Notes under the pieces: generated by a model
The model's database searches: none
Told to the model about the DNA's origin: nothing
The model's input: the letters and a program-made list of their open reading frames with translations, nothing else
DNA from: an uncultured Planctomycetota bacterium
GTDB lineage: Bacteria; Planctomycetota; Brocadiia; CAIUPP01
NCBI GenBank assembly: GCA_903901045.1
Contig: CAIUPP010000021.1
Span: forward strand, 104,491-168,490
Reading direction: 5' to 3'
Length of the DNA: 64,000 nt
Part shown: piece after piece, positions 1 through 64,000 of the stretch
How the letters are laid out: each line of letters begins with the position of its first letter
Position numbering within the stretch: the stretch's first letter is position 1
Position numbers and translations under genes: made by a program

Positions 1-1109
1 AGCCTCGGCAGGGGGTGCGCATCGTGGCCGGGGCCGACGTCTCCCCGAAAGCCTTCGTGGCATTCCGCGAGCGTTTCGGCGACGACGTGTTTTGCACCAG
101 CGACTACCGTGAGCTGCTCAAGCGCGACGACATCGGCGCCGTCTTCGTCACCTCTCCCGACTTCCTGCATGAAGAGCACGCTCTCGCCGCGCTCGAAGCC
201 GGCAAAGCCGTCTACCTCGAAAAGCCGATGGCCATCACCATCGAAGGCTGCGACCGCATCCTCAAGACGGCCTTCCGCAAGAAGGTCCGCCTCATGCTCG
301 GCCACAACATGCGCTACATGCCGCTGATCCGCAAGATGCGCGACATCATCCGCAGCGGCGCGATCGGGGAAGTCCGGGCGGGCTGGTGCCGCCACTTCGT
401 CGCCTACGGCGGCGATGCCTACTTCAAGGACTGGCATGCCGAGCGCAGCAAGGCGACCAGCCTGCTCCTCCAGAAGGGAGCGCACGACATCGACGTCCTC
501 CACTGGCTCTGCGGCGGCTATTCGAAGCGCGTCAACGCTATGGGCAACCTGACCGTTTACAACCAGATCAAAGACCGGCATGCCAAATCCGAGCGCGGTG
601 ACGCAAGCTGGAGCATGGCCCACTGGCCGCCCCTGTCGCAGAAAGGGCTCAACCCCGTCATCGACGTTGAGGATCTCAGCATGATGCTGATGGAGCTGGA
701 CAACGGCGTTCAGTGTTCCTACCAGCAGTGCCATTACGCCCCCGACGGCTGGCGCAATTACACCGTCATCGGGACGGCGGGGCGCATTGAGAACTTCGGC
801 GACGTTCCGGGGCATTGCGCCATTCGTGTCTGGAACAGGCGAACCGACTACAACCCGTACGGTGACGAGCAGCACTTCATCCCCGACATCGGCGGCAGCC
901 ACGGCGGCGCGGATCCACAGATTGCGATGGCGTTCGCCGACTACGTCCGGTTCGGCAAGAAGATCCTCACCTCGCCGGTCGCGGCGCGCAACAGCGTCGC
1001 CGCCGGCTGCATGGCCGCCCAGTCCCTGCGCTATGGCGGAAAGCCGATGGATATCCCGCCGCTTGCGAAGAACCTCGTCGACTACTTCCAGAAAGATGTT
1101 GCTGAATGA
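1..1109 (+). CDS. Gfo/Idh/MocA family NAD(P)-dependent oxidoreductase (5' partial, N-terminal Rossmann part lies upstream of window)
   Basis: The frame runs in from the window edge (apparent GTG at 15 is internal). Motifs EHALAALEAGKAVYLEKPMA and GHNMRY are typical of the Gfo/Idh/MocA C-terminal half. Stop TGA at 1107-1109. Confidence 0.8.
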   Translation, partial: PRQGVRIVAGADVSPKAFVAFRERFGDDVFCTSDYRELLKRDDIGAVFVTSPDFLHEEHALAALEAGKAVYLEKPMAITIEGCDRILKTAFRKKVRLMLGHNMRYMPLIRKMRDIIRSGAIGEVRAGWCRHFVAYGGDAYFKDWHAERSKATSLLLQKGAHDIDVLHWLCGGYSKRVNAMGNLTVYNQIKDRHAKSERGDASWSMAHWPPLSQKGLNPVIDVEDLSMMLMELDNGVQCSYQQCHYAPDGWRNYTVIGTAGRIENFGDVPGHCAIRVWNRRTDYNPYGDEQHFIPDIGGSHGGADPQIAMAFADYVRFGKKILTSPVAARNSVAAGCMAAQSLRYGGKPMDIPPLAKNLVDYFQKDVAE

Positions 1110-1127
1110 CCTGACGGCTGCTGCACG

Positions 1128-1153
1128 GACGCCCGGAGACCAGGAAGGGCGTC
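1128..1153 (+). terminator. possible weak stem-loop downstream of oxidoreductase gene (GACGCCC-12nt-GGGCGTC), no U-tract
   Basis: 7-bp inverted repeat read directly from the sequence. There is no T-run after it, so terminator function is uncertain. Confidence 0.2.
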
Positions 1154-1253
1154 TCGTGCAGCGCCGCCGGGGCTCATCGGACATCACAATGCCACCGCCT
1201 TATGTCATAACCAATTACAGATAAGTCTGTTACGTATTTAAGCCAGCCCGGTA

Positions 1254-1282
1254 TTGACAATGCTGTCATCGGATGATACTAT
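1254..1282 (+). promoter_or_regulatory. sigma70-like promoter TTGACA-17nt-TACTAT upstream of AraR-type regulator gene
   Basis: TTGACA at 1254-1259, a 17-nt spacer, then TACTAT at 1277-1282. It lies in an AT-rich island within a GC-rich genome. The predicted TSS (~1289) leaves a ~42-nt leader before the GTG at 1331. Confidence 0.55.
1255..1268 (+). promoter_or_regulatory. perfect palindrome TGACAATGCTGTCA overlapping the -35 element (candidate operator for autoregulation)
   Basis: TGACA-ATGC-TGTCA is a perfect 14-bp inverted repeat. GntR-family operators are typically short palindromes of this kind (GT-Nx-AC). Confidence 0.4.
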
Positions 1283-1288
1283 TTGCGT

Positions 1289-1314
1289 GTGACATGGTGA
1301 CACAGATAGTGACA
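1289..1314 (+). repeat. three direct GTGACA repeats in the predicted 5' leader (1289, 1297, 1309)
   Basis: GTGACA occurs three times with 8-12 nt spacing immediately downstream of the -10. The same hexamer recurs downstream of the paralogous promoter at 18417. Confidence 0.4.
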
Positions 1315-1330
1315 CGGAGACACGGCTACC

Positions 1331-2464
1331 GTGGCGACACTCCTTCAGAAGATACAGATCGACCCCCAATCGTCGGTGCCGAAGCATCTCCAGATACGGA
1401 ATGCGGTGGCCGCCGTCCTGCGCACACAGCAACTGCCGGCGGGCGCAAAGCTGGATTCCGTGCGCGAGGTGGCCGACCGCATCGGGGTCGGCTCCCGAAC
1501 AGTCGCGCGCGCTTACGATCTGCTTCGGCGAGAAGGGGTGATTGTGATTGAGCCGAGTTACGGCGCATTTGTGGCGGCTGGCTCGGAGGTCAAGACAGCC
1601 GTCGACGTATACCTGTGCGCTCATCCCAGCTACCTGGAGAGAAAGCATTGGCTGGCTTTCCAGCGCATACAGGGGGTCATGGCCGCCGCACAACGTCTTG
1701 GCGTCCAACTTCATCCCCTGACGGGGCCCGGGGCGGTCGAGGCGGATGAACTGTGCGGCCGGCGCTGTGCCGTGCTGGTCTTCGACATGGCGTACAGGGC
1801 CGACGGATTTGGACCGATTGTTGACCTCGCCCGGGAGCGTCATATTCCATGCTGCGTGGTCATGGGGGCGTGCGACGGGATGCCCGGCGTGGAAGAGCAT
1901 CGTGAAATGGGCTTCGAACAGGCCACGGAATATCTGCTGGGGCTTGGCCACAGGAATATCGCCTTGATCAACCTCGCTGCGCACAACGGCAACGCGCACG
2001 GCATGACCAGGGCATGGCAGAACCGGCAGGGTTATCTCGCCGCCCTGAAACGCTCCGGATATCCCATCCGCAGCGAGCTGTACGTCGAGGCATTGAACCC
2101 CGAAGACAACGAGATGTATCACACCGAGCGCGCGCTGGACTCGCTCCTCTCCCTTTCTCCGCGGCCGACCGCGATCCTCTGCAACAATGACGTGCGCGCG
2201 CTGGCGGTCATGAAGCTGCTGAACGCGCGCGGGCTCCGCATTCCCGAGGACATGTCGGTGGTCGGGTACGACAACCGGCGCGAATGCGAACGCGCAAATC
2301 CGCGCCTGACCAGCGTGGAAACGCAACTGGTTGAGCAGGGGGAGGCGGCGCTGCAGTTCGTTCTGGAGCAGGTCTGGGGCCGTGAGCCGAAGCCGCCCGC
2401 CGTGTTTCCCCGGCTCGTGCGCCGGGATTCCGTTGCGGCGGTTGGAGGGGCAGGGCTGGTTTGA
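1331..2464 (+). CDS. AraR-subfamily GntR transcriptional regulator (N-terminal GntR winged HTH + C-terminal LacI/PBP1-like sugar-binding domain)
   Basis: The N-terminus ([32 protein letters not shown]) is a GntR HTH. The C-terminal ~300 aa have the LacI/GalR periplasmic-binding-like pattern ([44 protein letters not shown]). GTG start. Confidence 0.8.
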
Positions 2465-2585
2465 AGCGAACCGCGCCGGGGCGTCGGCGCGATGTGAGGA
2501 GGTGATACGAAAGAGCGGTGGTTGTGATCGCAATGGGGGGGCGTCAGGCGTGTTCCTGAACCTTGTTCATGAGGAGGGCCGAACC

Positions 2586-3887
<1,302 letters not shown>

Positions 3888-3904
3888 GGGACTGGAAGGA
3901 ACCA

Positions 3905-3940
3905 GGGCAGCGCGACCAGGGAGCCGCGCTGCCCTTTTTC
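3905..3940 (+). terminator. rho-independent terminator GGGCAGCGCG-loop-CGCGCTGCCC followed by TTTTTC
   Basis: A perfect 10-bp GC stem, a 10-nt loop and a T-tract, located immediately after the DUF1559 gene stop at 3887. Confidence 0.85.
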
Positions 3941-3975
3941 TGCGCCCGCAAGTTCAACCAATCGGAGGAACGCTC

Positions 3976-6900
3976 ATGTCCTGTAAGTCGCTGGCCGTCC
4001 TGGGGGTCATTCTGGCGGCGTTCTGTATGGGCAGTATGGCGCGCGGGGCTGACGAAGGGCTGATCGCCAACTTCCCGTTGGGTGAGGGAACGGGAACGGT
4101 TCTCCACGACGCGACCGGCGGCGGCCTTGCCGGTACGATCCACAATGCGGAGTGGGTCAAATGGGGGAACGGCAGCGGCCTCAAGTTCGGCCGGACGGAC
4201 TCGTATGTGGAACTCGGCGCAGGGCTGAAGGAGAAGACCACGGGCGATATGACCCTTCTGGCCTGGGTGAAGCTGACCGCCTGGCCCTATCCCGACAACC
4301 AGACCAACTGGGTCATCGCCGATTGTGAGGAGTACCTGAAGTCCGGTTGGACATTGCGCGTGGCGGGGAACAACCAGCGCGTGTATTTTCGATGCAGCCA
4401 GGAGGGACGTTGCGAAGACGGGCAGGGGGGGATGCGCCTGGACAACAACGAGTCTTACCTGGTGACCCTCGTCAAGCAGGGCGGGACGGCGACGATTTAC
4501 CTGGATGGACTGCTGGACACCAAGTTCTCCGTGCAGGACCCCGCTCCGCCGAGCGCGCCGCTGCGCATCAGCGGAGGCGGCCAGTCCTTCAACGGGCTCA
4601 TCGGGAATTTCCGCCTGTACAACCGGGCGCTGTCGCAGGCGGAGGTGCTGGATCAGTACCGGCAGGGGGCGGCTGCGCACGGCAAGAAGGCCGTGGCCGC
4701 CGGCGCGCTGGGACTGAAGCCGTATCTCTGCTTCGACGAGGGATTCGCGCAGTTGGATGTGGACTACCGCGGCGTCATGCCGGCGGAGAAGGAAGACCGG
4801 GTTGTTGCGGAACTGCGGGAGGACGGTCAGCCGACGACCCTCCTCAAAGTGGACCCCGCGCTGCCCGCCTCCGGCTTCGGTGAATACCTGGTGCGCCTGG
4901 GGGAGTTGCAGCCGGGACGGTGTGAAATCCGCGTGACGGTGCGCAACCCGCGCGGCGACAAGGCCGTGGGGACGTATGCGTTCAGCTACCCGCTTCCCCC
5001 GGCGGTCGCTCCCGCGCCGCGCGAGCGGACCGTGGCGGCGCTGCCGAAGCCGCGCCCCGCGCCGCAGTTCGACCTGGCGCTGCGTCCGGGAGGAGGCCTG
5101 AGCCTGACGTGCGGGGGGCAGAGCTATTCCGTGGACTCCGACTTCTCCTACCCGCAGGGCGGGGAGAACGCGTTCTTCTGCGCCGCCGCGGCTCCGGCGG
5201 GCATGGAGCCGCGCTGGAGCGCCGTGACGCACAAGGTCAATGACAACACGTGGGAAGTGCGCGCCGAGGCGGGGACGTACCGCGTGGAGCGCCGCGTGGC
5301 GCGCGAGGCAAGCCGCGTGCTCGTCGACGACACATTTGTCAACAAGACCGCCGCGCCGCTGGGCGTCATCGTGAACCACCGCATCGGCACGCAAGGCCAC
5401 GAGTTCAAGCGGGCCTATCTGGCGGGTTATCCCACCGACGGGCAGAACACGCTTGGCGCGGACCAGACGGCGTCGCTCAAGACGAACCCCACGATCTTCC
5501 TGGAGAATAACGACCTGGGGGTGGGCCTCGTGGCGCTGGACGACGTGTTCATCGTGCAGTCCCAGGGCGCGCTGAACGCCGGCGGGGCGCGTCTCTATAC
5601 CAACAGTTTCGCGCTGGACGCCGGAGCTTCTTACACGCTGGAGTGGGCAATCTATCCCGACGCGGGCGGGTACTACGACTTCATCAACCAGGTGCGCCGC
5701 GACGAGGGGCGCAACTTCGTGACCGTGGATGGCGGGCTCGCGATCCTGCCCGTCGACGAGCAGCGCGACCGGCGGTGGGTGCCCACAAAGGAATATCTGA
5801 CCCTCCGCAACCTCCGCTATATCGACATCAACGGGCTGGACCACATCGCCGACGACCCGGAACTCACCATCGACGGCATCGACTTCCTCTGGTACCCGAA
5901 GGAGATGGCGCTGCTCAAGGAGCAGATCGCCGCATCGCACAAGGTCGATCCGCGGCTTCAGGTGATCTTCCACATCGCGCACAGCCTCATCACCACGAAC
6001 AAGCCCGCGGAAGTCTTTCCCGACTCGCGCGTGATGCTCCCCGACGGGAAGCAGGCCACCTACTGGTTGGGCAATGAGGGGAGTTACCTCAGCGAGCGGC
6101 GCAAGAAAGAGGGGTGGCACTGGTATATTTACTACCCGACGCTGGAGAACAGCTTCGGCAAGGAGATGATGCGCTCCGTGGATGTCATGGCGGACGAGTT
6201 GGGCTGCAACGGCGCGTTCATGGACGGGTTCAATTACGCCTACGGCTCCGAGGTCACGACCGACCGCTGGGATGGACACACGGCGCAGATCGACCCGCGC
6301 ACCAAGACCATCGTCCGCCCGCTCGGTTCTGTGTTCCTGCTGTCTCAGCCAACGCTCGTGGCCTTCGCCCGCAAATGGCGTGAGAAGGGGGGCATCGTGA
6401 TCTCCAACAACTCCATCGTCACGCGCACGCTCGGGCGCGAGTACTTCATCCACGAGCGCGAGATGCAGCACGGTCCCGATATGCACCTCGCCCCCACTCC
6501 CGTGACGCTGGGCGACGCGACGGCCATTCGCAATGGGCATCCGCTGGACTTCTATCGCGACGTGCTCGACAAGCTCGAATGGGGCAGTCTCTATTTCTAC
6601 TACGGCGAGTGGACGCTGACCTACCCCTCCGTCCCCGCCTTCATGTATCCTATTACCGTTCAGGAAATCGGCAACGGCCTGGTCAAGGGGAAAGAACGGC
6701 TGATCACCCGGCATAGCGGCGTGTACGGCTGGGAGGGAGACCGCGCCCTGCACCAGGCTTATCGCTTCGACGACCAGGGGCATCTGGCCCCGCACGAGTT
6801 CTTCACGACGGTGGATGGGCAATCCGTGCGCACGCAGGTGCAGTTGGACAGGGATGAAGTCGCCGTGATCCGCAGAATCCCCGTGAGCATCACATCCGCC

Positions 6901-7134
6901 GCGCCGGTGAACGTGATCGTCCAGCAATATGACGCGGGAGGGCTGGTCCTGTCGCTCAACGGCGTGGGCCATGTGCGCGTGACGGTGACCGACGGCGACT
7001 TCGCGGTCAAGCCCGGAGCGAAATTCATCTTGAAAACGAACGCCGAACAGACCCTCACTGCGCAGGCGGGGGGGCTGTCGTTCGATCTGGACTTGAACGG
7101 CGCGCGTGCCGTGCTTCTGGCCGCCGGGCACTGA
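3976..7134 (+). CDS. secreted LamG (concanavalin A-like lectin/glucanase) domain protein with large C-terminal putative glycoside-hydrolase region
   Basis: RBS GGAGG sits 7 nt upstream. A signal peptide (MSCKSLAVLGVILAAFCMGSMARGA) is followed by a Laminin_G_3-like domain ending LIGNFRLYNRALSQAEV. The N-terminal 240 aa are paralogous to those of 7167 and 17405. Confidence 0.8.
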   Translation: MSCKSLAVLGVILAAFCMGSMARGADEGLIANFPLGEGTGTVLHDATGGGLAGTIHNAEWVKWGNGSGLKFGRTDSYVELGAGLKEKTTGDMTLLAWVKLTAWPYPDNQTNWVIADCEEYLKSGWTLRVAGNNQRVYFRCSQEGRCEDGQGGMRLDNNESYLVTLVKQGGTATIYLDGLLDTKFSVQDPAPPSAPLRISGGGQSFNGLIGNFRLYNRALSQAEVLDQYRQGAAAHGKKAVAAGALGLKPYLCFDEGFAQLDVDYRGVMPAEKEDRVVAELREDGQPTTLLKVDPALPASGFGEYLVRLGELQPGRCEIRVTVRNPRGDKAVGTYAFSYPLPPAVAPAPRERTVAALPKPRPAPQFDLALRPGGGLSLTCGGQSYSVDSDFSYPQGGENAFFCAAAAPAGMEPRWSAVTHKVNDNTWEVRAEAGTYRVERRVAREASRVLVDDTFVNKTAAPLGVIVNHRIGTQGHEFKRAYLAGYPTDGQNTLGADQTASLKTNPTIFLENNDLGVGLVALDDVFIVQSQGALNAGGARLYTNSFALDAGASYTLEWAIYPDAGGYYDFINQVRRDEGRNFVTVDGGLAILPVDEQRDRRWVPTKEYLTLRNLRYIDINGLDHIADDPELTIDGIDFLWYPKEMALLKEQIAASHKVDPRLQVIFHIAHSLITTNKPAEVFPDSRVMLPDGKQATYWLGNEGSYLSERRKKEGWHWYIYYPTLENSFGKEMMRSVDVMADELGCNGAFMDGFNYAYGSEVTTDRWDGHTAQIDPRTKTIVRPLGSVFLLSQPTLVAFARKWREKGGIVISNNSIVTRTLGREYFIHEREMQHGPDMHLAPTPVTLGDATAIRNGHPLDFYRDVLDKLEWGSLYFYYGEWTLTYPSVPAFMYPITVQEIGNGLVKGKERLITRHSGVYGWEGDRALHQAYRFDDQGHLAPHEFFTTVDGQSVRTQVQLDRDEVAVIRRIPVSITSAAPVNVIVQQYDAGGLVLSLNGVGHVRVTVTDGDFAVKPGAKFILKTNAEQTLTAQAGGLSFDLDLNGARAVLLAAGH

Positions 7135-7166
7135 AAGCGCATAAACCAGGAATAGGAGAACTCTTC

Positions 7167-10100
7167 ATGTCTGCCAGGCTTTCTATCGTCTTGGGGCTCA
7201 TCCTGGGGATTTCTCTCGCGGGACCAGCCGCGCGCGGGGCCGAAGAGGGGCTGATCGCCCAATTCCCGCTGGACGAAGGAACGGGTGCGACGGTCCACGA
7301 CGCGGCCGGCGGCGGCATCGCCGGAACGCTCCACAACGCGGACTGGGTCAAATGGGGGAGCGCCAACGCGCTGAAGCTGCGCCGCACGGACTCCTGCGTG
7401 GAGATCGGCCAGGGACTCAAGGAGAAGATCACCGGCGACTTCACCCTCGCCGCCTGGCTGAAGCTGACCGCCGCGCCCTACCCCGACGTGGAAACCAATT
7501 GGGTGATCCTCAGTTGTGAAGCCTATGATGGCAAGCCTCTGCCGCAAAGCGGCTTCACTTTCAGGATCGCCGGCAACGAAGCAAAGCTGTATTTCAGGTC
7601 AAGCCAGGCGGGCGCATACCAGGACTCCCTCCTCGGCTGGCCGCTGGCGAACAACAAACCGTACATGGTGGGCATGGTCAAGAAGGGAGAGACTGCCAGG
7701 ATCTTTCTGAACGGCCTTGCGGGGCCGGAATTTCAGGTGAAGGACCCCGCCCCCGGTCCGGGGCCTCTGTTGATCGGCGGCGGAGGGCAGTCCCTCAACG
7801 GGCTCATCGGCGACGTGCGAGTCTACAACCGCGCCTTGTCGGAGGATGAAATGAAGGAACTCTACAAGCGGACCTCGGCCGACCGCGCCAACAGCGATAC
7901 GAGCACACGGCCCGGACCTGAGGCCAACCTCGCGCTTTCCGCCAACGGCTGCTGGATCATCGCCTCCTCCAACGGGAACTGGTCGGACAAGTACTGGAGC
8001 AACCTCATCGACGGAAACCCCGATACGTCCTGGGCGTCCTTTCAGCCGACGCAGGAGGAGTACCTGGAATTGAAGTGGGACTTCGCGATGGACGTCAACC
8101 GCGTCCGCGTCCTGGAGCGCGCCGACAGCCACGCCTCGGAAATGGAACTGCTGGCATGGGACCACGACCAGTGGAAGTCCGTCGCAAAGAAACAGCTCGC
8201 GGGGAAAGCGCCGGCCGGCCAGCCGGTCGAGCTTCAATTCCCCACCCTGCGCACCCTGCGGCTGCGGTTGGTCTGCCGCAACGACGCTCCGCGCCGGACG
8301 GCCCTCTGCGAGATCCAGGCCTTCGGCCCGGCCCAGCCCCTCCTGTACGTGGACAACGGCCCCGACTGGCGCGTCGGACGCTGGACTTATTTCCCCACGT
8401 CGCGCCGGGACCAGGTCGACACGTACTACCGGGCGCTCTCCGCCGGGAAGTCCGCCAGCCCTTATGAGGGCGCGGAGGAATCCCTCCTCATTGAGGAAGT
8501 GTCCATCGATCCGAAGAATCCGAAGCCGGGGCAGGACGTGACGCTCACGCTGAAACTGAAGCCGCTCGCGAAACTCTCCGACGACTACGCCCTCGTCGCG
8601 ACCATCGGCGAGCGCGAGAAGCTCTTCCAGTTCGCCAACTATTCCGTCGTTCGCGCCATTCTCTCCCCTGCCACGCCGCTCTCCCAGTGGCCGGCCGGAG
8701 AAACGCAGACGGTCCAAACGGAAATTCACCTCCCGGTGTGGGCGCCGGATGGCGCGTCGAATGTCATGCTCCACGGCATCAGTCCCGCCGGACGCCCGCC
8801 GCTCCGATTCGTGGACACGGTGGAACGGCCACTGGACGACGGCGTTGCGACCGTCCTGAACATCAAGCGCTTCGCCAAGCCGCCGAAGCCCGACACGAAG
8901 CCGCATACGGCGAAAATCGACTCCTCGAACGGAACCATCATCTCACTGGACGGCCGCAGGATTGCGCCGACCATCATTCCGATACTGAACCCGTCGTTCG
9001 AGCAATTCCACTATTACTCTCAGGGGGAGGGGGTCAAGATATTCGGTCTGGAATTCTATCCCTGGGCGATAAACGCGGGGGCTTTCCAGCAGCGAAACTT
9101 CGACTACCTCGCGCAACACGTCCGCAACGCCATGCGCGTCGCGCCGAACGCCTACGTGCTGGTCTTTGTCGACCTGCGCACCCGGCCCGACTGGCAGGCG
9201 GCGCACCCGGACAGCCTCATCACGTCCTATGATGGAAGGATCATGTCCGCCGAAAGCTTCTGCGCCAAGGCGTACCGCGACGAAGCGCTCAGCTATGTTT
9301 CCAACATGGTGACGTTCATCCAGAGCCAGCCCTGGGGCAACCGGGTGATCGGCTATCAGCTCGGGGTCGGCGCCGAGGGGATCATGGGCGATTACGGCAC
9401 CCGGAGCATCTCCGGCATCGGCGACTACAACCCCCAGGCCATCGAAGCGTTCCGGGAATTCGCGCGCCAACGGTATGGGAACGACCTCGCGCGGATGCGC
9501 GCCGCGTACGACGACCCGCAACTCACGTTCGAGACGATCTACCCCAGGCATGAGAAGATCATGGAGCCCGGCGCAGCCGGCGGATGCTTCCTGGACCCGC
9601 GCACGCAGCGCTTCACGAGCGACTACTACGAGTTCCTTTCCTCGCTGGTCCCCACCTTCACCGAGGAACTCGCCGCGACGATCAAGAAGCTGACGGACGG
9701 CCGCGTTCTCGTCGGCACGTACGGCGCTTACCTGCTCGAAGCGATCGGTGTCGAGGCCGGCCTGCACATGGCTAATCATTGTTACACCGATTACCTGATG
9801 CACGCGCCGGACCTCGATTTCTTCGCCAGCCCGCACAACTACCTTGATTCCGTGCGCCAGGCCGGCGGGCCGTACCGCCCCTATCAGGCCTACGCCTCCA
9901 TGCGGCTGAATGGAAAGCTGCACATGTCCGAATGCGACCAGCGCACCTTCCGCTGCGGCATGCACAACAGCTATACCAACCGCAGCCGCGAAGAGACGAC
10001 AGCCGTCCTGACGCGCGACCTGGGCGCCGGCCTGATGCATGGCACGGAGGGATGGCTGGCCGACTGGGCCGAAACGGAGTTTAAGGACCGCAGCATGTGC

Positions 10101-11033
10101 GAGCCGTTCTTTACGGACGATCAGATCTTGTCCCACGTCTCCCTGCTGGAGAAGCGGTATGGTGAGACCCTCGACCTGAAACGCGGCATCGACGCCGAAG
10201 TGGCGGTGTTCATCAGCGGGGCGAATGCGTTTCACATGGACAACGGCATCGAGAAGAACGCCCATGCCGTGACGAACTGCCTGAACCAGGTCATCTACTC
10301 CCTCATGAAGGCCGGAATGCCGCACGATGAACTGCTCCTGGAGGACGTCCTCAAGCCGGAAGTCCAGTCGGCGTACAAGTGCTACGTCTTCCTGAACTCC
10401 TTCTATATGACCGACGCGCAGGCGCAGGCGGTCGAGAAACTGAAGCGCGACGGCAAAACCCTGGTCTGGCTCTATGCCCCCGGTTACGTCCGCGATAGCG
10501 GGCTTTCGGCGAAGAACATCGAGGAGGTCACCGGGTTCAGCGTCGGGGTCGATCCCACGCAGTGGAAACTGGCTTACCGGTTAGCTGACAAGAACAGTCC
10601 CCTCGCGGCGGGGCTGGAAGAGAAGGAGTACCTAGGAGACGCGCGAACGGCCTCCCCGCGGTTCTACGTCACGACGCCCGACGCGACGGCGCTCGGAGTG
10701 TACTCGGACGGCAAGGTCGCCGTCGCGGTCAAGGACTTCGGCGCTTACAAGAGTTTCTACTCGACCGTGCCCGTGCTTCCGCTGCCCATGCTCAAGAACC
10801 TCCTTCGTTACGCAGGCTGCCACGCCTGGGTGAATGAGGATATCTACATGGACGCCACGCGGAATTTCCTGATGCTGACGAACACGTTTGACGCTCCCCG
10901 CAATATTCAGGTAAGCTTGCCCCGGAAATGCGACGTATCGGACCTTCTCACCGGCAAGGCCGTGGCCTCCGGCGCGAGACAGTTCAATATGCCCCTCGCC
11001 CCGGGCGAGGCTCGCATATTCAGGCTGAAATGA
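7167..11033 (+). CDS. secreted LamG + F5/8 type C (discoidin) domain protein with C-terminal putative glycoside hydrolase (TIM-barrel-like) region
   Basis: Signal peptide and LamG module (…LIGDVRVYNRALSEDEMKELY). A discoidin-like segment follows (NLIDGNPDTSWASFQPT…VNRVRVLERA), then a ~900-aa C-terminal region. Confidence 0.8.
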   Translation: MSARLSIVLGLILGISLAGPAARGAEEGLIAQFPLDEGTGATVHDAAGGGIAGTLHNADWVKWGSANALKLRRTDSCVEIGQGLKEKITGDFTLAAWLKLTAAPYPDVETNWVILSCEAYDGKPLPQSGFTFRIAGNEAKLYFRSSQAGAYQDSLLGWPLANNKPYMVGMVKKGETARIFLNGLAGPEFQVKDPAPGPGPLLIGGGGQSLNGLIGDVRVYNRALSEDEMKELYKRTSADRANSDTSTRPGPEANLALSANGCWIIASSNGNWSDKYWSNLIDGNPDTSWASFQPTQEEYLELKWDFAMDVNRVRVLERADSHASEMELLAWDHDQWKSVAKKQLAGKAPAGQPVELQFPTLRTLRLRLVCRNDAPRRTALCEIQAFGPAQPLLYVDNGPDWRVGRWTYFPTSRRDQVDTYYRALSAGKSASPYEGAEESLLIEEVSIDPKNPKPGQDVTLTLKLKPLAKLSDDYALVATIGEREKLFQFANYSVVRAILSPATPLSQWPAGETQTVQTEIHLPVWAPDGASNVMLHGISPAGRPPLRFVDTVERPLDDGVATVLNIKRFAKPPKPDTKPHTAKIDSSNGTIISLDGRRIAPTIIPILNPSFEQFHYYSQGEGVKIFGLEFYPWAINAGAFQQRNFDYLAQHVRNAMRVAPNAYVLVFVDLRTRPDWQAAHPDSLITSYDGRIMSAESFCAKAYRDEALSYVSNMVTFIQSQPWGNRVIGYQLGVGAEGIMGDYGTRSISGIGDYNPQAIEAFREFARQRYGNDLARMRAAYDDPQLTFETIYPRHEKIMEPGAAGGCFLDPRTQRFTSDYYEFLSSLVPTFTEELAATIKKLTDGRVLVGTYGAYLLEAIGVEAGLHMANHCYTDYLMHAPDLDFFASPHNYLDSVRQAGGPYRPYQAYASMRLNGKLHMSECDQRTFRCGMHNSYTNRSREETTAVLTRDLGAGLMHGTEGWLADWAETEFKDRSMCEPFFTDDQILSHVSLLEKRYGETLDLKRGIDAEVAVFISGANAFHMDNGIEKNAHAVTNCLNQVIYSLMKAGMPHDELLLEDVLKPEVQSAYKCYVFLNSFYMTDAQAQAVEKLKRDGKTLVWLYAPGYVRDSGLSAKNIEEVTGFSVGVDPTQWKLAYRLADKNSPLAAGLEEKEYLGDARTASPRFYVTTPDATALGVYSDGKVAVAVKDFGAYKSFYSTVPVLPLPMLKNLLRYAGCHAWVNEDIYMDATRNFLMLTNTFDAPRNIQVSLPRKCDVSDLLTGKAVASGARQFNMPLAPGEARIFRLK

Positions 11034-11039
11034 GCGACC

Positions 11040-14000
11040 ATGAGCCAGGCGAAACCAATCCATCAAGTCCGTTTTGACGATACTTTTAACGGCTGGTCGG
11101 AGGCTCTGCCCCTCGGCAACGGGCATTTCGGCGCAATGGGCTTCTTGGACCGCGAAGAGGGTTTGGTCTTCACGTTCAACCATTACGATGTGTACTACCG
11201 CTCGAACTTCCGCCCGGAGCAATTGGCCGAGGCGAACCCCTACCGTTATCCCAGGAGCACAGCGCCCGACCGCGCGGAGATGAAGCGCCGCGCGCTGGAG
11301 GCGCACGCGGACCCGAACCACCCCGGGCATGGCAACTACAACGTTTGCTACGACCCGGGGATGGCGTCCCGCTGGGGCGCGCGGCGTGAGGGCAACATTA
11401 TGGCGATCGCCGGCTCGCTGCGGTTGATTCCGCGCCGCGGGCTGTTCGATTCGGCGCCCTATTCCACGGCGCTGGAGATCGAGAATGCTCTCTTCCGCTT
11501 CTCGGCCTCGGGCGTCGAGTCGCGCGCCTTTGTCGCCCGGGACCCGGATGTCTTCGTGATCAACGTGTCGCAGGCCAAAGCCGCGGCATTCGACTCCCTT
11601 GCGCTCTCAGTCCCGGTCTCTCGCATGCGCCCCGACCTCACTTCCTCCTCCGGTTCGGAGCAGGGCGATCTCTTCTTCATCAAGAGCGGCTTCTTCCCGC
11701 AAGGTGGCGGGAAAGGAAAGCCCCCCCATGAATACCTGATTGCCGCCAAACTCGTGGGCGCGAAGGGGGCGCTGGAAAAGCATGCCGGCGGGAATGAACT
11801 GCGGGTTCGGCTGCGGAAGCAATCGAAGGCGTTCACCGTGCTGGTCGCCGTGATCCCGCCCGAGGAAGGGCCGGACTTCGTCGCGGCCGCGCGGCGAAAG
11901 CTGGAAACCGCGGCGCGAGGGCTGAAGGAACTGGAGGCGTCTCATCAGGCGCACTGGCGGGACTTCTTCGGCAAGTCGCGCGTCACCCTGCCGGATCCGA
12001 TGCTGGAAACGCTCTGGCATCTCCACCTCTACTCCCTGGCCTGCTGCAGCGGGGAGGGGGCGCGCCTGTTTGGGGAAGCTTGCGGGCTCAACGGCCTCTG
12101 GGACATCAAGGGACCCACCCAATGGGGCAGCAGTTGGTACTGGGACGTCAACATCGAGCAGGCGTTCTGGCCGGTGTTTGCCAGCAACCACCTGGAACTG
12201 GCGCGGCCGTTTCACAAGGGGATGATGGCGTGGGCGGAGGGGGCGCGCGACCATGCCCGGCACTTCCACAAGCTCGACGGCATCGCGCCGGACTACCCTT
12301 TCACCTATTACATGTCCATGTGGGCCTGGTGCGCGCAGTACTTCTGGTGGCACTACACGCATTCGATGGACAAGCAGTTCCTCCGGGAGACCGCCTTCCC
12401 GCTGTTCAAGGAAATCCTGCGGTTCTACGAGTTGTACGCCGAGCGCGATCCCAAGACCGGCCATCTCGTGATCTTCCCCGACGTGGCGCCCGAGCAGGGC
12501 CCGATGACGCGCAACTCGATGAGCACGATCAGTTGCCTCAAATTCCTTCTCAAGATGGGGATTCGCTCGGGAGAGATTCTCGACGTCGAGCCTGTCCTGC
12601 GCCGGAAATGGAAGACGATGCTCAGTCTATGCGGGGAGTATGCCTGGGGCGAGTCCCGCCGTTTCGGGAAGCATTACAAGGATTCCGAATGGGCCGAAGG
12701 GCTGTTGTTTCTCGCGCACAGCGGGATCGTGAAGCCGATCTTCCCCATTCGCGAGATGACCAAGCGCAGCCCCCGGCGCGTGCGGGAGATGGCCCTGGGC
12801 ACGCTGCGCTATGCCGACGCCCTGCAAACCTACGGCACGCACAACCTCTGGCCGGCCGCCGCCGCCGCAGTTCTGGGCTTGGGCGATGAAGCGGCCCGCA
12901 TGCTCTACGACCGGGGCATCTCGCTGGTCATGCGCGCCAACGGCATGTTCGCCGAGGAGACGGACCGCTGGTTTCAGAACTGTCTGACCAACTGCGCTCC
13001 CGTGTACAGCCCGCCGCTCATCGAGGGGGGGAGCACCGTCGTCGCGACGATCAACGAGATGCTGCTGCAAAGCTATGACGGTTTGATTGAAATCTTCCCG
13101 GCCATCCCGGTCGGCGCGCCCACGGTGCGCTACCATGAGGACCGCGTGAACCCGCCGCGCCTCGCCCCCGCGCCGGTGAAGAAGTGGGAGGAAGCCTCTT
13201 TCGAGAACCTCCTGGCCGAGGGCGCGTTTGAAGTTTCCGCTTGGTTGCGCGGCGGAAAGACCACCGCCGTGCGCATCCGAAGCCTCCAAGGCGGGCGGGT
13301 GCGCCTCGTGAATCCGTTCGGCGCGCGCGCAGTGACTCTGAAATGCGATGGGACGAAAGTCGCTCGCCGGCTCATCGGCAAGGTCCTCGCCTTCGCCACT
13401 CAGGCCGGAAAGAGTTACGAACTCTCCGCCGGGGAAGGGATTCCGCCCGCGGCGCGGGGACGTTCTTTGCCCACCCCGCTGGTCGCCGAGGCGTTCACCC
13501 GGCGCCGCGTCTTCCTGGGCAAGGACCAGCACACCGATTTCCAGCGCGCGCTGGATGGCGCGCTGCTGGATTTCCATGCCGGGCACGTCCCGCAGTCGAA
13601 AATTACCGTCTACAAATTCGACTTCACGAATCCGAAACTTTCCAAGGACTATTTCAAAGTCGTTGCCTGGCAGTGGCACGTCTGCGGCAAGCAGGGGGGC
13701 GCGTTCCTTCCCGTCTCGGCCGACAGCCGGTACACCCCCGACGTCGGGCGCGGCTGGGCCAGAACGGATAAGTTGATGTACGCGGACAGGGGCGCGCCGG
13801 ATGAACTCCGGCGCGACTTCGTCGGCTCCACGGCTCCCGCTGAATTCCTCGTCGACCTGCGGGCCGGGCAATATCAGGTCCTGCTCGTTTCCGGTGACGC
13901 AAAGGGCGCGAGCGCCACGCGCGTGAGCCTGGCGGACGGCGCCACCTGGGAGTCCGGGACGCTTGCGGCCGGGAAGTTCGCCGTGGGAACGCTGCTGCTG

Positions 14001-14102
14001 AATCAGCGGCGGGACGGCACAGCCGCCTTCCGGATTCTTCCCGGCGCGCCCCGGACGCGTTGGACGCTCTCAGCGCTCATCATCAACCAGCTTCTAGGCT
14101 AG
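11040..14102 (+). CDS. six-hairpin glycoside hydrolase, GH95-like (alpha-L-fucosidase/alpha-L-galactosidase family)
   Basis: The N-terminal WSEALPLGNGHFGAMGF matches the GH95 N-terminal (Glyco_hyd_65N_2-type) motif. WYWDVNIEQAFWPVFASNHLELARPF resembles the GH95 catalytic NINxQMNYWP…NLxE…P signature. Confidence 0.7.
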   Translation: MSQAKPIHQVRFDDTFNGWSEALPLGNGHFGAMGFLDREEGLVFTFNHYDVYYRSNFRPEQLAEANPYRYPRSTAPDRAEMKRRALEAHADPNHPGHGNYNVCYDPGMASRWGARREGNIMAIAGSLRLIPRRGLFDSAPYSTALEIENALFRFSASGVESRAFVARDPDVFVINVSQAKAAAFDSLALSVPVSRMRPDLTSSSGSEQGDLFFIKSGFFPQGGGKGKPPHEYLIAAKLVGAKGALEKHAGGNELRVRLRKQSKAFTVLVAVIPPEEGPDFVAAARRKLETAARGLKELEASHQAHWRDFFGKSRVTLPDPMLETLWHLHLYSLACCSGEGARLFGEACGLNGLWDIKGPTQWGSSWYWDVNIEQAFWPVFASNHLELARPFHKGMMAWAEGARDHARHFHKLDGIAPDYPFTYYMSMWAWCAQYFWWHYTHSMDKQFLRETAFPLFKEILRFYELYAERDPKTGHLVIFPDVAPEQGPMTRNSMSTISCLKFLLKMGIRSGEILDVEPVLRRKWKTMLSLCGEYAWGESRRFGKHYKDSEWAEGLLFLAHSGIVKPIFPIREMTKRSPRRVREMALGTLRYADALQTYGTHNLWPAAAAAVLGLGDEAARMLYDRGISLVMRANGMFAEETDRWFQNCLTNCAPVYSPPLIEGGSTVVATINEMLLQSYDGLIEIFPAIPVGAPTVRYHEDRVNPPRLAPAPVKKWEEASFENLLAEGAFEVSAWLRGGKTTAVRIRSLQGGRVRLVNPFGARAVTLKCDGTKVARRLIGKVLAFATQAGKSYELSAGEGIPPAARGRSLPTPLVAEAFTRRRVFLGKDQHTDFQRALDGALLDFHAGHVPQSKITVYKFDFTNPKLSKDYFKVVAWQWHVCGKQGGAFLPVSADSRYTPDVGRGWARTDKLMYADRGAPDELRRDFVGSTAPAEFLVDLRAGQYQVLLVSGDAKGASATRVSLADGATWESGTLAAGKFAVGTLLLNQRRDGTAAFRILPGAPRTRWTLSALIINQLLG

Positions 14103-14116
14103 AATGGAGGGTCGCC

Positions 14117-14308
14117 ATGACCGCGCCGCGCACGACCGGCTGCCTGAAGAAGCTCGACCGGATGAACAAGGCGTTGCGACATGAAGAGCCCGACCGCGTG
14201 CCGATCAGTGACTTCTTCTGGGGCGGGTTCGTCGAGCGCTGGCGGAAGGAGTTGGGGCTGCCGTCGGACGCCTCTTCCGATCTCATTACGACCTCGACTG
14301 GATCGTGA
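14117..14308 (+). pseudogene. N-terminal fragment of a URO-D family gene (frameshifted relative to 14305..15279)
   Basis: MTAPRTTGCLKKLDRMNKALRHEEPDRVPISDFFWGGFVERW carries the URO-D/MtaA N-terminal PDRVP motif. Its frame ends at 14308 while the rest of the domain continues in another frame (…YDLDWIVTVHNMD). Confidence 0.45.
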
Positions 14309-15279
14309 CCGTCCACAACATGGACCCGCACATCCGCTCCTTTCAGACGCTCAAGGAGGACGCGGAGGAGGTCATCGTCAAGACCGGCTTTGAGATCTCG
14401 CTGCGCAAACGCTTCGACATGCCAATGCCGGAGCAGATGAGCTGGGAGACGGACTCCATCGAGAAGCTCGAAGCGTTCGCCTTCGACGACCCGGCCGACC
14501 GTCGGCGCTTCTTCAGCGCCGGGGATAATCAGATCGCCGGAGTGGGGGATGGCTTCACGCGCAACAGCCCCCCCTGGGTGGAGAGCGTTCGCGGACTGCA
14601 CAAGGATTTCCCGGTCTATGGAAGCATCATCGAGGCCAGCGAATTCCTCACGCGCGCCGTGGGCCAGATGAACACCCTGATGTGGTTCGGCGAGTATCCC
14701 GAGCGCATGGGGGCGCAGGTCGAGCGGATCAACCGCTTCTACTGCGAGTGCGCCGAGGCCGCCATCCGTGCGGCAGGGGGCCTCCTCGACGGCTTCGTCA
14801 TCTGGGGCGATGTGGCCTATCGCAACAGCCTCTTCATTTCTCCCGGATACTGGCGGCGTTACTTCAAGCCGGGGGTCAAGGCGCTGATTGACCTGTGCCA
14901 CCGGAACGGCCTGCCGGTCATCTACCACGGCTGCGGCAACGTCAAAGCCATCCTGCCGGACTTCATCGAAATCGGCCTGGACGCCTACAACCCCCTGGAG
15001 GCGAAAGCCGGCCTGGACGTGGTGGAGTTGCGAAAGGAGTACGGCCATCAACTCGCCTTCTGCGGCAACAACGACATCACCGTCTGGGAGGGAGGGGACC
15101 CCGTGAAGATACGGCGCGAAACCCTCCGCAAGTTGCGCGCTGGAACGGGGGGTGGCTACATCGTACAATCCGATCATTCCGTGTCGAGCGCCGTCTCGGG
15201 AAAGAGCTACGACCTGGTGGTGAAACTCGTGCGCGAATACGGGAAATACCCGCTGAACCTTGACGCCCTCTCGGACTGA
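14305..15279 (+). CDS. uroporphyrinogen decarboxylase (URO-D/MtaA) family protein, C-terminal major part (apparent frameshift near 14270-14300)
   Basis: URO-D family C-terminal region (GFVIWGDVAYRNSLFISPGYWRRYFKPGVKALIDLCH…IYHGCGNV…GGGYIVQSDHSV). The upstream ORF carries the missing N-terminus. Confidence 0.6.
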   Translation: MTVHNMDPHIRSFQTLKEDAEEVIVKTGFEISLRKRFDMPMPEQMSWETDSIEKLEAFAFDDPADRRRFFSAGDNQIAGVGDGFTRNSPPWVESVRGLHKDFPVYGSIIEASEFLTRAVGQMNTLMWFGEYPERMGAQVERINRFYCECAEAAIRAAGGLLDGFVIWGDVAYRNSLFISPGYWRRYFKPGVKALIDLCHRNGLPVIYHGCGNVKAILPDFIEIGLDAYNPLEAKAGLDVVELRKEYGHQLAFCGNNDITVWEGGDPVKIRRETLRKLRAGTGGGYIVQSDHSVSSAVSGKSYDLVVKLVREYGKYPLNLDALSD

Positions 15280-15290
15280 AAGGAACAACC

Positions 15291-15632
15291 ATGCGGCGAT
15301 TCGGGTGGGTCATCGGCGTGAACGCCGGCAAGGTCGAGGAATACAAGCGCCTCCATGCCGCCGTCTGGCCGGACGTCCTCAAAATGATCAAGCAGTGCCA
15401 CATTCAGAATTACTCCATCTACCTTCGGCAGCTCGACGACGGGCAATATTACCTCTTCAGCTACCTGGAGTACGTGGGCGAGGACTTCACGGCTGATATG
15501 GCGAAAATGGCCGCCGACCCGACGACCCAGAAATGGTGGGACGCCTGCAAGCCCTGCCAGCGACCCCTGACCACCCGAAAGAGCCCGCAGGAATGGTGGT
15601 CGGACCTCGAAGAGGTTTTCCACCTCGATTAG
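15291..15632 (+). CDS. rhaM: L-rhamnose mutarotase
   Basis: 113 aa with close similarity to RhaM/YiiL: VWPDVLKMIKQCHIQNYSIYL, QKWWDACKPCQ, EVFHLD. RBS AAGGAA upstream. Confidence 0.9.
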   Translation: MRRFGWVIGVNAGKVEEYKRLHAAVWPDVLKMIKQCHIQNYSIYLRQLDDGQYYLFSYLEYVGEDFTADMAKMAADPTTQKWWDACKPCQRPLTTRKSPQEWWSDLEEVFHLD

Positions 15633-15646
15633 CCCTCGGAGGAAAC

Positions 15647-16702
15647 ATGAAGCCGCGAGAACGAGTCCTGGCCGTCTTCTCCCATGAGCAGCCCGATCGC
15701 GTGCCGCTCTGGTTCGGCATGTCCGCGGAGTTCGAGGCCAAGGCGATGCGCGAACTGCGCGAGGATGCGGAAGGGCTGCGCCTGTTCCTGGGCGACGACT
15801 TCCGCCGCATATTCGCATCGTACAAACTGCCCTCCACGCCGCTGCCCGAAGGGGCAACCTGCCGCACCATCTTCGGGGTGGACCGGCATGGCCTGGGCTA
15901 TGGCCAGCCCATCTCCCATCCCCTCGCGAACGCCACCCTCTCTCAAGTGCATGACCACCCCTGGCCGGACGCCTCCTGCGTGGACGTCTCCGGGCTGAGG
16001 AAGGCGGCGACCCCCTGGCGCGACCATTACGCCATCCTCGGCGGAGACTGGTCCCCCTTCTGGCATGACGCCATTGACCTGCTGGGAATGGAGAACCTGT
16101 ACCTCAAGATGTACGAAGAGCCGGAACTGGTGGATGCCTTGATGGCCCATCTCGCGGACTTCTACTTCGCCTCCAGCCGCAAAATATTCGAAGAGGCCGG
16201 AGACCTGATCGATATTTTCTTCATCGGCAACGACCTGGGCAGCCAGACCGGGCCGCTCCTGGGGCCGGAACTCTTCGCGCGGTTCATTCTGCCGCACCTG
16301 AAACGCTTCATCGACCTGGGGCATCAGTATCGGCTGAAAGTGCAGATGCACTGCTGCGGCGGCTACGCGCCGCTGATCCCCCTGCTGATCGACGCGCGCC
16401 TCGACGCCCTCCACGCCGTGCAGCCCTGCTGCGCCGGCATGGAACTGCGCGCGCTGAAGGAGCGGTATGGCCGCAAGATCGTTTTCAACGGCGGCATCGA
16501 TTCGCACCACGTGCTGATCAGGGGCACGCCGGAATCCGTCCGCCGAGACACGCGGAAAGTGCTTGAGATTATGATGCCCGGCGGGGGGTACATCGCCGGC
16601 GCCAGCCACGACACCATCCTCGAAGAAACCCCCGTCGAGAACGTCCTGGCGATGCGGGATGAAGTGCTCGAAGCCGGGCGCTATGCGCGCGCCCCGAAGT
16701 AA
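15647..16702 (+). CDS. URO-D/MtaA family protein
   Basis: ATG at 15647 with GGAGGA upstream. N-terminus ERVLAVFSHEQPDRVPLWFGM, and the URO-D family pattern throughout. Confidence 0.75.
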   Translation: MKPRERVLAVFSHEQPDRVPLWFGMSAEFEAKAMRELREDAEGLRLFLGDDFRRIFASYKLPSTPLPEGATCRTIFGVDRHGLGYGQPISHPLANATLSQVHDHPWPDASCVDVSGLRKAATPWRDHYAILGGDWSPFWHDAIDLLGMENLYLKMYEEPELVDALMAHLADFYFASSRKIFEEAGDLIDIFFIGNDLGSQTGPLLGPELFARFILPHLKRFIDLGHQYRLKVQMHCCGGYAPLIPLLIDARLDALHAVQPCCAGMELRALKERYGRKIVFNGGIDSHHVLIRGTPESVRRDTRKVLEIMMPGGGYIAGASHDTILEETPVENVLAMRDEVLEAGRYARAPK

Positions 16703-16740
16703 TTCATTGAAGACCTTACGGTCAGGAAAGGTATTGCCCG

Positions 16741-17355
16741 ATGGCCGAACGCGAGAGCATCGAATGGTGCGACATCTACGTCACGAATGTTAACACGGAG
16801 GCGCTTCCCAGAGTCCTGCTCATCGGCGACTCCATCTGCCTGAATTACTGCGGTCAGGTCACGCGGGACCTCGCGGGGAAGTATGCCTGCGGGCACCTGG
16901 CCACGTCGTTCAGCATTTGCGCCGCCGCATACGAGAAACATCTGGCGTTCGTCCTGGACCAGTACCGATTTGCCGTGATCCATTTCAACAACGGGCTGCA
17001 TGGTTGGGAATATGACGAGGAAGCCTACGCGAAGAGCCTCCCCCGCGTGCTGGACTTCATGGCCCGCCGAAGCTCCGGCAGCAAGCTGATCTGGGCGAGT
17101 TCGACCCCGTTCCGCAAGAAAGGGGCGCTGAATGAGTTCGACGCGGAGACGATCGACCGGCTCCGGGAGCGCAATCGCATCGCCGGCGAAATCGTGGCTT
17201 CGCGCGGCATCCCCATTGACGACCTCTTCAGCCTCGTCGAGGACCATCCGGAGTTCTATAGCGAAGACGCCTGCCACTTCAATCCCGTGGGGCAGGAGGT
17301 CCTGGGCCATCGCGTCGCGGAGAGCATCCGCGCCGTTGTATCGAAGCATCAGTAG
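16741..17355 (+). CDS. SGNH/GDSL hydrolase family esterase (carbohydrate acetylesterase-like)
   Basis: GDS block (LLIGDSICLNY) and a C-terminal DxxH block (EDACHFNPVG), 204 aa. Confidence 0.8.
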   Translation: MAERESIEWCDIYVTNVNTEALPRVLLIGDSICLNYCGQVTRDLAGKYACGHLATSFSICAAAYEKHLAFVLDQYRFAVIHFNNGLHGWEYDEEAYAKSLPRVLDFMARRSSGSKLIWASSTPFRKKGALNEFDAETIDRLRERNRIAGEIVASRGIPIDDLFSLVEDHPEFYSEDACHFNPVGQEVLGHRVAESIRAVVSKHQ

Positions 17356-17404
17356 CGCGTCGCCGTTTGTGCTCGCGTGAATTCAGCCAGGAGGAGGAAC
17401 GCTC

Positions 17405-18136
17405 ATGCTGGGAAAAAGTCTTGCCGCACTGGGAATAGTTCTGGCGATGTCTTGCGTGGCAACCACCGCGCGAGGAGCCGAAGAGGGGCTGATCGCCCAA
17501 TTCCCGTTGGACGAGGGAATCGGCACGTCCACCCGCGACGCAACCGGGGGTGGCATCACCGGCACGCTCCATAACACGGAATGGGCCAAATGGGGAAAGG
17601 CCGATGCGCTCAAGTTGCGCCGGGCGGACTCCTACGTGGAGATCGGCGCGGGGCTGAAAGAGAAGCTCGTTGGCGATTTCACCCTGGCCGCCTGGGTGAA
17701 GCTGGCCGCGACGCCCTTCCCAGATCCTTCGACGAACTGGTCGATCCTCGCTTGCGAAGACTACGACGGCAAACCCTCGCCTCAGAACGGCTTCATGTTC
17801 AGAATTGCGGGCGATTCGGTCCAGCCCTATTTCCGGTCGTGCCAGCCGGGCGTTGCTGAAGATTTCACCCTCGGCACGGCGATGCAGAACAACAAGCCGT
17901 ACCTCGTGGCTGTCGTCAAAAAAGGTGGCGCTGCCAGGATATATCTCAACGGCGTTGCGGGACCGGAATTCCCGGTGAAAGACCCCGCTCCCGGTCCGGC
18001 GCCCCTGCTGATCGGCGGGGGAGGGCAGTCCTTTGGCGGAATGATCGGCGACGTCCGATTCTACAACCGCGCGCTGTCCGAGAAGGAAATGAAAGAGCTC
18101 TACGACCGCACAGTGGCTGAGCGTTCCAAGGAGTGA
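17405..18136 (+). CDS. stand-alone secreted LamG domain protein (paralog of N-termini of 3976 and 7167 products)
   Basis: The leader GGAGGAACGCTCATG is identical to the one before 3976. The 243-aa product aligns over its full length with the LamG modules of the two large proteins and stops right after the domain. Confidence 0.8.
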   Translation: MLGKSLAALGIVLAMSCVATTARGAEEGLIAQFPLDEGIGTSTRDATGGGITGTLHNTEWAKWGKADALKLRRADSYVEIGAGLKEKLVGDFTLAAWVKLAATPFPDPSTNWSILACEDYDGKPSPQNGFMFRIAGDSVQPYFRSCQPGVAEDFTLGTAMQNNKPYLVAVVKKGGAARIYLNGVAGPEFPVKDPAPGPAPLLIGGGGQSFGGMIGDVRFYNRALSEKEMKELYDRTVAERSKE

Positions 18137-18165
18137 GTGAACCGCCGGTCATGATGCTGCAAGGC

Positions 18166-18191
18166 GCCTCATAGCGGGTGAATCATGAGGC
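18166..18191 (+). terminator. possible hairpin GCCTCAT-12nt-ATGAGGC after LamG gene (no U-tract)
   Basis: 7-bp perfect inverted repeat 30 nt after the stop. Terminator function is uncertain. Confidence 0.25.
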
Positions 18192-18370
18192 CGCTGAATC
18201 GGTGTGGCCCAGCCGGGGGCGGTTGGGCCGCGCGCTTTAACCTCCCCTGGCTTCATTCCGCGCCAACAGCTTGGGAGCAACTTCCAGATGCGGCGTATGT
18301 GCGGGGAACCCGCGCGCCAATAAAGTCGGAACATGCTGGTCTAACAATAGATATGGCATTTTAGTTTTTC

Positions 18371-18399
18371 TTGACAAGCCGCCAAACGCGGGATATAAT
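18371..18399 (+). promoter_or_regulatory. canonical sigma70-like promoter TTGACA-17nt-TATAAT
   Basis: Perfect -35 and -10 hexamers with a 17-nt spacer in a markedly AT-rich island. GTGACA lies at 18417-18422 downstream, as at the first regulator promoter. Confidence 0.65.
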
Positions 18400-18432
18400 A
18401 TAAAAGTATAAAACAAGTGACAAATACATAAA

Positions 18433-19644
18433 ATGCGTCGAACGTCTCAGTGCCGGAACAAACAGGCTGAGTGTCCAATGCAGACCAAACCGCCAACCCT
18501 AGCGCGACGCACCCCCCTGAGCGTCAGAATCTACGAAGATCTGGCCGCCTCGATCCATGAAAAGAAGCTGTTGCCTGGGGGCAGGTTGCCCACAATGGCC
18601 GAAGTCGCCGACCAATACGGCGTGTCCTTGAGGACCGCCGCCATTGCATTTGAGCGCCTCAAAGCCGAGGGGTTGGTCGTTTCCCGCACAGCCAGCGGCA
18701 CCTTCGTTGCCCACCCCGTCGAAGCGGCCACTTCGGTTGAAATAATCCTCTGCGTCAATCCGAAGCTCCTCAACAACTTGGAAGGCCCGCGGACCTGGTA
18801 TCCCTTTGCCCGGTTGAGCGGGGTGATTGCCGGAGCGGAACGTCGTCACATGCGTCTGGCTCCGCTTACGGATGGAGCTTTATTCACCTCCTTTATCCAT
18901 GCCGATGTGCGCCAGGGGCTCATCCTTATGGACGACAGTTACGAACCCGACGGGTTCGGAGATATGGCGCGCTACGCCACCGAACACAAGTGGCCGGTGT
19001 GCATGGTGACCGGCCCGTCAAAGAGTTTGCTGTGCGTGGAGGACAATCGCGGCAAGGGGTTTGAACTGGCCACGAACCATCTGCTGAGCCTGGGGCACAG
19101 GCGGATCGCGTACATCAACCTGTCGCCGGAGGGCTGGACGCCGATGGCAGTGGAGCGGTTGATTGTGGGACCGCGGAGCGGATATTTCCGGGCATTGAAG
19201 CGCGCAGGAGTCAGGCCGGAACCGGGGCTGTATATGGAATTGCCCGCGCCGGAGACGGTCGGTCCGGGTCCCACGGCGGAAGCGGTCGAACGGCTTCTGG
19301 CGCTCGATTCGAGGCCCACGGCCATCCTGGCCAGCAATGACAACCGCGCGGTCGTCGTGCTGCAGGTCCTGAAGGCGCACGGCGTCCGCGTGCCCCAGGA
19401 GATGTCCGTCATCGGCTGCGACGACGTCTCCGCGTCGGAAAGATCCGTTCCGCGCCTGACGACCATCAACACCGAATTGATGGCGCAGGGCGAAGCGGCG
19501 GTGAATTATATCGTGAACTGCCTGCAAGGCCAGAAGGCGCCGCTGCCATCGGTGATGCCCAGGCTGGTCGTGCGGGCCTCCTCGGGTGTTCCGCCAAGTG
19601 GCTCTGTTTCCGAAGGGAGAGGTTTTGTAGCGCGCGCACGATGA
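18433..19644 (+). CDS. AraR-subfamily GntR regulator (GntR HTH + LacI/PBP1-like domain), paralog of 1331..2464
   Basis: [35 protein letters not shown] and C-terminal PBP-like region (HRRIAYINL…[35 protein letters not shown]). The start could also be the ATG at 18478. Confidence 0.75.
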
Positions 19645-19696
19645 CGGGAAGTCTGGGTCCTCTTGTTTGGTCACTTATCGAAGGGAGGGTGCCGTG

Positions 19697-21130
19697 ATGA
19701 AGACGATGCGGTCGTTCCTGTCGGCGTTCACGTTGATCGAGCTGCTCGTCGTAATTGCAATCATTGCCATTCTGGCCGGAATGTTGCTGCCTGCGCTGGC
19801 GGCGGCCCGGGAGAAGGCGCGTCGCACCGCTTGCCTGAACAACCTGAGCCAGATGAGCAGAGGGCTGGAAAGCTACTGCAGCGATTACGGCGGCTACTTC
19901 CCCAGTTGGCAAGGGGCAGGCAATAACTTCACCTGGTGCCAGAACGCCGCCGGGCAAGCGGTGTGGGATAATACATGCGTTGGCGGCGCCGATATGCACC
20001 AGTTTGGCAGCACCAAGGCCGGCTGGTACGGGCTTGGCATTACCCCCCAGGATCTGGCGCCCGGACCTGCCGGGTTCAGTGAGGCCCGTTACATGCCCGC
20101 TGAAGACAACGGCGTCCCCACAGGGGCCGGCGCCACGAAGCGTTGGATCGATGCGACCATGGCCTATACCCAAGCCGGTATGTCCTCGCGCAGTCTCGCG
20201 CGCGGGTACATCTGCGAGACCCCGGGCGGCACCACCGACTGGCTCCCCTCGCACGTGCTCGGCGGCTGGAATCTCCCCAAGGGCTCCCTCAACTCCGCGC
20301 CTGAACAGCTTGGCTACCTCCTGACCGGCGGCTACGTGCAGGACGCCGGCGTCTTCTATTGCCCCAGCGCCGCTAGTATGCCGGCGGACTGTTCCTACAC
20401 CTATTACACTTGTTACATGCCCGCCAGTACGCTGGCCGACTGGAAGACGATGGGCGGGCGCGACGGCAAGACCTTGCTGCGCGGATATTATGGAGTCGCC
20501 TTCCCGTACGCGGATACGCCCGGCAAGCGCATGTTCGCGTCCCTCTCCGATCCATGGGGTGGCACAGAGACCATGGTCCAGTCCACCTACCATTACCGCA
20601 ATGCCCCGCTCGGGGTGCGCGGGCCCTGGCACAGGTACCAGGACGGCAATCCCTCGGTGTACTGGCTGCCCGGAGCCAAGCCGCACATCGGGCTCCGGCT
20701 CGGCCAACCGCTCTTCCCCACGCAGAAGATACTCGGCAGCCGCTCGCTTGTGGCCGATACCTTCTCCAAGGGAGGCAAGTATGATGCCGCCGGCAAGGCC
20801 ACGTCTTATGTCCTTGCCGACAATCTTGCCACCAGCAGGAGCTATGCCGGTTTCGGACTTTTGCACCATCGCGACGGTTACAACGTGCTCTACGGCGACT
20901 GGAGCGCCAAGTGGTATGGCGATCCGCAGCAGCAGATCATCTGGCACACGCAAGGCAACGTTAATGGTTCCACCGGCGGAAGCTGGATGTACAACCTCCT
21001 GGCCAACAATTGGTACCTGGCCCCAACTCTTACGGACGAATCGGCTACCGGAGGTAACTTCATCGGCTCGCAACTCGCCGTCTGGCATGACTTCGATGTT
21101 TCTTCCGGCGTGGACGTAAACGTGAACTAA
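19697..21130 (+). CDS. DUF1559 / H-X9-DG-like prepilin-type protein (paralog 2)
   Basis: ATG at 19697 with AAGGGAGGG 7 nt upstream. N-terminus [33 protein letters not shown] and C-terminus [28 protein letters not shown]. Confidence 0.85.
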
Positions 21131-21465
21131 TTTACCGACTCAGCCCTAAGCCAAGGAGGCGTGCGGTCTCCCCCTAGGAGGCCGTACGCCCTTCTGGCTC
21201 GGTTCGGCCGGAGCAAGCCGGGGGAGGCAGGCTGGCCGCAACTGGAGATTCCCAAAGCAGAGTTGAATAGAATTGTGACGATGGAGAGTTCGTGCATGTT
21301 GTTGCAGACTCGGAAGTCCCCTCCCGTGTCGCCGTGCGCTGCGACGCTCCTTTGCGGCAGGCTCCGCGGATGGGGGGGCGAACATCGGGGCGTTGGGGGT
21401 GAAAGAGAACTGAACGCCGGGGCCGGGCCGCGCGGCGGCTCGCCCTTCCTGCGCTGATTCTCTCT

Positions 21466-22293
21466 GTGGGAGAAGCTGTGAAGACTGTTCGACTGCGCGC
21501 CGGCTATTACCGGCAGTTCGACGCGGACCTGACGCGGGAAATCCCCGCCGAAGCGTTCCACGGATGGACCACGGCCGAAGTGCCGCTCGCGCTCGACCAT
21601 ACCGCGGTCGTCGTGATGCACGCCTGGGACTGCGGCACGCCCGCGCAGTATCCCGGCTGGCGGCGCGTCGGGGAGTTCATTCCGAGAACCGAGGAGATTT
21701 GCCGGAGCGTATTCCCGCGGCTGCTTTCGGCGGTTCGGGCGTCCCCCCTGCGGCTCTTCCACGTCGTCAGCGGCGGGACGTATTACCAGCGCCTGCCCGG
21801 ATACAAAAAGGCCGCGCGCCTGGCGGGGCGCTCGCCGAAGGCGCCGGAGCAGATTCAGCCGGACCCGGTCTGGGAACAGCTTCAGCGGTTCCGCGTCGAG
21901 AATACGCTCGGCAAGCACAACCTCGCCGACATCGGGCGCGGTTTCGCCAATCTGAACTTTCCCGCCGAAGCGATGCCGCAGGGGGAGGAAGGGGTGGCCG
22001 CCAATGCGCGGCAGTTGCTCGCGCTCTGCAAGGAGAGCGGTGTCAACCACCTCGTCTATGTCGGATTCGCGATCAATGAATGCCTGCATCAGGCGCCGGC
22101 GGGCATGGTGGATATGAGCCGTCATGGGTTCCTCTGCTCGACGATCCGGCAGGCGGTGACGGCCGTGGAGAGCAAGGAGACGGCGCGCGGCGAACTGGGC
22201 AAGGAGATGGCGCTCTGGCGTGTCGGCCGGCTCTACGGTTTCCTCTTTGACGTTGAAGAGTTCATCCGCGCTATTTCGGTCAAGGCTAAGTGA
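21466..22293 (+). CDS. hypothetical protein (weak isochorismatase/cysteine-hydrolase-like N-terminal pattern)
   Basis: GTG start. HTAVVVMHAWDCGT loosely resembles the isochorismatase-family beta-strand/Asp motif. No firm family assignment. Confidence 0.5.
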   Translation: MGEAVKTVRLRAGYYRQFDADLTREIPAEAFHGWTTAEVPLALDHTAVVVMHAWDCGTPAQYPGWRRVGEFIPRTEEICRSVFPRLLSAVRASPLRLFHVVSGGTYYQRLPGYKKAARLAGRSPKAPEQIQPDPVWEQLQRFRVENTLGKHNLADIGRGFANLNFPAEAMPQGEEGVAANARQLLALCKESGVNHLVYVGFAINECLHQAPAGMVDMSRHGFLCSTIRQAVTAVESKETARGELGKEMALWRVGRLYGFLFDVEEFIRAISVKAK

Positions 22294-22297
22294 CTTC

Positions 22298-25012
22298 ATG
22301 ACGAACTTCCCCAAAGGTGGTGACGGCGCGGACAGAGACGTCGTCACATCGGCTTGCAGGCGATATGGACTGCAAATGCGCAAGCACCTGGCGCAGGTGC
22401 ATTCCTGGCCGTATCGCATTGCAACGGTGACCAACCTGGACGCCGGTGACTACGAGGTTCTGCAGGACAAGGGGGAAATAGCGTTGGGCCGGCGGTTGGC
22501 TCGGCAGGGAGAATTTCTTTATCCCGCGGTGGACATTCGTCAACCGCGAGCTATCCGGCTCGACACGTCGGTGGTGCGCGGGCGGAAGGCAGAACTGGCC
22601 ATCGTCGTGCGTCCGGGCGAGACCGCGTTGTGCCGCATCGCGATGTCAGTCGCCGCGCACGTCCGCCGCGCAACAGGCGTTTCCATCGCCATCCTGTCCG
22701 ACGGGCAAACGAAACTGCTCGACCGGCAGAGCGTGAACTTGCTGATTCTGGGCGGCAGCCACCAGAACGACCTGGCCCGCCGGTTGGCCTATCGTCGTTT
22801 GTGGGGCGCGAGCGAAACCTTGCCCGGCCCCGGTGGGCTGATGGCTTACACCCTTCATGGTCTGTTCCGGAGCGATCGCAACATTCTCCTCCTGGCCGCG
22901 GACGGGACGGAGAAAGAGGCGTTGAAGCTCCTGCTCGAGAATTTTGTCCGGCTGGGGCCTGAGGAATGGGGCTTCAGGCGGCTGATGGCCGGGATACCGG
23001 GGCGCGCGCTGCGGCCGCGCTGGAGCGATCCGCGTCGGGTGTTCGCGCGTCTCGCGCGCTCCACCGTTCTGTCCACCGCCCTGTTCGATTCTCCCCGCAG
23101 CAGGGCGCAGAGCCTGGACGCTGCCGCCCGGGTGATCTGTGCCCAGTATGAGGATGGCGGACCTGAATCCAACCGGGTTAACGTCTTCCCCTTGATTACG
23201 GCGAGTCTCTGCTTTCAGGCGTATCAAGTAACCGCCGACCGGCAATATTTGTCGCTCTATAAGAGAACGCTCTGGGGGCTTCTCGAACACACCTTGCTGC
23301 GGCCGGGCGGGGCGAGTTACTTGAACGATCTTGATTTCTATCTCGGCGGCCTCATCATTTCCTGGAGCATGGCCGAGGCGGAACCGATCTTCAACGACGA
23401 TGAGCGGCTGGTCATCACCAACTTTCTTCTTGCCGCCAGCCGGCAGGTGGCGCGCTATCGCGAGGCGTTCTGGAAGACGGCGCCGGGCAAGGATCGGTGC
23501 AACCACGAGACCTTCCCCGCCCTCAGCCTGCTTGCCGCGGGCACTTACTATGGGGACTGTTACGCAATCCCCGACGCGGGGGCGTGGCGCGCGACGGCCC
23601 GACAGGTCTTCTCAGGGCCGGTGGGGAAGGTGGTCAAGCACCTCGAGAACGCCGGGCTTTACCAATGGATCGTGCCGCTGCATAAGTTCACGTACGACAC
23701 GTACACCGGCGGGATGGAAATGGTGAAGAACGGTATTCTGCACCGGACGGCGCGGAGAATCCTGCCGTGCCTGGACAATTTCGGATACCTCGCCGAGGGG
23801 GGCGACAACGTCTTGCCGTTGAACAGCGGGCATTTCATCGCGGGCACAAGCGCCCCCGCCGCCGATCTGCTCCGGGCGGGGGCAGCCCACGGGAAGGATC
23901 CGGAGTTGCTTTGGGCGTGGCGTCACCTTCAGGAAGCCGCCCCATCCGGCCCGTTTTCCGTCCTGCCGGTGTTCACGCTCGGGCAGTTGTCGGGAGAAGC
24001 GCTCCCCACCCTGCAGCGCCCGCCGCCACGCGGCGGCTGGGACCGGCTGCCCTTTGAAGAAACCATCCGCCGCCGCGCGTGCCCGAACTTCCCGAAGGAG
24101 CGCGTGGCCGATAAGATCGCGTTCCGGCAAGGCTGGCAGCCCGAAGACCAATACCTGCTGTTCTCGCCTTACTCGTGGGGCCACCATATTCACTTCGATA
24201 TGAATTCCATCCTGCGCTACAACGATAAGGGCCGGATATGGCTGGTGGACAACGGATATGGCTGGCCTGCCGGGATGAAGAACATCGCGCTCATGTTTGC
24301 GCAACGGCAGCGCGGGCCGGAGGATCACAACACGCTGATCTTCCGGGATTCTACCGGGCAGCCGACGATTCCCCCGCCCGTCTGCGCGATCACCTCCCTG
24401 GGCCGCGCCGGGGAATACTTCGCCCTGCAGAGCGCCCTGTGCAATATTGACGGCAGCGACTGGCTCCGCAGCGTGCTTGTCTGCCGGGGGGAATTCCTGC
24501 TGGTGATGGATCAGGTGCTTTGCGGCGGCCGGCAGACGTCGGTGGAATGTCAATGGAACGCGCTGGGAGCCGCGGTCCTGAAGGGAAACCGATGGGAACT
24601 TCGCCAGGGAACGGCGCGGATGTTTGCGCAGTTCGCCCACGCGGGCGAAACGACGACCGGAACGTACCTGAGCGAGCAATGGCGGCAAACATTTGAGTCC
24701 GGGGCTTACCCCTATGCCCACGCGCCGGTGCAGAAACTCAGGGAGACCGTGAAGATCCCGCGGCGCGGCGACCGATTGACCTTCGTGAATTTGTTCACCG
24801 CTACCCATGGCCGCAAGCTTGCCCACGAATTGGCGTGGGACGGGGACACGGTGCACATTATGGGGAATGTGCCGCGCGTCGCGCCTTGCTCGCTCGGAAG
24901 CATGAGCCTCGCCGCCGGTTCTTCGGAACTGGCGTGCAGGCTGTCTCCGGTCTGGAAGCTGCCCGCGGGACTTTCGCGCAAGGCCTTTAGCGGATGCAGC
25001 CCTTGTCCATAA
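22298..25012 (+). CDS. heparinase II/III-like polysaccharide lyase family protein
   Basis: ATG 4 nt after the upstream stop. The N-terminal alpha/alpha toroid region and the C-terminal GHHIHFDMNSILRYNDKGRIWLVDNGYGWP segment are typical of the Hepar_II_III family (PL12/15/17/21-like). Confidence 0.65.
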   Translation: MTNFPKGGDGADRDVVTSACRRYGLQMRKHLAQVHSWPYRIATVTNLDAGDYEVLQDKGEIALGRRLARQGEFLYPAVDIRQPRAIRLDTSVVRGRKAELAIVVRPGETALCRIAMSVAAHVRRATGVSIAILSDGQTKLLDRQSVNLLILGGSHQNDLARRLAYRRLWGASETLPGPGGLMAYTLHGLFRSDRNILLLAADGTEKEALKLLLENFVRLGPEEWGFRRLMAGIPGRALRPRWSDPRRVFARLARSTVLSTALFDSPRSRAQSLDAAARVICAQYEDGGPESNRVNVFPLITASLCFQAYQVTADRQYLSLYKRTLWGLLEHTLLRPGGASYLNDLDFYLGGLIISWSMAEAEPIFNDDERLVITNFLLAASRQVARYREAFWKTAPGKDRCNHETFPALSLLAAGTYYGDCYAIPDAGAWRATARQVFSGPVGKVVKHLENAGLYQWIVPLHKFTYDTYTGGMEMVKNGILHRTARRILPCLDNFGYLAEGGDNVLPLNSGHFIAGTSAPAADLLRAGAAHGKDPELLWAWRHLQEAAPSGPFSVLPVFTLGQLSGEALPTLQRPPPRGGWDRLPFEETIRRRACPNFPKERVADKIAFRQGWQPEDQYLLFSPYSWGHHIHFDMNSILRYNDKGRIWLVDNGYGWPAGMKNIALMFAQRQRGPEDHNTLIFRDSTGQPTIPPPVCAITSLGRAGEYFALQSALCNIDGSDWLRSVLVCRGEFLLVMDQVLCGGRQTSVECQWNALGAAVLKGNRWELRQGTARMFAQFAHAGETTTGTYLSEQWRQTFESGAYPYAHAPVQKLRETVKIPRRGDRLTFVNLFTATHGRKLAHELAWDGDTVHIMGNVPRVAPCSLGSMSLAAGSSELACRLSPVWKLPAGLSRKAFSGCSPCP

Positions 25013-25064
25013 TTCCCATTTTCCAATCTTCCCGACGACCCTCTTTCCTGAAGGAGAACGGTTC

Positions 25065-28000
25065 ATGTCGATGAAAGCAGCACGGCTGTTGTGCCTGTCG
25101 CTCTGCGTGGTGGCGTTTCTCGGCATCAGCGCCGGCTCCCTCTTTGCCGTCACCGCGCATGTGGCGAAGAACGGCAGCGACGCGAATCCCGGCACATTGG
25201 AGCAGCCGGTGGCCACCGTGGCCAAAGGGCTGAGCCTTGTGCTGGGCAAGACCGAGCCCTCCGAACTGGTCATCCATAAAGGCATCTACCCCGGCGGTGT
25301 CCAGGTGGGGCCGTACGAGGGCCGCACGGTCGGCCCGCTGCCGGAATTGGTCATCACGGCTGCAAAGAATGCGGATGGCAGTTTCGAGGAAGTGGTCTTC
25401 GACGAAGCGCGGAAGATCACCCAGTCCGAGCCCGTGGCCGGAAAGACGGCGGTCTTCAAGATCCCCGGAGCATACGACCTCCTGTTGTCGCGCCCGCAGA
25501 TATGGGAGACGGACGCGCGCATGCGCTACGAGGCGGTGGCCGACGTGGCGGCGGTCGAGCGGTTCCCGGCCAGCTTCTGGTGCAGCGGCACGGAAATCTT
25601 CATCCACACCAGCGACGGCCGCGCGCCGGAATTGCACGACATCGGCATCTCCAGCCCCCAGCGCGAGGGCATTACGGTCTGGAGGCAATACACCACGCTG
25701 CGCGGGCTGCGCTTCCGCAATTTCCAGGCCTGGTCATGGTCCAGCGGCGCGATACTGCGCGCGTCGAACACCCTGGCCGAGGACTGCTCTGCCTGGGGCT
25801 GTGTGCATGGCTTCATGGCCAATGACCTGGAAAATGCGGCCGGGAATGTGCGATTCATCCGCTGCCGGAGCGAGGACTGCCCCAACGGCGTGTATCTGAC
25901 CGGTTTTCGGCGAGAGATCGTCGAGGACTGCCGCTTCGTTCTCAAGCGGGACGGTCTCCTGATCGCGGTGGACGCGCAGGAATGCGCGGGGATCGAGTTC
26001 TACGGCGGCGGCTTCGAGGGGGAAGCGCGGCGCAACCTCTGCGCCGGTTTCAACAACGGTATCTTCGTGAAAGTGAGCGAAGGCAGCCCCTACATCATCG
26101 AGAACAACACCTGCGTGGACGGCGTGATTCACGGGGTCGGTTGCACCGGGACCACGGCGGGAAGCGTCATTCGCAACAACATCGTCGTCGGATTCGCCTC
26201 GCCGCTTGTGATGCCGGAGAACATCGTGCAGGGAGCGGTGGTGGACTACAACTGCTTCTGGCAGGGCCCGGACCGCGCGCAGGTTCAGAACTGCCTGGAC
26301 CAGGCACGCAAGAAGGGGACCGGGGAACACAACATCGTGGCGGACCCGCGCTTTGCGGGCGCGGCCTCGGGAGATTATCGGTTGCTCCCGGCCAGCCCCT
26401 GCGCGAAGATGGGGCCGAACGGCGAATTCTGCGGTGCTTTTGGCCCGGTGGGGGCCGATTTCAAGGATGTGGAACCGCCCGCGGTGACCCTCGCTCTGGG
26501 GCCCCCAGGCCAGCGCGCGGGTGGAACGGGCGAACTCTACTTTGAACGCGATCCCTGGAACGGCGGCGGCCGGAACCTCGTCCGTCAACTCGGCTCGGAC
26601 AGCCGCGTGGATGAATGGGTGAGCCCCGACGCGCAATTCGGCTTGATCATCGGGGCGGATGACGCCGTCGGCAAGCCGGCGCAGATGAAAACGCGCATCG
26701 GCAATGGCGAATGGAGCGCCCCCGAGCCTTTCGTCGCCTGGAAGGAAACCGCTCTGCCCCCCGGCGCGGCCATGGTCGGCATGAGCGTCACCGTCTCCGA
26801 TGAGGCCGGAAACTGGAGCGCGCCCAAGACGATTATGATCCGGCTGATGGACAAGGGGCCGAAGCTCAAGGGCAAGCCCGTGGTCTACGCCAACGACAAG
26901 GGGGTCGTGGTTTCCTTCGAGACCGACTCTCCCTGCATGGCGAAGATCGAGTACGGCGCGGACAAGAAGTACGGCTCCACCTTTGAGCAGCCCAAGGACG
27001 TCCAACGCTCCTGGCTTGCGAACGACGGCGGCGACTGGGTGGCGGTGCGCTCCATGCCGCGCGTGACGAACTACCTCGTGCTGCTCCCGCCCGCGGTCGT
27101 CCCGGGCAAGACCTACCACTATCGCATCCTTTTGCAGGACCAGATCGGCAACAAGACCGTGGGCGATGACGCCACCGTCACCCTGGCCGGGCAGGCCAGG
27201 TCATACTTCGTCTCCCCCCAGGGCAGTGACGTCGACGGCGGCGGTACGCGCGACAAGCCCTGGCGCACCATCCAGTTCGCCGTGGACCGCGCGCTGCCCG
27301 GCGACCGCGTCATCCTGCTGCCCGGTCTCTACACCGGCGAAGCGAAGCTCACTCACGGCGGACTCCCCGGCGCGCCGATCTCCATTGAAGCCGAGACGCC
27401 CGGCAGCGTGGTCCTCGACGGCCGCCATGAGGCCAGCGCCTGTCTGCGGCTGGAGAGGGCCTCGAACGTCGCCATCAAGGGGCTGGAAATGCGCTGGTAC
27501 GGCCATTCCGCCGTCTATGTCGCCGATTCCGACAACGTCTCCGTTTCGTATTGCCGGATTTGGAACGGACTGTGGGCGACAGCGCCGCTCGGCAATGGCA
27601 TCTTCGTGCACCGCTCCCCCGGGATGGTTGCAGACCACAATGTGATGTACATGTTCGAGCAGGGCATCCAGCTCCTGCAGAGTCCCCGGGCGCGGATCAC
27701 CTACAACACCATCAACTGCAATAACTACGCCGCGGTGCAATTCTTCCAGGGGGCTGCGGACGGCTCGGTCAGCCGGAACAACTCCTTCGCTTACAGCGGC
27801 AATGACATCTTCTCGGTGGACGGCAATACGCCGCAGCAGATGGCGACTTTCGACAGCGATTACAATAACGTGGGCGCGACCATCGCCCCGTTCTACATCA
27901 AGTACAACGCCGACAACAATATTGGGGTCGGGACAGCCGAGGAATTCGCCGTCAAAGACTCTTTCCTGAAGAACCACGGCTCCAAGTCGGTCATCTGGCT

Positions 28001-28190
28001 GGACAGCAAGCGCTACATGAGCCTGAAAGCCTGGCAGGAGAAGATCGGCAAGGACATGCACTCCATCTTCAAGGACCCCCTTTACGTCGATTCTGCGCAT
28101 GGCGACTTCCGCTTGAAGCCGGACAGCCCCAATATCGGCGCCGGGGAGGACGGGACCAACATCGGCGCGCTGGGCGTAGTCGAGAAGTGA
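25065..28190 (+). CDS. secreted protein with two right-handed parallel beta-helix domains (pectate-lyase/NosD-like fold); putative polysaccharide lyase or hydrolase
   Basis: RBS AAGGAGA. A signal peptide is followed by HVAKNGSDANPGTLEQP, the usual N-terminus of beta-helix CAZymes. A second copy of the same motif occurs mid-protein (YFVSPQGSDVDGGGTRDKPWRTIQFAV). Repeated NN(T/S)I/V turns throughout. Confidence 0.8.
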   Translation: MSMKAARLLCLSLCVVAFLGISAGSLFAVTAHVAKNGSDANPGTLEQPVATVAKGLSLVLGKTEPSELVIHKGIYPGGVQVGPYEGRTVGPLPELVITAAKNADGSFEEVVFDEARKITQSEPVAGKTAVFKIPGAYDLLLSRPQIWETDARMRYEAVADVAAVERFPASFWCSGTEIFIHTSDGRAPELHDIGISSPQREGITVWRQYTTLRGLRFRNFQAWSWSSGAILRASNTLAEDCSAWGCVHGFMANDLENAAGNVRFIRCRSEDCPNGVYLTGFRREIVEDCRFVLKRDGLLIAVDAQECAGIEFYGGGFEGEARRNLCAGFNNGIFVKVSEGSPYIIENNTCVDGVIHGVGCTGTTAGSVIRNNIVVGFASPLVMPENIVQGAVVDYNCFWQGPDRAQVQNCLDQARKKGTGEHNIVADPRFAGAASGDYRLLPASPCAKMGPNGEFCGAFGPVGADFKDVEPPAVTLALGPPGQRAGGTGELYFERDPWNGGGRNLVRQLGSDSRVDEWVSPDAQFGLIIGADDAVGKPAQMKTRIGNGEWSAPEPFVAWKETALPPGAAMVGMSVTVSDEAGNWSAPKTIMIRLMDKGPKLKGKPVVYANDKGVVVSFETDSPCMAKIEYGADKKYGSTFEQPKDVQRSWLANDGGDWVAVRSMPRVTNYLVLLPPAVVPGKTYHYRILLQDQIGNKTVGDDATVTLAGQARSYFVSPQGSDVDGGGTRDKPWRTIQFAVDRALPGDRVILLPGLYTGEAKLTHGGLPGAPISIEAETPGSVVLDGRHEASACLRLERASNVAIKGLEMRWYGHSAVYVADSDNVSVSYCRIWNGLWATAPLGNGIFVHRSPGMVADHNVMYMFEQGIQLLQSPRARITYNTINCNNYAAVQFFQGAADGSVSRNNSFAYSGNDIFSVDGNTPQQMATFDSDYNNVGATIAPFYIKYNADNNIGVGTAEEFAVKDSFLKNHGSKSVIWLDSKRYMSLKAWQEKIGKDMHSIFKDPLYVDSAHGDFRLKPDSPNIGAGEDGTNIGALGVVEK

Positions 28191-28258
28191 ACGCGGTGGT
28201 TATAATGTTCGCGTCGGCAGACCCATTTCTTTTACCCGCAATGTGGAGGAAGAACAAG

Positions 28259-29296
28259 ATGAGAGCGATTATGGCGGCGGCGCTGCTCCTGATGGGAACG
28301 ATGGCTTTCTCGGCGCCGGCAACCTGGACGAATGCGGACTGGAATTACCGCGCGCAAGTGTCGGCGCTGTCGCCGGACGAGCGGGCGAATGCCCTCGTGG
28401 AATGGGACGTGGATTTCAGCGACCTGATCGCCCGCGCCGGCGCGCAGGGAACGCTGGACCCCAATTCGCCGCGCGTGACGATGCTTCAGAACGGGCAGGA
28501 AAAGGAAATGCCCTGCCGCTTCTTCGCGGAGAAGGACAACCCCGCCAAGGGGCGGCTCTGCTGGCTGCGCGTGGGCACGATGCCCGCCGGCTCCGCCGAT
28601 TCCTGCCTGGTCTATTTCGACGTGGGCGCCTCCAAGCCGGCCAAAGTCTACCCGGAGATGGCCCGCGCCAAGCCGGTGATGGCCAAGAATCTCCTGGCCA
28701 ACGGCGACCTGGTTGCTCCCGACAAGGCCGATGCAACCCGTCCTGACGGCTGGCTGTACGGCCCGGCTTCGGACGTCGGATCCGTCGAATGGATCAAAGG
28801 GGCCGGCCGCTCCGGCAAGCCGGCGTTCAAGGTGACCGAAGCCGCCGGCGGCGAAACGGCGGTGGTGGCCAGCTGCCAGGTTGCGGTTCAACCCAACACG
28901 CGTTACTCCCTGAGCGGCTGGGCCAAGGCGGACAAGGGCTCGACGGACGGCTACGTCCTGCTTCAGGCCTGGTTCTCCACCGCGGACGGAAAAGCCGTGT
29001 CCTCGCCCGATGGCGATTACGGCAACTACAAACTGAGCGCCAGCAGCATCGTCGTCAAAGGGGAATCCCCGTGGACTTTCGTTTACGGCACGAGCATCAA
29101 CGTCTACGATCCCAAGAGCAAGTCGAATCACGCTATTGACGACCAGAAGACGCTGCCCGGCACGGGAGCGGCCAGCATTCAGGCCGGGACGTGCTATGGC
29201 AAGTGCGTCGGCCTCCTGTCCGACATGGAATTCCGCGAGTGCCCCAACGGCCTGCCGATGGGCATCTGGGTGACGGCCGTTGAGAAGAAACCGTAA
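28259..29296 (+). CDS. secreted hypothetical protein (possible carbohydrate-binding beta-sandwich)
   Basis: ATG at 28259 gives a signal peptide MRAIMAAALLLMGTMAFSAPA. No recognisable catalytic motif. Confidence 0.55.
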   Translation: MRAIMAAALLLMGTMAFSAPATWTNADWNYRAQVSALSPDERANALVEWDVDFSDLIARAGAQGTLDPNSPRVTMLQNGQEKEMPCRFFAEKDNPAKGRLCWLRVGTMPAGSADSCLVYFDVGASKPAKVYPEMARAKPVMAKNLLANGDLVAPDKADATRPDGWLYGPASDVGSVEWIKGAGRSGKPAFKVTEAAGGETAVVASCQVAVQPNTRYSLSGWAKADKGSTDGYVLLQAWFSTADGKAVSSPDGDYGNYKLSASSIVVKGESPWTFVYGTSINVYDPKSKSNHAIDDQKTLPGTGAASIQAGTCYGKCVGLLSDMEFRECPNGLPMGIWVTAVEKKP

Positions 29297-29337
29297 TTCA
29301 ACCCGAAGGCGCCATCTCTCGTGAGGAGGAAGCGACG

Positions 29338-30399
29338 ATGTCCTCGTTGAATCCGCAGGGTGCCAACCGCGCCCGGCTGGAAAGCGCTCTGGCCGGGCGG
29401 TTGGCGCCTGTTGCGGTGTATGCCGTTTATGACTGGTTTGCGCAGAACCGCCCGAAGGTGGACTGGCAACGCCTGTTCGCCCTCGGACTCGGCCAGATCA
29501 ACCATGCCACGATGGTCCGTCACACGCGTCCCCACGTCCAGGTCATCGAAACCACCGGCCTGCACGAGTCGGGTCAGATGCGGCGCGACGTGCGCTGGGT
29601 GACGGACATCGGCGAGCTTCACGAGTGGCATCTGGGGGAGTGGCAGCAGGAATACCTCATCAAGTCCCCCGAGGATTACCGGATTCTGGCGCGCGCGCTG
29701 TCGGATGTGACCGTGACCCCCACGCTGGAGGCCTTCGCCGCCTCTGAGGCGCAGATCGGCGACAACGGCGTCACGCTGGGATGCACCCTCCTGCGGCGCA
29801 CCCCCTTCCAGGCGATCCAGATCGACTTCGCGGGGCTAGAACGGTTCTCGATGGATATCGGCGAGGGGCGGCCGGAGCTTCTGTATCTGATCGAGGTGAT
29901 GAACGACCTCACCTGCCGGGAGTTCGAGGCGCTGGCGCAGACCCCGGCGCGGTTCATCAAGCTCTGGGAGAACCTGACGATCGAGACCATGGGGCCGCGC
30001 CTCTATCGCGAACGGCTCGTGCCGGTGTACGAAAAGCTGTTCGGCATTCTCCGGCGCAGCGGACAACGCCTCTGCGTGCATTACGACGGCAAGCTGCGCT
30101 CCATCGCGCAGGATATCCAGCGGCTTCCCTTCGATATGGACTCCCTGACCCCGCCGCCGGAAGGGGACTTGAGCGTCGCCGAGGCGCGGGCGCTCTGGCC
30201 GGAGAAGTTCCTTTGGCTTCATCCGCCGCTGGGCTGGCACGCCCTCCCCGACGCCCTCCTGGCCGAGCGCATCCGGCAGATGACGAAGGACGCGAGCCCA
30301 GGCGGCTTCTGTTTGATGATCAGCGAAGAGGTCCCCTCCTCGTGGGCGCGCACCGTCCCTTTGATTCTCAAGACGCTTGGTTCGATGAAAAAGGAATAG
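29338..30399 (+). CDS. URO-D/MtaA family protein (divergent)
   Basis: RBS GAGGAGGAAG. The central and C-terminal regions (PELLYLIEVMNDL…, GGFCLMISEEVPSSW) follow the URO-D family pattern, but the N-terminus is divergent. Confidence 0.55.
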   Translation: MSSLNPQGANRARLESALAGRLAPVAVYAVYDWFAQNRPKVDWQRLFALGLGQINHATMVRHTRPHVQVIETTGLHESGQMRRDVRWVTDIGELHEWHLGEWQQEYLIKSPEDYRILARALSDVTVTPTLEAFAASEAQIGDNGVTLGCTLLRRTPFQAIQIDFAGLERFSMDIGEGRPELLYLIEVMNDLTCREFEALAQTPARFIKLWENLTIETMGPRLYRERLVPVYEKLFGILRRSGQRLCVHYDGKLRSIAQDIQRLPFDMDSLTPPPEGDLSVAEARALWPEKFLWLHPPLGWHALPDALLAERIRQMTKDASPGGFCLMISEEVPSSWARTVPLILKTLGSMKKE

Positions 30400-30402
30400 C
30401 AG

Positions 30403-31590
30403 ATGGGCATCAAAGTCGGCATCTGTGGCGTTGGGGCGTTTGCGAACAACTTCATCCCGCTGTTCAAGGCGCATCCGGAGGTGGCCTCCGTCACCCTATG
30501 CGACCTGGACGCGGCCAAACTCAAGGCGAAGGCGGAGCAATTCGGGATATCCAGGACCTGCCCCTCCCTGGACGAACTGTGCCAGAGCGATGTGGACGCC
30601 ATCGCCGTCATCACGCAGAACTGGATGCACGGTCCGCAGGCGGCGCAGGCGCTCCGGGCCGGCAAGCACGTCTACTCCGCAGTTCCCTCCGCCATCACGA
30701 TGGAGGAGATTGCCGCCCTCGTGCGCGCCGTGGAGGAGACGGGGAAGGTCTACATGATCGGGGAAACCAGCTACTACTACCCCTGCGCCCTCTACTGCCG
30801 CGACCGCTTCCGCAAGGGGGATTTCGGGAGCATCGTGTATGCGGAGGGGGAATACATGCACGACTTCGACCATGGCTTGTACGACGTCTACAAGTGGCGG
30901 GGCGGAGAACGGTGGAAGGAAATTGCCGGGGCTCCCCCCATGCACTACCCCACGCACTCCGTGAGCATGATCGTCTCCGTCACCGGGGCCTACGCCACGC
31001 ACGTCTCCTGCATGGGCGTCGTCGATCACCACGCGGACGGCCTCTTCCGCAAGGGGGTCAACCTGTGGGACAACGAGTTCAGCAACGAGACGGCTCTGAT
31101 GCGCATGTCCGACGGCAGCGTGACCCGGATCAACGAATTCCGGCGCATCGGGCATCCCGGCGAAGTGCGCATGAGCCTGTACGGGACCGCCGGGAGCTAT
31201 GAGGAGCAGTATGGGAACAATATCTGGGTGACCAAGGACCGCGCCTCGTGGCAGGATATCACCGGACTGCTCGAAAGCCGGGGCGTCCCGGCCTCCGAAA
31301 GAAAAGATGCCATGAGCGAGAAAGTGGGGGGGGACGCGGTGTTCGAGGGGCTCTCCCAGGTGCATCAGATCGACCGCCTGCCGAAGGAGTACGCCGGCCT
31401 GCCGAACGGGCATCGCGGCTCGCACCAATACCTCGTGCATGATTTCGTCACGGCCTGCGTGGCGAAGCGCCAGCCGCCGAACAACGTCTGGCAGGCTGCG
31501 CGATATCTTGTGCCGGGGCTCATCGCTCACGAATCGGCCAAACGAAACGGAGAGTTGATGGTGATTCCCGACTTTGGCGGAGGGCGCTAG
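30403..31590 (+). CDS. Gfo/Idh/MocA family oxidoreductase
   Basis: Rossmann motif IKVGICGVGAFAN and EKP-type motif (HVYSAVPSAITMEE). Starts 3 nt after the preceding gene. Confidence 0.85.
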   Translation: MGIKVGICGVGAFANNFIPLFKAHPEVASVTLCDLDAAKLKAKAEQFGISRTCPSLDELCQSDVDAIAVITQNWMHGPQAAQALRAGKHVYSAVPSAITMEEIAALVRAVEETGKVYMIGETSYYYPCALYCRDRFRKGDFGSIVYAEGEYMHDFDHGLYDVYKWRGGERWKEIAGAPPMHYPTHSVSMIVSVTGAYATHVSCMGVVDHHADGLFRKGVNLWDNEFSNETALMRMSDGSVTRINEFRRIGHPGEVRMSLYGTAGSYEEQYGNNIWVTKDRASWQDITGLLESRGVPASERKDAMSEKVGGDAVFEGLSQVHQIDRLPKEYAGLPNGHRGSHQYLVHDFVTACVAKRQPPNNVWQAARYLVPGLIAHESAKRNGELMVIPDFGGGR

Positions 31591-31593
31591 GCC

Positions 31594-32727
31594 ATGGAGA
31601 TGAATATCAGGCAGGAGTACCAGGTCAAGCGCGAGCGCCTGTTGAACGCCATTGAGTTCAAGCCGACGGACCGCTTGCCGATCTGCGGCTTCAACGGCAC
31701 CATCGCCTCGATTGAGCGAATCACCGGGCGAACCGACTACGTGGCGCACGCCAAGGAGGTCTTCACCCAGGCCATGAAGGCATGGGATACCGACCTCGTT
31801 CTGCAATTCGTCCTGCCCGACCGCCAGGACACCACCTGCGGCCCCTATGGCGAATCGAACGCGCGCGGCGGGCTGCTCAGCGTCGTCTACACGCTGTTGG
31901 GCGAATGGTGCCGGAGCCGCGGGCTAATCAAGTCGCCGGAGGCCTTGCGCGACTTCTGCCTTTCGCTGCCCTCCGCCGGTGAGGCGGCGCGAATCGTCAA
32001 TCCGGAGGCCACGCGGCAGACATGGCTGGCGCTGGATGCCTGGGGGGAGTTCCTCAAGCCGATGGTCTGGGTGCCGGGGCATCGCTGCGGCAGCGTCCCC
32101 TGGATGTGGTACACCACCGTCGGTTACGAGAACTACTTGATGGCCCACTCGCTGTACCCGGAGGCGATGGAACGGCTCTTTGCCCTCTGCGGTGAAGAGG
32201 GGCGGCTGCATAACATCGCCATCGCGCAGGCGATCCGGGAACATGGCCTCATCCCGCTGGTCTACTCCGGCGAGGACATCTGCGCCAACGACGGTCCCAT
32301 GTGCTCGCCGAAGGTGCTCCACGAGATCTATTTCCCCCATCTCAAGCGCGCCGTCGAGCCGCTGGCCGAGGCGGGCGTCCACTGGCTCTGGCACAGCGAC
32401 GGCAACATCCTGCCCATCCTGAGCGACCTGCTCGACTGCGGCATCGACGGATTCCAGGGGTTCGAGGAGGACAAGGGGATGGACCTCCTTCAACTTGCCC
32501 GGACTCCCTGCAAGAACGGCCGCCTGCCGTTCCTCTGCGGCAGCGTCAACGTCACCACCACCATGTACACCACGCCGGAGGAAATCGCGAAAGATGTCCA
32601 GCGGATGCTCTCCCTCTCAAAGGCGCGCGGGGGCGGAGTCGTTCTCTGCCCCAGCAGTTCCTTGATGGAGAACATGCCGGTTGAGAATGTCATGACTTTC
32701 TACGAACGCGCTCGCAGTCAGAAATAG
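31594..32727 (+). CDS. URO-D/MtaA family protein
   Basis: N-terminus KPTDRLPICGFNG and C-terminus GGGVVLCPSSSLMENMPVENV are typical of the URO-D family. Starts 3 nt after the Gfo/Idh/MocA gene. Confidence 0.7.
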   Translation: MEMNIRQEYQVKRERLLNAIEFKPTDRLPICGFNGTIASIERITGRTDYVAHAKEVFTQAMKAWDTDLVLQFVLPDRQDTTCGPYGESNARGGLLSVVYTLLGEWCRSRGLIKSPEALRDFCLSLPSAGEAARIVNPEATRQTWLALDAWGEFLKPMVWVPGHRCGSVPWMWYTTVGYENYLMAHSLYPEAMERLFALCGEEGRLHNIAIAQAIREHGLIPLVYSGEDICANDGPMCSPKVLHEIYFPHLKRAVEPLAEAGVHWLWHSDGNILPILSDLLDCGIDGFQGFEEDKGMDLLQLARTPCKNGRLPFLCGSVNVTTTMYTTPEEIAKDVQRMLSLSKARGGGVVLCPSSSLMENMPVENVMTFYERARSQK

Positions 32728-32750
32728 AGCGCCAAAGAAAGGCGAAGAGA

Positions 32751-34052
32751 ATGAAGATGCCGTTTTCAGAATCAGCGCGCAAAGAGCTGGCACTTCGAGG
32801 CCGGCTCAACCTTCGCGCGTCGCAATACCCGGGAAGCAAGACCTCGCCTTACGTGCCTGATGTGAAGGCGGAACTCGTTCGCGTCTGCGAGTGGAGCCTC
32901 TCCAAACAGAATCAGGATGGCGTCTGGCCCATGGAGAAAACGGCCCTGCGGTTCTACGCCGAAGGGTATGCCGTCCGCACTCTCCTGGCCGCCTCCAGGA
33001 TTCTGAGCGAGAAGCGTTACCAGGCGGGGGCCGTGAAATGGGCGCAGTACATCGTCCGCAACCAGCGGCCGGACGGCGGCTATTGGACCGGATACTCCTG
33101 GGGCGATCATGATTTTGCGGGCCCCGAGACGGACAAGACGGTCGTCTATCTGGCCGACGCGGGGGAACTCGGAGCGGCGCTGATTGCCGCGGTTCACGCG
33201 CTCGATGGGAAACCGGAGCATGTGAAAACATGCGAAGCCATTCGCGATTCCCTCCTGCGTTTCCGGACCTTCTGCGATCAGTTCCGGCTGGCCAGCGGCG
33301 CGATCGGCCTGGGGTACACCGAGCGGGATTTCTACCGGCCCCCCGCGGAAATGCGCAACCCGCGCCCCTTCATGCAGGCGCACTATGCCCCCTTCCCCTT
33401 CGCCACCGCCGTCACGGGCGTCGCGCTCCACGCCGCGCTCTATACCGTCACCCGGGACCCCGAGGACTGGCGCAAAGCCATGCAGTCGCTGGACTGGTGC
33501 CTGGAGAATTCCGTCATGTGTGAAGGGGGCTCGCAACTGGCCCACCTGGGCGGAAAACTGGATTTCAAGCATCTTCATCGCGCCCTGGACATTGCCTTTG
33601 CCGCGTCGCCCGCGTCGGAGGAGAAAGCCCCGGGTCCGCAGCAGACCCCAGAGCCGAGATTCGCGGCGCCGGAGCGGCAGAAACTGTATTCACTCTGGAA
33701 GTACTGTCTGCACCTCTTCGCCGACATGCAATCGGACGCCGGCGAATGGTCGCTGCGTGACGAAAAACAGAATGAGATCGCCCTCCATAGCGGCGCGCTT
33801 CGCCACCGGCTTTATCCGCTCTACTCGCTCGTCACGTACCTGGGGCGCATCGGCGCGTTTCCCAAGGAGGATGACGCGCTCGTCGAGGCGTGCGCGCGCC
33901 AACTCTGGTTGTGCGCGGACCCGGTTATCCTCAGCGACCATTACGGCGTCTGCGCCGAGCTCGACGACCTCTGCGTCATGCCCACAGGCCTGTGGGGAAT
34001 GACGCTGTGCGAGCTGCTCCAGCCGGGAGTGACTTTGCCACGCCGCACGTGA
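32751..34052 (+). CDS. (alpha/alpha)-toroid protein with prenyltransferase/squalene-oxidase-like repeats (possible unsaturated glycuronyl hydrolase-like)
   Basis: Repeated Q-x2-DG-x-W motifs (QNQDGVWP, NQRPDGGYWTGYSW). No signal peptide is evident. Confidence 0.5.
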   Translation: MKMPFSESARKELALRGRLNLRASQYPGSKTSPYVPDVKAELVRVCEWSLSKQNQDGVWPMEKTALRFYAEGYAVRTLLAASRILSEKRYQAGAVKWAQYIVRNQRPDGGYWTGYSWGDHDFAGPETDKTVVYLADAGELGAALIAAVHALDGKPEHVKTCEAIRDSLLRFRTFCDQFRLASGAIGLGYTERDFYRPPAEMRNPRPFMQAHYAPFPFATAVTGVALHAALYTVTRDPEDWRKAMQSLDWCLENSVMCEGGSQLAHLGGKLDFKHLHRALDIAFAASPASEEKAPGPQQTPEPRFAAPERQKLYSLWKYCLHLFADMQSDAGEWSLRDEKQNEIALHSGALRHRLYPLYSLVTYLGRIGAFPKEDDALVEACARQLWLCADPVILSDHYGVCAELDDLCVMPTGLWGMTLCELLQPGVTLPRRT

Positions 34053-34100
34053 AGTGCGAAACTGGCCCGGTATTTCCGCTGTCCACCGAAAAGGGACTCC

Positions 34101-35153
34101 ATGACGGACAAGGAAAACCTGCTTCGATGCATCCGGTTCGAGACCCCGGATCATATTCCCGTCTCCTTCCAGATCAACCCCGCCTGCTGGCAACACTATG
34201 ACCAGGAGGCGCTCAAGGACTTGATGGAGAGCCACAGGCTTCTCTTCCCGCACTACCAGAGGCTGGCGGGCAAGGTGACGCCGGCGTTCCTGCCCAACGC
34301 CCGCGCCGATCGGCCCTACACCGATCCGTGGGGCTGCGTCTGGATGACCGCCGACGACGGCATCACCGGCGCCGTCCATGGCCATCCGTTGCCGGACTGG
34401 GAGCGGTTCGCCCAATACCGCGCTCCAGACCCAGAGACGAGCGACGGCACGTATCCGATCGACTGGAAGGAAATCGCCGCGGGCGTCCGCGAGGCCCGGG
34501 CGGCGGGCGAGGTGGTCTGGGGAGGCCTGCCGCACGGTCACACCTTCCTTCGCCTGCAGGACATCCGCGGCTACGTGAACCTCCTGATGGACATGGCCGA
34601 CGACCACCCGAACCTCCCGAAGCTGATCGGCATGGTGGAGGAGTTCAATTACCGCTTCGTGACGAAATGGATGCAACTGGAGCCCGACGTTTTCGGGTAC
34701 GCCGAGGATCTGGGCATGCAGGTGGGGCCGATGCTTTCCCCCGCGCAGTTCCGGAAATACATCAAGCCGGTGTATCAGCGGCTGATGAAACCGGCCCGCG
34801 ACCGGGGCTGCATCGTGCAAATGCACTCCGACGGCGATATCCGCTCCCTGGCTGACGACATGATCGATGCCGGCGTGGAGGTGGTGAACCTGCAGGACCT
34901 GGTCAACGGCATCGACTGGATCGCTCAGCGGTTCGCCGGGAAAGTCTGCGTTCAACTGGATATCGACCGGCAGAGTGTGACGCGCTTCGGCGCGCCCGCG
35001 GAAATTGACGCCCTCATCCGCGAGGAGGTGGAAAAGCTCAGCACCTCCCGTGGAGGACTCATGCTGATCTTCGGCATGTATCCCGGCCTGCCGCTCGAGA
35101 ACGCCAGGGCGCTCATGGACGCCATGGAGCGGTACAGCGTTCTGCACGCCTGA
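34101..35153 (+). CDS. URO-D/MtaA family protein
   Basis: N-terminus LLRCIRFETPDHIPVSF and the family pattern through the C-terminus (GGLMLIFGMYPGLPLENA). Confidence 0.75.
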   Translation: MTDKENLLRCIRFETPDHIPVSFQINPACWQHYDQEALKDLMESHRLLFPHYQRLAGKVTPAFLPNARADRPYTDPWGCVWMTADDGITGAVHGHPLPDWERFAQYRAPDPETSDGTYPIDWKEIAAGVREARAAGEVVWGGLPHGHTFLRLQDIRGYVNLLMDMADDHPNLPKLIGMVEEFNYRFVTKWMQLEPDVFGYAEDLGMQVGPMLSPAQFRKYIKPVYQRLMKPARDRGCIVQMHSDGDIRSLADDMIDAGVEVVNLQDLVNGIDWIAQRFAGKVCVQLDIDRQSVTRFGAPAEIDALIREEVEKLSTSRGGLMLIFGMYPGLPLENARALMDAMERYSVLHA

Positions 35154-35341
35154 CCCGGCGCGTCACGTCCAGTCGCGCGAGTCGGGAACCTCCAGCCACG
35201 CTCCCTTCTTCCGTATCGAGCGCCGGCTGACAAGGCCGGGCAGCGTCATGTCCATCGCCTCGTCAATGCCTATGGGGCAAGCCGCTTCGCCCCGGAAGCT
35301 TCCTCCGCGGCCTGCCGCATCCGCGATCCGTCCCGTTCGGC

Positions 35342-35370
35342 TTGACTGATTGATTGCGACCGGTTATGAT
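35342..35370 (+). promoter_or_regulatory. sigma70-like promoter TTGACT-17nt-TATGAT, with a second TATGATCA copy 24 nt downstream
   Basis: TTGACT at 35342-35347, a 17-nt spacer, then TATGAT at 35365-35370. A direct repeat of TATGATCA lies at 35389. RBS AAGGAG precedes the ATG at 35407. Confidence 0.5.
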
Positions 35371-35406
35371 CACATCAATCATTCGGCCTATGATCAAGGA
35401 GCGCAC

Positions 35407-36549
35407 ATGCGAGAGATCGGCGTGGGCATAATCGGGTTCGGCCTGATGGGGCGTGTGCACGCGTATGGCTATCGCACGCTGCCATTTTTCTTCGATCCCG
35501 CCCCGGCGCGCATCCGGCTCGTGGCGGTGTGCGACGCCCGGCGCGAGGTGGCGGAGAAGGCGAAGGATCAGTTCGGCTTCGAGTTTGCGGCCAGCGACCC
35601 TCTGGAGGTGATTTCCCGCGACGACATCCAGGTCGTGGACATCTGCACCCCGAACCAGTTTCATAAGGAGGGGTTGCTTGCTGCGATCAAGGCGGGCAAG
35701 CATATCAACTGCGACAAGCCGATCACCGGCAGTTGGGCCGATGCGCAGGAAATCGGGCGGGCGCTCAAGGGGTATTCCGGCATCGGGCACATGGAACTGA
35801 ACAGCCGCTTCATCCTCCCCGCCCTGCGCGCCGCGCAGTTGATTCAAGAGGGGTTCCTGGGGCAGGTGACGCAGTTCCGCGCCGGGTATTACCATGCCGG
35901 GAGCATCGACCCGAAGAAGCCGATCGGCTGGAAGCAGGAGGCGGCGGCCGGCGGCGGGGTGATCAATGACCTGGCCAGCCACGTGGTCGATGTGATGGAG
36001 TGTCTGGTCGGACCGATTGCGGCGGTGCGCGTGGAGAGCCAGATTCTGTATCCTCAGCGGCCCGACGCCGGCGGGAAGCTCGTTCGCGTCGAGGCGGAGG
36101 ATGCCGTGACCATCCAGCTCAGGCTTCGCGACGGCGGCATGGGGCTGATCGAAGCGTCTAAAATCGCCACCGGGACCAACGACGAGATTCGCGTGGAAAT
36201 CCACGGGCGGCGCGGCGCCGTGCGTTTCAACTCCATGGAGCCCAACTACCTGGAGATCTACTCCGCCCTCGACGCCGAGGAGCCGCTGGGGGGCCTGCGG
36301 GGCTGGCGGCGCGTGGATACGGTGAACCGCTTTGCCAAGCCCGGCGGCTGGCCCGGTCCGAAATTCGCCATCGGCTTCCTCAGGTCGCACGTCCAGTGCC
36401 TCTACAACTTCGTCAGCGCCGTAGCCGAGAACCGCAAAGTCCGCCCCTCCCTGGAGGATGGCATCCGGCTGCAGTACCTGCTTGAAGAAGTGCGCGCAAG
36501 CGCCGCCGACGGCGCGTGGCACAAGATCGCCGAGGCGACTCCATGCTGA
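35407..36549 (+). CDS. Gfo/Idh/MocA family oxidoreductase
   Basis: ATG at 35407 after AAGGAG. Motifs MREIGVGIIGFGLMGRVHA and AGKHINCDKPI. The longer upstream ORF would overlap the promoter. Confidence 0.85.
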   Translation: MREIGVGIIGFGLMGRVHAYGYRTLPFFFDPAPARIRLVAVCDARREVAEKAKDQFGFEFAASDPLEVISRDDIQVVDICTPNQFHKEGLLAAIKAGKHINCDKPITGSWADAQEIGRALKGYSGIGHMELNSRFILPALRAAQLIQEGFLGQVTQFRAGYYHAGSIDPKKPIGWKQEAAAGGGVINDLASHVVDVMECLVGPIAAVRVESQILYPQRPDAGGKLVRVEAEDAVTIQLRLRDGGMGLIEASKIATGTNDEIRVEIHGRRGAVRFNSMEPNYLEIYSALDAEEPLGGLRGWRRVDTVNRFAKPGGWPGPKFAIGFLRSHVQCLYNFVSAVAENRKVRPSLEDGIRLQYLLEEVRASAADGAWHKIAEATPC

Positions 36550-37313
36550 ACGAGTCCCCGCAGGAGCGGGTGGGACGCATCATGGACCGTCTGCGCGCCG
36601 GCAGCGTTTCCGTGCGGGACCTTGCCCGCGACATGGGCGTCTCCGAGATCACGATCCGCCGCGATCTGGCGTCGCTGAAGCGCGACGGGAAACTGCTCCG
36701 AGTCTACGGGGGGGCGATTCCGAAGGAGCGCGTCGCCTACGAGTTCTCCTTCAAGGAAAAGGAATCGCTCCACCGCGCGGAAAAGGAATCCATCGGGCGC
36801 GCGGCGGCGGGGCTGGTCGAGCCAGGCGCGGCCGTCTTCCTGGACACCGGCACCACCGCGGTCGAAGTGGCGCGCGCATTGCGCGGCAGAACGCCGGGAG
36901 TGATCGTCACCGTCAACTTGTGCGTGGCCTCCGAATACGTCGGGCAGGAGCGCGTGCGCGTGATCATGCCCGGAGGCGAACTGGGCCGGCGCTCCCCGGA
37001 CCTGCTGGGGGAGTTGACGCTGCAGACGCTCTCGCAGATGACGGTGGACGTGGCGTTCCTGGGATGCGACAGCGTCGACCCGGCCAGGGGGTTCTATGCG
37101 GCGGACTTGCGCAGCGCGGCCGTCAGCCGGCTGATGCTGGAGCAGAGCCGCCGCGCCTTCCTCATCGCCGATAGCAGCAAATTCGGCCGGCGCGCCATGG
37201 TGCGCATCGCCCCTGTGGGCCGGCTGGCTGGGATCATCACGGACGCCGGTCTCGCGCGGCCGCACCGCGCGGCTCTCCGGCGCGCCGGCGTACGGGTTGT
37301 GACTCAGGACTGA
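36543..37313 (+). CDS. DeoR family transcriptional regulator
   Basis: DeoR HTH (SVRDLARDMGVSEITIRRDLASL) and DeoR C-terminal sugar-phosphate-binding domain (VFLDTGTTAVEVA…FLGCDSVD). Overlaps the upstream gene by 7 nt. Confidence 0.8.
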   Translation: MLNESPQERVGRIMDRLRAGSVSVRDLARDMGVSEITIRRDLASLKRDGKLLRVYGGAIPKERVAYEFSFKEKESLHRAEKESIGRAAAGLVEPGAAVFLDTGTTAVEVARALRGRTPGVIVTVNLCVASEYVGQERVRVIMPGGELGRRSPDLLGELTLQTLSQMTVDVAFLGCDSVDPARGFYAADLRSAAVSRLMLEQSRRAFLIADSSKFGRRAMVRIAPVGRLAGIITDAGLARPHRAALRRAGVRVVTQD

Positions 37314-37320
37314 AGAACTC

Positions 37321-37419
37321 GAAGCTGGTTCAAAACTGTGGCGTGGGTTATCAAACCCGCGAGAAATATAGCGCGGACTGGTTAGTCCGCGCCACCTGTC
37401 GAGTTTTGAAACAGCTTCT
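37321..37419 (+). promoter_or_regulatory. structured RNA leader: long imperfect inverted repeat enclosing two perfect hairpins
   Basis: Outer arms GAAGCTGGTTCAAAACTGTGGCG and CGCCAC…GAGTTTTGAAACAGCTTC. Inner hairpins GGGTT-atca-AACCC and GCGCGGACT-ggtt-AGTCCGCGC. Followed by RBS AGGAGG and the ATG at 37443. Confidence 0.45.
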
Positions 37420-37442
37420 CGTCATTCCATAGGAGGTGAACG

Positions 37443-38813
37443 ATGTCCGCATCATGGTGGAAGAAGGGACTTGGGGACGTTCCCCGCATGGTATGCGCCG
37501 CGCCGGGGCCGAAATCGCAGGAGTTGCACGCGCGCGCCGCGAAAATCATGAAGGGGTACTCCTCGCAGGTGAAGCTTTTCCCGGTCTGTTTCAAGGAGGG
37601 GTTTGGCGTCACTCTGACCGACGTGGACGGCAACAAATACATCGACTTCTCCAGCGGCATCTACGTGACCACGCTGGGACATTGCCACCCGAAAATCTCG
37701 GAAGCCGTGGCGCAGGCCGCGAAGACCCTGATGAATTGCCACGATTTCACCACGCCGGTCAAGACCACGCTGCTCGAAAAGCTCGTCGACATATTGCCCA
37801 GGGGGCTTGGCGGCGTGCAGTTGTACGATAGCGGAACCACCGCGGTGGAGGCGGCTGTCCGCATCGCCCGCGCCGCCAGCGGCAAGAGCGAGTTCCTCTC
37901 CTGCTTCCGCGACTTCCACGGCAAGAGCGGTCATGCCGTGAGCTTGGCCCGGATGAACAAGACCAACGGCTCGGGGCGGACGCAGGGCTTTTATATGCTT
38001 CCCCGTCCCGACCCGTACCGCCCGCTTTGGACCTTGCCGAACGGGGCGATTGACACCGACGCTTATTTCCGCTTCTACGATGAGTTCATCCTCGAAGCCA
38101 CCACGAATCAGGTTGCCGCCATCGTCCTGGAACCGATTCAGGGATGGGCCGGCTCCATCTTCCCGCCGGAGGACTTCTTTCCGAAGCTCCGGAAGTGGTG
38201 CGATGCGAAGAAGATTCTCTGGGTGGATGACGAGGTGCTCACCTGCATGGGGCGCACCGGCAAGTTCCTCTGCGCCGAGCATTGGGGCGTAACGCCCGAC
38301 ATCGTCACCCTGGGCAAGGGGTTCGGCAACGGCTTCCCCGTGACCGCGGTGGTCTGCCGGGAGGAACTCAAGGAGAGCTTCGAGAAGATCAGCGCCTCGA
38401 CCTCGTACGGCGGCAACCCGATGGCCTGCGCGGCGGCGCTGGCCTCCATCGAAGTCATCCTTGAGGAAAAACTTCTTGAAAACGCGGCGATGCTGGAGAA
38501 GTTCTTCCTCAAGCGGCTCGCGAAAATGAAGGCGGCGCATCCGATCGTTGGCGACGTGCGCTGCAAGGGGTGCCTCATGGGCGTGGAACTGGTCAAGGAC
38601 CGCGCCACCAAGGAGCCCTTCGACGAAGCGGGCAAGCTCGTGTATCAGAAGGCGTTCGCGAAGGGGCTCGCCTGGATTCCCGCCGGCCACATTCTGCGCA
38701 TGAGCCCGCCGATCATCATGGACGAGAAGATCGCGGGCAAGGCGATGGACATCATTGACGAGGCCATCGGCGAGACCGAGGCCGAACTTGGGTTCAAAGG
38801 AGGACGTTCATGA
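37443..38813 (+). CDS. class III pyridoxal-phosphate-dependent aminotransferase
   Basis: Typical AT-III architecture. The lysine in TLGKGFGNGFPV is the candidate PLP-binding residue. 456 aa. Confidence 0.85.
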   Translation: MSASWWKKGLGDVPRMVCAAPGPKSQELHARAAKIMKGYSSQVKLFPVCFKEGFGVTLTDVDGNKYIDFSSGIYVTTLGHCHPKISEAVAQAAKTLMNCHDFTTPVKTTLLEKLVDILPRGLGGVQLYDSGTTAVEAAVRIARAASGKSEFLSCFRDFHGKSGHAVSLARMNKTNGSGRTQGFYMLPRPDPYRPLWTLPNGAIDTDAYFRFYDEFILEATTNQVAAIVLEPIQGWAGSIFPPEDFFPKLRKWCDAKKILWVDDEVLTCMGRTGKFLCAEHWGVTPDIVTLGKGFGNGFPVTAVVCREELKESFEKISASTSYGGNPMACAAALASIEVILEEKLLENAAMLEKFFLKRLAKMKAAHPIVGDVRCKGCLMGVELVKDRATKEPFDEAGKLVYQKAFAKGLAWIPAGHILRMSPPIIMDEKIAGKAMDIIDEAIGETEAELGFKGGRS

Positions 38814-39580
38814 CCGGCAAGCAGATCCGATTCAACAAGCTTTTTGGCGGCAAGCGCAACGCCGCGCTGGTGGCGGTGGATCACGGGGCGGAGTTCGGCC
38901 CGACGCCGGGGCTGATGGACTTCCCCGCGGCCCTGGAGAATCTGGGCGGCGCCGACGCCATCCTGCTCAACCCCGGCATGGTGGGGCAGGCGGCGGGGTT
39001 CTTCAGCCGTCCGGAAGCTCCCAGGATGGTGCTGCGTGTCACTTGGACGACCGCCTACTGCTTCCCCTTCAACTACCGCGAGTCGCACACGGCGCAGGTC
39101 ATCGGCGCGCAGGAGGCGTTGGGCGCCGGCGCGGACTTCATCATGGCCTGCTGCCTCCTGCAGTCCGGCAGCGAGCAAGTGGATCGCGAGAATGTTAAAC
39201 TGTTCGCCGACGTGGTCGCGCAGAAAGAGAAGGCGGGGATTCCGCTGATCGGCGAACTGTTCCCCGTGGACGCCGAGACGATGCCGCCGGAGGAATTGCA
39301 CATGCGGGTCTACCGCGGCTGCCGCATCCTGGCGGAACTGGGTGCGGACGCGATCAAGACGTTCTACACCGGCGAGCGGTTCCACGAAGTGGTGGAAGGC
39401 GCTTCCGTGCCGGTGCTGGCGCTGGGCGCGAGCAAGTGCTCCGAGCCGGAGGCGCTCGCCAAGGCGCGCAAGTCCATGCAGGCCGGCGCGCGCGGCGTGG
39501 TCTTCGGGCGCAATGTCTTCCAGGCGAAAGCGCCCGCGAAGTTTCTGTCGCAACTCGCATCGGTTGTTCACAAGGGCTGA
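38810..39580 (+). CDS. DhnA-type class I aldolase (DeoC/LacD family; LsrF/FbaB-like)
   Basis: 256 aa. The lysine in GADAIKTFYTG is the candidate Schiff-base lysine. Overall pattern of archaeal-type class I FBP aldolase / LsrF. Overlaps the aminotransferase stop by 4 nt. Confidence 0.7.
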   Translation: MTGKQIRFNKLFGGKRNAALVAVDHGAEFGPTPGLMDFPAALENLGGADAILLNPGMVGQAAGFFSRPEAPRMVLRVTWTTAYCFPFNYRESHTAQVIGAQEALGAGADFIMACCLLQSGSEQVDRENVKLFADVVAQKEKAGIPLIGELFPVDAETMPPEELHMRVYRGCRILAELGADAIKTFYTGERFHEVVEGASVPVLALGASKCSEPEALAKARKSMQAGARGVVFGRNVFQAKAPAKFLSQLASVVHKG

Positions 39581-39583
39581 GGC

Positions 39584-40654
39584 GTGGATATCCCTCTTCA
39601 CCATGTTTTCAATTACACCGACGTGGACCGCGCTTTCTGGGCGGAGCACCTGGAGGCGTGGGTCCCGAAGGAGATCGTGGACGCGCACGTCCACGTCACC
39701 AATCCGGCCTTCCAACGCGAGAAGCCGAGCGAGGATCGCCGTCGGAGTTTCTGGGTGATGGAGGTGCTGGAGCCGCAGGACGCGGACTCCCTCGCGCGCT
39801 GCTACGCCATCCTCTACCCGAACCGGAACGTCTCGCTGCTTGGGTTCGGCTTCCCCGACCTCTCATACGACACCGCGGGGCAGAATGAATACGTCTCGCG
39901 CCAGTGCGTTGCGCGCGGCTGGCACGGGCTGGCCGTCAGCGACCCGCACTGGACGACCTCCGAGTGCGAGCGCGTCCTGGCGCTCCCGGGCATCATCGGG
40001 TTCAAGCCGTACTACGAAATGATCGGCAAATCCGATTCGACGCGCGACGCGCACCTGGAATCGAGCATCTTCGACTTCCTTCCCCATCCCCAGTTGGAAT
40101 TGCTCAACGACCGCGGGGCGTGGGTCACCCTGCACGTGCCGCACGCGGACCGGCTGGGCCACCCTCAGAACATACGCGAAATTCAGGAGATCCGCCGCCG
40201 CTACCCGAAGCTCCTGCTGGTGATCGCCCACCTGGGCCGCAGCTACACCGAGCCTCACGCGCTGGAGGGGATCACGCCGCTGGCGGCGGACAAGGGACTG
40301 TACTGGGACAACTGCGCCGTGCTCAACCCGGCGGTTCACCGTATCGCCCTTGAAAAAATCGGCCCGGAGAACATCCTGTACGGCACGGACAACCCCGTCT
40401 TCTACATGCGCGGGCGACGCCAGTGGCGCGGGCGCAGCTACATCAACCGCACGAGCCACCCCTTCCATTTCAACAAGGAACGGGAGGCGCCGGAAATCGA
40501 AGCAGGTTACACTCTGTACATGTACGAGGCGCTGAAGGCGCTCAAGGAGGCCTGCGCCGGCCTGGGGCTGGCGCGCGCCCAGGTCGAGGCGCTCCTGGGG
40601 GGCAATGCGCGCCGGCTCATCCGCCGTGTGGCCGAAGCCAAAAGGAGAGCGTGA
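39584..40654 (+). CDS. amidohydrolase_2 family metal-dependent hydrolase (TIM barrel; sugar-lactonase/decarboxylase-like)
   Basis: HxH metal motif (DAHVHV) near the N-terminus and a conserved His/Asp pattern (LHVPHAD, GTDNP). Confidence 0.7.
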   Translation: MDIPLHHVFNYTDVDRAFWAEHLEAWVPKEIVDAHVHVTNPAFQREKPSEDRRRSFWVMEVLEPQDADSLARCYAILYPNRNVSLLGFGFPDLSYDTAGQNEYVSRQCVARGWHGLAVSDPHWTTSECERVLALPGIIGFKPYYEMIGKSDSTRDAHLESSIFDFLPHPQLELLNDRGAWVTLHVPHADRLGHPQNIREIQEIRRRYPKLLLVIAHLGRSYTEPHALEGITPLAADKGLYWDNCAVLNPAVHRIALEKIGPENILYGTDNPVFYMRGRRQWRGRSYINRTSHPFHFNKEREAPEIEAGYTLYMYEALKALKEACAGLGLARAQVEALLGGNARRLIRRVAEAKRRA

Positions 40655-42063
40655 TGCGACGCAACGTCATGAAGCCCAAGGTTGGAATTCTCGCGCTGAC
40701 CCTTGAACTGTACGAAACGCTGGCCCCGGGCCTGCGGCAGGACCGCGTGCGATGGGTGCGGCGCGACCTGCTGCCGGCGCTGACGCCGGTCGCGGAGGTT
40801 CTCTTCGACAAGCCCTGTTTCCGGCGCGAGGAAGTGGAGGGGTGCGTCGCGCGGATGGAGGCGCAGGGGGCCGACGCCTTGCTGGTGCTACTGTTGACCT
40901 ATTCCCCCAGCTTGATCGCGCTGCCCGCCCTGCAGCGCACGCGGTTGCCCATTCTCATCTGGAACACCCAGCAGTTATGGGCGGTGGATGAGAAGTTCGG
41001 CGCCCCGGAGATGATCGCCAATCACGGCGTCCACGGCACGCAGGACCTCGCCAACGTCTTGCTGCGCAGCGGCGTGAAGTTCGAATACACCACGAGTCAT
41101 TCCTCGGACCCCGCCGCGCTGGAGGTCATCCGCGATTTCCTCTCCGCCTCGGCGGCGGTCAACCGGCTGCGCCGCTCGCGCATCGGGATGTTGGGGTACC
41201 CCTTCCCCGGCATGGGCGATTTCGGGCTGGACACCACCCACATGACGGCCACGCTCGGCTGCGAATGGACGCAACTGCCCATTGAGGAGTACCTGCTTCG
41301 CGCCGAGAAGGCCTCCGCGCGCGACGTGACCGCGCTGGTGGGGGAGTACCGCCGCGCCTACGCGGTCGCCCCCAACGTGAAGAAGACGGACCTGGATGCG
41401 ACGGCGCGAGTGGAACTGGCCCTGCGGGGTATGGTCGAGGAGCGCAAGTTGAGCGCGCTGACCTACCAGTTCACGGCGTTCGGCGAGGACGAGCGCACCC
41501 CGACGGTGCCGTTCGTCGCGGCGAGCCGCCTGATGGCTGAGGGGATCGGCTTCGGCGGCGAGGGAGACCAGATCGCCGCCGCCGGGACGAGCCTGCTGAA
41601 CTGGCTCGCCCCGCCTGCCACCTTCTCCGAAATCTTCACGATCGATTTCGCAGGGAACGCGCTCTTTATGAGCCACATGGGAGAGGCGAACGTCGCCATG
41701 GCGCGCAAGGACTGCCCCACGCCGTTGCGCGCGCGCGGCAGCGCGATCACGCGCACCCGGCGCGGTCAGCTTGCGCTGGCGGTCAGCCTGGAGCCGGGGC
41801 CGGCCACGCTGTTCGCGCTCACTTCGGGGCCGGCGGGGAAGTGGCGCTTCGTCGTCTCGCCGATGACGATCCTGGATTATCCCATCCTCGATGAGTTCCC
41901 CTGCCCGCACTTCAAGATTGCGCCCGCCGGCGACGTGCGCGACTTCCTCACCGCGTACGCGAAGGCGGGCGGCCCGCACCACAACGCTCTCTGCTTCGGC
42001 GATGCCCGCGGCCGGCTGCGGCAGGCGGCGCGATTGCTGGATGCGGATTATTTCGAGGTCTGA
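40654..42063 (+). CDS. L-arabinose isomerase / L-fucose isomerase superfamily protein
   Basis: The ATG overlaps the upstream stop (ATGA). N-terminus KPKVGILALTLELY and overall AraA-like pattern, ~470 aa. Confidence 0.65.
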   Translation: MRRNVMKPKVGILALTLELYETLAPGLRQDRVRWVRRDLLPALTPVAEVLFDKPCFRREEVEGCVARMEAQGADALLVLLLTYSPSLIALPALQRTRLPILIWNTQQLWAVDEKFGAPEMIANHGVHGTQDLANVLLRSGVKFEYTTSHSSDPAALEVIRDFLSASAAVNRLRRSRIGMLGYPFPGMGDFGLDTTHMTATLGCEWTQLPIEEYLLRAEKASARDVTALVGEYRRAYAVAPNVKKTDLDATARVELALRGMVEERKLSALTYQFTAFGEDERTPTVPFVAASRLMAEGIGFGGEGDQIAAAGTSLLNWLAPPATFSEIFTIDFAGNALFMSHMGEANVAMARKDCPTPLRARGSAITRTRRGQLALAVSLEPGPATLFALTSGPAGKWRFVVSPMTILDYPILDEFPCPHFKIAPAGDVRDFLTAYAKAGGPHHNALCFGDARGRLRQAARLLDADYFEV

Positions 42064-42109
42064 TACGACTGATCCGCCGGATCCGTCCTATCTGCCGGAG
42101 AGGCCCGTC

Positions 42110-43564
42110 ATGTTTATCGGCTTGGACTTGGGAACCACGAACGTCAAAGCGCTGCTGGTGACCCCGCAAGGGCGCGTGCTGGCGCGCGGCGCGGCGCCCA
42201 TTCCGCTTCACCGGCGGCCCGACGGCGCGGTGGAGCAGGAGATCGAGGAGATTTGGAACGCCACGCAGACGGCCATGCGCCAGGTGGGCAGCCACCCCCG
42301 CGCCCGCGACGTGCGCGCGATCGGGGTCTCAAGCCAGGGTGGGGCGATGCAGCCGCTTGACGCGGCGGGCGCGCCGGCCGGCCGCGTCATCAGTTGGCTG
42401 GATGGCCGTGGCGCGCCTTACGACCGGCAGATGGAGCGGCGGCTGGGCCTGGACTGGTTCCCTGCGCACATCGGCTTCGGCATGAGCGGCGTGTCCATCG
42501 GCCAATGCCTGCGGTTGCGCCAGGAGCAGCCGGGCCTGCTCGACTCCCCGCGCCGCATCGGCTACGTCGGCGACGTGATCGTCTCGCGCCTCTGCGGACG
42601 CCCCGCGCATGACGCCACGTCGCTCTCCATCGCCATGCTTTACAACCCCGCGCTCGGCGACGCGGATGCCGGACTGCTGCGCGAGCTGGGCCTGGAGAAA
42701 GCGCAACTGCCGCCGCTCCTCTCGCCGCGCGACTCGGCGGGCCCTCTCCGCGCGGAGGCGGCCCGCGAATGGTCCCTGCCCTCGGGCATCCCGGTCTCTC
42801 CCGCGGTGCACGACCAGTATGCGGCGGCGCTCGGGGCGGGAGTGACCGAGCCGGGCGACATGATGTTCGGCGCGGGGACCGCCTGGGTCTTGTTGGCCAT
42901 GACGGAGCGGCTCGCGCTCCCCGTTATCCCGCAGGCGATTGTCTGCCGCCATGTGGCGGAAGGAGTGTACGGCCAGATGCTGTCCATGGGGAACGGCGGC
43001 TCCTCTTTCAAGTGGGCGCTCGAACTGATCGGTCGGCCTCACGCCTGCCGCGAGGAGGTAGACGCGCTACTCAACGCCGTCCCGGCCGGAAGCGACGGCC
43101 TGCTGTTTCGTCCGCAGCTTGCGCCGTCTCAGGCGGCGGGAATGCCCGCCGGCCTGCGGGGCGGAATGGAGGGACTGCGCCTGTCCCACACCCCGGCGCA
43201 CCTGCTGCGCGCCGTCCTGGAAGGGCTGAGCCTGGAGTTGGCGCGGTACCTGGCGCTGCTGAACGGCGGGGGTATCCCCGTGCGGCGGCTGGCGCTGTGC
43301 GGCGGGGCCGCCGGCAGCGCGGTCACTCCGCAACTCGTCGCCGACGCCGTGGGCCTGCCGGTTTCATGCGTCGCGGAACCTGAGATGAGCGCGTTTGGGG
43401 CGGCGGTCATCGCGCGGGGGCTTGTGGAGCCGGGGCAATCGCTGGCCGACGTGGCGCGCTCCATGCCGGTCGAGGCCCGTCTTCTCAACCCCGGCGGGAA
43501 CCGGGCGGCGTATCAGGCGCTCTTCACGCGTTATCTCGCGCGGCTCAAAGCCGCCGCCGAGTGA
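42110..43564 (+). CDS. FGGY family carbohydrate kinase (xylulo/ribulo/rhamnulo/fuculokinase-like)
   Basis: N-terminal MFIGLDLGTTNVKA (FGGY signature 1) and C-terminal GGAAGSAV…FGAAVIA (signature 2 region). Confidence 0.85.
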   Translation: MFIGLDLGTTNVKALLVTPQGRVLARGAAPIPLHRRPDGAVEQEIEEIWNATQTAMRQVGSHPRARDVRAIGVSSQGGAMQPLDAAGAPAGRVISWLDGRGAPYDRQMERRLGLDWFPAHIGFGMSGVSIGQCLRLRQEQPGLLDSPRRIGYVGDVIVSRLCGRPAHDATSLSIAMLYNPALGDADAGLLRELGLEKAQLPPLLSPRDSAGPLRAEAAREWSLPSGIPVSPAVHDQYAAALGAGVTEPGDMMFGAGTAWVLLAMTERLALPVIPQAIVCRHVAEGVYGQMLSMGNGGSSFKWALELIGRPHACREEVDALLNAVPAGSDGLLFRPQLAPSQAAGMPAGLRGGMEGLRLSHTPAHLLRAVLEGLSLELARYLALLNGGGIPVRRLALCGGAAGSAVTPQLVADAVGLPVSCVAEPEMSAFGAAVIARGLVEPGQSLADVARSMPVEARLLNPGGNRAAYQALFTRYLARLKAAAE

Positions 43565-43582
43565 TCCCCGCGCCGCGGCGGG

Positions 43583-44443
43583 CTAGCGTTCCCGCGCCGC
43601 GAACTGGCCCGCCGTCATGCCCGTCACCTTCTTGAAAACCCGCATGAAGTGGAACACGTCTCGGAAACCCGTGCGCGCGCTCGCCATTTTGATCGGCAGG
43701 CCGTCCGCCAACAACTCTTTCGCGCGCGTCACGCGCTGTGTCGCGACATACCGTAGCGGCCCCAGGCCCGTGTAGGACTTGAACAGCCGGCGGAATTGCG
43801 CGGCGCTCAGATGACACCGGGAAGCTGTCGCAGGGAGCGAGAACGGCTCCGCCGAGTGCTCGGCGAGGAACCGCACGGCCTCTTCGATCCGCTCATCCGT
43901 TCGCGGGCGCCGGCGCATGGAAGAATGGTAGAGCATCTGGATCATGTTCATCACCACGATCTTCCGCCGAAGCACTGCGTCGCGCCCTTCGGAATCCAGA
44001 ATCAGCTTCAGCTCCGCATGCGCCTGCCTCACGACCTGCAACCGGTCCTCGACGACGGGGCGCTTTGCGCTGATGTAGCCGCACTGCTCCAAACGGGCGG
44101 CCTCCTCGCCATTCCAGACGACCCACAGCGTCTCCCAACTCGTGTCAGGCCCGTAATGCGCCGGCTCCTCCGGAAAGAGAAATATTACGCCGTGCTCAGC
44201 CACGGCAAGGCGGCCCGTCGTCCGCGAGGCGAACCAGCCCTTCCCCTTCTTCACGTAGACTGCCGCATACTGGCCAAGAAGGCGCATGGGGGGAGGGGAG
44301 GCTCGGTTGGTCGCCTCTCCTATTCGGTCCACCCAAAGGCCGATCGCTCGCTCGATGTTTGAAGGGGTGCGGAACCGCTGCTCCCGGTGAACGGGTTCTC
44401 TCGGTATGCGCGAACCGTCCATAGACCTGGCGCTTCCGTGCAT
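43583..44443 (-). CDS. AraC family transcriptional regulator (cupin-like N-terminus + AraC HTH)
   Basis: C-terminal AraC HTH (LSAAQFRRLFKSYTGLGPLRYV…ARTGFRDVFHFMRVFKKVTG). Start chosen at the ATG at 44443, because the longer ORF runs into the divergent AT-rich promoter region. Confidence 0.7.
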   Translation of the reverse strand: MHGSARSMDGSRIPREPVHREQRFRTPSNIERAIGLWVDRIGEATNRASPPPMRLLGQYAAVYVKKGKGWFASRTTGRLAVAEHGVIFLFPEEPAHYGPDTSWETLWVVWNGEEAARLEQCGYISAKRPVVEDRLQVVRQAHAELKLILDSEGRDAVLRRKIVVMNMIQMLYHSSMRRRPRTDERIEEAVRFLAEHSAEPFSLPATASRCHLSAAQFRRLFKSYTGLGPLRYVATQRVTRAKELLADGLPIKMASARTGFRDVFHFMRVFKKVTGMTAGQFAARER

Positions 44444-44534
44444 TGGCGCGGCCCTGCGGGAAGTTATAATAGTCAAATATGTACTGCGGATATGAGCCAG
44501 TGGTTGAGAATACAGAAGAAGAGGGTCAAAGTCA
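44444..44534. promoter_or_regulatory. AT-rich divergent promoter region (TATAAT at 44465-44470 on + strand; TTGACT/TATTAT on - strand)
   Basis: GAAGTTATAATAGTCAAATATGTAC is an AT-rich island between the divergently transcribed AraC and URO-D genes. A weak -35 (TTGGCG) lies 16 nt upstream of the TATAAT. Confidence 0.4.
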
Positions 44535-45689
44535 ATGAATGCAATAAAAGGACATAAGGCCATGACCGGACGGCAGCGGCAATTGGACACGTTGCTTTTC
44601 AGGCAACCGGACCGCATTCCTCTGGTCCCCGGCGGCGGGCGTCAGTCGACGCGCGAGGCGTGGTATCGCCAGGGGTTGCCCCGCGACGTCAAGGACATTC
44701 CGCAGTACGCCTATCGCCAGGCCGGCGGCAAGCTCGATTGGCCCACGGGCGGGCCGGGGTTCATCACAGCCGAGCGGATGATCCCCATGTTCGAAGAGAA
44801 GGTGATCGAGCGCAAAGAGCGCTCGCAGATCGTACAGGACTGGAAAGGGAACATCTGCGAGATCGGCAACGAGTTCACGACGGAGTACCTGCGCAACGCG
44901 CTGGACTTCGTCACGCGGCGGTGGGTCAAGTGCCCCGTCGAGAACGCCGCCAATTGGGAGGAGATGAAACGGCGCTATGATCCGAATACTCCGGAACGCC
45001 TTCCGGCGGACGCCGCGACCCTGGGACCGAGCCTGGCGAACCGCGAGCACTACATCGCCATTAACTTCTCGGGTCCCTTCTGGCAACTCCGGGAGTGGTG
45101 CGGATTCGAGCCGCTCTGCGTCATGCTCTACGACAACCGGCCCCTGGTGATGAAGATGCTGACGTTCTGGGAGGAGTACGTCTCGCAATTGCTGGAGCGG
45201 ACCTTCCGCTGCTTCATCCCGGACGAAGTGCATCTCTCCGAGGACATGGCGTACAAGAGCTTTTCGATGATTTCGCCCGCGATGACGCGCGAACTGCTCC
45301 TCCCCATGTACAAGCGGTGGGGGGCGATGGTCCGCAAGGCCGGCGTGCCGATTTACGCGATGGATTCCGACGGCTACGTCGGCGAACTGATCCCGATGTG
45401 GTTGGAAGCAGGCATCAACGTCTGCGATCCGATCGAGGTGGCGGCAGGAAACGACATCGTCGCCTTTCGCAAGGAGTTCGGAAAAGACATGGCCTACCGC
45501 GGCGGCGTGGACAAGCGCGCAATCGCGAAGGGGGGAGATGCAATCCTGGAGGAAATGCGGCGCATCGAGCCGGTAATCAGCGGCGGCGGCTGTATTCCCA
45601 GTTGCGACCACGGCGTGCCGTCGGATGTCTCCTGGCCCAATTATGTGCGGTTCACCGGGTTGCTGGCAAAGGCGACCGGTTGGCTCTAG
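44535..45689 (+). CDS. URO-D/MtaA family protein
   Basis: N-terminus LLFRQPDRIPLVPGGG and C-terminus GGGCIPSCDHGVPSDVSWPN, 384 aa. Confidence 0.75.
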   Translation: MNAIKGHKAMTGRQRQLDTLLFRQPDRIPLVPGGGRQSTREAWYRQGLPRDVKDIPQYAYRQAGGKLDWPTGGPGFITAERMIPMFEEKVIERKERSQIVQDWKGNICEIGNEFTTEYLRNALDFVTRRWVKCPVENAANWEEMKRRYDPNTPERLPADAATLGPSLANREHYIAINFSGPFWQLREWCGFEPLCVMLYDNRPLVMKMLTFWEEYVSQLLERTFRCFIPDEVHLSEDMAYKSFSMISPAMTRELLLPMYKRWGAMVRKAGVPIYAMDSDGYVGELIPMWLEAGINVCDPIEVAAGNDIVAFRKEFGKDMAYRGGVDKRAIAKGGDAILEEMRRIEPVISGGGCIPSCDHGVPSDVSWPNYVRFTGLLAKATGWL

Positions 45690-45764
45690 AGCACTTTAGG
45701 CTTTCATGGCTACGGTGTGTGATAGTGGCGAGGAGCGCTAGCCTGGGCAGGCCGGTCGCCTGAT

Positions 45765-45784
45765 GGGCGCAGCATGCTGCGCCC
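45765..45784 (+). terminator. perfect 20-nt palindrome GGGCGCAGCATGCTGCGCCC (possible terminator hairpin, no U-tract)
   Basis: A perfect palindrome 75 nt after the URO-D stop. Its function is unknown. Confidence 0.25.
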
Positions 45785-45898
45785 CTACACAGCGACGCAG
45801 GCATGGAACGTTATGACGCTCTAAAACGCTACCGCTTCGCAGAACCATAACAGGCGCACCAACTTAGAATCCACCCTAAGATCAGCAAAGGCCTCCGT

Positions 45899-45927
45899 TT
45901 GACAACAAGTAACCAATCGGTTATAAG
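45899..45927 (+). promoter_or_regulatory. sigma70-like promoter TTGACA-17nt-TATAAG upstream of TetR gene
   Basis: TTGACA at 45899-45904, a 17-nt spacer, then TATAAG at 45922-45927. AAGGAGAGG follows at 45937-45945. Confidence 0.55.
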
Positions 45928-45947
45928 TGAGTTCAAAGGAGAGGCCG

Positions 45948-46586
45948 TTGGCGAAAGTGCGCAAGAAGCAGGTGCGGGATGCGGAGGGAAGCCGGAGGAG
46001 GCTTCTTGAGGCGGGGCTCAAGGTGTTCTCCGAGCGCGGCCCGGCCGGCGGGTCGGTCTCCATGATTGCGCGCGAGGCCGGCATCAATCGCCGGATGCTC
46101 TACCACTACTTCGGGAGCAAGGAAGGTCTCTATCGCGCCGCGTTTCGCCACGCCTACGAGCAGTTATCCTTCGCGGAGATCGGCCTCGCCGACATGGCGT
46201 TGAGCGCCGAGGAACTCCTGGCGCGTTTGATCCGGCACTATGCCGAGTTCCATGCCACGCACCCGCACCACGTGCGGCTGCTGATGTGGGAAAATTTGCG
46301 GCAAGGGAAGGCGGCCAGAGAGTTGCACATCGGCGACATCAAGGCGCCGATCATGGAAGCGCTGCGCGCCGCCCTCGACCGGGGCAGGCGCGAAGGGCGC
46401 TTCCGGGCCGACGTCGATGAGCGGCGGCTGCTCATCAGTTGCATGGCGCTGAGCTTCTTCTGCCACTCGAACCGCTACACCATCGCCGAGGCGCTCGGCA
46501 GCGACCTGGGGGACGGGGAAGTGGCCAGGGCGCAGGTCGAGCACAATGTCAAGATGGTCCTGGATGGAATCCGCACCCGAGGCTGA
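45948..46586 (+). CDS. TetR/AcrR family transcriptional regulator
   Basis: HTH (VSMIAREAGINRRMLYHYFGSKEGLY). The tool ORF starts at a GTG at 45927, which lies inside the -10. TTG at 45948 or GTG at 45957, after the SD, are more plausible starts. Confidence 0.75.
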   Translation: MAKVRKKQVRDAEGSRRRLLEAGLKVFSERGPAGGSVSMIAREAGINRRMLYHYFGSKEGLYRAAFRHAYEQLSFAEIGLADMALSAEELLARLIRHYAEFHATHPHHVRLLMWENLRQGKAARELHIGDIKAPIMEALRAALDRGRREGRFRADVDERRLLISCMALSFFCHSNRYTIAEALGSDLGDGEVARAQVEHNVKMVLDGIRTRG

Positions 46587-46603
46587 GTCAAGGAGCGACG
46601 ACG

Positions 46604-49261
46604 ATGAAGGTTGACCTCGCAGGGATGTCCCTGCCGGTTCAGGTGGGGGGGCTGACGTTCAGGAATCCCTTCTATGTCGGCTCCGGGCCGACCTCCAAGT
46701 CCATCGAGCATCTGGTCAAGGCGGACGAACTGGGGTGGGCCGGCGCCAGCATCAAGCTGACTTTCGACCCCGCGCCGTACGTCAGCCTCGACCCGCGCTA
46801 CGGCTGGTTCGAGGATCAGGGGTTCCTCTCCTTCAGCGCGGAAACTCGCCTCGATATCGGGGAGGGGCTCGAACTGGTTCGCCAGGGGCGCAAGCAGTGC
46901 CGCCCCGACTTCCTCATCATGGCCAACATCACCTACGTCGGAGAGAAGCCGGGCGTGCAGGGCTGGGTGGATATGGCCCGTCGTTTTGAGGAGGCCGGCG
47001 CGCACATCGTCGAACTGAACATGTGCTGCCCGAACATGAGCTACAACGTGCGCCTCAGCGACACGCAGGACACCGCGCACCAGACCGGGGCCAGCCTCGG
47101 CCAGAACGCGGAGGCGCTGGGCCACATCGTGGGGGAAGTGCGCAAGGGGATTGGGATACCGCTCTTCGTCAAGCTCACCCCCGAAGGGGGCCGCATCGCG
47201 CAGGTTGCCAAGGCCTGCTTCGAGGCGGGCGCGGATGCCGTCGGAGGGACCGCCAACCGCCTCGGGGTTCCGCTGGTCGACCTGGACAATCCCGTCAAGT
47301 CGCCGTACCAACTCCAGAAAGAGCCGAGCATGAGTTGCCTGTGCGGCCCCTGGCTCCGTCCGCTGGCCTTTCGCGACGTGTATGAAATGCGCAAGCTGGT
47401 CGGCCCGAAGCCCCGCTTGACCTGCGCCGGCGGCATCATGGACCTGCGCGACTGCGTCACGGCGGTCTCCTGCGGGGCCGACTTGCTCGTCGTCTGCAGC
47501 GGCATTCTGCTCAAAGGCTTCGAGATGCTGCCTCCCCTCATGGCCGACATCAAGGCGTACCTGAAGGAGAAGAATCTCAAGCACCTCTCCGACCTGCGCG
47601 ACGGCCTCGTGCAGACCATCACCCCGGCGAACAAACTCACCGTCTTCAAGGGATATGCCCGCAAGAAGAGCGACTTCCTGCGCGGGCCGTGCCAGGCTGC
47701 CTGCCCGTTCAGCGTCCCGGCGCAGGACTATGTCACGCTCATCGCGGAGGGGGACTTCCAGCGCGCCTATCGCATGATCACCAGCCGGAACCCGCTCCAA
47801 TCCATCTGCGGCTGGGTGTGCAGCCATCCCTGCGAGAGCGAATGCACGCGCGCGCTTGCCGACGAGCCGCTCCGCATCCGCGACCTGAAGCGTTTCGTGC
47901 TGGAATACGGCCTCCGGAAGGGCTGGAAGCCCGACATCGACCGCGCCGCGCCGCGCTGCGAGAAGGTGGCGGTGATCGGCGCAGGCCCGGCGGGGCTGAG
48001 CGCCGCCTGGCATCTCGCGCGCGCGGGGTACAAGGTGACCGTGTTCGAGGCCCAATCGAAAGCGGGCGGCATGTTGCGCTGCGCCATCCCGCGTTTCCGC
48101 CTTCCGATGGCCGTCCTGGATGCTGAGATCGCGGCCGCCAGATCGCTCGGCGTGGAATTCCGCATGGGGCAGAAATTCGGCGCGGAGGTTACGCACAAGA
48201 GCCTCAAGGCGGAAGGTTTCAAGACCACCGTCCTGGCCATCGGCGCTTCGGTCGGCCTGCCGCTGGGCGTGCCCGGCGAGGAGGCCCAGGGCTGCCTTTC
48301 CGCGCTCGAATTTCTTGGCAAGGCCGCAAAGAGCCGGAAGGCGGGCGTGGGTCGGCGCGTGGCGGTCGTCGGCGGCGGCTTTACGGCGGTGGACGCGGCG
48401 CGCACGGCGCGGCGGCTTGGGGCCGCGGAGGTCTATATCCTCTATCGCCGCACGCGCAACGAAATGCCGGCGACCTCCGAAGAGATGGACGAAGCGGAGG
48501 CCGAAGGGGTGAAGATCATGTACCTAGTCTCCCCCAGGGAAGTGCTCAGCCGGAATGGGAAAGTCGTGGGCATCCGCATGGTCAACCACGTCCTGGCCGA
48601 ACGCGACGCCTCCGGTCGACGCCGGCCCGCCGAGGTGGAGGGCACGGAATTCATTCTGAAAGTGGACGCCATCATCAGCGCCGTCTCGCAGAAGGTCGGC
48701 CAGGGGGCGCAGGAATTGGGCGTGCGGCTGGCGAAAGGGGCCATTGCCACGCGAAGCGACGACGTCAGCACGAACGTGCTTGGTGTATTCGCCGCGGGCG
48801 ACGCGACCGCCGGGCCCGATAGCGTCATTGCCGCGGTCGCCTCGGGCTACCGCGCCGCCGTGGCGGCGGACGCCTCCATCGCCGGCCGGAAGGCGTTTCT
48901 CGAAGCCGACCCGATCCTGACCCCGGCCGACAAGGCGCTGGTGCTGAGGCGCAACGCAAAGCTCGTCCGGCGAGACCGCATCGCCCCGCAACTGCGACCC
49001 GCGGCGGAGCGTGCGCGCGACTTCGATGTGATCCAGGCCGTCATGACCGAGGCGGAAGCCGTGGCGGAGGCGAGCCGATGCCTTCGATGCGGATGCTCGG
49101 TCACCTGCGGCCTGTGCGCGCGCGTCTGTTCCTCCTTCGCCATCGCGCCGGAGGGGAATGGCCGGCAGGAGCGCATCGACCGGCAGAAATGCCACGCCTG
49201 CGGCATGTGCGCGCAGTTGTGCCCGAACCGGAATATCGAGATCGTGGCGGAGACAACTTAA
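46604..49261 (+). CDS. single-chain dihydropyrimidine dehydrogenase-like oxidoreductase: N-terminal DHODH/DPD-type FMN TIM barrel + GltD-like FeS/FAD/NAD(P)H domains + C-terminal 2x[4Fe-4S] ferredoxin
   Basis: ATG at 46604 with AAGGAG 8 nt upstream. FRNPFYVGSGPTSKSIEHLVKADELGWAGASIKLT is the DPD/DHODH barrel. GltD-type Cys cluster region (CPFSVPAQDYV…). Dinucleotide fold KVAVIGAGPAGLSAAWHLARAGYKVTVFE. C-terminal ferredoxin cluster (CLRCGCSVTCGLCARVC…CHACGMCAQLCP). Confidence 0.8.
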   Translation: MKVDLAGMSLPVQVGGLTFRNPFYVGSGPTSKSIEHLVKADELGWAGASIKLTFDPAPYVSLDPRYGWFEDQGFLSFSAETRLDIGEGLELVRQGRKQCRPDFLIMANITYVGEKPGVQGWVDMARRFEEAGAHIVELNMCCPNMSYNVRLSDTQDTAHQTGASLGQNAEALGHIVGEVRKGIGIPLFVKLTPEGGRIAQVAKACFEAGADAVGGTANRLGVPLVDLDNPVKSPYQLQKEPSMSCLCGPWLRPLAFRDVYEMRKLVGPKPRLTCAGGIMDLRDCVTAVSCGADLLVVCSGILLKGFEMLPPLMADIKAYLKEKNLKHLSDLRDGLVQTITPANKLTVFKGYARKKSDFLRGPCQAACPFSVPAQDYVTLIAEGDFQRAYRMITSRNPLQSICGWVCSHPCESECTRALADEPLRIRDLKRFVLEYGLRKGWKPDIDRAAPRCEKVAVIGAGPAGLSAAWHLARAGYKVTVFEAQSKAGGMLRCAIPRFRLPMAVLDAEIAAARSLGVEFRMGQKFGAEVTHKSLKAEGFKTTVLAIGASVGLPLGVPGEEAQGCLSALEFLGKAAKSRKAGVGRRVAVVGGGFTAVDAARTARRLGAAEVYILYRRTRNEMPATSEEMDEAEAEGVKIMYLVSPREVLSRNGKVVGIRMVNHVLAERDASGRRRPAEVEGTEFILKVDAIISAVSQKVGQGAQELGVRLAKGAIATRSDDVSTNVLGVFAAGDATAGPDSVIAAVASGYRAAVAADASIAGRKAFLEADPILTPADKALVLRRNAKLVRRDRIAPQLRPAAERARDFDVIQAVMTEAEAVAEASRCLRCGCSVTCGLCARVCSSFAIAPEGNGRQERIDRQKCHACGMCAQLCPNRNIEIVAETT

Positions 49262-49301
49262 CAGAGACCCGAACCTCCTGCTGAAGAGGATGGAGCAAGA
49301 A

Positions 49302-50366
49302 ATGAAAGATATCGTCCGCGTTGGCGTTGTCGGCTCCAAGTTCGCCGCCGACTTCCATTGCGACTCCTACAGCCGGAACCCGTTCGCCAGGGTCGTCGCC
49401 ATCGCCGCCATCGACAACCTGGAGCCGATATCGAAGAAGTGGGGCATCCCCGATACCTACCTCGACTACCATGAGATGCTCGCGCGACGGGACATCGACC
49501 TCGTCTCGGTGTGCGTGCCGAACTTCCTGCACCGCGAGGTCGTCCTCGCCGCTGCCAAAGCCGGCAAGCACGTTCTGTGCGAGAAGCCGCTGGCCACCGA
49601 AATCGAGCACGGTCGCGAAATGCTCGACGCCGTCCGGAAAGCCGGCGTCAAACTCTTCTACGGCGAAGACTGGGTCTTCTCGCCCTCGCTGCGTCGCGTC
49701 GAAGCGGTGCTGGCCGAAGGGGCCGTCGGCGAGGTCCTCTATGTCAAAGCGAAGGAATGCCACAACGGCACGCACAGTCCGTTCGCGAAGAACAAGCAGA
49801 CCTGCGGCGGCGGCTCGCTGATGCACCTGGGCATACACCCCGTCGGTTGGGTGCTCCATCTTCTCGGCCAGAGCGGGCGCAACAAGGTCACGGAAGTCAC
49901 AGGCTTTTGCAACGGCGGCGCGGCGGATAATTTCGTTCATAAAGACAACACGGGCGAGGACTTCGGGCTGGGCGTCATGAAGTTCGCCGGCGGCCAGCGC
50001 GCCTTCATCGAAGGCAACTACATCACCGTGGGCGGCATGGACGACCGGGTTGAGATCTACGGGACGCAGGGGGTCATCAAGGTCGACCTCACACAGGGCT
50101 CCAATGTCGACGTGTATAGCCGCCCCGGCTACTCCTATTGGATCGAGAAAGCTGACAACGCGGTCGGTTGGACCAAACCCGCCGTGGATGAGTTCTACAA
50201 CCTCGGGTACGTGGACGAACTGCACTATGCCGTGGAGTGCGTGCGCAATGACGTTCAGCCCATGTACGGCTGTTCCGGCCAGCTTGGCCTGGCCTGCGTC
50301 GAGATCATCAAGGCCATGTACGGTTCAAGCGAAAGAGGGGAGACGGTCCGGGGCACGTGGGGATGA
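49302..50366 (+). CDS. Gfo/Idh/MocA family oxidoreductase
   Basis: ATG at 49302 with GGAG 6 nt upstream. Motifs VRVGVVGSKFAADFH and AGKHVLCEKPLA. Confidence 0.85.
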   Translation: MKDIVRVGVVGSKFAADFHCDSYSRNPFARVVAIAAIDNLEPISKKWGIPDTYLDYHEMLARRDIDLVSVCVPNFLHREVVLAAAKAGKHVLCEKPLATEIEHGREMLDAVRKAGVKLFYGEDWVFSPSLRRVEAVLAEGAVGEVLYVKAKECHNGTHSPFAKNKQTCGGGSLMHLGIHPVGWVLHLLGQSGRNKVTEVTGFCNGGAADNFVHKDNTGEDFGLGVMKFAGGQRAFIEGNYITVGGMDDRVEIYGTQGVIKVDLTQGSNVDVYSRPGYSYWIEKADNAVGWTKPAVDEFYNLGYVDELHYAVECVRNDVQPMYGCSGQLGLACVEIIKAMYGSSERGETVRGTWG

Positions 50367-50408
50367 CGCCGCTTTCCTGCGAAGGGTTGAAGCAAAGGTT
50401 CTGAGCCT

Positions 50409-51599
50409 ATGAGTGTGCATGTTTCACCGGACCAGATGCAGCGCGCGGAGCAGTTCGTCCGAAAGGTCAAAGGGCCGGACGGCCTGGCGGTCGTCGACTT
50501 TGAGAAATTCTGGGCAGCGCATGAGAACGCGCTCCGGAGTCCCTGGGACGCCGCTTGCCGGCAAGTGCCGTTGGGGCTGGCCGGCATGAGCATCGAGTGC
50601 GTCTGGGCGGAACTGGGGGAGCCGGAGGACTGGCATCGCCTCTCGCACGACGATGCTTTCAGCGCCGCGCTTGCCCGCCGCTACAACGATCAGGCCGAGC
50701 GGATCGTCGGCCGCCGGCTCCTTCGGGAGGAGAATGCCCCGCGCCGCCTTCCCGCGCCGCCCATCAAAGGGCTTCACGATATTTTCGAATCCGAGAACCG
50801 GTGGGAGGGGCAATCGTACTGGCTCAAGCAATCCGCCGCGAACGCCGGGGAGCTTTCCGCCCTGCTGGACCGCGTGGAGCGGCGGCTGGAGAATCTGCGC
50901 GACTTCCTTCTGCCCGGCGGCTGGGAAACGGTCAAGCGCGCGCACCTCGACGCCGGTGGGAAGATCATGCCCTATCGCAGCCAGCGCGGGCCGGTCACGT
51001 TTGCCATGTCGATCTTCGGCGTGGAGAACCTGATCTACCTGATCATGGACAATGCCGCGCTTGCCGCGCGTTTCCGCGACCTGCTCCTCAAGTCAATCCT
51101 CGAACGCGCCCGCATCATTGACGAGGAAGCCGGCTTCACTGCGGAGACCGCTCCGCGCCGTTGGAGTTGGGCGGATGACAACTGCGCCTTGCTCAACAAG
51201 GAGATGTACGACTTCTTCGCGCAGCCGATCCTGAAGGGCGTGTTCGACCGGCACGCTTCCGGGCCGAACGACGTGCGCTATCAGCATTCCGACTCCGACA
51301 TGGCGCAGCACCTGCCCACCCTGGGGCGGCTGGGTTTGAGCGGCGTCAACTTCGGTCCCAACCTCACCGTGGCCGAGATTCGCAGCCACCTCCCACGCGC
51401 GATTATTTACGGGCAGATCGCTCCGTTCACTTTCTGCCGCAATGAGGAAGTGAACATCGTCGCGGAGTTTCTTCGCGACCGGGAGATGGCGCGCGAGAAA
51501 CGCGGCCTGGTCTTCACCACCGCGGGATCGATCAACGACGGCTCCCGCTTGAGCAGCCTGCGTCTGCTCATGGCCGCGGCGCAGGAGTTCACGTACTGA
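50409..51599 (+). CDS. URO-D/MtaA family protein (divergent)
   Basis: The central and C-terminal pattern (VTFAMSIFGVENLIYLIMDNAALAARFRDLL…, IIYGQIAPFTF) fits the URO-D family. The N-terminal ~120 aa are atypical. Confidence 0.55.
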   Translation: MSVHVSPDQMQRAEQFVRKVKGPDGLAVVDFEKFWAAHENALRSPWDAACRQVPLGLAGMSIECVWAELGEPEDWHRLSHDDAFSAALARRYNDQAERIVGRRLLREENAPRRLPAPPIKGLHDIFESENRWEGQSYWLKQSAANAGELSALLDRVERRLENLRDFLLPGGWETVKRAHLDAGGKIMPYRSQRGPVTFAMSIFGVENLIYLIMDNAALAARFRDLLLKSILERARIIDEEAGFTAETAPRRWSWADDNCALLNKEMYDFFAQPILKGVFDRHASGPNDVRYQHSDSDMAQHLPTLGRLGLSGVNFGPNLTVAEIRSHLPRAIIYGQIAPFTFCRNEEVNIVAEFLRDREMAREKRGLVFTTAGSINDGSRLSSLRLLMAAAQEFTY

Positions 51600-51616
51600 A
51601 GTCGAGCGGGGCGGCG

Positions 51617-52381
51617 CTAGGCCGCTCCGATGCAGAAGATCTCGTTCTTCGCTTCGATCCGTCGGATGGCGCCGTAGTGGGGCGCGCAACTCTCCTGACC
51701 GGGGGTGGGGGAGAGAGTGAACGCGGCCAGTTCCGCCCAACCCCAATCATTGTAGACGACGTACGCGGGGGCAAATTGTGTCACCGCCAACCCCGCAGTC
51801 ATGGGGCGCACCGCGGCCAGGACGCGGCCGGTATCCACTTGCCAGCGGCGCTGGGCGCGCGGCACGTTGCAGATGCGAATCGGGTAATCCATGACCACCT
51901 GCGTCTTGCCGTCCTCGTGGAGATAGGTGGTGCGCCCGTTGAGCGGCCGGTTGCCGAGAATGGCCTCGCGGATTTCGTCGTACTCCACCAGCTTGCGCGC
52001 CTGGGAGAACTCCACCATGCTGATGTCGATGCGCAGGATGGCCGAGCCCTTGCCGTCGTGAGTGGACATGCGTTCCCCCACGCGGCGCGCCTCGCAGAGG
52101 CCGGGCCGGGCGGAAGAAAAGTCCTTCATGATCATGTAGTCGCTGCGCGAGGCGATCATCAGGAATTCCGATGCCGGCTCCTGCGTCAGATTCTTCGGCA
52201 CATACATGTTCTCCGAGATGCAGCCGGCGTTCAGGACGTACTCGCATGCGCTCCCGTCCGGGGCGACCAGCCGGCACGTGGCGTCAATCTGCGCGCGCGG
52301 CGTGTGATCAGTATGGTCCGTCGTGAACTGCAGAAAACTGCGCATGTAATCCGTCTTGTTCATGAGTTTCAGAGCCTCCAC
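51617..52381 (-). CDS. hypothetical protein
   Basis: 254-aa ORF with GTG start (alternative ATG at ~52363), convergent with the upstream + strand gene. No recognisable motif. Confidence 0.45.
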   Translation of the reverse strand: MEALKLMNKTDYMRSFLQFTTDHTDHTPRAQIDATCRLVAPDGSACEYVLNAGCISENMYVPKNLTQEPASEFLMIASRSDYMIMKDFSSARPGLCEARRVGERMSTHDGKGSAILRIDISMVEFSQARKLVEYDEIREAILGNRPLNGRTTYLHEDGKTQVVMDYPIRICNVPRAQRRWQVDTGRVLAAVRPMTAGLAVTQFAPAYVVYNDWGWAELAAFTLSPTPGQESCAPHYGAIRRIEAKNEIFCIGAA

Positions 52382-52400
52382 TTTCTTTCTGTCAAATGCG

Positions 52401-53480
52401 TTAACTGGCGGCCTTGGCGAGTTCCGGCCTGGCCCAGCAGTGCACCTGGCCGCGGAGCTTCCGGCCCGCTGCCAGCGCCCGCGCCGCCCATTCCGGATTG
52501 AAGCCGGTGAGTTTGATCCCCTTGTCGACCGTGTGGCGGTAGATCACCTCCATGTCGTTGTAGCGCGGCTGGCTCATGGCCACATTGGAAAGGCCGCGCA
52601 TGGCGGACAGACTCTCGACGTAGTGGTCGCCCCGCCCGCAGAAATGGATCCCGCCGCCGCCGAACGCATCCAGCAGCCGCTGTTCATGCGGTTTGATGAA
52701 CTCATCGAACATCTTCGGCGAAAAGTTCATGGCCGAATCGCTGCGCAGCATGAGGGTCCCCTTCTGGAGCGCCCCCCAGTGGAAGCTGTAACCCTCGATG
52801 GGCGCGGGGACGATGCGGAGCCACTCGCGCAGAAAGGCGATGTAGGTCTCGCACACCAGGCCGAGGAAGCGCTGGACCAGGTCGGGATACTCGAACAGGT
52901 CCGTGAAGAGGCTGCTGCCCCAGATGACCTCGGATACATCCATCGCGCCCTGCAGGTCGGGGTGGTAGAGCTGAACGTACTTGCCGATCTTCGGGTAGCG
53001 CTGCTTGATCTCCATCAACCGCTTGCCCATCTCGAAGGTCCTGGCCCCCAGGCTTTGGTGGCAATCGGGCACACCGCGGGCGACGAGGCGGCGGATGGCC
53101 TCCACGTCGTGCAGCGGCAGGGAGGTGGGTAGCGTGTTCTGGTCGCGCTCCATCATGAAGATCCGCGCGCCGAAGAGGCTGGGGAGGATGCTGGTCCCGT
53201 AGTTGGAACGCACCATCATGATGGCGCCGGTGGCCCGCTCCAGCGCTTCCGAACAGCCGGCGAATTGAGACAGCGCCATGAGGTCGTAATCCTCGATGGC
53301 GTCGTTGATCAGCACCTTCGGCCACGCCACTTTGGGGGGGGCGGCCTTCGGGCGCGCCGGGACGAAGACCTCTCCCTGGAAGCGATTGTCCGTGAAGTCC
53401 TGCCAGCTCCTGAGCAGTTGCTCCTCAACTTCGGCGTCAATGCGGTCTTCGAGGTCCTGCAGGTACGTGTCAATCTGCAT
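52401..53480 (-). CDS. URO-D/MtaA family protein
   Basis: Start at MQIDTYLQDL (ATG; purine-rich stretch upstream). Family pattern through the C-terminus (GGGGIHFCGRGDHYVESL). The longer upstream ORF extension is low-complexity and Arg-rich. Confidence 0.7.
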   Translation of the reverse strand: MQIDTYLQDLEDRIDAEVEEQLLRSWQDFTDNRFQGEVFVPARPKAAPPKVAWPKVLINDAIEDYDLMALSQFAGCSEALERATGAIMMVRSNYGTSILPSLFGARIFMMERDQNTLPTSLPLHDVEAIRRLVARGVPDCHQSLGARTFEMGKRLMEIKQRYPKIGKYVQLYHPDLQGAMDVSEVIWGSSLFTDLFEYPDLVQRFLGLVCETYIAFLREWLRIVPAPIEGYSFHWGALQKGTLMLRSDSAMNFSPKMFDEFIKPHEQRLLDAFGGGGIHFCGRGDHYVESLSAMRGLSNVAMSQPRYNDMEVIYRHTVDKGIKLTGFNPEWAARALAAGRKLRGQVHCWARPELAKAAS

Positions 53481-53484
53481 GATG

Positions 53485-54291
53485 CTATTCTTTCTTCCCG
53501 GCCTGCTGCCCGGCGGCGTAAGGGAAGCCGGGGTGCCATGGAACCTTCGCCAGCGAGAGCAGGAATTCGGACAGCCCGGCGGCGCCGCTCTCCACGATTT
53601 CGCGCCCGCGTTCGGCGCTTGCCTTCTCAACCACCCCCCCGCCGCCCAGCGGCAGGAAGCGGTCCCACGGGCGGACGAAGTAGGTCTGGTCCAGATGGAC
53701 CAGACCGGCATCCGGCTCCGCGATCGGGAGATTCCGCAAATGCTCATTGCGCACAAGCTCCGGGCGCAGGTACATCATCTGCGACGTCTCGCTCTCCCCG
53801 CCGTGCGGGGAGGGATGTTCGATCAGGCGTTTGCTGCGGTCGGCAAATATCCCGGGCGTCATGCAGACGAAAGAGCGCCGTTCGATGGGGGTGCGGTCGA
53901 AATGCTCGCGGAGCGTTGCGCGCATGGCGTCGGTATTGCCGCCGTGCCCGTCGAACAGAACGACCTTGCGGATGCCATCCTCCTCGACCGCCTGGATGAC
54001 GTCGAGCAGCATGAGCATCAGCGTGCGCACCGTCACGCGGCACGCAAAGGGAAAGGGCTTGAAGTTGACATTGTTGCCGATCGGCAGGGTGGGGTACATC
54101 AACACGCGCCCCCCGCGCTGGTTGGCCAGTTCCGTGGCGCGCCGGCAGAGCGCGTCCGATTCAAAGTAATCGGCGCCGTAGGGCAATGCGGGGCCGTGCG
54201 GTTCGGTGGACCCGACGCCGAGCAGCACGATCTCCGGGGCGAACGCCCGCACTTCCGGAAGAGTCATTTCAGAAAGAATTCCCGTGTTCAT
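53485..54291 (-). CDS. creatininase family amidohydrolase
   Basis: IVLLGVGSTEPHGPALPYGADY matches the creatininase metal-binding signature (VGSxExHGxHLPxxTD). Confidence 0.8.
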   Translation of the reverse strand: MNTGILSEMTLPEVRAFAPEIVLLGVGSTEPHGPALPYGADYFESDALCRRATELANQRGGRVLMYPTLPIGNNVNFKPFPFACRVTVRTLMLMLLDVIQAVEEDGIRKVVLFDGHGGNTDAMRATLREHFDRTPIERRSFVCMTPGIFADRSKRLIEHPSPHGGESETSQMMYLRPELVRNEHLRNLPIAEPDAGLVHLDQTYFVRPWDRFLPLGGGGVVEKASAERGREIVESGAAGLSEFLLSLAKVPWHPGFPYAAGQQAGKKE

Positions 54292-54388
54292 AGGCTTTCA
54301 TTCCTGTCGCGGACCTGGGTTGTTTCATCCCCCGCGCCGAACGCCGCCGCAGGGTCTGGCGGAGTATACCACGCCCGCCGGAGCGTCG

Positions 54389-56542
54389 TCAGGGGCTGGC
54401 GTGACGCCGCAGTTCCTCGACGATCCAGGGGGCCGTCAGCTCCACCCCCTCCCGGTCGTTCGCGCGCATGAACGTGGCATTCTCATACATGGTGAACCCA
54501 TCCGCGCCGCCTTCGAGCGCCTCGTTGATCAGATGCGCAACCCATTGCCGGTCCTGATCGGCGGGCGGCAGCGCCGGGCAGAAATTCACCGGCAGCCCCG
54601 CCTTGGCGGCGATCGCTGCGGCCACCGCGCCGGGGGCGTTGCGCATCCCCGCCATCTTGATCGTCACCTCGTCCAGCAAGCCCTCCGCGATCCACCCGCG
54701 CCAGTCGAAGTGCATCTCCATCTCCGTGTGCCAGCGCGGATCGCCCATGCGCGCCGAGATGTGCGCCTGGGCGCTCAGGCCCGCCTGGCGCAACCGCGCG
54801 ACGGCGCGGCGCAGGAAACTCGTGTAGAATTCCCCCCGGAGCCGCCGCCACGACTCGCGGTCGAACGGCTCACGCAGAATATCCACGCCGTAGCGCTCCT
54901 TGAACGCCCGCACCACGGGCGGGTTGAACCCGAAGGCGCTCCAGTCGAACGTGCGGTTGTGGTTGACGATTCGGAAATCGATGCCGTCCACCCCCGCGTC
55001 GATGCAGTTCTCCACCTGGCTCATCGCCCAGTCCTGGACTTCATCATGGCCGAAACAGAGCGCGCCTTGGAGATATCGTTCACGCCCGAGGGCCACGCCC
55101 AGCGGCTTTGGGCCGTCAAGCCATGCGTAATCCTCCGACGCTCCGACGTTGTTGTCGGGGACGTCCACCACCAATCCCCACGCGCGCCAGTCCGCGCCCT
55201 GCTGGCGGGGGCGGTTGGCGAAGGTGACCGGCAGCGCGCGCCCTTGCTCGTCCCGCACCTCAATCAGGTCGCGCAGCCGGTTGCCGAAAGAGCGCGTCGG
55301 CGCGCCTTCGACCGTGACGGCGAAGAACCGCTCCGGGATGGCCAGGCCATCGAGCGTCAGGGTGACGGCGTCGCGCCGCTCCATCCGCACCGCCATCGGA
55401 CCCGCATAAGGCTTGTAACGTCCATTGTCGCGGCTGGTCCAGAGGCGCACGCGGGCGGGGTCCAGTTCGGCCTTCAACCCCGGCTCCGCCTTCAGGACGA
55501 TGGTGCGCACGCTCCGCTGATCCAGGTCGGCCGGAACGTCGCTCACGTCGCGTTCGATGCGCAAGGCGGAGTTCTGAGCAACCCAGTCCAAGCTCATCCA
55601 GATGGGACCGCCCAGGCGCGGTATCTTGCCGTAGCGCCGCGCCATTTGGGACCCCTCGGAGAAAGTTCCGGTGGGCAGGGCGTAGGCGGTATCGAAAGGC
55701 TTGAGAACGGCGTAGATGGGCAACCCCGCGCAATGGGCCGCTTGCACGGTCGCGGGCAGGAAGTCGCCGACGCTCTCCCGCGTGCGCCGGATGTTCTCCT
55801 GAAGGCCGGGAAAGTCCTGCGCGCTGCCGGACTGGTCCCAGAAACCTCCCCGGCTGCCGTAGTCGTAAATGAAGTAGAGGCGTTTCACGCGATTGGCCTT
55901 GTAGAGTTCCATGGCCGCGCGAAACGTCTTCTCGCTCCAGGCGTTCAGGATGATGTCATCGTAGAAATCGATGCAGGCGTAAAGGTTGTAGGCGCTGCGC
56001 GGGGGCAGGGGGCGCAACTCACCCGCCTGGGGAACTCCCTCGACCTGAAAAGCGTGCAGAACTGCGCCCGCCGACAACTCCAGGCTCACGTCCAGCACCA
56101 GTTCGCCGGGAACCGGATCTTCCGCATCCAGGAGCGCGACGCCATCCACGGAGAGGCGCAGCCGTCCCCCGGTGCGCTCGCAGAGCAGCGTGCGGCGGAC
56201 GTCCGGGGAGAGATTGGAAAGTCCCGTGACCGCCACGACCCAATGCGCCAGTTGGACGCGCGCAGCCGGATTCTCCCGGTTGCCGGGGCTGAACGAATAG
56301 CGCGACGCCTCAATCCGCACCGTGCCGGTCACCTGGCAGGTGACGCGGAATTCGGACAGTCCGGGGAGGGGGAAGCGGCGCGTGAGCCAGGTGGAGGCCG
56401 CAGCGCAATGCCCTTCGGGACGCTGCACGAGCGCGCCGAAGAGCGTGTTCCATGAAGCTTCCACCGGTTGGGACGCTTCGATGGAGGCGTACTGCCGCCA
56501 GCCGTCGTGCTTGACCAAAGCGAGTCCTTCTTTCTCGTTCAA
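54389..56542 (-). CDS. putative glycoside hydrolase-like TIM-barrel protein (GHL10/DUF-type)
   Basis: 717 aa, TTG start (uncertain). Long (beta/alpha)8-like region with conserved acidic residues. No confident family call. Confidence 0.5.
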   Translation of the reverse strand: MNEKEGLALVKHDGWRQYASIEASQPVEASWNTLFGALVQRPEGHCAAASTWLTRRFPLPGLSEFRVTCQVTGTVRIEASRYSFSPGNRENPAARVQLAHWVVAVTGLSNLSPDVRRTLLCERTGGRLRLSVDGVALLDAEDPVPGELVLDVSLELSAGAVLHAFQVEGVPQAGELRPLPPRSAYNLYACIDFYDDIILNAWSEKTFRAAMELYKANRVKRLYFIYDYGSRGGFWDQSGSAQDFPGLQENIRRTRESVGDFLPATVQAAHCAGLPIYAVLKPFDTAYALPTGTFSEGSQMARRYGKIPRLGGPIWMSLDWVAQNSALRIERDVSDVPADLDQRSVRTIVLKAEPGLKAELDPARVRLWTSRDNGRYKPYAGPMAVRMERRDAVTLTLDGLAIPERFFAVTVEGAPTRSFGNRLRDLIEVRDEQGRALPVTFANRPRQQGADWRAWGLVVDVPDNNVGASEDYAWLDGPKPLGVALGRERYLQGALCFGHDEVQDWAMSQVENCIDAGVDGIDFRIVNHNRTFDWSAFGFNPPVVRAFKERYGVDILREPFDRESWRRLRGEFYTSFLRRAVARLRQAGLSAQAHISARMGDPRWHTEMEMHFDWRGWIAEGLLDEVTIKMAGMRNAPGAVAAAIAAKAGLPVNFCPALPPADQDRQWVAHLINEALEGGADGFTMYENATFMRANDREGVELTAPWIVEELRRHASP

Positions 56543-56585
56543 CCCTCGCGCGTCGTCCGCAGCGGAGAGACTGCCGCGGCGCGCC

Positions 56586-59066
56586 CTACGGCTGCTTGAC
56601 GCCCAGCGCGCCGATCGTTGTGCCGTTCTCGCCGGCGCCGATGTTGGGGCTGTCGGGCAGAAGGCGGAAGTCCCGGTTGGCCGGGTCGACGTAGCGCGGG
56701 TGCTTGAAAATCGAATGCGTATCCTTGCCGGTGGCGTCCTGCCATTCCTTCAGACTGTAATACCACTCCGTGTGCAGCAAGTTCACCGCCTTGGCGAGTC
56801 TCCGGTTGTAGTAGAAATCATCGGGCGGCAGTTTGATGTCCACGTCGGGGGCCGGCCGCCGCGGCTCGTCCGGGCGGATGATCGCGGCGAAGTTGTTGTA
56901 GTCGCAGTCGAAGCTCTTCACATCCTCGGCGGGGGTAACCGCGATGTGGAAGTTGGCCGTGTAGGTGAAGCTGTTGTCCCGGAAGACGCTGCCGGCCGCC
57001 GAGTGGCTGAAGGCCGCGCCGTGGTGAAGCGTCATCGTCACCGTGTTGTAGGTGATGTGAAACCCGGGGCTTTCCTCAATTTCCAGCGCCCGGTTCATGG
57101 CATAGAGCACGCAGTGATCCACCGTCAGTCGGGGGGACTTCGTCGCGCGGATCCCCGCGCCGACAAAGCGCTCCTTTCGCGCCCACTCATTGTTCCAGAT
57201 CAGCGATTGCTCGATGCGGACGTCCGGGGACTCGTTGACCAGGATCCCCTGCGCCTTGAACCAGCGCACCTCCAGCCCCTTCACGACCACCCACGGCGCA
57301 TTATCGATCGTCAGGCACGGCTCGTCGAATTGCTTCATGCCATCGAGAACGACGCCTCCCTTGGGGGAAGCCATGAGGGTGATCGGCGCCGCCGCCGTGC
57401 CACCGTGAATGAGCCAGTGCGGACCGAAATACGTTCCCGGCAGGAGAACCACCCGGTCGCCGGGGTTGGCGTTGTTGAGCGCGAGTTGAAGCGACTTGAG
57501 CGGATGCTCCTCCGTCCCCAGGAGGGGATCGTCGCTCCCTGTGAGCGGGGACACAACCCACGCGCGCGGCGGGCCCTCGTGCTTCACGAACCCGGCGGCG
57601 ATGCGCGGGAGTTGCGCCTCGGAGGAGGCCGCCTCGGCCACGCCGGAAATCGCCCCCTTCGCCGGAGGCAGGAGTTGCAGCGGCTTGTCGTCCAGCACGC
57701 CGAACGCGCCGATCGGTGCATCGCCGGGCGCCAACTTCGCCACGGGACTGCCCGGACGCAATCGGTAATCATCCTTCTCCGGAGCGGCGAACTGCGGATC
57801 GACGTTGACGTTGTTGAGGCCGTTCTTGCGGCCGGCGAGCGTCTTGATCATGGCATCGCCGCTGGCGGCAGACCAGAGGCAGTTGAAGTCCACCACGGCA
57901 CCGGGGACGATTCCCTCTTCATTCGTGCCGGGCACCAGCACGTTCGTGTAGCCGGTGACGATGTTGTATCGGAAGATGGCGTCCGCTCCCCAGTTTCTGC
58001 AGCCGATGCCGAAGTTGAACTGTGGCGCGGGAACTTTTCGGTTTACCACCGTGTCCACAATCGTATTGTGCTCGACGATGATCGGGCCGGGGTCGCACTT
58101 GAAGAAGAGGCCCAGGTTGAAGCCGGTGCAGAGGGTGCGGCGCACCTCCGCCGCGCTCCCCGGACCGTAGACCTGGACGCCGCTCTGGTGCTGGCTGTAT
58201 TCGGGCACTTCGAAGCGGCCAGCCCGGCGGAAGAATTGGCAATCCTCCACGATCACGTTCCTGCCGTAGGAGAACACGCCGTTGCCCACGTCATCGGCGC
58301 GGCAGCGCAGCACTTTGACGTTGAGGCTGTCGGGCCGGATCTGAAACCCGCGGCGCGCGTTCCAGACGCGGCAATCCTCGATGACCACCTCCGTGCTGCT
58401 CGTCACCCAGACGGCGGCGCTGGAAACCTGCAACTGAAAATGGCGGAACTGGAGGCCCTGCACGGTGACGCGGGAGCGCGCGATGTCGATGCCGACATCA
58501 TCGCGCGCCACGGCGATCTGGTGCGCTTCGGGCGGCCGGCCATCGGAGGTGTGGAAGGTGAGATCGGTCCCGCTGTGGTAGTAGCTTGCGCCCATCTGGG
58601 CGACGGCGTCCGGAGCGGTCATGTGCGTGTAGCGGATGCGCGTGTCCTCTTCCCACACGCTGGAATCCTGCGCCTGGGATATCTTCAGCGGTATCTTGAA
58701 CGTGCCGGGCTTCTCTGCGACAGGAGTGGTGCCCGTGATCCGCTGCGAACCGTCAAGGATTGCGTCCTCGAAAGCACCGTCCGCCCGCTGCGCCGCGTGG
58801 ATGACCAGCGGTGGGGGGTTCTGGCGCGCAAGCACCTTGACGCCGCCGGGGTACACCCCCTCGTGGATGACGATCTCCTGCGCCCCGTCGCGCGCCGCGG
58901 CGAGGTCCACCGCTCTCTGGATCGAGGCGATGGGCTTCTCCAGCGTGCCCGGGTCGGCGTCGTTCCCCTTGGGCGAGACATGAAGCGCATCGGCCCATGC
59001 GCCGCCCGCGCCGATCGTCGCCATCGAGGCCGCCATCAACAGCCCGACTCTCCAGTTGGCTCGCAT
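56586..59066 (-). CDS. secreted tandem right-handed beta-helix protein (paralog of 25065..28190)
   Basis: ATG at 59066 with GGAGG 9 nt upstream. A signal peptide is followed by HVSPKGNDADPGTLEKPIASIQRAV, and a second domain begins WVVSPLTGSDDPLLGTEEHPLKSLQLAL. Collinear with the protein at 25065. Confidence 0.8.
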   Translation of the reverse strand: MRANWRVGLLMAASMATIGAGGAWADALHVSPKGNDADPGTLEKPIASIQRAVDLAAARDGAQEIVIHEGVYPGGVKVLARQNPPPLVIHAAQRADGAFEDAILDGSQRITGTTPVAEKPGTFKIPLKISQAQDSSVWEEDTRIRYTHMTAPDAVAQMGASYYHSGTDLTFHTSDGRPPEAHQIAVARDDVGIDIARSRVTVQGLQFRHFQLQVSSAAVWVTSSTEVVIEDCRVWNARRGFQIRPDSLNVKVLRCRADDVGNGVFSYGRNVIVEDCQFFRRAGRFEVPEYSQHQSGVQVYGPGSAAEVRRTLCTGFNLGLFFKCDPGPIIVEHNTIVDTVVNRKVPAPQFNFGIGCRNWGADAIFRYNIVTGYTNVLVPGTNEEGIVPGAVVDFNCLWSAASGDAMIKTLAGRKNGLNNVNVDPQFAAPEKDDYRLRPGSPVAKLAPGDAPIGAFGVLDDKPLQLLPPAKGAISGVAEAASSEAQLPRIAAGFVKHEGPPRAWVVSPLTGSDDPLLGTEEHPLKSLQLALNNANPGDRVVLLPGTYFGPHWLIHGGTAAAPITLMASPKGGVVLDGMKQFDEPCLTIDNAPWVVVKGLEVRWFKAQGILVNESPDVRIEQSLIWNNEWARKERFVGAGIRATKSPRLTVDHCVLYAMNRALEIEESPGFHITYNTVTMTLHHGAAFSHSAAGSVFRDNSFTYTANFHIAVTPAEDVKSFDCDYNNFAAIIRPDEPRRPAPDVDIKLPPDDFYYNRRLAKAVNLLHTEWYYSLKEWQDATGKDTHSIFKHPRYVDPANRDFRLLPDSPNIGAGENGTTIGALGVKQP

Positions 59067-59155
59067 TGAAAACATCCTCCAAGTGCATAGGGGTGGCGCG
59101 GTTATTCGGCTCCCGGGGACGGGGGCCGTTCCAGCTTCGCGCGTGCGCCGCCTCA

Positions 59156-60448
59156 TCACTGCGCGTTCACGTCAACTCCACTTGCGACGTCAAACTGATG
59201 CCAGACAAGGACGTTGGACTTGTAGTTGTCACCGTCGCTGACGGGGTTGGCGAATTTCCAGTCGAAAATTCCGCAGTATTGCAGAGAACCCGCCCACTCC
59301 TGGTTCACGGCCTTGTTGGCTACGTCACTCTTGGATACCCACCACATGATCTGGAGCTGGGGATCGCCGTACCACCGGGCGCTCCAGTCGCCGTAGAGCA
59401 CATTGTATCCGTCGCCATGGCCGAAAAGGGCGTTGCCGGGATAGGGGCCGCCGGGCGTTTCCACATTACTCACCTTGTTTCCCCAGTCGGACCCCTTGGA
59501 GAAACTGTCGGTCACCAGCGCCCTGCTGCCGAGTTGCTTCTGTGTCTTGAAGATCGGCTCGCCCGGGAAGACAACCTTGACCGGGCTGACGTACCGCACT
59601 TGAATGCCCGCGGCCCGCTTGGCGGGCGTTTCGATCTTGTAGGCGTTGCTGATGGCAACGTCCGCCGGGACGTTGCGATAGTTGTAGTTGCCCTGGACCA
59701 CGAGATAATACATGCTCATGCCGGAGGCCAGATCAAACTTATGAGTGGCCTGTCTGGTGCTGCCCCAGGTCCACGTCCCGGACATCGCCGACTTCGCGTT
59801 GAATGGCCCCGCGCGCTTCAACTGCTGCAACGAGTATACGATACCGTCGGCGTCGGTGAAGGCCGTGTTGGCGCGAGGGCCCCGGAGCCCTGGCATGTTG
59901 CCGCCTGCTGAAGGACAGAAGAACATCCGCGTGTCATCCATGTAGCCGCAGCTTGCCAGGTAGCCCAGGCCGACCGGCGCGGCATTGAGCTGGCCGTTCG
60001 CCCTGACCGTGATGCCGGCGCTGTTGGTTCCTGCAAGGGTGGTGTCGGTGCAGCCCATGAAGAGGGTCTGAAACGCCCAGGTTGCCAGGCTATACCCGCT
60101 GACCCCGGCATCTACGTTGCCCACCCGGACTGACTGGCCGGTAGAGTCCGTGTACAGGCTGGCATCCGTCGCTGTCCAGTTGGCGGTGCCGCTTGCCGGA
60201 GTCGCATTCCCGCCGCCGTAGGCGCCCCAGGAGGGGAAGTACTGGCCGTAGTCGCTGCAGTAACTCTCCAGCGCCTTGCTCATCTGGTTGAACTGGCCCA
60301 GGCAGGCCGAACGCCGCGCCTTCTCCCTGGCCGCCGCAAGCGCCGGCAGAAGCATTCCGGCCAGAATGGCAATGATGGCGATAACGACTAGCAGCTCGAT
60401 GAGCGTGAACGCGCCCAGGATGGTCAACCGTCTACAAAAGCTCAACAT
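59156..60448 (-). CDS. DUF1559 / H-X9-DG-like prepilin-type protein (paralog 3)
   Basis: RBS GAGGAGGAAG 5 nt upstream. N-terminus [33 protein letters not shown] and C-terminus [28 protein letters not shown]. Confidence 0.85.
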
Positions 60449-60493
60449 GACTTCCTCCTCTCTCCGTCAAAAAGCGCGCCTGTTCGGATGCCC

Positions 60494-61597
60494 TCATGCA
60501 CCCGGAACCGTTGCGGCCGTGGCCGCGTGCGCGCAGGTATTACCCGGCATCAACTCTGGGGCGACCAGGACGCGCCCCGGGTTCCGCCCCGTGGCGGCAA
60601 TCCCAAGCAGCTCCTTGACCGCCCGGTGTGCGATGGCTTGCCACGCGTTGTCCACGCGGCTGATCACGCGGTTTTCCATCTGAGCATGCTCGGCGCTGCA
60701 CAAAGCAAGCACGGAGCAATCCTGCGGCACGCGGATGCCCGCGCGTTCGAGCGCCGATACGGCCGGGCGGCCCATGGCCCCCGGGCCGGCAAACACGGCC
60801 GTCGGCCACCCCTCGGGAGCGCCCGAGAAGAATTCCGGAATCAAGTCCGCAATGGCCTTTTCACAGGCTTCATGCGCCAAACCGTGTAAGGGGTGTGAGC
60901 GCACGGTCATATCTTCCATGCCCGTCAGCGGCCACGGCTCCAGCGCCGCGCGCCCCTCGTTCCAGAAGATGCGCGGGAGAAGCAGGACGCGCCGATGCCC
61001 CAGCCCGTAGACATAACGCATCCCGGTCTCATAGGCCGCGCGCAGATCGCGGTCCACGAAGTTCGGCATGCCGACGTCGTAATAGATGGCCACCGAAGGG
61101 GCCCGTGCCGTGAGGATGCTGCTGACCCAGCGCAGCAGCGGGGAGGAAGCGCGCTCGACAAAATGGAATAGAAAGCCGACGCGCTTGTTGAGGAACTTCT
61201 GCGGATCGTCCCGTTCTGTCGCCGTGATGAACAGGAGTCCATGTTCGCTGCAAGCGCGCTTGGTTCCAGCCATAATATCCATCAGCGTGCCCTGCTGGCG
61301 CTCCGCAGTGGCTTCCAACTGTGTAGCAAGGTTGGATTCCTCCGTCACGAGCACAATGGCGTCGAGCGGGCAGTCGTTGGCGGGGAACGTGCCCACCCCG
61401 TGAAGGATGCGGACGCGGCCGTTGGACGCAAGGTGCCGCACAGCGCGGTGGACAGTCATGGGGGCGACTTGATGGGTTCCGGCGAGATCGCGGATCGAGG
61501 GAATAGCCTGTTCGGGGGGGTATTCGCCCGAAAGGATTCGGGCTTCAATATCCTCGGCAAGCCGTTTGAATAGCTGCTGGTCTTTCCGGCCCTTCAT
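60494..61597 (-). CDS. AraR-subfamily GntR regulator (GntR HTH + PBP-like domain), third copy
   Basis: HTH IPSIRDLAGTHQVAPMTVHRAVRHLASNGRV and C-terminal PBP-like domain. Start set at MKGRK, because the longer ORF start lies upstream of the promoter's -35 hexamer. Confidence 0.7.
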   Translation of the reverse strand: MKGRKDQQLFKRLAEDIEARILSGEYPPEQAIPSIRDLAGTHQVAPMTVHRAVRHLASNGRVRILHGVGTFPANDCPLDAIVLVTEESNLATQLEATAERQQGTLMDIMAGTKRACSEHGLLFITATERDDPQKFLNKRVGFLFHFVERASSPLLRWVSSILTARAPSVAIYYDVGMPNFVDRDLRAAYETGMRYVYGLGHRRVLLLPRIFWNEGRAALEPWPLTGMEDMTVRSHPLHGLAHEACEKAIADLIPEFFSGAPEGWPTAVFAGPGAMGRPAVSALERAGIRVPQDCSVLALCSAEHAQMENRVISRVDNAWQAIAHRAVKELLGIAATGRNPGRVLVAPELMPGNTCAHAATAATVPGA

Positions 61598-61629
61598 GCC
61601 AACCTCGCATAAGGTACACTTGCAACGTA

Positions 61630-61659
61630 CAGTGTATAACAGTATTCTATGTTTGTCAA
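61630..61659 (-). promoter_or_regulatory. sigma70-like promoter on minus strand: TTGACA-17nt-TACACT, with TACACT/AGTGTA inverted repeat over the -10/TSS
   Basis: On the minus strand it reads cccTTGACAaacatagaatactgttaTACACTgtacgttgcaaGTGTAcc (coordinates ±2 nt). Confidence 0.45.
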
Positions 61660-61765
61660 GGGCCATATTTTTGAGAATTTGTTGCGACCGCAGTTCGCAC
61701 CCGGTACCATGCGCAGTGGGCTGATCGGCTCAATGCGGAAGAGGCTGTCCTGAAAAGGAGACACC

Positions 61766-62890
61766 ATGAAGTTGCTCGTCGGCCACGACGGTTCCTGTCC
61801 GAATAGCCCCGGGGGTGTCCGGCGCAAGAGCGACGGTGAATGGGTGATTTTTCCCATGTGGCGCAAGAACAAGGGGAAATCGAAGGATGTGCCGGGCAAT
61901 CGTTTCAACGTCCGCGTGCGTAACGAAGAAAGCCGGCCGCGCCATCTGACCTTGCGCGCCGACTGGGGCGCCGCCGCCACTTCCACCATGCACTTTCGTG
62001 ACGTCGGCTACGTGAAGCATGAATCGGAGGCGGACTGGACTCTGGTCATCCCTGAACTCACCGGTCACGTGTGCACGTACTCCGTGACGGTGCAGCCCGG
62101 AGAGACGGAGATCGGTCTCTGGCCTGCCTACAACACGGAGGACTGCCGCCGGTTTGTCTCGTCGCTGGCTGAATCTCCCGGCGTGCGGACCCGCGTGGCC
62201 GGTCGGAGCCGGAAAGGACGGGAGATATTCCTCGTGGAGATCAACGGACCCGGCGCCCCCGCCAAACGCGAACAACTGGTCATTCAGGCGCGCGACCACG
62301 CCTACGAGACGGCGGGCAGTTACTGCGCCGAGGGCATGGCGCGATTTCTGCTTTCGGAAGACCCTGCAGCCCGATACTTCCTTCAACGGTTTCGCGTCGC
62401 CCTCCTGCCGATGACCAATCCCGACGGCGTGTACGATGGGATGAGCCGCCTCAGCGCGCCGTGCGGCGCCAACCTGAGTTGTCCCGTCGAGCAGGATGAC
62501 GAATCCTGGCGCACGCTCAAGCGCGTCCTGGATCGTCTGCGTCCCGCTGTTTACATCAACCTCCACAACTGGACCTACAAATGGCATGACGGCCTCCTGG
62601 GTGACAACGAGACGCTTACGGAACACATCCGCGAACGCATGCCCTCGCAGGGGCGTTTCCTGAAACGATGGCGCGTGCGCTCGCAGGCCGACTTGCTCAA
62701 GGCCTCCGGCCTTGCTTCCGTGACGCCGGAGCAGCGGACCTGGAAGAACTACCTGGCTGAGAAGTTCCATACGGAGGGGGTTGCGTTCGAATTCCCCTGG
62801 TTTGGACGCAATACGGCCGACATGCGCGAAACGGGGCGGCAGGCGCTCCTGGCCACGCTGGCGGGTTATCTTCAGATGCGCGATGACTGA
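61766..62890 (+). CDS. M14 family zinc carboxypeptidase-like protein
   Basis: RBS AAGGAG 6 nt upstream. The HAYETAG motif (HxxE zinc ligands) and a later NLHNW histidine are consistent with Peptidase_M14. Confidence 0.65.
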   Translation: MKLLVGHDGSCPNSPGGVRRKSDGEWVIFPMWRKNKGKSKDVPGNRFNVRVRNEESRPRHLTLRADWGAAATSTMHFRDVGYVKHESEADWTLVIPELTGHVCTYSVTVQPGETEIGLWPAYNTEDCRRFVSSLAESPGVRTRVAGRSRKGREIFLVEINGPGAPAKREQLVIQARDHAYETAGSYCAEGMARFLLSEDPAARYFLQRFRVALLPMTNPDGVYDGMSRLSAPCGANLSCPVEQDDESWRTLKRVLDRLRPAVYINLHNWTYKWHDGLLGDNETLTEHIRERMPSQGRFLKRWRVRSQADLLKASGLASVTPEQRTWKNYLAEKFHTEGVAFEFPWFGRNTADMRETGRQALLATLAGYLQMRDD

Positions 62891-62910
62891 ATGAGAAGGT
62901 GAGTGAGGGA

Positions 62911-63792
62911 ATGGTCTCGGGTTACCTGCTGGCGTGCATCACGATTCTGGTATGGGGACTGGTCGTCATCCCGGTGAAGGCCACGCGCACCCCCGGCCAC
63001 CTGGGCATTGCCATCAGCATGCCCGCGGGGGTGCTCGGGCTCATCGTTGCCGCGTTGCTCTTCCACACGCCGATGCCGAAGCTGGACGAGATGGTTTCCC
63101 TGCGCGGACTGCTCCTGGTGCTCTCCGGGATATTCCAGTTCCCGCTCGGCACAATTTTGTACTACGAAGCGATCCGATGCTCCGACGTATCCGAAGCCGT
63201 TCCCGTGACGCGCCTCAAGACGATCTTCGTCGTCGCGCTGGCCGCGCTGCTGGCGATCGATCAGGTCACCTGGCTGCTGGTCGCCGCTTGTCTCGTAGGA
63301 ATTGCCGGGGCGTTCATCCTGGTCCGCCCGTCCGCCGCGCCGGAGGGGCAACCGCGACCTCCGCTGGCCCGGGGCATTCTCTTCGCGCTGCTCGCGGCGG
63401 TGTCATGGGCACTGGGCGACGTCTTCATGCGGCTGGTGCTGGACCATTTTGCCCCCGCCGCGGCCACCTTGCTTTCGCTGGTCTGCGGGGCCGCCGTCTA
63501 TCTGGTCATCCTGGGGATCAAAGGGTTGCTGCCTCAAGTTCTCCGCATGCCCCGGCGCGACAAGTGGCTCTACGCCACTCACGGGATTCTGAGCTTCGCC
63601 ATCGGCTACCTGACGTTCTACGCCGCCATGCAGCAGATCGGCGTGGTCGCCGCCTCGATCCTCACCAGCACGTGGCCCGCCATCTCATTTGTCGTCGGCC
63701 TGGCGCTGTATCGCGAGTCGATCTCGCTGAGAAAGATCATCGGTTTCTCCCTGCTGATGGGGAGCGTCTTTCTCCTGGTGGCCGGCCGCTGA
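62911..63792 (+). CDS. EamA/DMT superfamily transporter (10 TM)
   Basis: Two EamA-like repeats with multiple hydrophobic helices. ATG at 62911 after AGGTGA. Confidence 0.8.
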   Translation: MVSGYLLACITILVWGLVVIPVKATRTPGHLGIAISMPAGVLGLIVAALLFHTPMPKLDEMVSLRGLLLVLSGIFQFPLGTILYYEAIRCSDVSEAVPVTRLKTIFVVALAALLAIDQVTWLLVAACLVGIAGAFILVRPSAAPEGQPRPPLARGILFALLAAVSWALGDVFMRLVLDHFAPAAATLLSLVCGAAVYLVILGIKGLLPQVLRMPRRDKWLYATHGILSFAIGYLTFYAAMQQIGVVAASILTSTWPAISFVVGLALYRESISLRKIIGFSLLMGSVFLLVAGR

Positions 63793-63804
63793 GATCGGCG
63801 CGCT

Positions 63805-64000
63805 CACGCGTCGTACTTGTACAGGACCGATGCCAGAACGGCCATGCCGCCCATGTAGGCTTCGCGGTACGTCCTGGCGGTGTACGAGACGGTGCGCGCC
63901 CCTTCGCGCTTCGTGCCCGGGATCAGGGCGTAGTCGTCGGCGATCCTGGCGTACAGGAATTCGGTGGTGAAGGTCACCGGTTCGTCGAAACGGATCGGCC
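63805..64000 (-). CDS. C-terminal fragment of an unidentified protein (3' end only; gene continues beyond window)
   Basis: An open frame on the minus strand ends with …ASVLYKYDA and stop TGA (complement of 63805-63807). It runs to the window edge with no stop. Confidence 0.35.

What the first reader, a model, noticed from the sequence alone, without database searches (positions are those of the whole stretch)
1254..61659. Three copies of a module: AraR-type regulator, then DUF1559 pseudopilin-like protein, then secreted CAZymes
The three regulators (1331, 18433, 60494-) are each followed directly on the same strand by a DUF1559 gene (2586, 19697, 59156-), and then by secreted LamG, GH, lyase or beta-helix proteins. 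DUF1559 proteins carry a type IV pilin-like N-terminus ([33 protein letters not shown]) and are hugely expanded in Planctomycetes-like genomes, with no known function. A fixed pairing with a sugar-sensing regulator and extracellular glycan-degrading enzymes suggests they act as substrate-specific pilin-like glycan-capture or secretion components, one per polysaccharide-utilisation unit.
Basis: partly seen in the sequence, partly recalled or inferred. Interest (0 to 1): 0.7.

Follow-up and report, generated by a model that had tools for sequence, protein, structure and literature searches.

The report
Pilin-like genes inside glycan-degradation operons
Three sugar-regulated gene clusters of this PVC-group bacterium each put a bulky pilin-like gene of unknown function directly after their regulator and ahead of exported glycan-active proteins; the pairing is far from random, recurs in related bacteria, and points to a pilus- or secretion-machine step in polysaccharide use.

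Summary
The window has exactly three GntR-HTH + LacI-type-sensor (AraR-architecture) regulators and exactly three prepilin-motif/DUF1559 genes. Each regulator is followed on the same strand, 45-121 bp later, by one pilin-like gene, then by signal-peptide-bearing LamG, beta-helix or CBM proteins and cytoplasmic sugar enzymes. Each module has one strong sigma-70-like promoter in front of the regulator and no terminator before the pilin gene. The pairing recurs elsewhere. In metagenomes, 20 of 54 evaluable family members have such a regulator directly upstream, against a background of about 2% (p ~2e-20). Five of seven regulators fetched by regulator homology are followed by a pilin-like gene. 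Victivallis vadensis DSM 14823 has the same layout. The pairing is not fixed: some modules carry 1-3 tandem pilins, some carry the pilin second, and some carry none. Similar pilins sit next to dissimilar regulators, so co-duplication does not explain the pairing. The AF2 model is an enlarged type IV pilin fold (conserved scaffold, hypervariable loops); no carbohydrate-binding or solute-binding fold was found. The most likely role is an operon-specific accessory subunit of a shared T2SS/T4P-type machine, serving enzyme export/display or glycan capture. The function is unproven. Only one 2026 paper mentions a comparable gene in passing.

The parts
1254..1282 (+). Module 1 promoter-like site, TTGACA-17-TACTAT with extended TG
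   Evidence: the only + strand site in 1000-4200; 49 bp before the reg1 start
1289..1328 (+). Direct GTGACA repeats between the -10 element and the reg1 start codon; candidate operator
   Evidence: inference only
1331..2464 (+). Regulator 1: GntR wHTH + LacI-type Peripla_BP_3 sensor (AraR architecture)
   Evidence: PF13377 4.2e-32, PF00392 1.2e-8; 39% identical to reg2
2586..3887 (+). Pilin-like protein 1 (433 aa): prepilin motif SA|FTLIELL, DUF1559 N-terminal region, H-X9-DW C-terminal hairpin
   Evidence: AF2 model pLDDT 78, pTM 0.84
3976..14102 (+). Module 1 glycan-active genes: LamG protein with signal peptide (3976-7134), LamG+F5/8C+GH42-like with signal peptide (7167-11033), GH95 without signal peptide (11040-14102)
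   Evidence: spacers 88, 32, 6 bp
14305..18136 (+). Module 1 tail: two URO-D-like genes, a GDSL-like esterase, a short LamG protein with signal peptide
18371..18399 (+). Module 2 promoter-like site, TTGACA-17-TATAAT (12/12)
18433..19644 (+). Regulator 2: GntR wHTH + Peripla_BP_3. The database gene call starts at M16, nt 18478
   Evidence: P0126, 388 aa; matches AraR 3tb6 and 4egy
19697..21130 (+). Pilin-like protein 2 (477 aa)
21466..36549 (+). Module 2 downstream genes: unknown 275 aa, unknown 930 aa, beta-helix with signal peptide (25065-28190), CBM4_9-like with signal peptide (28187-29296), unknown, GFO/IDH/MocA x2, URO-D-like x2, unknown 433 aa
   Evidence: extent of co-transcription not known
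61631..61659 (-). Module 3 promoter-like site, TTGACA-17-TACACT. It lies inside the longest ORF of reg3, so reg3 probably starts at ATG 61597
61615..61636 (-). Inverted repeat TACACT-N10-AGTGTA overlapping the -10 element; candidate operator
   Evidence: inference only
60494..61666 (-). Regulator 3: GntR wHTH + Peripla_BP_3, only ~21% identical to reg1 and reg2
59156..60448 (-). Pilin-like protein 3 (430 aa); its stop overlaps the start of the next gene by 4 nt
52401..59159 (-). Module 3 downstream genes: beta-helix protein with signal peptide (56586-59159), weak GHL10-like 717 aa (54389-56542), creatininase-family (53485-54291), weak URO-D-like (52401-53756)

Best explanation
Each module is an autoregulated, sugar-inducible operon. 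One promoter sits in front of an AraR-architecture repressor. The first structural gene encodes a large (430-480 aa) pilin-like protein.

Proposed mechanism (inferred):
- The pilin-like protein has a class III (prepilin) signal and is cleaved at A|FTLIE.
- Its invariant N-terminal helix docks it into a shared type II secretion / type IV pilus-type machine encoded elsewhere in the genome.
- It acts as an operon-specific accessory (minor or tip) subunit. Its conserved pilin scaffold carries hypervariable surface loops.
- It serves the envelope step of that operon's glycan pathway.

I favour export or surface retention of the co-encoded Sec-exported enzymes (about 0.3) slightly over capture or import of the glycan itself (about 0.25, listed as a rival).

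Shown: gene order, operon-like spacing, promoters, the prepilin motif, a pilin-like fold, recurrence and enrichment of the arrangement.
Inferred: co-transcription, processing, assembly into a machine, and the function.
For: - Architecture: 3 of 3 pairs in the window. One consensus promoter sits before each regulator; there is no promoter or terminator between regulator and pilin. Spacers are short, and pil3 overlaps the next gene by 4 nt.
- Pilin-like genes occur only in the three clusters that contain signal-peptide proteins. The DeoR, AraC and TetR clusters of cytoplasmic enzymes have none.
- Recurrence: 20 of 54 evaluable family members have a GntR/PBP regulator <=400 bp upstream on the same strand, against ~2% background (binomial p 2e-20). 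All four randomly chosen long-contig contexts show it (L002, L167, L168, L169). Five of seven regulators fetched by regulator homology are followed by a pilin-like gene. V. vadensis DSM 14823 has regulator-pilin-GH42-pilin-GH42/CBM9.
- Direct downstream neighbours are enriched for DUF4838, CBM9, LamG, PcRGLX lyase, GH123 and beta-helix.
- Machine docking: 34 N-terminal residues are identical in the three paralogues, while the rest is 36-38% identical. 19 of those 34 codons differ synonymously, so this is purifying selection, not gene conversion.
- N_methyl/TIGR02532 scores are above cut-off, and the best NCBIfam hit is GspG.
- Conserved scaffold blocks alternate with indel-rich loops.
- Similar pilins pair with dissimilar regulators (Mantel rho -0.14, p 0.93), so the arrangement has been rebuilt or kept by selection rather than inherited as a duplicated pair.
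- Literature: a pulG-like pseudopilin with 67 paralogues lies in the alginate-induced operon of Verruconatronum alginivorum, a pseudopilin is up-regulated on alginate, and T2SS export was suggested (PMC13274419). T2SS is up-regulated on fucoidan in a planctomycete (PMC11685898).
Against: - No T2SS/T4P machinery gene is in the window or in any fetched flank, so the link to a machine rests on the N-terminal motif alone.
- The -1 residue is Ala, not the canonical Gly, in all aligned members.
- A 430-480 aa head is three times the size of filament-forming pilins.
- Pilin similarity tracks neither the downstream enzyme family (p 0.076 below 50% identity) nor the regulator. This argues against tight cargo-specific co-evolution.
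- Some modules of the same lineage lack the pilin (L163). Some pilin-containing modules show no obviously exported enzyme next to it (L170 second module, L002).
Confidence: 0.5

Rival explanations
1. Glycan capture or import. The head domain binds the cognate glycan. A retractile pilus or pseudopilus built on the shared machine pulls the polymer to the surface or through a secretin into the periplasm. This would give PVC bacteria, which lack SusC/D, a 'selfish' uptake route analogous to DNA uptake by competence pili.
For: - No transporter gene of any kind lies in the three modules.
- Some modules have a pilin but no clearly exported enzyme next to it (L002, L170).
- The hypervariable loops on a conserved scaffold could give ligand diversity.
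- Weak coupling to enzyme family hurts this model less than a cargo-adaptor model.
- Precedent in the same superphylum: mucin import in Akkermansia needs pilus genes (MUL2), and a type IV-like pilus is proposed for fucoidan attachment (PMC13174399, PMC12418764).
- Selfish uptake and pilus- or crateriform-mediated binding are reported for Planctomycetota (PMC11131199).
Against: - No lectin, CBM or solute-binding fold is detectable in the model.
- The conserved aromatic and acidic residues are shared by all paralogues rather than being paralogue-specific.
- The Akkermansia MUL2 pilin is a different, archaeal-type pilin family.
- No retraction ATPase or secretin is known for this organism.
Confidence: 0.25
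2. Not a filament or machine subunit. The prepilin-type helix is used only as an export or anchor signal for a periplasmic or surface protein that binds or chaperones oligosaccharides. This would resemble the class-III-signal sugar-binding proteins of the Sulfolobus bindosome, or match the 'solute-binding' label Pfam gave DUF1559.
For: - Pfam names the family SBP_bac_10, and one paper calls it a family of solute-binding proteins (PMC2754498).
- The bindosome precedent: sugar-binding proteins with class III signal peptides (PMC3047682).
- The large head and Ala at -1 are atypical for polymerising pilins.
Against: - No periplasmic-binding-protein fold is found; only a pilin core matches.
- No ABC or other transporter is co-encoded.
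- The absolute conservation of Glu5 and the whole alpha-1 helix among paralogues is what is expected for interaction with assembly machinery, not for a simple anchor.
Confidence: 0.12
3. No functional coupling. The family is simply very abundant (tens to hundreds of copies per genome) in genomes packed with glycan clusters, or the genes spread as duplicative passengers that tend to land at operon 5' ends.
For: - Many paralogues occur per genome: the same 0.4-1.5 Mb contigs recur, and 67-74 copies are reported in other PVC genomes (PMC13274419, PMC2754498, PMC10632474).
- 54-63% of members are not next to a regulator.
- Pilin phylogeny is decoupled from its neighbours.
Against: - There is a 20-fold enrichment at one specific position and strand.
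- The association also holds when starting from the regulator.
- The arrangement is kept across lineages with 30-40% identical proteins.
- Translational overlap with the next gene exists.
- No transposase or repeat is associated with the genes.
- Pilin genes are absent from the clusters of cytoplasmic enzymes in the window.
Confidence: 0.08
4. Signalling partner. The membrane-anchored pilin-like protein senses extracellular glycan and modulates the adjacent regulator.
For: The tight regulator-pilin adjacency, with the pilin as the first gene after the regulator.
Against: - The regulator already has its own LacI-type small-molecule sensor domain and is cytoplasmic.
- The pilin-like protein has no cytoplasmic domain after cleavage.
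- Regulator and pilin do not co-vary.
- Pilins also follow ROK, LacI and XRE regulators, or other pilins.
Confidence: 0.05

Closest known systems
Type II secretion pseudopilins (GspG/PulG and the minor pseudopilins GspH-K)
   Same: - Short basic leader.
- FTLIELL motif with Glu5 and a hydrophobic alpha-1 helix.
- GspG is the best NCBIfam hit.
- Association with exported hydrolytic enzymes.
- Sets of 2-3 tandem copies resemble minor-pseudopilin sets.
   Different: - Scores are far below the GspG cut-off, and the match covers only the first ~60 residues.
- The proteins are 3 times larger.
- Ala at -1.
- They are scattered through catabolic operons in many paralogues instead of lying in a gsp operon.
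- No gsp machinery genes are nearby.
PulG-like pseudopilin in the alginate operon of Verruconatronum alginivorum (PMC13274419, 2026)
   Same: - A pilin-like gene sits inside a polysaccharide-induced degradation operon of a PVC bacterium.
- It has 67 paralogues in the genome.
- A pseudopilin is up-regulated on the polysaccharide.
- T2SS involvement was proposed.
   Different: - It is mentioned only in passing.
- No regulator-pilin pairing is described.
- That operon includes a transporter.
- It is in a different phylum, and the protein is probably the short type. In my survey, loci labelled Verrucomicrobia show no regulator-pilin adjacency.
Modular or minor type IV pilins that carry a functional head (S. 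sanguinis PilB/PilC, Neisseria ComP)
   Same: - A pilin scaffold is enlarged by extra structure that gives the filament a binding function.
- The concept is described in bioRxiv 10.1101/2021.01.27.428410 (listing).
   Different: - Those modules are recognisable domains (vWA, lectin), and the genes lie in pil loci.
- Here the extra ~270 residues are loops without a recognisable domain, and the genes lie in catabolic operons.
Sulfolobus bindosome (sugar-binding proteins with class III signal peptides, assembled by the Bas system; PMC3047682)
   Same: A pilin-type signal peptide is placed on proteins dedicated to sugar acquisition, and they depend on a type IV pilus-like assembly system.
   Different: - It is archaeal.
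- The proteins are canonical ABC-transporter binding proteins encoded with their transporters.
- Here there is no solute-binding fold and no transporter.
Akkermansia mucin utilisation locus MUL2 (Amuc_1099-1102; cited in PMC13174399 and PMC12418764)
   Same: In a PVC bacterium, pilus genes are required for glycan (mucin) acquisition into the cell.
   Different: - It is one dedicated locus with an archaeal-type pilin and PilM.
- It is not a family of operon-embedded paralogues and is not regulator-linked.
Bacteroidota polysaccharide utilisation loci (SusC/SusD-based PULs)
   Same: - One regulator plus surface glycan-handling proteins plus CAZymes form a substrate-inducible unit.
- There are many such units per genome.
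   Different: - No SusC/TonB-dependent transporter or SusD is present.
- The regulator is AraR-type rather than HTCS, ECF or SusR.
- A pilin-like gene occupies the position next to the regulator.
Bacillus subtilis AraR (GntR family, AraR subfamily)
   Same: Same two-domain architecture. Both halves of reg2 match AraR structures. The regulators are likely autoregulated repressors with operators near the promoter.
   Different: - There is no evidence of orthology or arabinose as ligand.
- The three regulators are only 21-39% identical to each other.

Membership tests
Type IV pilin / pseudopilin superfamily (class III signal peptide proteins) | Short leader followed by a cleavage motif, Phe+1, Glu+5 and a ~20-residue hydrophobic helix | tested here: met
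   PF07963 N_methyl scores 22.4-23.6 bits (cut-off 21.2). TIGR02532 scores 22.5-23.6 bits (cut-off 16.3). The sequence [18 protein letters not shown] is present in all three.
Type IV pilin / pseudopilin superfamily (class III signal peptide proteins) | Gly at position -1 of the prepilin peptidase site | tested here: not met
   Ala at -1 in all three genes. It is invariant in the 16-sequence alignment (A10 listed invariant) and is the consensus residue in the 109-sequence alignment, where it is not listed among invariant or >=90% columns. Ala is a conservative variant, and its cleavability here is unknown.
Type IV pilin / pseudopilin superfamily (class III signal peptide proteins) | Alpha-beta pilin fold (long alpha-1 packed on an antiparallel sheet) | tested here: inconclusive
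Type IV pilin / pseudopilin superfamily (class III signal peptide proteins) | Processing by prepilin peptidase and assembly by a T2SS/T4P machine | not testable with these tools
   No machinery genes are in the window or the fetched flanks. This needs proteomics and genetics.
Pfam DUF1559 (PF07596, SBP_bac_10) | Match to the family profile above the gathering score | tested here: met
   30.1, 33.9 and 26.8 bits against a cut-off of 23.3.
Pfam DUF1559 (PF07596, SBP_bac_10) | Match over the body of the 268-position profile, not only its start | tested here: not met
   Only profile positions 2-37, 2-50 and 2-55 align. The C-terminal 361 aa of pil1 finds only 1,286 cluster representatives among 1.84 billion. 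This is a diverged, lineage-restricted subfamily.
NCBIfam TIGR04294 (prepilin-type processing-associated H-X9-DG domain) | C-terminal H-X9-DG motif and a model hit | tested here: inconclusive
   There is no TIGR04294 hit at E <= 0.01. The window copies read [12 protein letters not shown]. Most homologues read DG, and JGI names many of them H-X9-DG proteins.
T2SS major pseudopilin GspG (TIGR01710) | Score above the equivalog cut-off over the whole 134-residue model | tested here: not met
   33.9-38.6 bits against a cut-off of 88.85, covering model positions 2-65 only.
GntR-family regulators, AraR subfamily | N-terminal GntR winged helix plus C-terminal LacI/GalR-type periplasmic-binding-protein-like effector domain | tested here: met
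   PF00392 plus PF13377 in all three. Reg2 matches the AraR C-terminal domain 3tb6 (1e-14) and the AraR DNA-binding domain 4egy (4.7e-6).
GntR-family regulators, AraR subfamily | Arabinose as effector and AraR-box operators (orthology to B. subtilis AraR) | not tested
   The candidate operators differ between modules. The ligand is unknown.
Bacteroidota-type PUL | Adjacent SusC-like TonB-dependent transporter and SusD-like lipoprotein | tested here: not met
   No such Pfam families occur among ~47 window genes, nor in L002 or L165-L170.
Periplasmic solute-binding proteins (the reading implied by the Pfam name) | Two-lobed PBP fold | tested here: not met

The most novel reading that the evidence does not exclude
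PVC bacteria of this lineage (and Lentisphaerota) organise polysaccharide use in units that replace the SusC/D pair of Bacteroidota with operon-specific pilin-like subunits. Each glycan operon supplies its own head-variable pilin. That pilin programmes one shared, retractile T2SS/T4P-type machine to capture a particular glycan and pull it into the periplasm. This would be the missing mechanism for 'selfish' uptake in PVC bacteria and the function of the huge DUF1559/H-X9-DG expansion.
Probability: 0.2. Interest if true: 0.85.

Novelty: new variant of a known kind. Interest (0 to 1): 0.6.

Why it matters
DUF1559/H-X9-DG pilin-like proteins are among the largest paralogue families of Planctomycetota, Verrucomicrobiota, Lentisphaerota and their relatives, with 67-74 copies reported per genome. 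No function is known for them.

These phyla are major degraders of recalcitrant marine, soil and gut glycans. They lack the SusC/D machinery, and how they export hundreds of enzymes or import large glycans is an open question.

A reproducible operon grammar of sugar-sensing repressor, pilin-like gene and exported glycan-active proteins gives that family a concrete, testable context. It also predicts inducing conditions for each paralogue. Cultured strains that carry the arrangement are available: Victivallis vadensis DSM 14823 and, for a related case, V. alginivorum.

If the pilin-like proteins turn out to be cargo or glycan adaptors of a shared secretion or pilus machine, that would define a PVC counterpart of the PUL paradigm.

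Tried and rejected
- **PDB sequence profile search.** Only the N-terminal helix matches pilins and GspG.
- **Recent gene conversion as the reason for the identical N-termini.** Rejected, because 19 of 34 codons differ synonymously.
- **Co-duplication of regulator-pilin pairs as the reason for the adjacency.** Rejected. Pairwise similarities of pilins and of their regulators are uncorrelated (Spearman -0.14, Mantel p 0.93).
- **Pilin sequence tracking the downstream enzyme family.** The signal is weak and is driven by close orthologues (p 0.009 for all pairs, 0.076 below 50% identity). The pairs are not independent, so this is inconclusive.
- **Known RNA elements or tRNAs in the spacers.** None found.
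- **A shared operator motif across the three promoters.** None found; each has its own repeats.
- **Exact taxon of the window.** Cluster look-ups carry no names. The conserved aminotransferase is ~75% identical to proteins from MAGs labelled Lentisphaerae, Kiritimatiellia and Phycisphaeraceae. The result is only 'PVC group'.
- **The genome-contig scan.** It was dominated by the N-terminal pattern and returned mostly short Verrucomicrobia and Lentisphaerota pilin-likes. I used it as a background sample instead.
- **Literature.** DUF1559 appears in four papers, only in passing. 'H-X9-DG' returned nothing relevant. No paper describing the regulator-pilin pairing was found.

Full report
**What is in the window**

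The sequence is 62-70% G+C and densely coding. Pfam scans of ~47 gene-sized ORFs give this layout.

- Module 1, + strand: promoter-like site 1254-1282, regulator 1331-2464, pilin-like gene 2586-3887. Then follow two large LamG proteins, a GH95, two URO-D-like genes, a GDSL-like esterase and a small LamG protein, ending at 18136.
- Module 2, + strand: a 12/12 consensus promoter at 18371-18399, regulator 18433-19644, pilin-like gene 19697-21130. Then follow two unknown proteins, a beta-helix protein, a CBM4_9-like protein, GFO/IDH/MocA oxidoreductases and URO-D-like genes, ending near 36549.
- Module 3, - strand: promoter 61659-61631, regulator 60494-61597/61666, pilin-like gene 59156-60448. Its stop overlaps the start of a beta-helix protein (56586-59159). 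Then follow a weak GHL10-like protein, a creatininase-family gene and a weak URO-D-like gene.
- Between the modules lie a DeoR-headed cluster of cytoplasmic sugar enzymes (36516-43564), an AraC regulator and a TetR-headed oxidoreductase cluster. None of these has a pilin-like gene or a signal-peptide protein.

**Checking the observation**

- All three regulators combine a GntR winged helix with a LacI-type Peripla_BP_3 sensor. Regulator 2 matches both domains of B. subtilis AraR in the PDB.
- All three pilin-like proteins pass the Pfam N_methyl and DUF1559 cut-offs and the TIGR02532 cut-off.
- A six-frame scan finds exactly three FTLIELL N-termini in the window, and they are these three genes.
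- Three of three regulators of this type are followed by three of three pilin-like genes on the same strand, with spacers of 121, 52 and 45 bp. I estimate the chance expectation under random gene order at about 1e-5.
- Each module has one strong sigma-70-like promoter immediately upstream of the regulator. Shuffled sequence gives about one such site per 3-4.5 kb stretch scanned. There is no promoter-like or terminator-like site between regulator and pilin.
- The module 3 promoter lies inside the longest reg3 ORF, so the real start is probably ATG 61597.
- Candidate operators differ between modules. Module 1 has GTGACA direct repeats after the -10 element. Module 3 has TACACT-N10-AGTGTA across the -10 element.
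- Signal peptides are present on the three LamG proteins, both beta-helix proteins and the CBM4_9-like protein. They are absent from GH95, URO-D-like and GFO proteins. 'Secreted CAZymes' is therefore only partly accurate.

**The pilin-like proteins**

- They are 430-477 aa long and 36-38% identical to each other.
- The 34 residues [34 protein letters not shown] are identical in all three. Of those 34 codons, 19 carry synonymous differences. The helix is therefore held by purifying selection, not copied by gene conversion.
- The -1 residue is Ala rather than Gly throughout the family.
- The DUF1559 profile matches only its first ~55 of 268 positions. GspG is the best NCBIfam hit, but far below its cut-off and N-terminal only. 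No TIGR04294 hit was returned, and the C-terminal motif reads H-X9-DW here but H-X9-DG in most homologues.
- The C-terminal 361 residues of pil1 find only 1,286 cluster representatives among 1.84 billion proteins. This is a diverged, lineage-restricted branch of the DUF1559/H-X9-DG superfamily.
- An AF2 model built on 109 homologues has pLDDT 78 and pTM 0.84. It shows a 63-residue alpha-1 helix and a small antiparallel sheet whose last hairpin is the H-X9-D motif.
- Conserved, confidently modelled scaffold blocks alternate with indel-rich, low-confidence loops. Block conservation correlates with pLDDT (rho 0.80).

**Is the pairing general?**

1. The closest homologues are numerous (more than 4,000 at E < 1e-10), with many paralogues on the same large contigs.
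2. A metagenome scan seeded on the family-specific C-terminus gave 80 loci.
   - Of 54 members with at least 1.3 kb of upstream sequence, 20 have a GntR/PBP-type regulator within 6-247 bp upstream on the same strand.
   - The background is about 2% regulators per gene in the same loci, giving binomial p 2e-20.
   - Among the rest, the upstream genes include three ROK regulators, one LacI, one XRE-cupin and several further pilin copies.
3. All four homologues chosen only for lying on long contigs show a GntR/PBP regulator followed by one to three pilin-like genes and then DUF4838/CBM9, LamG/CBM9, a PQQ/malectin-domain protein (L168), GH4 or sulfatase genes (L002, L167, L168, L169).
4. Starting from the regulator instead, so unbiased with respect to the pilin, gives seven cases.
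   - Five regulators are directly followed by a pilin-like gene: two in L170, plus L171, L172 and the window's own.
   - One has the pilin in second position, after a GH123-like gene (L165).
   - One, a 67%-identical paralogue of reg2 from the same sample, heads a beta-helix/URO-D module without a pilin (L163).
5. A broader sample seeded on the N-terminal motif contained about 125 pilin-like ORFs, mostly short ones.
   - The adjacency appears in 11 of 28 loci labelled Lentisphaerota or Victivallales.
   - It appears in one Planctomycetota MAG (L032, regulator plus three tandem pilins).
   - It appears in none of the loci labelled Verrucomicrobia.
6. The cultured Victivallis vadensis DSM 14823 has regulator, pilin, GH42-like, pilin and GH42+CBM9 in a row.
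7. Direct downstream neighbours of 54 family members are dominated by glycan-related families: DUF4838 9, CBM9 7, LamG 5, PcRGLX lyase 4, GH123_N 3 and beta-helix 3.

**How the pairing arose**

If regulator-pilin pairs had simply been duplicated as units, pilin similarity and regulator similarity should correlate across pairs. They do not (Spearman -0.14, Mantel p 0.93). For example, two pilins on one contig score 334 bits while their regulators score 32. Within the window, reg3 is an outlier (21%) while pil3 is not. The arrangement has therefore been rebuilt or retained with different partners, which argues for selection on the arrangement itself. Pilin similarity also barely tracks the family of the downstream enzyme (p 0.076 once pairs at or above 50% identity are removed). 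Strict one-to-one co-evolution with a cargo family is therefore not seen.

**Most likely mechanism**

Shown: operon-like organisation with the repressor first and the pilin-like gene as first structural gene, a prepilin-type N-terminus under very strong constraint, a pilin-like core with variable loops, and co-location with exported glycan-active proteins but not with purely cytoplasmic clusters.

Inferred:
- The regulator senses a sugar product and de-represses the whole unit.
- The pilin-like protein is cleaved by the prepilin peptidase and docks through its invariant helix into a shared T2SS/T4P-type machine as an accessory subunit.
- There it serves the envelope step of that unit.

I rate the general statement at about 0.5. 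Within it, I rate export or surface display of the co-encoded enzymes at about 0.3 and glycan capture or import at about 0.25.

- Export is favoured by the GspG-like N-terminus and by the need of a diderm without T9SS to move many folded enzymes across the outer membrane. Published hints also favour it: a pulG-like pseudopilin with 67 paralogues in the alginate-induced operon of V. alginivorum (PMC13274419), and T2SS induction on fucoidan in a planctomycete (PMC11685898).
- Capture or import is favoured by the complete absence of transporters in the modules. Modules with a pilin but no obviously exported neighbour also favour it, as does the Akkermansia precedent that pilus genes are needed for mucin import.
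- Weaker rivals are a bindosome-like, non-filament binding protein (PMC3047682), a signalling partner of the regulator, and mere genomic abundance.

**Caveats**

- No secretion or pilus machinery gene is present in any sequence I could read.
- The fold matches are weak.
- Ala at -1 and the very large head are atypical for pilins.
- Co-transcription is inferred.
- My regulator detector is a four-sequence HMM used on stop-to-stop fragments, so the counts are approximate.
- The taxon is resolved only to the PVC group.

**Novelty**

The protein family and the regulator type are known kinds. One 2026 paper notes in passing a pseudopilin gene within a polysaccharide operon of a verrucomicrobium. I found no description of the systematic module of AraR-type regulator, pilin-like gene and exported glycan-active proteins, of its statistics, or of its lineage distribution. 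I file it as a new variant of a known kind: a PUL-like unit without SusC/D that carries a pilin-like component. Interest is moderate to high, because it gives a testable context to one of the largest function-unknown families of PVC bacteria.

Noticed in passing
window 14305-15279, 15533-16702, 31594-32727, 34101-35153, 50409-51599, 52401-53756(-); also L163 4580-5575: Five clear URO-D-like (PF01208) genes and one weak one lie in 64 kb, spread through the glycan modules. They recur next to beta-helix proteins and pilins in related loci. No corrinoid protein is seen. A role in modifying sugars (for example demethylation or decarboxylation) is only a guess.
   Followed up: no
window 36516-43564; L002 15769-21305: The cluster of DeoR, class-III aminotransferase, DeoC-type aldolase, amidohydrolase_2, AraA-like isomerase and FGGY kinase is syntenic with a distant relative. 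Its aminotransferase is unusually conserved: 91% identical to a relative and ~75% identical to proteins from MAGs labelled Lentisphaerae, Kiritimatiellia and Phycisphaeraceae. It is possibly a conserved amino- or deoxy-sugar catabolic pathway.
   Followed up: partly
window 3976-7134, 7167-11033, 17405-18136: The three LamG proteins of module 1 share an almost identical signal peptide and N-terminal LamG region (...ARGA[D/E]EGLIA[N/Q]FPL[G/D]EG[T/I]G...) in front of different C-terminal parts. This suggests recent domain duplication or shuffling within the module.
   Followed up: no
whole window: No sugar transporter (ABC, MFS, SSS, TonB-dependent, SusC/D) is encoded in any of the three modules or the catabolic clusters. 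The only transporter-like gene is an EamA-family protein at 62899-63792.
   Followed up: partly
window 2640, 19724, 60412 (position -1 of the prepilin motif): The residue before Phe+1 is Ala, not the canonical Gly, in all three genes. It is invariant in the 16-sequence family alignment and is the consensus residue in the 109-sequence one. A regulator-linked pilin-like gene in L171 has the canonical Gly.
   Followed up: partly
window 60494-61666(-): The longest ORF of regulator 3 starts upstream of its own predicted promoter. The likely true start is ATG 61597, preceded by GAGG. Likewise, the database gene call for regulator 2 starts at M16 (nt 18478).
   Followed up: yes
L170 249-7884 (GCA_964618425.1, CAZUAO010000108.1): Two complete mini-modules lie back to back: GntR/PBP, pilin-like (280 aa) and DUF4838, then GntR/PBP, pilin-like (258 aa) and GFO/IDH/MocA. 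This shows the same grammar with the short type of pilin-like protein.
   Followed up: no
window 46439-49261: A large fusion protein combines a DHO_dh/DPD-like TIM barrel, a Fer4_20 domain, a Pyr_redox_2 flavoprotein and 4Fe-4S domains. It sits behind a TetR regulator and ahead of GFO and URO-D-like genes. Its substrate is unknown.
   Followed up: no

Follow-up and report, generated by a model that had tools for sequence, protein, structure and literature searches.

AraR of B. subtilis binds 16-bp palindromes of the consensus ATTTGTACGTACAAAT, and one such box is found at araR's own promoter (PMC1950556). Direct repeats are bound by NanR, NagQ and FarR, which are members of the GntR family (PMC4494728). 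In E. coli, the NanR repressor binds as three dimers to a set of three GGTATA repeats, which are placed 3' of the site for RNA polymerase (PMC8012715). The NanR operator is made up of two to three direct repeats of a hexamer, TGGTATAW, at a period of about 8 bp, situated at the polymerase site or just downstream of it, and fewer than two repeats at the proper spacing do not suffice (PMC8012715, PMC4494728). In the DNA described here, the operators of R1-type regulators are probably of a direct-repeat type that has not been described for AraR-type regulators, and they are probably private to each regulator rather than copies of one shared motif.

The window, by which the whole stretch of 64,000 nucleotides is meant, is 64% GC, and its genes were mapped from third-position GC and Pfam. 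R1 (1331..2464, + strand; 377 aa, GTG start), R2 (18478..19644, + strand; 388 aa) and R3 (60494..61597, - strand; 367 aa) are AraR-type regulators, in which an N-terminal GntR winged helix-turn-helix (PF00392) is joined to a C-terminal sugar-binding domain of the GalR/LacI-type periplasmic-binding-protein fold (PF13377, PF00532; Peripla_BP_3). Structural matches of the C-domain in the PDB were PurR, LacI, CcpA and the AraR effector domain 3tb6, and no NCBIfam equivalog was reached for the AraR-type regulators here. The initial annotation had placed three GntR regulators and one TetR behind four related promoters, and Pfam agrees with these gene assignments. Further regulators in the window belong to the DeoR, AraC and TetR families. 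The GTG at 1331 is the start of R1 used by public gene callers; the true start of R2 is the ATG at 18478 and not 18433, as given by the public protein P0006 (100% identity, 388 aa), and that of R3 is the ATG at 61597, as given by P0057. With these starts, the promoters of R1, R2 and R3 all lie outside coding regions. The three loci share one layout on the same strand, in which the AraR-type regulator is followed by a DUF1559 prepilin-type gene and then by a run of enzyme genes. The partner of R1 (2586..3887, + strand) carries DUF1559 and a prepilin-type N-terminal methylation domain, and the same-strand genes found after DUF1559 encode Laminin_G_3, GH95, GH42-like, beta-helix, URO-D-like and GFO/IDH/MocA proteins. 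In most homologous loci with downstream DNA, the next gene is of the DUF1559/prepilin type as well; it is the second gene in L094 and absent in L091.

Upstream of each of the three regulators lies a site that is very probably a sigma-70-type promoter, as judged from its sequence. At R1, the -35 element TTGACA (1254..1259, + strand), followed by an A at 1260, is separated by a 17-nt spacer from the extended -10 element TG-a-TACTAT (1274..1282, + strand; hexamer at 1277-1282). At R2, TTGACA-17-TATAAT (18371..18399, + strand) matches the consensus at 12 of 12 positions, and at R3 (61631..61659, - strand) 17 nt lie between TTGACA (61659-61654) and TACACT (61636-61631). The site upstream of the TetR gene, TTGACA-17-TATAAG (45899..45927, + strand), is promoter-like, with a final -10 base that is not T; its spacer holds an inverted repeat, TAACC-aatc-GGTTA (45910-45923), that is not significant alone (p=0.48). 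The initial annotation had assigned TTGACAA, a 17-nt spacer and TAnnnT to all four sites. Pattern search recovered the heptamer at each of them (1254, 18371 and 45899 on the + strand, 61659 on the - strand), with the -35 hexamer matching TTGACA at 6/6 positions, while the spacer and TAnnnT together hold at R1, R2 and R3 and not at TetR, where TATAAG follows at 17 nt. All four TTGACA sites lie 20-80 nt 5' of start codons, and the promoters of R1, R2 and R3 lie 33-78 nt before theirs. In the 64 kb, TTGACA-N17-TAnnnT is matched three times, at R1, R2 and R3, against 0.02 matches expected from whole-window shuffles. Because the window is 64% GC but the sites lie in AT-rich DNA, the test was run again on dinucleotide-shuffled versions of the 150-nt regions upstream, one region at a time, and the chance of such a match at local composition was 0.002 at R1, 0.0007 at R2 and 0.0006 at R3. 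The AT-rich islands named for the four sites were recovered too; when 80-nt islands of the window are ranked by AT content, the top five are the upstream regions of R2, AraC/hyp384, R3, R1 and TetR. Within the window, the AT-richest islands mark transcription-unit starts.

This promoter architecture is widespread. TTGnnn, a 16-17-nt spacer and TAnnnT were found 5' of the regulator gene at 14 further loci from other organisms, and the pattern was seen at nearly all homologous loci in which upstream DNA was present. Promoter-like pairs also stand at the GFO-DeoR, AraC, hyp384 and hyp374 transcription-unit starts of the window. At starts other than those of R1, R2 and R3, the pairs are TTGACT-17-TATGAT at 35342, TTGACT-17-TATTCT at 44535 (- strand), TTGGCG-16-TATAAT at 44443 and, before the gene divergent from R3, TTGCGA-17-TACCAT upstream of 61766. 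Since pairs of this kind occur at other transcription-unit starts, the shared architecture is taken to be that of an ordinary housekeeping promoter and no signature of the regulators. In fact, when set against the sigma-70-type consensus (TTGACA-17 bp-TATAAT with an optional TG), the -35, the 17-nt spacer and the -10 forms all agree at R1, R2 and R3, and R1 has the optional TG extension one base 5' of the -10. No structural difference from that consensus is seen here; the seventh A of TTGACAA is no recognised element, and the TetR -10 is without the final T. The heptamer TTGACAA was found five times in the window against 3.7 expected, i.e. without enrichment, and the A occurs in about 9 of the 19 compared promoters, inconsistently across homologous loci. 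As an element of the -35, the seventh-base A was dropped, since only about half of the 19 promoters carry it. The canonical promoter consensus is thereby confirmed for an uncultured GC-rich organism, which helps annotation.

Downstream of the R1 -10, three GTGACA copies had been noted earlier, and they were found at 1289, 1297 and 1309. The array is larger than that. The candidate operator of R1 (1289..1323, + strand) contains GTGACA at 1289, GTGACAC at 1297, GTGACAC at 1309 and GAGACAC at 1317, and a degenerate fifth copy, GCGACAC (1334..1340, + strand), falls on codons 2-4 of R1, where its membership in the array is uncertain. That the copies number five had been overlooked, as had the arrangement of the first four, whose spacings of 8, 12 and 8 give two 20-bp units that are 80% identical and hold two hexamers 8 bp apart each. 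On the predicted transcript, the array would run from about +1 to +35. A chain of four hexamers at R1 has p=0.002 in shuffles, and GNGACANNGNGACA is matched twice in the window, both times at 1289-1322, against 0.17 expected. Owing to its irregular spacing, the R1 array is missed by Tandem Repeats Finder, which does call the array of the homologous locus L005. The GTGACA repeats after the R1 -10 are very probably a functional cis-element, as their statistics and placement suggest, and they are placed like an autoregulatory operator.

It had further been proposed that one operator vocabulary of TGACA/GTGACA half-sites and related inverted repeats runs through all four promoters, reflecting a common AraR-type recognition and supplying a single regulon motif. 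TTGACAA is present at all four sites and GTGACA at both R1 and R2, as such a vocabulary would have it, and TGACA is part of the -35 hexamer itself. The palindrome TGACAATGCTGTCA described as perfect over the R1 -35 (1255..1268) really has arms of 5 nt (TGACA/TGTCA), and the ATGC between them is not symmetric. When the same 76 nt are shuffled, an inverted repeat of at least this quality arises in 53% of cases (p=0.53), and the palindrome is missing from homologues, being absent in L007 and L005. The single GTGACA at R2 (18417..18422, + strand) is present as claimed, yet it was related to the R1 repeats by no test. As a shared element it was rejected, for unrelated sequence stands in its place in the same-contig paralogue (P0007, locus L092; 67% identity) and in L097 (54%), and the copy is probably coincidental, as the comparison indicates. 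R3 and TetR are without GTGACA, the recognition helices of R1, R2 and R3 differ, and TetR is of an unrelated family. Moreover, GTGACA is under-represented in the window, with 9 occurrences (among them 1289, 1297, 1309 and 18417) against 20 expected, and it clusters only at R1, so that it provides no genome-wide regulon motif of the kind that had been offered as usable. Enrichment of TGACA/GTGACA upstream of paralogous regulators was looked for and not found, an outcome that had been named beforehand as refuting a shared motif. A single vocabulary across the four promoters is thus considered extremely improbable, and a genome search with TGACA/GTGACA as a regulon motif would recover mostly -35 boxes.

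A private operator for each regulator is the preferred reading, and the homologues of R1 bear on it. The nearest relatives of R1 are 45-48% identical, in a lineage that is thinly sampled. In L007 (48% identity), TTGACT-17-AATAAT is followed directly by three copies of ATGACACA at an 8-nt period. In L005, L008 and L009 (45%), four copies of TGAT(A/G)C at lag 8 start on the -10; all three loci have the four units in the same register, although their -35 hexamers (TTGCGC, TTGTGT and TTGCAT), spacers and upstream DNA differ. L103 (39%), an AraR-type regulator with DUF1559, was recovered independently, and only by way of the HTH, in a metagenome scan with the helix-turn-helix of the R1 group; it has TTGACA-17-TACGCT, then TGATAA-ta-TGATAC. 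R1-like homologues of 39-48% identity place two to four tandem TGACAC or TGATAC cores of 8-nt period in the same position, and among the 107 fetched loci TGAYACNNTGAYAC was found only at R1-type promoters. The core changes together with the recognition helix: GVG-S/T-RT.ARA goes with TGACAC in R1 and L007, which make two lineages, and GVG-L-RTAARA goes with TGATAC in the L005 group and L103, which make two more. The correlation of helix and core rests on these four lineages. An explanation of the TGATAC array as overlapping -10-like hexamers was also tried; it holds for L005-type loci only and not for R1 or L007, and was rejected. In a scan of genome contigs with a full-length alignment, which picked up mainly peptides of the LacI domain, the 80 loci listed were mostly LacI loci of Acidobacteria and Firmicutes, and among them L014 alone had a GntR N-domain.

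At R2, the candidate operator consists of two TATAAAA copies at an 8-nt period (18399-18405 and 18407-18413, + strand), the first of which overlaps the -10. The relatives of R2 are 67%, 54% and 52% identical. From the -10 on, R2 can be aligned with L092, its paralogue on the same contig, and with L097; here R2 reads TATAAT-AT-AAAAGTAT-AAAA, L092 TAAAGT-AG-AAAAGTAG-AAAT and L097 TATAGT-AT-AAAAGGGT-AAAAGG; all three have 8-nt repeats with the first copy on the -10, and the AAAAG(T/G).. element of R2 is kept in L092 and L097. Two copies of GCGATAAA were found in L107, and a 12-nt repeat at a 20-nt period in L094. The 50 nt from the -10 were then tested for exact repetition at lag 8 over 6 nt or more. 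Such a run was present in 7 of the 9 R1/R2-like loci, as compared with 1.2% of 21,972 background windows and with 0.3-3.4% of shuffled sequences; because the loci are partly related, the 7/9 figure overstates their independence, though the excess is still large.

These numbers also bear on the idea that the repeats are functionless, being either a phase-variable tract or low-complexity sequence that slippage has produced in intergenic DNA rich in AT and under weak constraint. The units are indeed short (6-8 nt) and the copy numbers low, and several arrays are non-significant individually; at R2, R3, L097 and L098, where shuffles gave no significance to the single array, the proposed arrays rest on cross-locus comparison of few, partly related sequences. 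Slippage would not be expected, however, to leave the four TGATNC copies of L005, L008 and L009 with the same number and register amid diverged flanks, nor to let the position relative to the -10 recur in unrelated loci, nor to give the lag-8 excess of 7/9 over 1.2%. No variation in copy number was found among strain-level or related contigs, and on this constancy phase variation was rejected. Repeats without function are, on these grounds, considered very unlikely.

R3 and its relatives (37-40% identical) seem to follow another design. The candidate operator of R3 is the inverted repeat TACACT-N10-AGTGTA (61615..61636, - strand), whose left arm is the -10 hexamer itself; its 6-nt arms (TACACT 61636-61631, AGTGTA 61620-61615) enclose a 10-nt gap, and alone it has p=0.18. 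The reverse complement of the own -10 hexamer stands 9-10 nt downstream in R3 and in L100, where TAGACT is accompanied by AGTCTA (twice) and where a 20-nt, 75%-complementary inverted repeat extends across the promoter. In L014 the distance is greater: ATTATA, the counterpart of TATAAT, stands about 27 nt past the -10, and the two enclose an inner pair, ATGCC/GGCAT. With respect to the generic GntR signature (N)x-GT-N(0-15)-AC-(N)x, the R3 repeat was the candidate, at the same p=0.18 and with a layout that recurs in L100 and L014, and the R1 palindrome was at chance level. A lag-8 repeat was found in none of the R3-like loci. The inverted repeat that had been reported at this promoter is therefore present, although it was linked to the R1 repeats by no test; it is supported by the comparison of loci, but as a design different from that of R1. 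Of the autoregulatory operators proposed in the initial annotation, the R1 repeats and the R3 inverted repeat have counterparts in homologues, whereas an operator common to the four promoters does not emerge.

Whether such elements would act as DNA or as RNA was judged from their position and folding. In the latter case, the repeats would work in the mRNA leader, as sites of an RNA-binding protein or as an element of translation or stability. TRAP- or CsrA-type regulators recognise RNA by unstructured repeated motifs and could serve as a model, and the majority of the copies at R1 and L007 fall 3' of the predicted start, within a 5' leader of 40-70 nt. The first repeat, however, overlaps the -10 in R2, L092, L005, L008 and L009, and one arm is the -10 in R3, L100 and L014, so that those parts cannot be transcribed. 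Furthermore, the leaders fold no better than shuffles (z of -0.3, +1.0, +0.35, -0.5 and -1.1), no Rfam family was found in the window, and the core co-varies with a DNA-binding helix. The overlap with the -10, together with the lack of a leader fold and of an Rfam match, favours a DNA operator, and action in the leader is regarded as quite unlikely.

Second copies of each core, sought as regulon targets in the window and in the homologous loci of 6-21 kb, were not found. Each core clusters only at the promoter of its own regulator within stretches of 13-64 kb, which fits autoregulation with one promoter per locus; without a second site, the suggested pairing of motif and regulator draws no corroboration from elsewhere in those 13-64-kb stretches. 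This circumstance leaves some room for the view that the repeats are under selection but bound by another protein, such as a different transcription factor, a nucleoid protein or a sigma-associated factor, as positional conservation and statistics point to a site and not to its ligand. A common factor would not be expected, on the other side, to have a core that changes locus by locus with the adjacent recognition helix, and autoregulation is the norm for GntR/AraR repressors (PMC1950556). Binding by another protein is accordingly rated as unlikely, and binding by the adjacent regulator is preferred. As for the extent of the transcription unit, a stem-loop (3904-3935) with U5 follows the DUF1559 gene of the R1 locus (3904..3939, + strand; dG -26.6, z -2.0); it is terminator- or attenuator-like and would close the R1-DUF1559 unit. 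Another stem-loop follows the DUF1559 gene of the R2 locus (21149-21199; dG -41.9, z -3.9). No promoter-like site was found before the enzyme genes of the window loci, and an R1/R2-type promoter may drive the regulator-DUF1559 pair only or may read through into the enzyme genes.

Taken together, these observations suggest, with somewhat better than even confidence, that each AraR-type regulator has a private autoregulatory operator, in which a housekeeping promoter is combined with a repeat array from the -10 to about +35. In the proposed mechanism, each regulator gene would be transcribed from a sigma-70-type promoter, TTGACA-17 nt-TAnnnT, which is the common part of the sites, and the private array of short repeats between the -10 and about +35 would serve as operator for the product of the regulator gene that follows it. 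Transcripts would begin about 7 nt past the -10, at about 1288-1291 (R1), 18405-18407 (R2) and 61625-61623 (R3). As long as its sugar is lacking, the regulator would sit on the array and keep the polymerase from forming an open complex or from escaping the promoter, the outcome being negative autoregulation along with control of the co-transcribed genes. For R1, fucose-containing sugars may be candidate ligands, as its cluster encodes an enzyme of the GH95 family. At R1, the array would comprise four to five GNGACA(C) hexamers in two 20-bp units, with one dimer per unit and the units two helical turns apart; R2-like operators would be A-rich 8-bp repeats beginning inside the -10, and R3-like operators an inverted repeat with the -10 hexamer as its left arm. 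Symmetric placement of the two HTH domains would be expected of a LacI-type dimer, for which direct repeats 8 bp apart are an unobvious geometry. Sequence, statistics, conserved position and divergence from one regulator to the next are what the analysis shows; it is from comparative sequence that we infer promoter activity, start sites, the binding protein and the sign of regulation, and the comparison that points to operators covers a small, partly related set of loci.

If private arrays hold, each regulator-DUF1559-enzyme cluster would be an insulated, self-repressed module, and operators could be located from their placement and repeat period instead of a common motif. A bolder and distinctly tentative generalization, for which we would give no better than a modest chance, is that every AraR-type and DUF1559 pair of this uncultured lineage, which from its DUF1559 and N_methyl content probably belongs to the Planctomycetota-Verrucomicrobiota group, follows one design. 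A consensus promoter would be followed directly by a 6-bp core repeated two to five times with a period of 8 bp, and one or two recognition-helix residues would determine which core is used (Ser/Thr for TGACAC, Leu for TGATAC). If true, this would amount to a readable recognition code, by which the wiring of the dozens of polysaccharide-degradation clusters in such genomes could be predicted from sequence, and it would mean that GntR domains carried on the scaffold of a LacI-type dimer can engage direct repeats in a NanR-like manner.

With the AraR of B. subtilis, R1, R2 and R3 have in common the two-domain architecture of a GntR-HTH and a LacI-type domain, the location beside carbohydrate-utilisation genes and a putative operator at the own promoter. 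They differ from it in that the candidate sites of R1 and R2 are direct repeats instead of a 16-bp palindrome, in that their sequence identity to characterised members is low, and in that the Bacillus system is without the DUF1559 pseudopilin-like partner gene found here. A search of the window for the ara box as TTGTACGTACAA with up to 3 mismatches gave 2 matches against 5.7 expected, none of them at a promoter, and R3 has only the TGTACGT half of the box. The operator findings suggest that AraR-type regulators outside Firmicutes use private direct-repeat arrays on the -10/+1 region and not the Bacillus ara box. That the GntR winged helix-turn-helix is not confined to palindromes is evident from NagQ (TGGTATT), FarR (TGTATTAWTT) and the MocR-type GabR and PdxR, with similar GT-containing cores (PMC4494728); these regulators, however, belong to other subfamilies (HutC, MocR) with other biology, and the MocR repeats are split by long spacers (PMC4494728). 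The arrays of R1, L007 and L005 agree with the NanR operator of E. coli in unit length, period, copy number and position; measured against the predicted promoters, the arrays here begin at the -10 and reach about +35, and on the other strand the cores read GTGTCA and GTATCA, which resemble GGTATA. The array of NanR is even, whereas that of R1 is divided into two 20-bp units; NanR owes its cooperativity to an N-terminal extension and has a helical C-domain of the FadR type, whereas R1, R2 and R3 have a LacI-type C-domain. By analogy, the R1-type arrays, as candidate operators, would work like those of NanR while the regulator is no NanR, and since its C-domain is LacI-type and not FadR-type, the likeness is one of mechanism and not of membership.

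Each AraR-type regulator gene of the window (R1, R2 and R3, encoding a GntR winged helix-turn-helix joined to a LacI-type domain) is paired with a DUF1559 gene, at 2586-3887, 19667-21130 and 59156-60448, respectively. The DUF1559 products carry a prepilin-type N-terminus, [10 protein letters not shown](I/V)AIIAIL. Among the homologous loci for which downstream DNA was available, a DUF1559 gene was present in most, following the regulator in L005, L008, L009, L094, L097, L098, L099, L103 and L107; in L094 one other gene lies between the two, and in L091 no DUF1559 gene was found downstream of the regulator. This tight pairing spans AraR-type regulators that are just 20-48% identical. Strong stem-loops lie immediately 3' of the DUF1559 genes at the R1 locus (3904-3939, dG -26.6, with a U5 tail) and at the R2 locus (21149-21199, dG -41.9, z -3.9), which suggests that the regulator-DUF1559 pair forms a transcription unit, with a terminator, attenuator or stabiliser separating it from the enzyme genes that follow.

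Two R1-group homologues, L005 (5835-5880) and L008 (1-50), carry tandem arrays of five to six 9-nt units with the consensus GGACCCATG / CCCATGGnT, some 35-80 nt ahead of the -35. L007 has a looser form at 205-245, and the DNA upstream of R1 itself lacks the array. Over the whole window, GTGACA/TGTCAC is depleted about two-fold, with 9 occurrences found against 20 expected from dinucleotide shuffles, making the GTGACA cluster that follows the R1 -10 at 1289-1314 more conspicuous.

The GFO/IDH-DeoR gene pair is preceded by a further promoter-like site, TTGACT-17-TATGAT, in the region 35342-35381. The 8-nt arms of a perfect inverted repeat, TGATTGAT at 35347-35354 and ATCAATCA at 35374-35381, flank its -10, with another copy of TATGATCA 27 nt downstream. 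This repeat is a candidate operator, possibly bound by the DeoR regulator encoded at 36516-37313; the probable start codon of the GFO gene is ATG 35408, preceded by AAGGAG. At the TetR promoter-like site, an inverted repeat TAACC-aatc-GGTTA (45910-45923) sits in the spacer and overlaps the -10, the usual location of a TetR-family operator, and is not significant alone (p=0.48). The second AT-richest island of the window (44440-44540) separates a divergent AraC-family gene (-) from hyp384 (+), and contains two facing promoter-like sites, TTGGCG-16-TATAAT at 44443 (+) and TTGACT-17-TATTCT at 44535 (-).

An unlisted ORF at 15291-15532 (MRRFGWVIGVNAGKVEEYKRLHAAVWPDVL...) occupies an apparent 253-nt intergenic gap, and its product may resemble L-rhamnose mutarotase. 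Five uroporphyrinogen-decarboxylase-family (URO-D) genes (14305-15279, 15533-16702, 31594-32727, 34101-35153 and 50409-51599) are dispersed among the carbohydrate clusters alongside several GFO/IDH/MocA oxidoreductases, an enrichment that is unusual among loci for glycan degradation.

Follow-up and report, generated by a model that had tools for sequence, protein, structure and literature searches.

Operons that degrade sugars by isomerisation, phosphorylation and cleavage are well described. In the L-fucose regulon of E. coli (FucI-FucK-FucA, with FucR) and in araBAD, an AraA/FucI-superfamily isomerase and an FGGY kinase are followed by an enzyme acting on the ketose phosphate, and FucR is a DeoR-type regulator. 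The lsr AI-2 genes (LsrK, LsrG, LsrF) combine an FGGY kinase with a DhnA-type Schiff-base enzyme, the latter also represented by the archaeal ADH synthase MJ0400. In sulfoglycolysis of the sulfo-EMP type, an isomerase, a kinase, a class I aldolase of the DeoC/LacD family (YihT) and a reductase operate with a DeoR repressor (CsqR). Couples of a Gfo/Idh/MocA dehydrogenase and an aminotransferase are known from biosynthesis, where NtdC/NtdA (kanosamine), WbpB/WbpE and GnnA/GnnB employ DegT-type aminotransferases on sugar phosphates or nucleotide sugars. Amino sugars themselves are degraded by the NagK/NagA/NagB and AgaK/AgaA/AgaS/KbaYZ (with AgaR) pathways and, to our knowledge, the textbook routes all remove nitrogen at the level of the 6-phosphate, with deaminases of the NagB or AgaS type.

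We compare with these systems seven same-strand genes lying head to tail at positions 35407-43564 of the window, that is, the whole 64-kb stretch of DNA analysed. As in the fucose and arabinose systems, the locus encodes an isomerase that keeps the catalytic and metal residues of AraA, an FGGY kinase, an enzyme for the ketose phosphate and a DeoR-type regulator. However, the isomerase shares only 24% identity with E. coli AraA, the kinase resembles XylB, a DhnA-type class I aldolase takes the place of the class II FucA/RhaD/AraD, and an aminotransferase, a Gfo/Idh/MocA enzyme and an Amidohydro_2 protein are extra. The kinase and the Schiff-base enzyme recall the lsr genes and MJ0400, but the locus has an AraA-like isomerase expected to act on the free sugar and no LsrG-type isomerase, and its aldolase misses the cut-offs for LsrF and ADH synthase by a wide margin. 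With sulfoglycolysis it shares the operon logic, and its isomerase has a weak full-length match to the sulfo-TAL isomerase SftI (33.6 bits, cut-off 700); the operon nevertheless contains no sulfoquinovosidase or sulfonate exporter, has an FGGY instead of a PfkB kinase, and adds the aminotransferase and the Amidohydro_2 enzyme. Like the NtdC/NtdA-type couples, the cluster encodes a Gfo/Idh/MocA enzyme side by side with a PLP aminotransferase, as for interconversion of ring hydroxyl, ketone and amine, yet here the aminotransferase belongs to class III, and the accompanying importer, isomerase, kinase and aldolase suggest catabolism. The Nag and Aga pathways likewise have a DeoR-family regulator, a kinase, a deacylase possibly paralleled here by the amidohydrolase-superfamily enzyme, a final aldolase and abundant amino sugars as substrates, the candidates here; in contrast, the window operon lacks a SIS-type or NagB-type deaminase, and nitrogen would leave by transamination followed by keto-reduction.

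Operon layout and gene products

The first gene (35407..36549, plus strand, as for all that follow) encodes a levoglucosan-dehydrogenase-like Gfo/Idh/MocA NAD(P) oxidoreductase (GFO) with Pfam GFO_IDH_MocA and C-terminal domains, and likely starts at ATG 35407, which is served by an AAGGAG ribosome-binding site. It is followed by genes for a DeoR-family transcriptional regulator (36543..37313), a class-III PLP aminotransferase (AT, 37443..38813), a DhnA-type class I (Schiff-base) aldolase of the DeoC/LacD family (ALD, 38810..39580), a metal-dependent Amidohydro_2 enzyme of a novel subfamily (AH2, 39584..40654), an AraA-like aldose-ketose isomerase (ISO, 40654..42063) and a XylB-like FGGY-family sugar kinase (FGGY, 42110..43564). 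ORFs and family matches agree with the gene order that a preliminary description of this DNA had given for 36543-43564, from the regulator to the kinase. These six genes stand, but GFO had been missed: its 3' end (36549) overlaps the ATG of the DeoR gene in a shared ATGCTGA, and the unit therefore comprises seven genes.

Operon packing and translational coupling can be read directly at the gene junctions. AT and ALD overlap by 4 nt (ATGA common to both), the ALD stop lies 3 nt from the GTG of AH2, as had been described, and the TGA of AH2 and the ATG of ISO overlap by 1 nt. A 46-nt gap previously placed between amidohydrolase and kinase in fact separates isomerase and kinase. The statement that most genes overlap or are tightly spaced holds from AT through ISO but not between DeoR and AT, where the spacing is 129 nt. 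There is no transporter gene in the operon, and a tblastn search of the 64-kb window found no symporter gene. We read 35407-43564 as one catabolic operon that would be controlled by DeoR; taken jointly with the amine-bearing-sugar route discussed below, this reading falls a little short of an even chance.

All proteins miss the NCBIfam equivalog cut-offs by a wide margin, and their catalytic residues are intact. Profiling against the FucI/AraA/RhaA, FucK/RhaB/XylB and LsrF families, as the preliminary description had suggested, thus confirms membership of the AraA/FucI superfamily, the FGGY family and the DhnA type and no assignment at equivalog level; the earlier picture of a compact DeoR-associated sugar operon with isomerase/kinase/aldolase logic and non-canonical enzymes is upheld. 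More specifically, ISO carries AraA_central (PF24856) and Arabinose_Iso_C (PF11762) domains, and E306, E333, H350 and H450 (E. coli AraA numbering), which we take to be the catalytic glutamates and the metal-binding histidines, do not vary when ISO is aligned with E. coli AraA and five family members, as expected of an AraA/FucI-type metal-dependent aldose-ketose isomerase. It scores 93.6 bits against the AraA equivalog NF002795 (cut-off 622), and neither FucI nor RhaA families are among its Pfam/NCBIfam matches at E <= 1e-3. The kinase (FGGY_N and FGGY_C) scores 211 bits against XylB (TIGR01312, cut-off 380), 116 against FucK (cut-off 471) and 41-42 against RhaB (cut-off 528-639), and its best PDB match is E. 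coli xylulokinase 2itm (134 bits). GFO reaches 250 bits over its full length against NF052479 (cut-off 650).

ALD has the marks of a DhnA-type class I enzyme: a PF01791 domain (73 bits), a Schiff-base lysine, located in DAIKTFYTG and aligned with the IKT lysine of MJ0400 and LsrF, and a phosphate-binding loop, GRNVFQ, that is kept. These two proteins are also its best solved relatives (89 and 70 bits, respectively). Scores against the profiles are 148 bits for PRK07226 (cut-off 241), 115 for ADH synthase (299), 102 for the LsrF thiolase (297) and 102 for archaeal FBP aldolase (430). No Aldolase_II match, as expected of a class II FucA/RhaD/AraD aldolase, was found in the seven genes or the approximately 46 window ORFs scanned. 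AH2 retains its metal ligands, and the top match of its fold is L-fuconolactonase; the functional subgroups considered for it were the Amidohydro_2 lactonases (COG3618) and decarboxylases (ACMSD/IDCase/LigW). We propose that it represents a new Amidohydro_2 subfamily that probably acts on an anionic, and probably phosphorylated, intermediate.

The aminotransferase, which we call type A, resembles archaeal GABA aminotransferases and amino-acid racemases (Aminotran_3, 323 bits; best PDB matches 7vno and 9wqz, about 260 bits). Its class-III fold is evident from the Aminotran_3 domain together with two residues, the PLP lysine and the pyridine-nitrogen-binding aspartate. In E. coli GabT these correspond to K268 and D239, whose equivalents 39 of 39 cluster aminotransferases share with the window protein; the window protein also keeps the counterpart of Arg398. 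On the other hand, it scores 266 bits against the GabT equivalog TIGR00700 (cut-off 507), Lys replaces the substrate-carboxylate-binding Arg141 and Trp replaces Glu211 (GabT numbering).

Related loci and the conserved core

We assembled 85 related loci, 80 from a genome scan and five found earlier, from Planctomycetota and Verrucomicrobiota metagenome-assembled genomes; 33 of them are fully flanked, with at least 7 kb on either side. ORF calling in these loci was crude, antisense ORFs having displaced some true genes, and with this reading the 85 loci contain ISO in 79, FGGY in 72, AH2 in 60, GFO in 49, AT in 44, a sodium:solute symporter (SSF) in 37, ALD in 32 and DeoR in 16. The corresponding calls in the fully flanked subset are 29 for FGGY, 25 each for AH2 and GFO, 22 for AT, 18 for SSF and 11 for ALD. 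Adjacent pairs are most often ISO to FGGY (66) and FGGY to AH2 (44), followed by AH2 to GFO (22), ALD to ISO (21), AT to ISO (13) and AT to GFO (12). Judged by these adjacency counts and the recurrence of the genes, the grouping is more than coincidental. Its conserved core is ISO-FGGY-AH2(-GFO), around which GFO, the class-III aminotransferase, the symporter (sugar-type, YidK-like, 312 bits), ALD and DeoR recur; the link of AH2 to ISO-FGGY is tighter than that of AT or of the aldolase, and the aldolase occurs in no more than about one locus in three. GFO orthologues (46-50% identity) lie between AT and ISO in nine loci. In the closest relative, L006, the lower module occurs alone, 3' of glycosidase genes. 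In a census that classified 117 flanking genes by Pfam, looking for a partner that would name the substrate, such as a consistent glycosidase, no family occurred in more than three members.

A related form is found in gut Oscillospiraceae, including the cultured Subdoligranulum variabile, where GFO, a class II aldolase, FGGY, ISO, AT and GFO lie beside an ABC importer. The aldolase of this Firmicute version is of the ketose-bisphosphate type, the regulator is a LacI protein, GFO is present in two copies and AH2 is missing. Its AT and one of its GFOs are 50-53% identical to the copies of Planctomycetota and Verrucomicrobiota (PVC), making AT and GFO the best conserved pair across phyla. We place the operon in a widespread and previously undescribed cluster that occurs in Planctomycetes and Verrucomicrobia and, as a related form, in common gut Clostridia; no account of this gene set was found in the literature covered, from which subscription journals are mostly absent. 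Searches with the protein families returned more than 800 to 1300 significant matches each among only 8000 candidates scored. The families concerned are the AraA-like isomerases that now carry the automatic name 'L-arabinose isomerase', two divergent clades of class-III aminotransferases and a new clade of Amidohydro_2.

The class-III aminotransferase, which is present in 22 of the 33 fully flanked loci, usually adjoins the transporter, GFO or the isomerase, and three distinct class-III lineages occupy the same slot. One of them, type B, is nearest to putrescine aminotransferase, PigE and aminopentol aminotransferase, which are amine transaminases. Treating the cluster aminotransferases as one orthologue set was abandoned, types A and B being about 20% identical and locus L089 carrying both. 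Together with its presence in the Firmicute version, this recurrence bears out the aminotransferase as an operon member and supports the view that it is an integral part of the cluster and no passenger.

The preliminary description had favoured a 6-deoxyhexose pathway for L-fucose or L-rhamnose, with a class I aldolase replacing FucA/RhaD and the aminotransferase aminating lactaldehyde. Isomerase, kinase and aldolase are indeed all in the operon, L-fuconolactonase is the top match of the AH2 fold, a distant AraA-like gene closes a rhamnose ABC operon in Deinococcus sp. AJ005, and genes for rhamnose mutarotase (rhaM, 15291-15632, 107 bits) and a GH95-like protein (11040-14102, 97 bits) do exist within the window. 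The latter two, however, lie 21-25 kb upstream of the operon, past another regulator gene, and do not travel with the cluster: among the 85 loci there were no rhaM homologues and one weak match to the GH95-like protein, and the proposed link was dropped. We found no positive evidence for a fucose or rhamnose substrate, given also the lack of a FucI/RhaA match, a kinase nearer XylB than FucK or RhaB, and a window scan that detected no lactaldehyde-handling or BMC genes. Lactaldehyde amination is unlikely as the general role of AT because most AT-containing clusters (15 of 22) have no aldolase. We accordingly regard this pathway as improbable. The other option raised at that time, catabolism of an amino-deoxy sugar, is favoured by the integral place of AT in the cluster.

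The make-up of the core also bears on a neutral sugar or sugar-acid pathway, in which ISO, FGGY, GFO and AH2 would be the real core and AT would deal only with a carbonyl by-product or a side entry. No block is better conserved than ISO-FGGY-AH2(-GFO), 4-nt overlaps occur among its genes, and AT is missing from 11 of the 33 fully flanked loci. Precedents are the Ula/Yia logic, an FGGY kinase then a decarboxylase, and that of LRA5/LRA6, a dehydrogenase then a diketo-hydrolase. GFO and AH2 could then be pictured as dehydrogenase and lactonase, or as dehydrogenase and decarboxylase or C-C hydrolase on a phosphorylated keto sugar. Against this pathway, the census of flanking genes found no conserved aldonate dehydratase or other aldonate-continuing enzyme, and the Firmicute version dispenses with AH2 yet keeps AT and two GFOs, AT and GFO being the pair best conserved between phyla. 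We consider it unlikely, though likelier than the other rival readings.

A proposed route for amine-bearing sugars

Among the readings weighed, degradation of an amine-bearing sugar, as opposed to fucose or rhamnose, appears the most likely for the operon, and we place it at slightly below even confidence. Gene content, unimpaired active sites, the packing of the operon and the recurrence of the set in different phyla are observed, whereas the catabolic direction, the sequence of reactions, the class of substrate, the AH2 step and the regulation are inferred. The steps that we consider most likely are as follows. An amine-bearing sugar (an amino-deoxy sugar, possibly N-deacylated first) would be taken up, perhaps by a symporter of the kind that is found with the cluster elsewhere and is absent from this window. 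The PLP aminotransferase would transfer the amino group onto a 2-oxo acid, and the keto sugar so formed would be reduced to an ordinary aldose by the Gfo/Idh/MocA enzyme. The AraA-like Mn-type isomerase would convert this aldose to a ketose, the XylB-like FGGY kinase would phosphorylate it, and the DhnA-type Schiff-base aldolase would split the ketose phosphate into triose phosphate and an aldehyde. In PVC members AH2 would add a step on the phosphosugar, its anionic, probably phosphorylated intermediate being handled by a hydrolase (e.g., an N-deacylase) or an epimerase/isomerase activity. DeoR would repress the operon until sugar phosphate builds up.

Several observations weigh against the amine-sugar route. 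About one third of the related loci have no AT within 7-10 kb, making a neutral sugar a possible substrate of the core. The route does not account for AH2, although this enzyme goes with ISO-FGGY more closely than AT or the aldolase does; the operon itself has no transporter gene, and the locus counts come from crude ORF calls. The window type-A AT could act on the substrate or product of the aldolase and not on an amino sugar, since it resembles amino-acid transaminases and racemases, keeps the alpha-carboxylate Arg and co-occurs with the aldolase in six of seven loci. Finally, the enzymes all lie outside characterised orthologue groups by profile cut-offs.

The same enzymes might instead serve biosynthesis of an aminopolyol or iminosugar of the deoxynojirimycin type, in which a class-III aminotransferase acts on a ketose phosphate and is followed by dephosphorylation (possibly by AH2), oxidation by GFO and cyclisation. 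GabT1/Yktc1/GutB1 provide a precedent for such logic; the operon holds a class-III AT, a dehydrogenase and a possible phosphohydrolase, the ketose phosphate could come from ISO and FGGY, and the aldolase is dispensable in many loci. This is nonetheless very improbable: importers, either SSF or ABC with a binding protein, and repressors of the sugar type (DeoR, LacI) are found alongside the cluster, no exporter is conserved, a class I or class II aldolase was recruited independently in two phyla, and the lower module of L006 lies downstream of glycosidase genes.

Planctomycetota and Verrucomicrobiota are noted for complex polysaccharide degradation, and amino sugars make up a substantial part of soil organic nitrogen and of gut host glycans. 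More tentatively, the amine-sugar route may be a hitherto unrecognised form of amino-sugar catabolism, widespread in Planctomycetota and Verrucomicrobiota of soil, water and sediment and in abundant human-gut Oscillospiraceae. If correct, it would be a new way to mine carbon and nitrogen and would give functions to several large protein families now without any. Should the substrate prove to be a neutral sugar, the isomerase/kinase/Amidohydro_2 core would remain a pathway without earlier description. A review of amino-sugar pathways from 2025 (PMC12118421) makes no mention of a transaminase plus keto-reduction route, and no transaminase-based catabolic route was found in the literature covered. 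The related cluster in cultured S. variabile makes the question directly testable.

Regulator and candidate control elements

The regulator contains both domains of the DeoR family, HTH_DeoR (45.9 bits) and the DeoRC sensor domain (155.7 bits), and lies below the NCBIfam cut-offs of AgaR (194.6 bits, the best, cut-off 260) and FucR (94 bits, cut-off 259). The AgaR match was discarded as a sign of galactosamine, being too weak, with several DeoR subfamilies scoring similarly. Upstream of GFO, a consensus scan located a promoter-like site, TTGACT-17-TATGAT (35342..35370, plus strand; 10/12 matches, a consensus match only). Two direct copies of TATGATCA (35365-35372 and 35389-35396, plus strand) overlap its -10 hexamer and the 5' leader and form a candidate DeoR operator at 35365..35396, to which the regulator may bind. 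In 9 of the 16 related loci with DeoR, a one-mismatch relative (TATGAACA/TGTTCATA) is found at the -10 element of the promoter preceding deoR.

The 129-nt region between DeoR and AT (37314..37442, plus strand), in which an AGGAGG ribosome-binding site precedes the AT gene, is structured according to folding and repeat analysis. Its RNA has a minimum free energy of -57.5 kcal/mol, compared with -37.7 +/- 3.6 for shuffles (z = -5.5), and the hairpin is unique within the window. A riboswitch or known RNA was set aside after an Rfam search without a match at E <= 1. Inner hairpins (37338-37361/37372-37395) are enclosed by an outer inverted repeat (37312-37337/37402-37427) with GTTCAAAAC in each arm, a half-site similar to the operator-like TGTTCAAAC-TGAACA palindromes of related loci.

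Operon layout and enzyme families

Genes were assigned using Pfam and NCBIfam profiles. Seven consecutive open reading frames (ORFs), all on the plus strand and all with high third-position GC, occupy 35.3-43.6 kb of the window. The first encodes a Gfo/Idh/MocA oxidoreductase (GFO; ORF from 35350, likely start ATG at 35407 behind an AAGGAG ribosome-binding site). It is followed by genes for a DeoR regulator (36543-37313), a class-III aminotransferase (AT, 37443-38813), a DeoC/LacD-family, DhnA-type aldolase (ALD, 38810-39580), an Amidohydro_2 protein (AH2, 39584-40654, assigned by Pfam), an AraA-like isomerase (ISO, 40654-42063) and an FGGY kinase (42110-43564). The six genes from DeoR onwards had been listed in a preliminary description, and both list and coordinates were recovered here as ORFs with Pfam/NCBIfam families. 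The operon had been taken to start at DeoR; the unit opens one gene earlier, with the GFO stop overlapping the DeoR ATG (ATGCTGA). Further along, the end of AT and the start of ALD share ATGA, a 3-nt gap separates ALD from AH2, the AH2 and ISO genes have one base in common, and 46 nt lie between ISO and FGGY, a gap previously assigned to the amidohydrolase-kinase pair. DeoR and AT are 129 nt apart. Terminator-like sites within the operon are not in excess (5 found, 8.7 expected from shuffled sequence).

None of the operon proteins reaches an NCBIfam equivalog cut-off, which agrees with their earlier characterization as non-canonical enzymes. More specifically, ISO scores 93.6 bits against the AraA model (cut-off 622) and 33.6 against SftI (700); the kinase scores 211 against XylB (380), 116 against FucK (471) and 41-42 against the RhaB models (528-639). 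ALD scores 148 against the PRK07226 subfamily (241) and 102 against LsrF (297), AT 357 against PRK05769 (552), GFO 250 against levoglucosan dehydrogenase (650) and DeoR 195 against AgaR (260), while AH2 matched no NCBIfam family. Despite these sub-cut-off scores, the catalytic machinery is, judging from the alignments, intact. In ISO, the catalytic and metal-binding residues E306, E333, H350 and H450 (E. coli AraA numbering) are all kept. ALD has a lysine at the position of the Schiff-base Lys in MJ0400 and LsrF, together with the GRNVFQ loop, and AT retains the PLP lysine and aspartate. AH2 retains HxH, His, His and Asp, a ligand pattern like that of binuclear amidohydrolases, with an invariant Lys ending strand 4 and many (seven) invariant arginines. 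The operon looks sugar-catabolic and of a familiar general kind, with an unassigned enzyme set.

Conservation among related loci and in a second phylum

ISO belongs to a large and well-conserved family (at least 1107 significant matches, the best 120 mostly 63-70% identical). A genome scan with one genome per species returned 153 ISO relatives, and the best 80 loci were taken; all of these are MAG loci, and the taxonomy labels, used as given, place nearly all of them in Planctomycetota or Verrucomicrobiota (PVC). Together with five earlier loci, this made 85 in which ORFs were called, crudely, and then clustered; a stricter subset comprised the 33 loci flanked by 7 kb or more on either side. 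ISO was called in 79 of the 85 loci and in all 33 fully flanked ones, for which it was the selection criterion. The corresponding counts were 72 and 29 for FGGY, 49 and 25 for GFO, 44 and 22 for Aminotran_3, 37 and 18 for a sodium:solute symporter (SSF), 32 and 11 for ALD, and 16 and 6 for DeoR. AH2 was called in 60 and 25; this is an undercount, since at three or more loci an antisense ORF was called in its place. Same-strand neighbours are frequent and mostly overlap or almost touch: ISO to FGGY (66), FGGY to AH2 (44), AH2 to GFO (22), ALD to ISO (21), SSF to AT (13), AT to ISO (13) and AT to GFO (12). Among 117 other flanking genes classified with Pfam, no additional family occurred in more than three loci, and the module therefore appears self-contained.

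A tblastn search of plasmid and assembly records identified an isomerase at 32% identity in the cultured species Subdoligranulum variabile. Its block (4064-12111 of locus L093, from record OY725846.1, where it carries no annotation) comprises GFO, a class II aldolase, FGGY, ISO, Aminotran_3 and a further GFO. The aldolase is a class II ketose-bisphosphate aldolase (PF01116; 244 bits against TIGR00167, cut-off 215.6). Three Oscillospiraceae contigs carry a matching block, one of them (L097) without the class II aldolase, and AH2 was found in none of these Firmicute blocks. The Firmicute AT and second GFO share 50-53% identity with the PVC copies, and ISO and FGGY about 30-33%. The two phyla thus have ISO, FGGY, AT and GFO in common, and the aldolases that they added belong to different classes. 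The comparison shows AT and GFO to be as central to the cluster as the isomerase, kinase and aldolase.

Transcribed divergently from the Oscillospiraceae isomerase block is an ABC importer whose binding protein is large. Close by are a PfkB/HpcH-HpaI/2-hydroxyacid dehydrogenase trio with a LacI regulator, as well as SASA-type esterase, BNR and DHDPS-family genes. Metagenomes are rich in this isomerase clade (two clusters, of 923 and 1097 members), and in gut metagenomes the block is very abundant. More distant AraA-like genes annotated as arabinose isomerases, at about 25% identity, stand last in a rhamnose ABC-transporter operon on a plasmid of Deinococcus sp. AJ005 and in a sugar ABC operon under AraC control on a plasmid of Rhizobium sp. 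NZLR1; AraA-like paralogues of unassigned specificity are therefore common outside araBAD.

The preliminary description had considered a variant fucose or rhamnose pathway plausible, citing nearby rhaM and GH95-like genes. Its isomerase-kinase-aldolase logic is supported by the sharing between two phyla with aldolases of different class. The substrate assignment fared less well: rhaM adjoins the cluster in none of the 85 loci and a GH95-like protein once, as a weak match, and we regard this variant as unlikely. Only GFO paralogues and URO-D-like genes, among window genes outside the operon, recur beside the cluster in these loci.

Aminotransferase lineages and the proposed pathway

The cluster aminotransferases fall into three lineages, type A and two of type B. 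Type A includes the window copy (63-68% identity to it), retains the Arg equivalent to GabT R398 and has archaeal GABA-AT-like transaminases and amino-acid racemases as nearest relatives. The type-B lineages are about 20% identical to type A, a level at which alignments are uncertain; their best matches, namely putrescine aminotransferase, PigE, and daptide and aminopentol aminotransferases, are amine rather than amino-acid transaminases. ALD accompanies type A in 6 of 7 loci versus 1 of 14 for type B, and one locus (L089) has both types. Nine loci have a GFO of the window's type (copies 46-50% identical) positioned between AT and ISO; a second GFO type is usually found after AH2. The aminotransferase is integral to the cluster though not uniform. 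Different PLP enzymes were recruited independently to one slot, which argues for an amine/carbonyl step as part of the pathway.

The cluster has sugar-type importers and repressors (YidK-like in the case of the SSF, 312 bits). In the closest relative (L006, ISO 84% identical), ALD-AH2-ISO-FGGY follows GH42, GH36 and GH172 genes and this lower module lacks AT; elsewhere AT and GFO are often grouped with the transporter in a sub-operon of their own. We therefore propose an upper and a lower module for catabolism of an amine-bearing sugar, a reading we prefer while holding it at somewhat under even odds. In the upper module, AT would transaminate the amine-bearing sugar to a keto sugar, which GFO would reduce to an aldose; in the lower, ISO would convert the aldose to a ketose, FGGY would phosphorylate it and ALD would split the ketose phosphate. 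We consider a core serving a neutral sugar or sugar acid, with AT peripheral, appreciably less probable. Synthesis of an aminopolyol or iminosugar, against which the sugar-type importers and repressors speak, seems the most improbable of the readings considered.

Under amine-bearing-sugar catabolism, AH2 probably acts on a phosphorylated intermediate, and candidate reactions are N-deacylation (NagK/NagA-like logic), epimerisation/isomerisation, or cleavage after oxidation. Candidate substrates, by analogy, are 2-, 3- or 4-amino-deoxy sugars such as galactosamine. In three verrucomicrobial loci (L024, L048, L066), a secreted neutral/alkaline-ceramidase-like amidase lies directly upstream of the SSF symporter, and a GNAT acetyltransferase adjoins the cluster in three others (L011, L039, L073); these neighbours hint at a substrate with N-acyl/amine chemistry. 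In the published literature, as far as our incomplete coverage extends, neither the cluster nor transaminase-dependent amino-sugar catabolism is described.

Candidate regulation and flanking genes

In related planctomycete loci with divergent deoR and ALD, the spacer holds a TGTTCAAAC-TGAACA palindrome, with TGTTCATACT at the -10 of a TTGACA promoter; 9 of 16 DeoR loci have the motif. In the window, TATGATCA occurs twice (35365 and 35389) over a promoter-like TTGACT-17-TATGAT (35342-35370, plus strand, a consensus match), and the DeoR-AT spacer (37314-37442) contains an inverted pair of GTTCAAAAC. This spacer consists of nested inverted repeats with 26-nt outer arms, two inner hairpins and one perfect 9-bp stem, and its predicted RNA fold is far below that of shuffled sequence (z = -5.5). 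It matched no Rfam family, and its central hairpin (37371-37392) has no second copy in the 64-kb window. From these repeats we infer candidate DeoR operators at 35365/35389 and in the spacer, possibly plus an RNA element; the spacer could be an operator, an mRNA processing/stability element or a novel cis-regulatory RNA.

The window contains six URO-D/MtaA-like paralogues, two of which flank the operon: five match URO-D in Pfam (14305-15279, 15533-16702, 31594-32727, 34101-35153, 50409-51599) and one is more distant (44535-45689, E = 1e-12 to the copy at 15533). Of the window ORFs covered by the Pfam scan, none was recognisable as encoding a corrinoid protein. URO-D-related clusters (c16, c20) and the second GFO type adjoin the ISO cluster in six loci (L018, L025, L035, L041, L072 and L089). 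Directly upstream of the operon is a tightly spaced, same-strand five-gene block (29338-35153) encoding an uncharacterised 353-aa protein, a GFO, a URO-D-like protein, an uncharacterised 433-aa protein and another URO-D-like protein. Pieces of this block are also found with the cluster at other loci, so the functional island may reach upstream to about 29.3 kb.

A cassette is present in three copies (1331-14102, 18433-29296 and, on the minus strand, 61666-54389). It comprises a regulator combining a GntR-HTH and a LacI-type periplasmic-binding domain, a DUF1559 protein bearing an N-terminal methylation motif, and after these giant Laminin_G_3, beta-helix or GH-like proteins, which looks like a PVC-style polysaccharide-utilisation arrangement. 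Downstream of the operon, a large dihydropyrimidine-dehydrogenase-like fusion protein (DHO_dh, Fer4_20, Pyr_redox_2, Fer4; 46439-49261) adjoins a TetR regulator.
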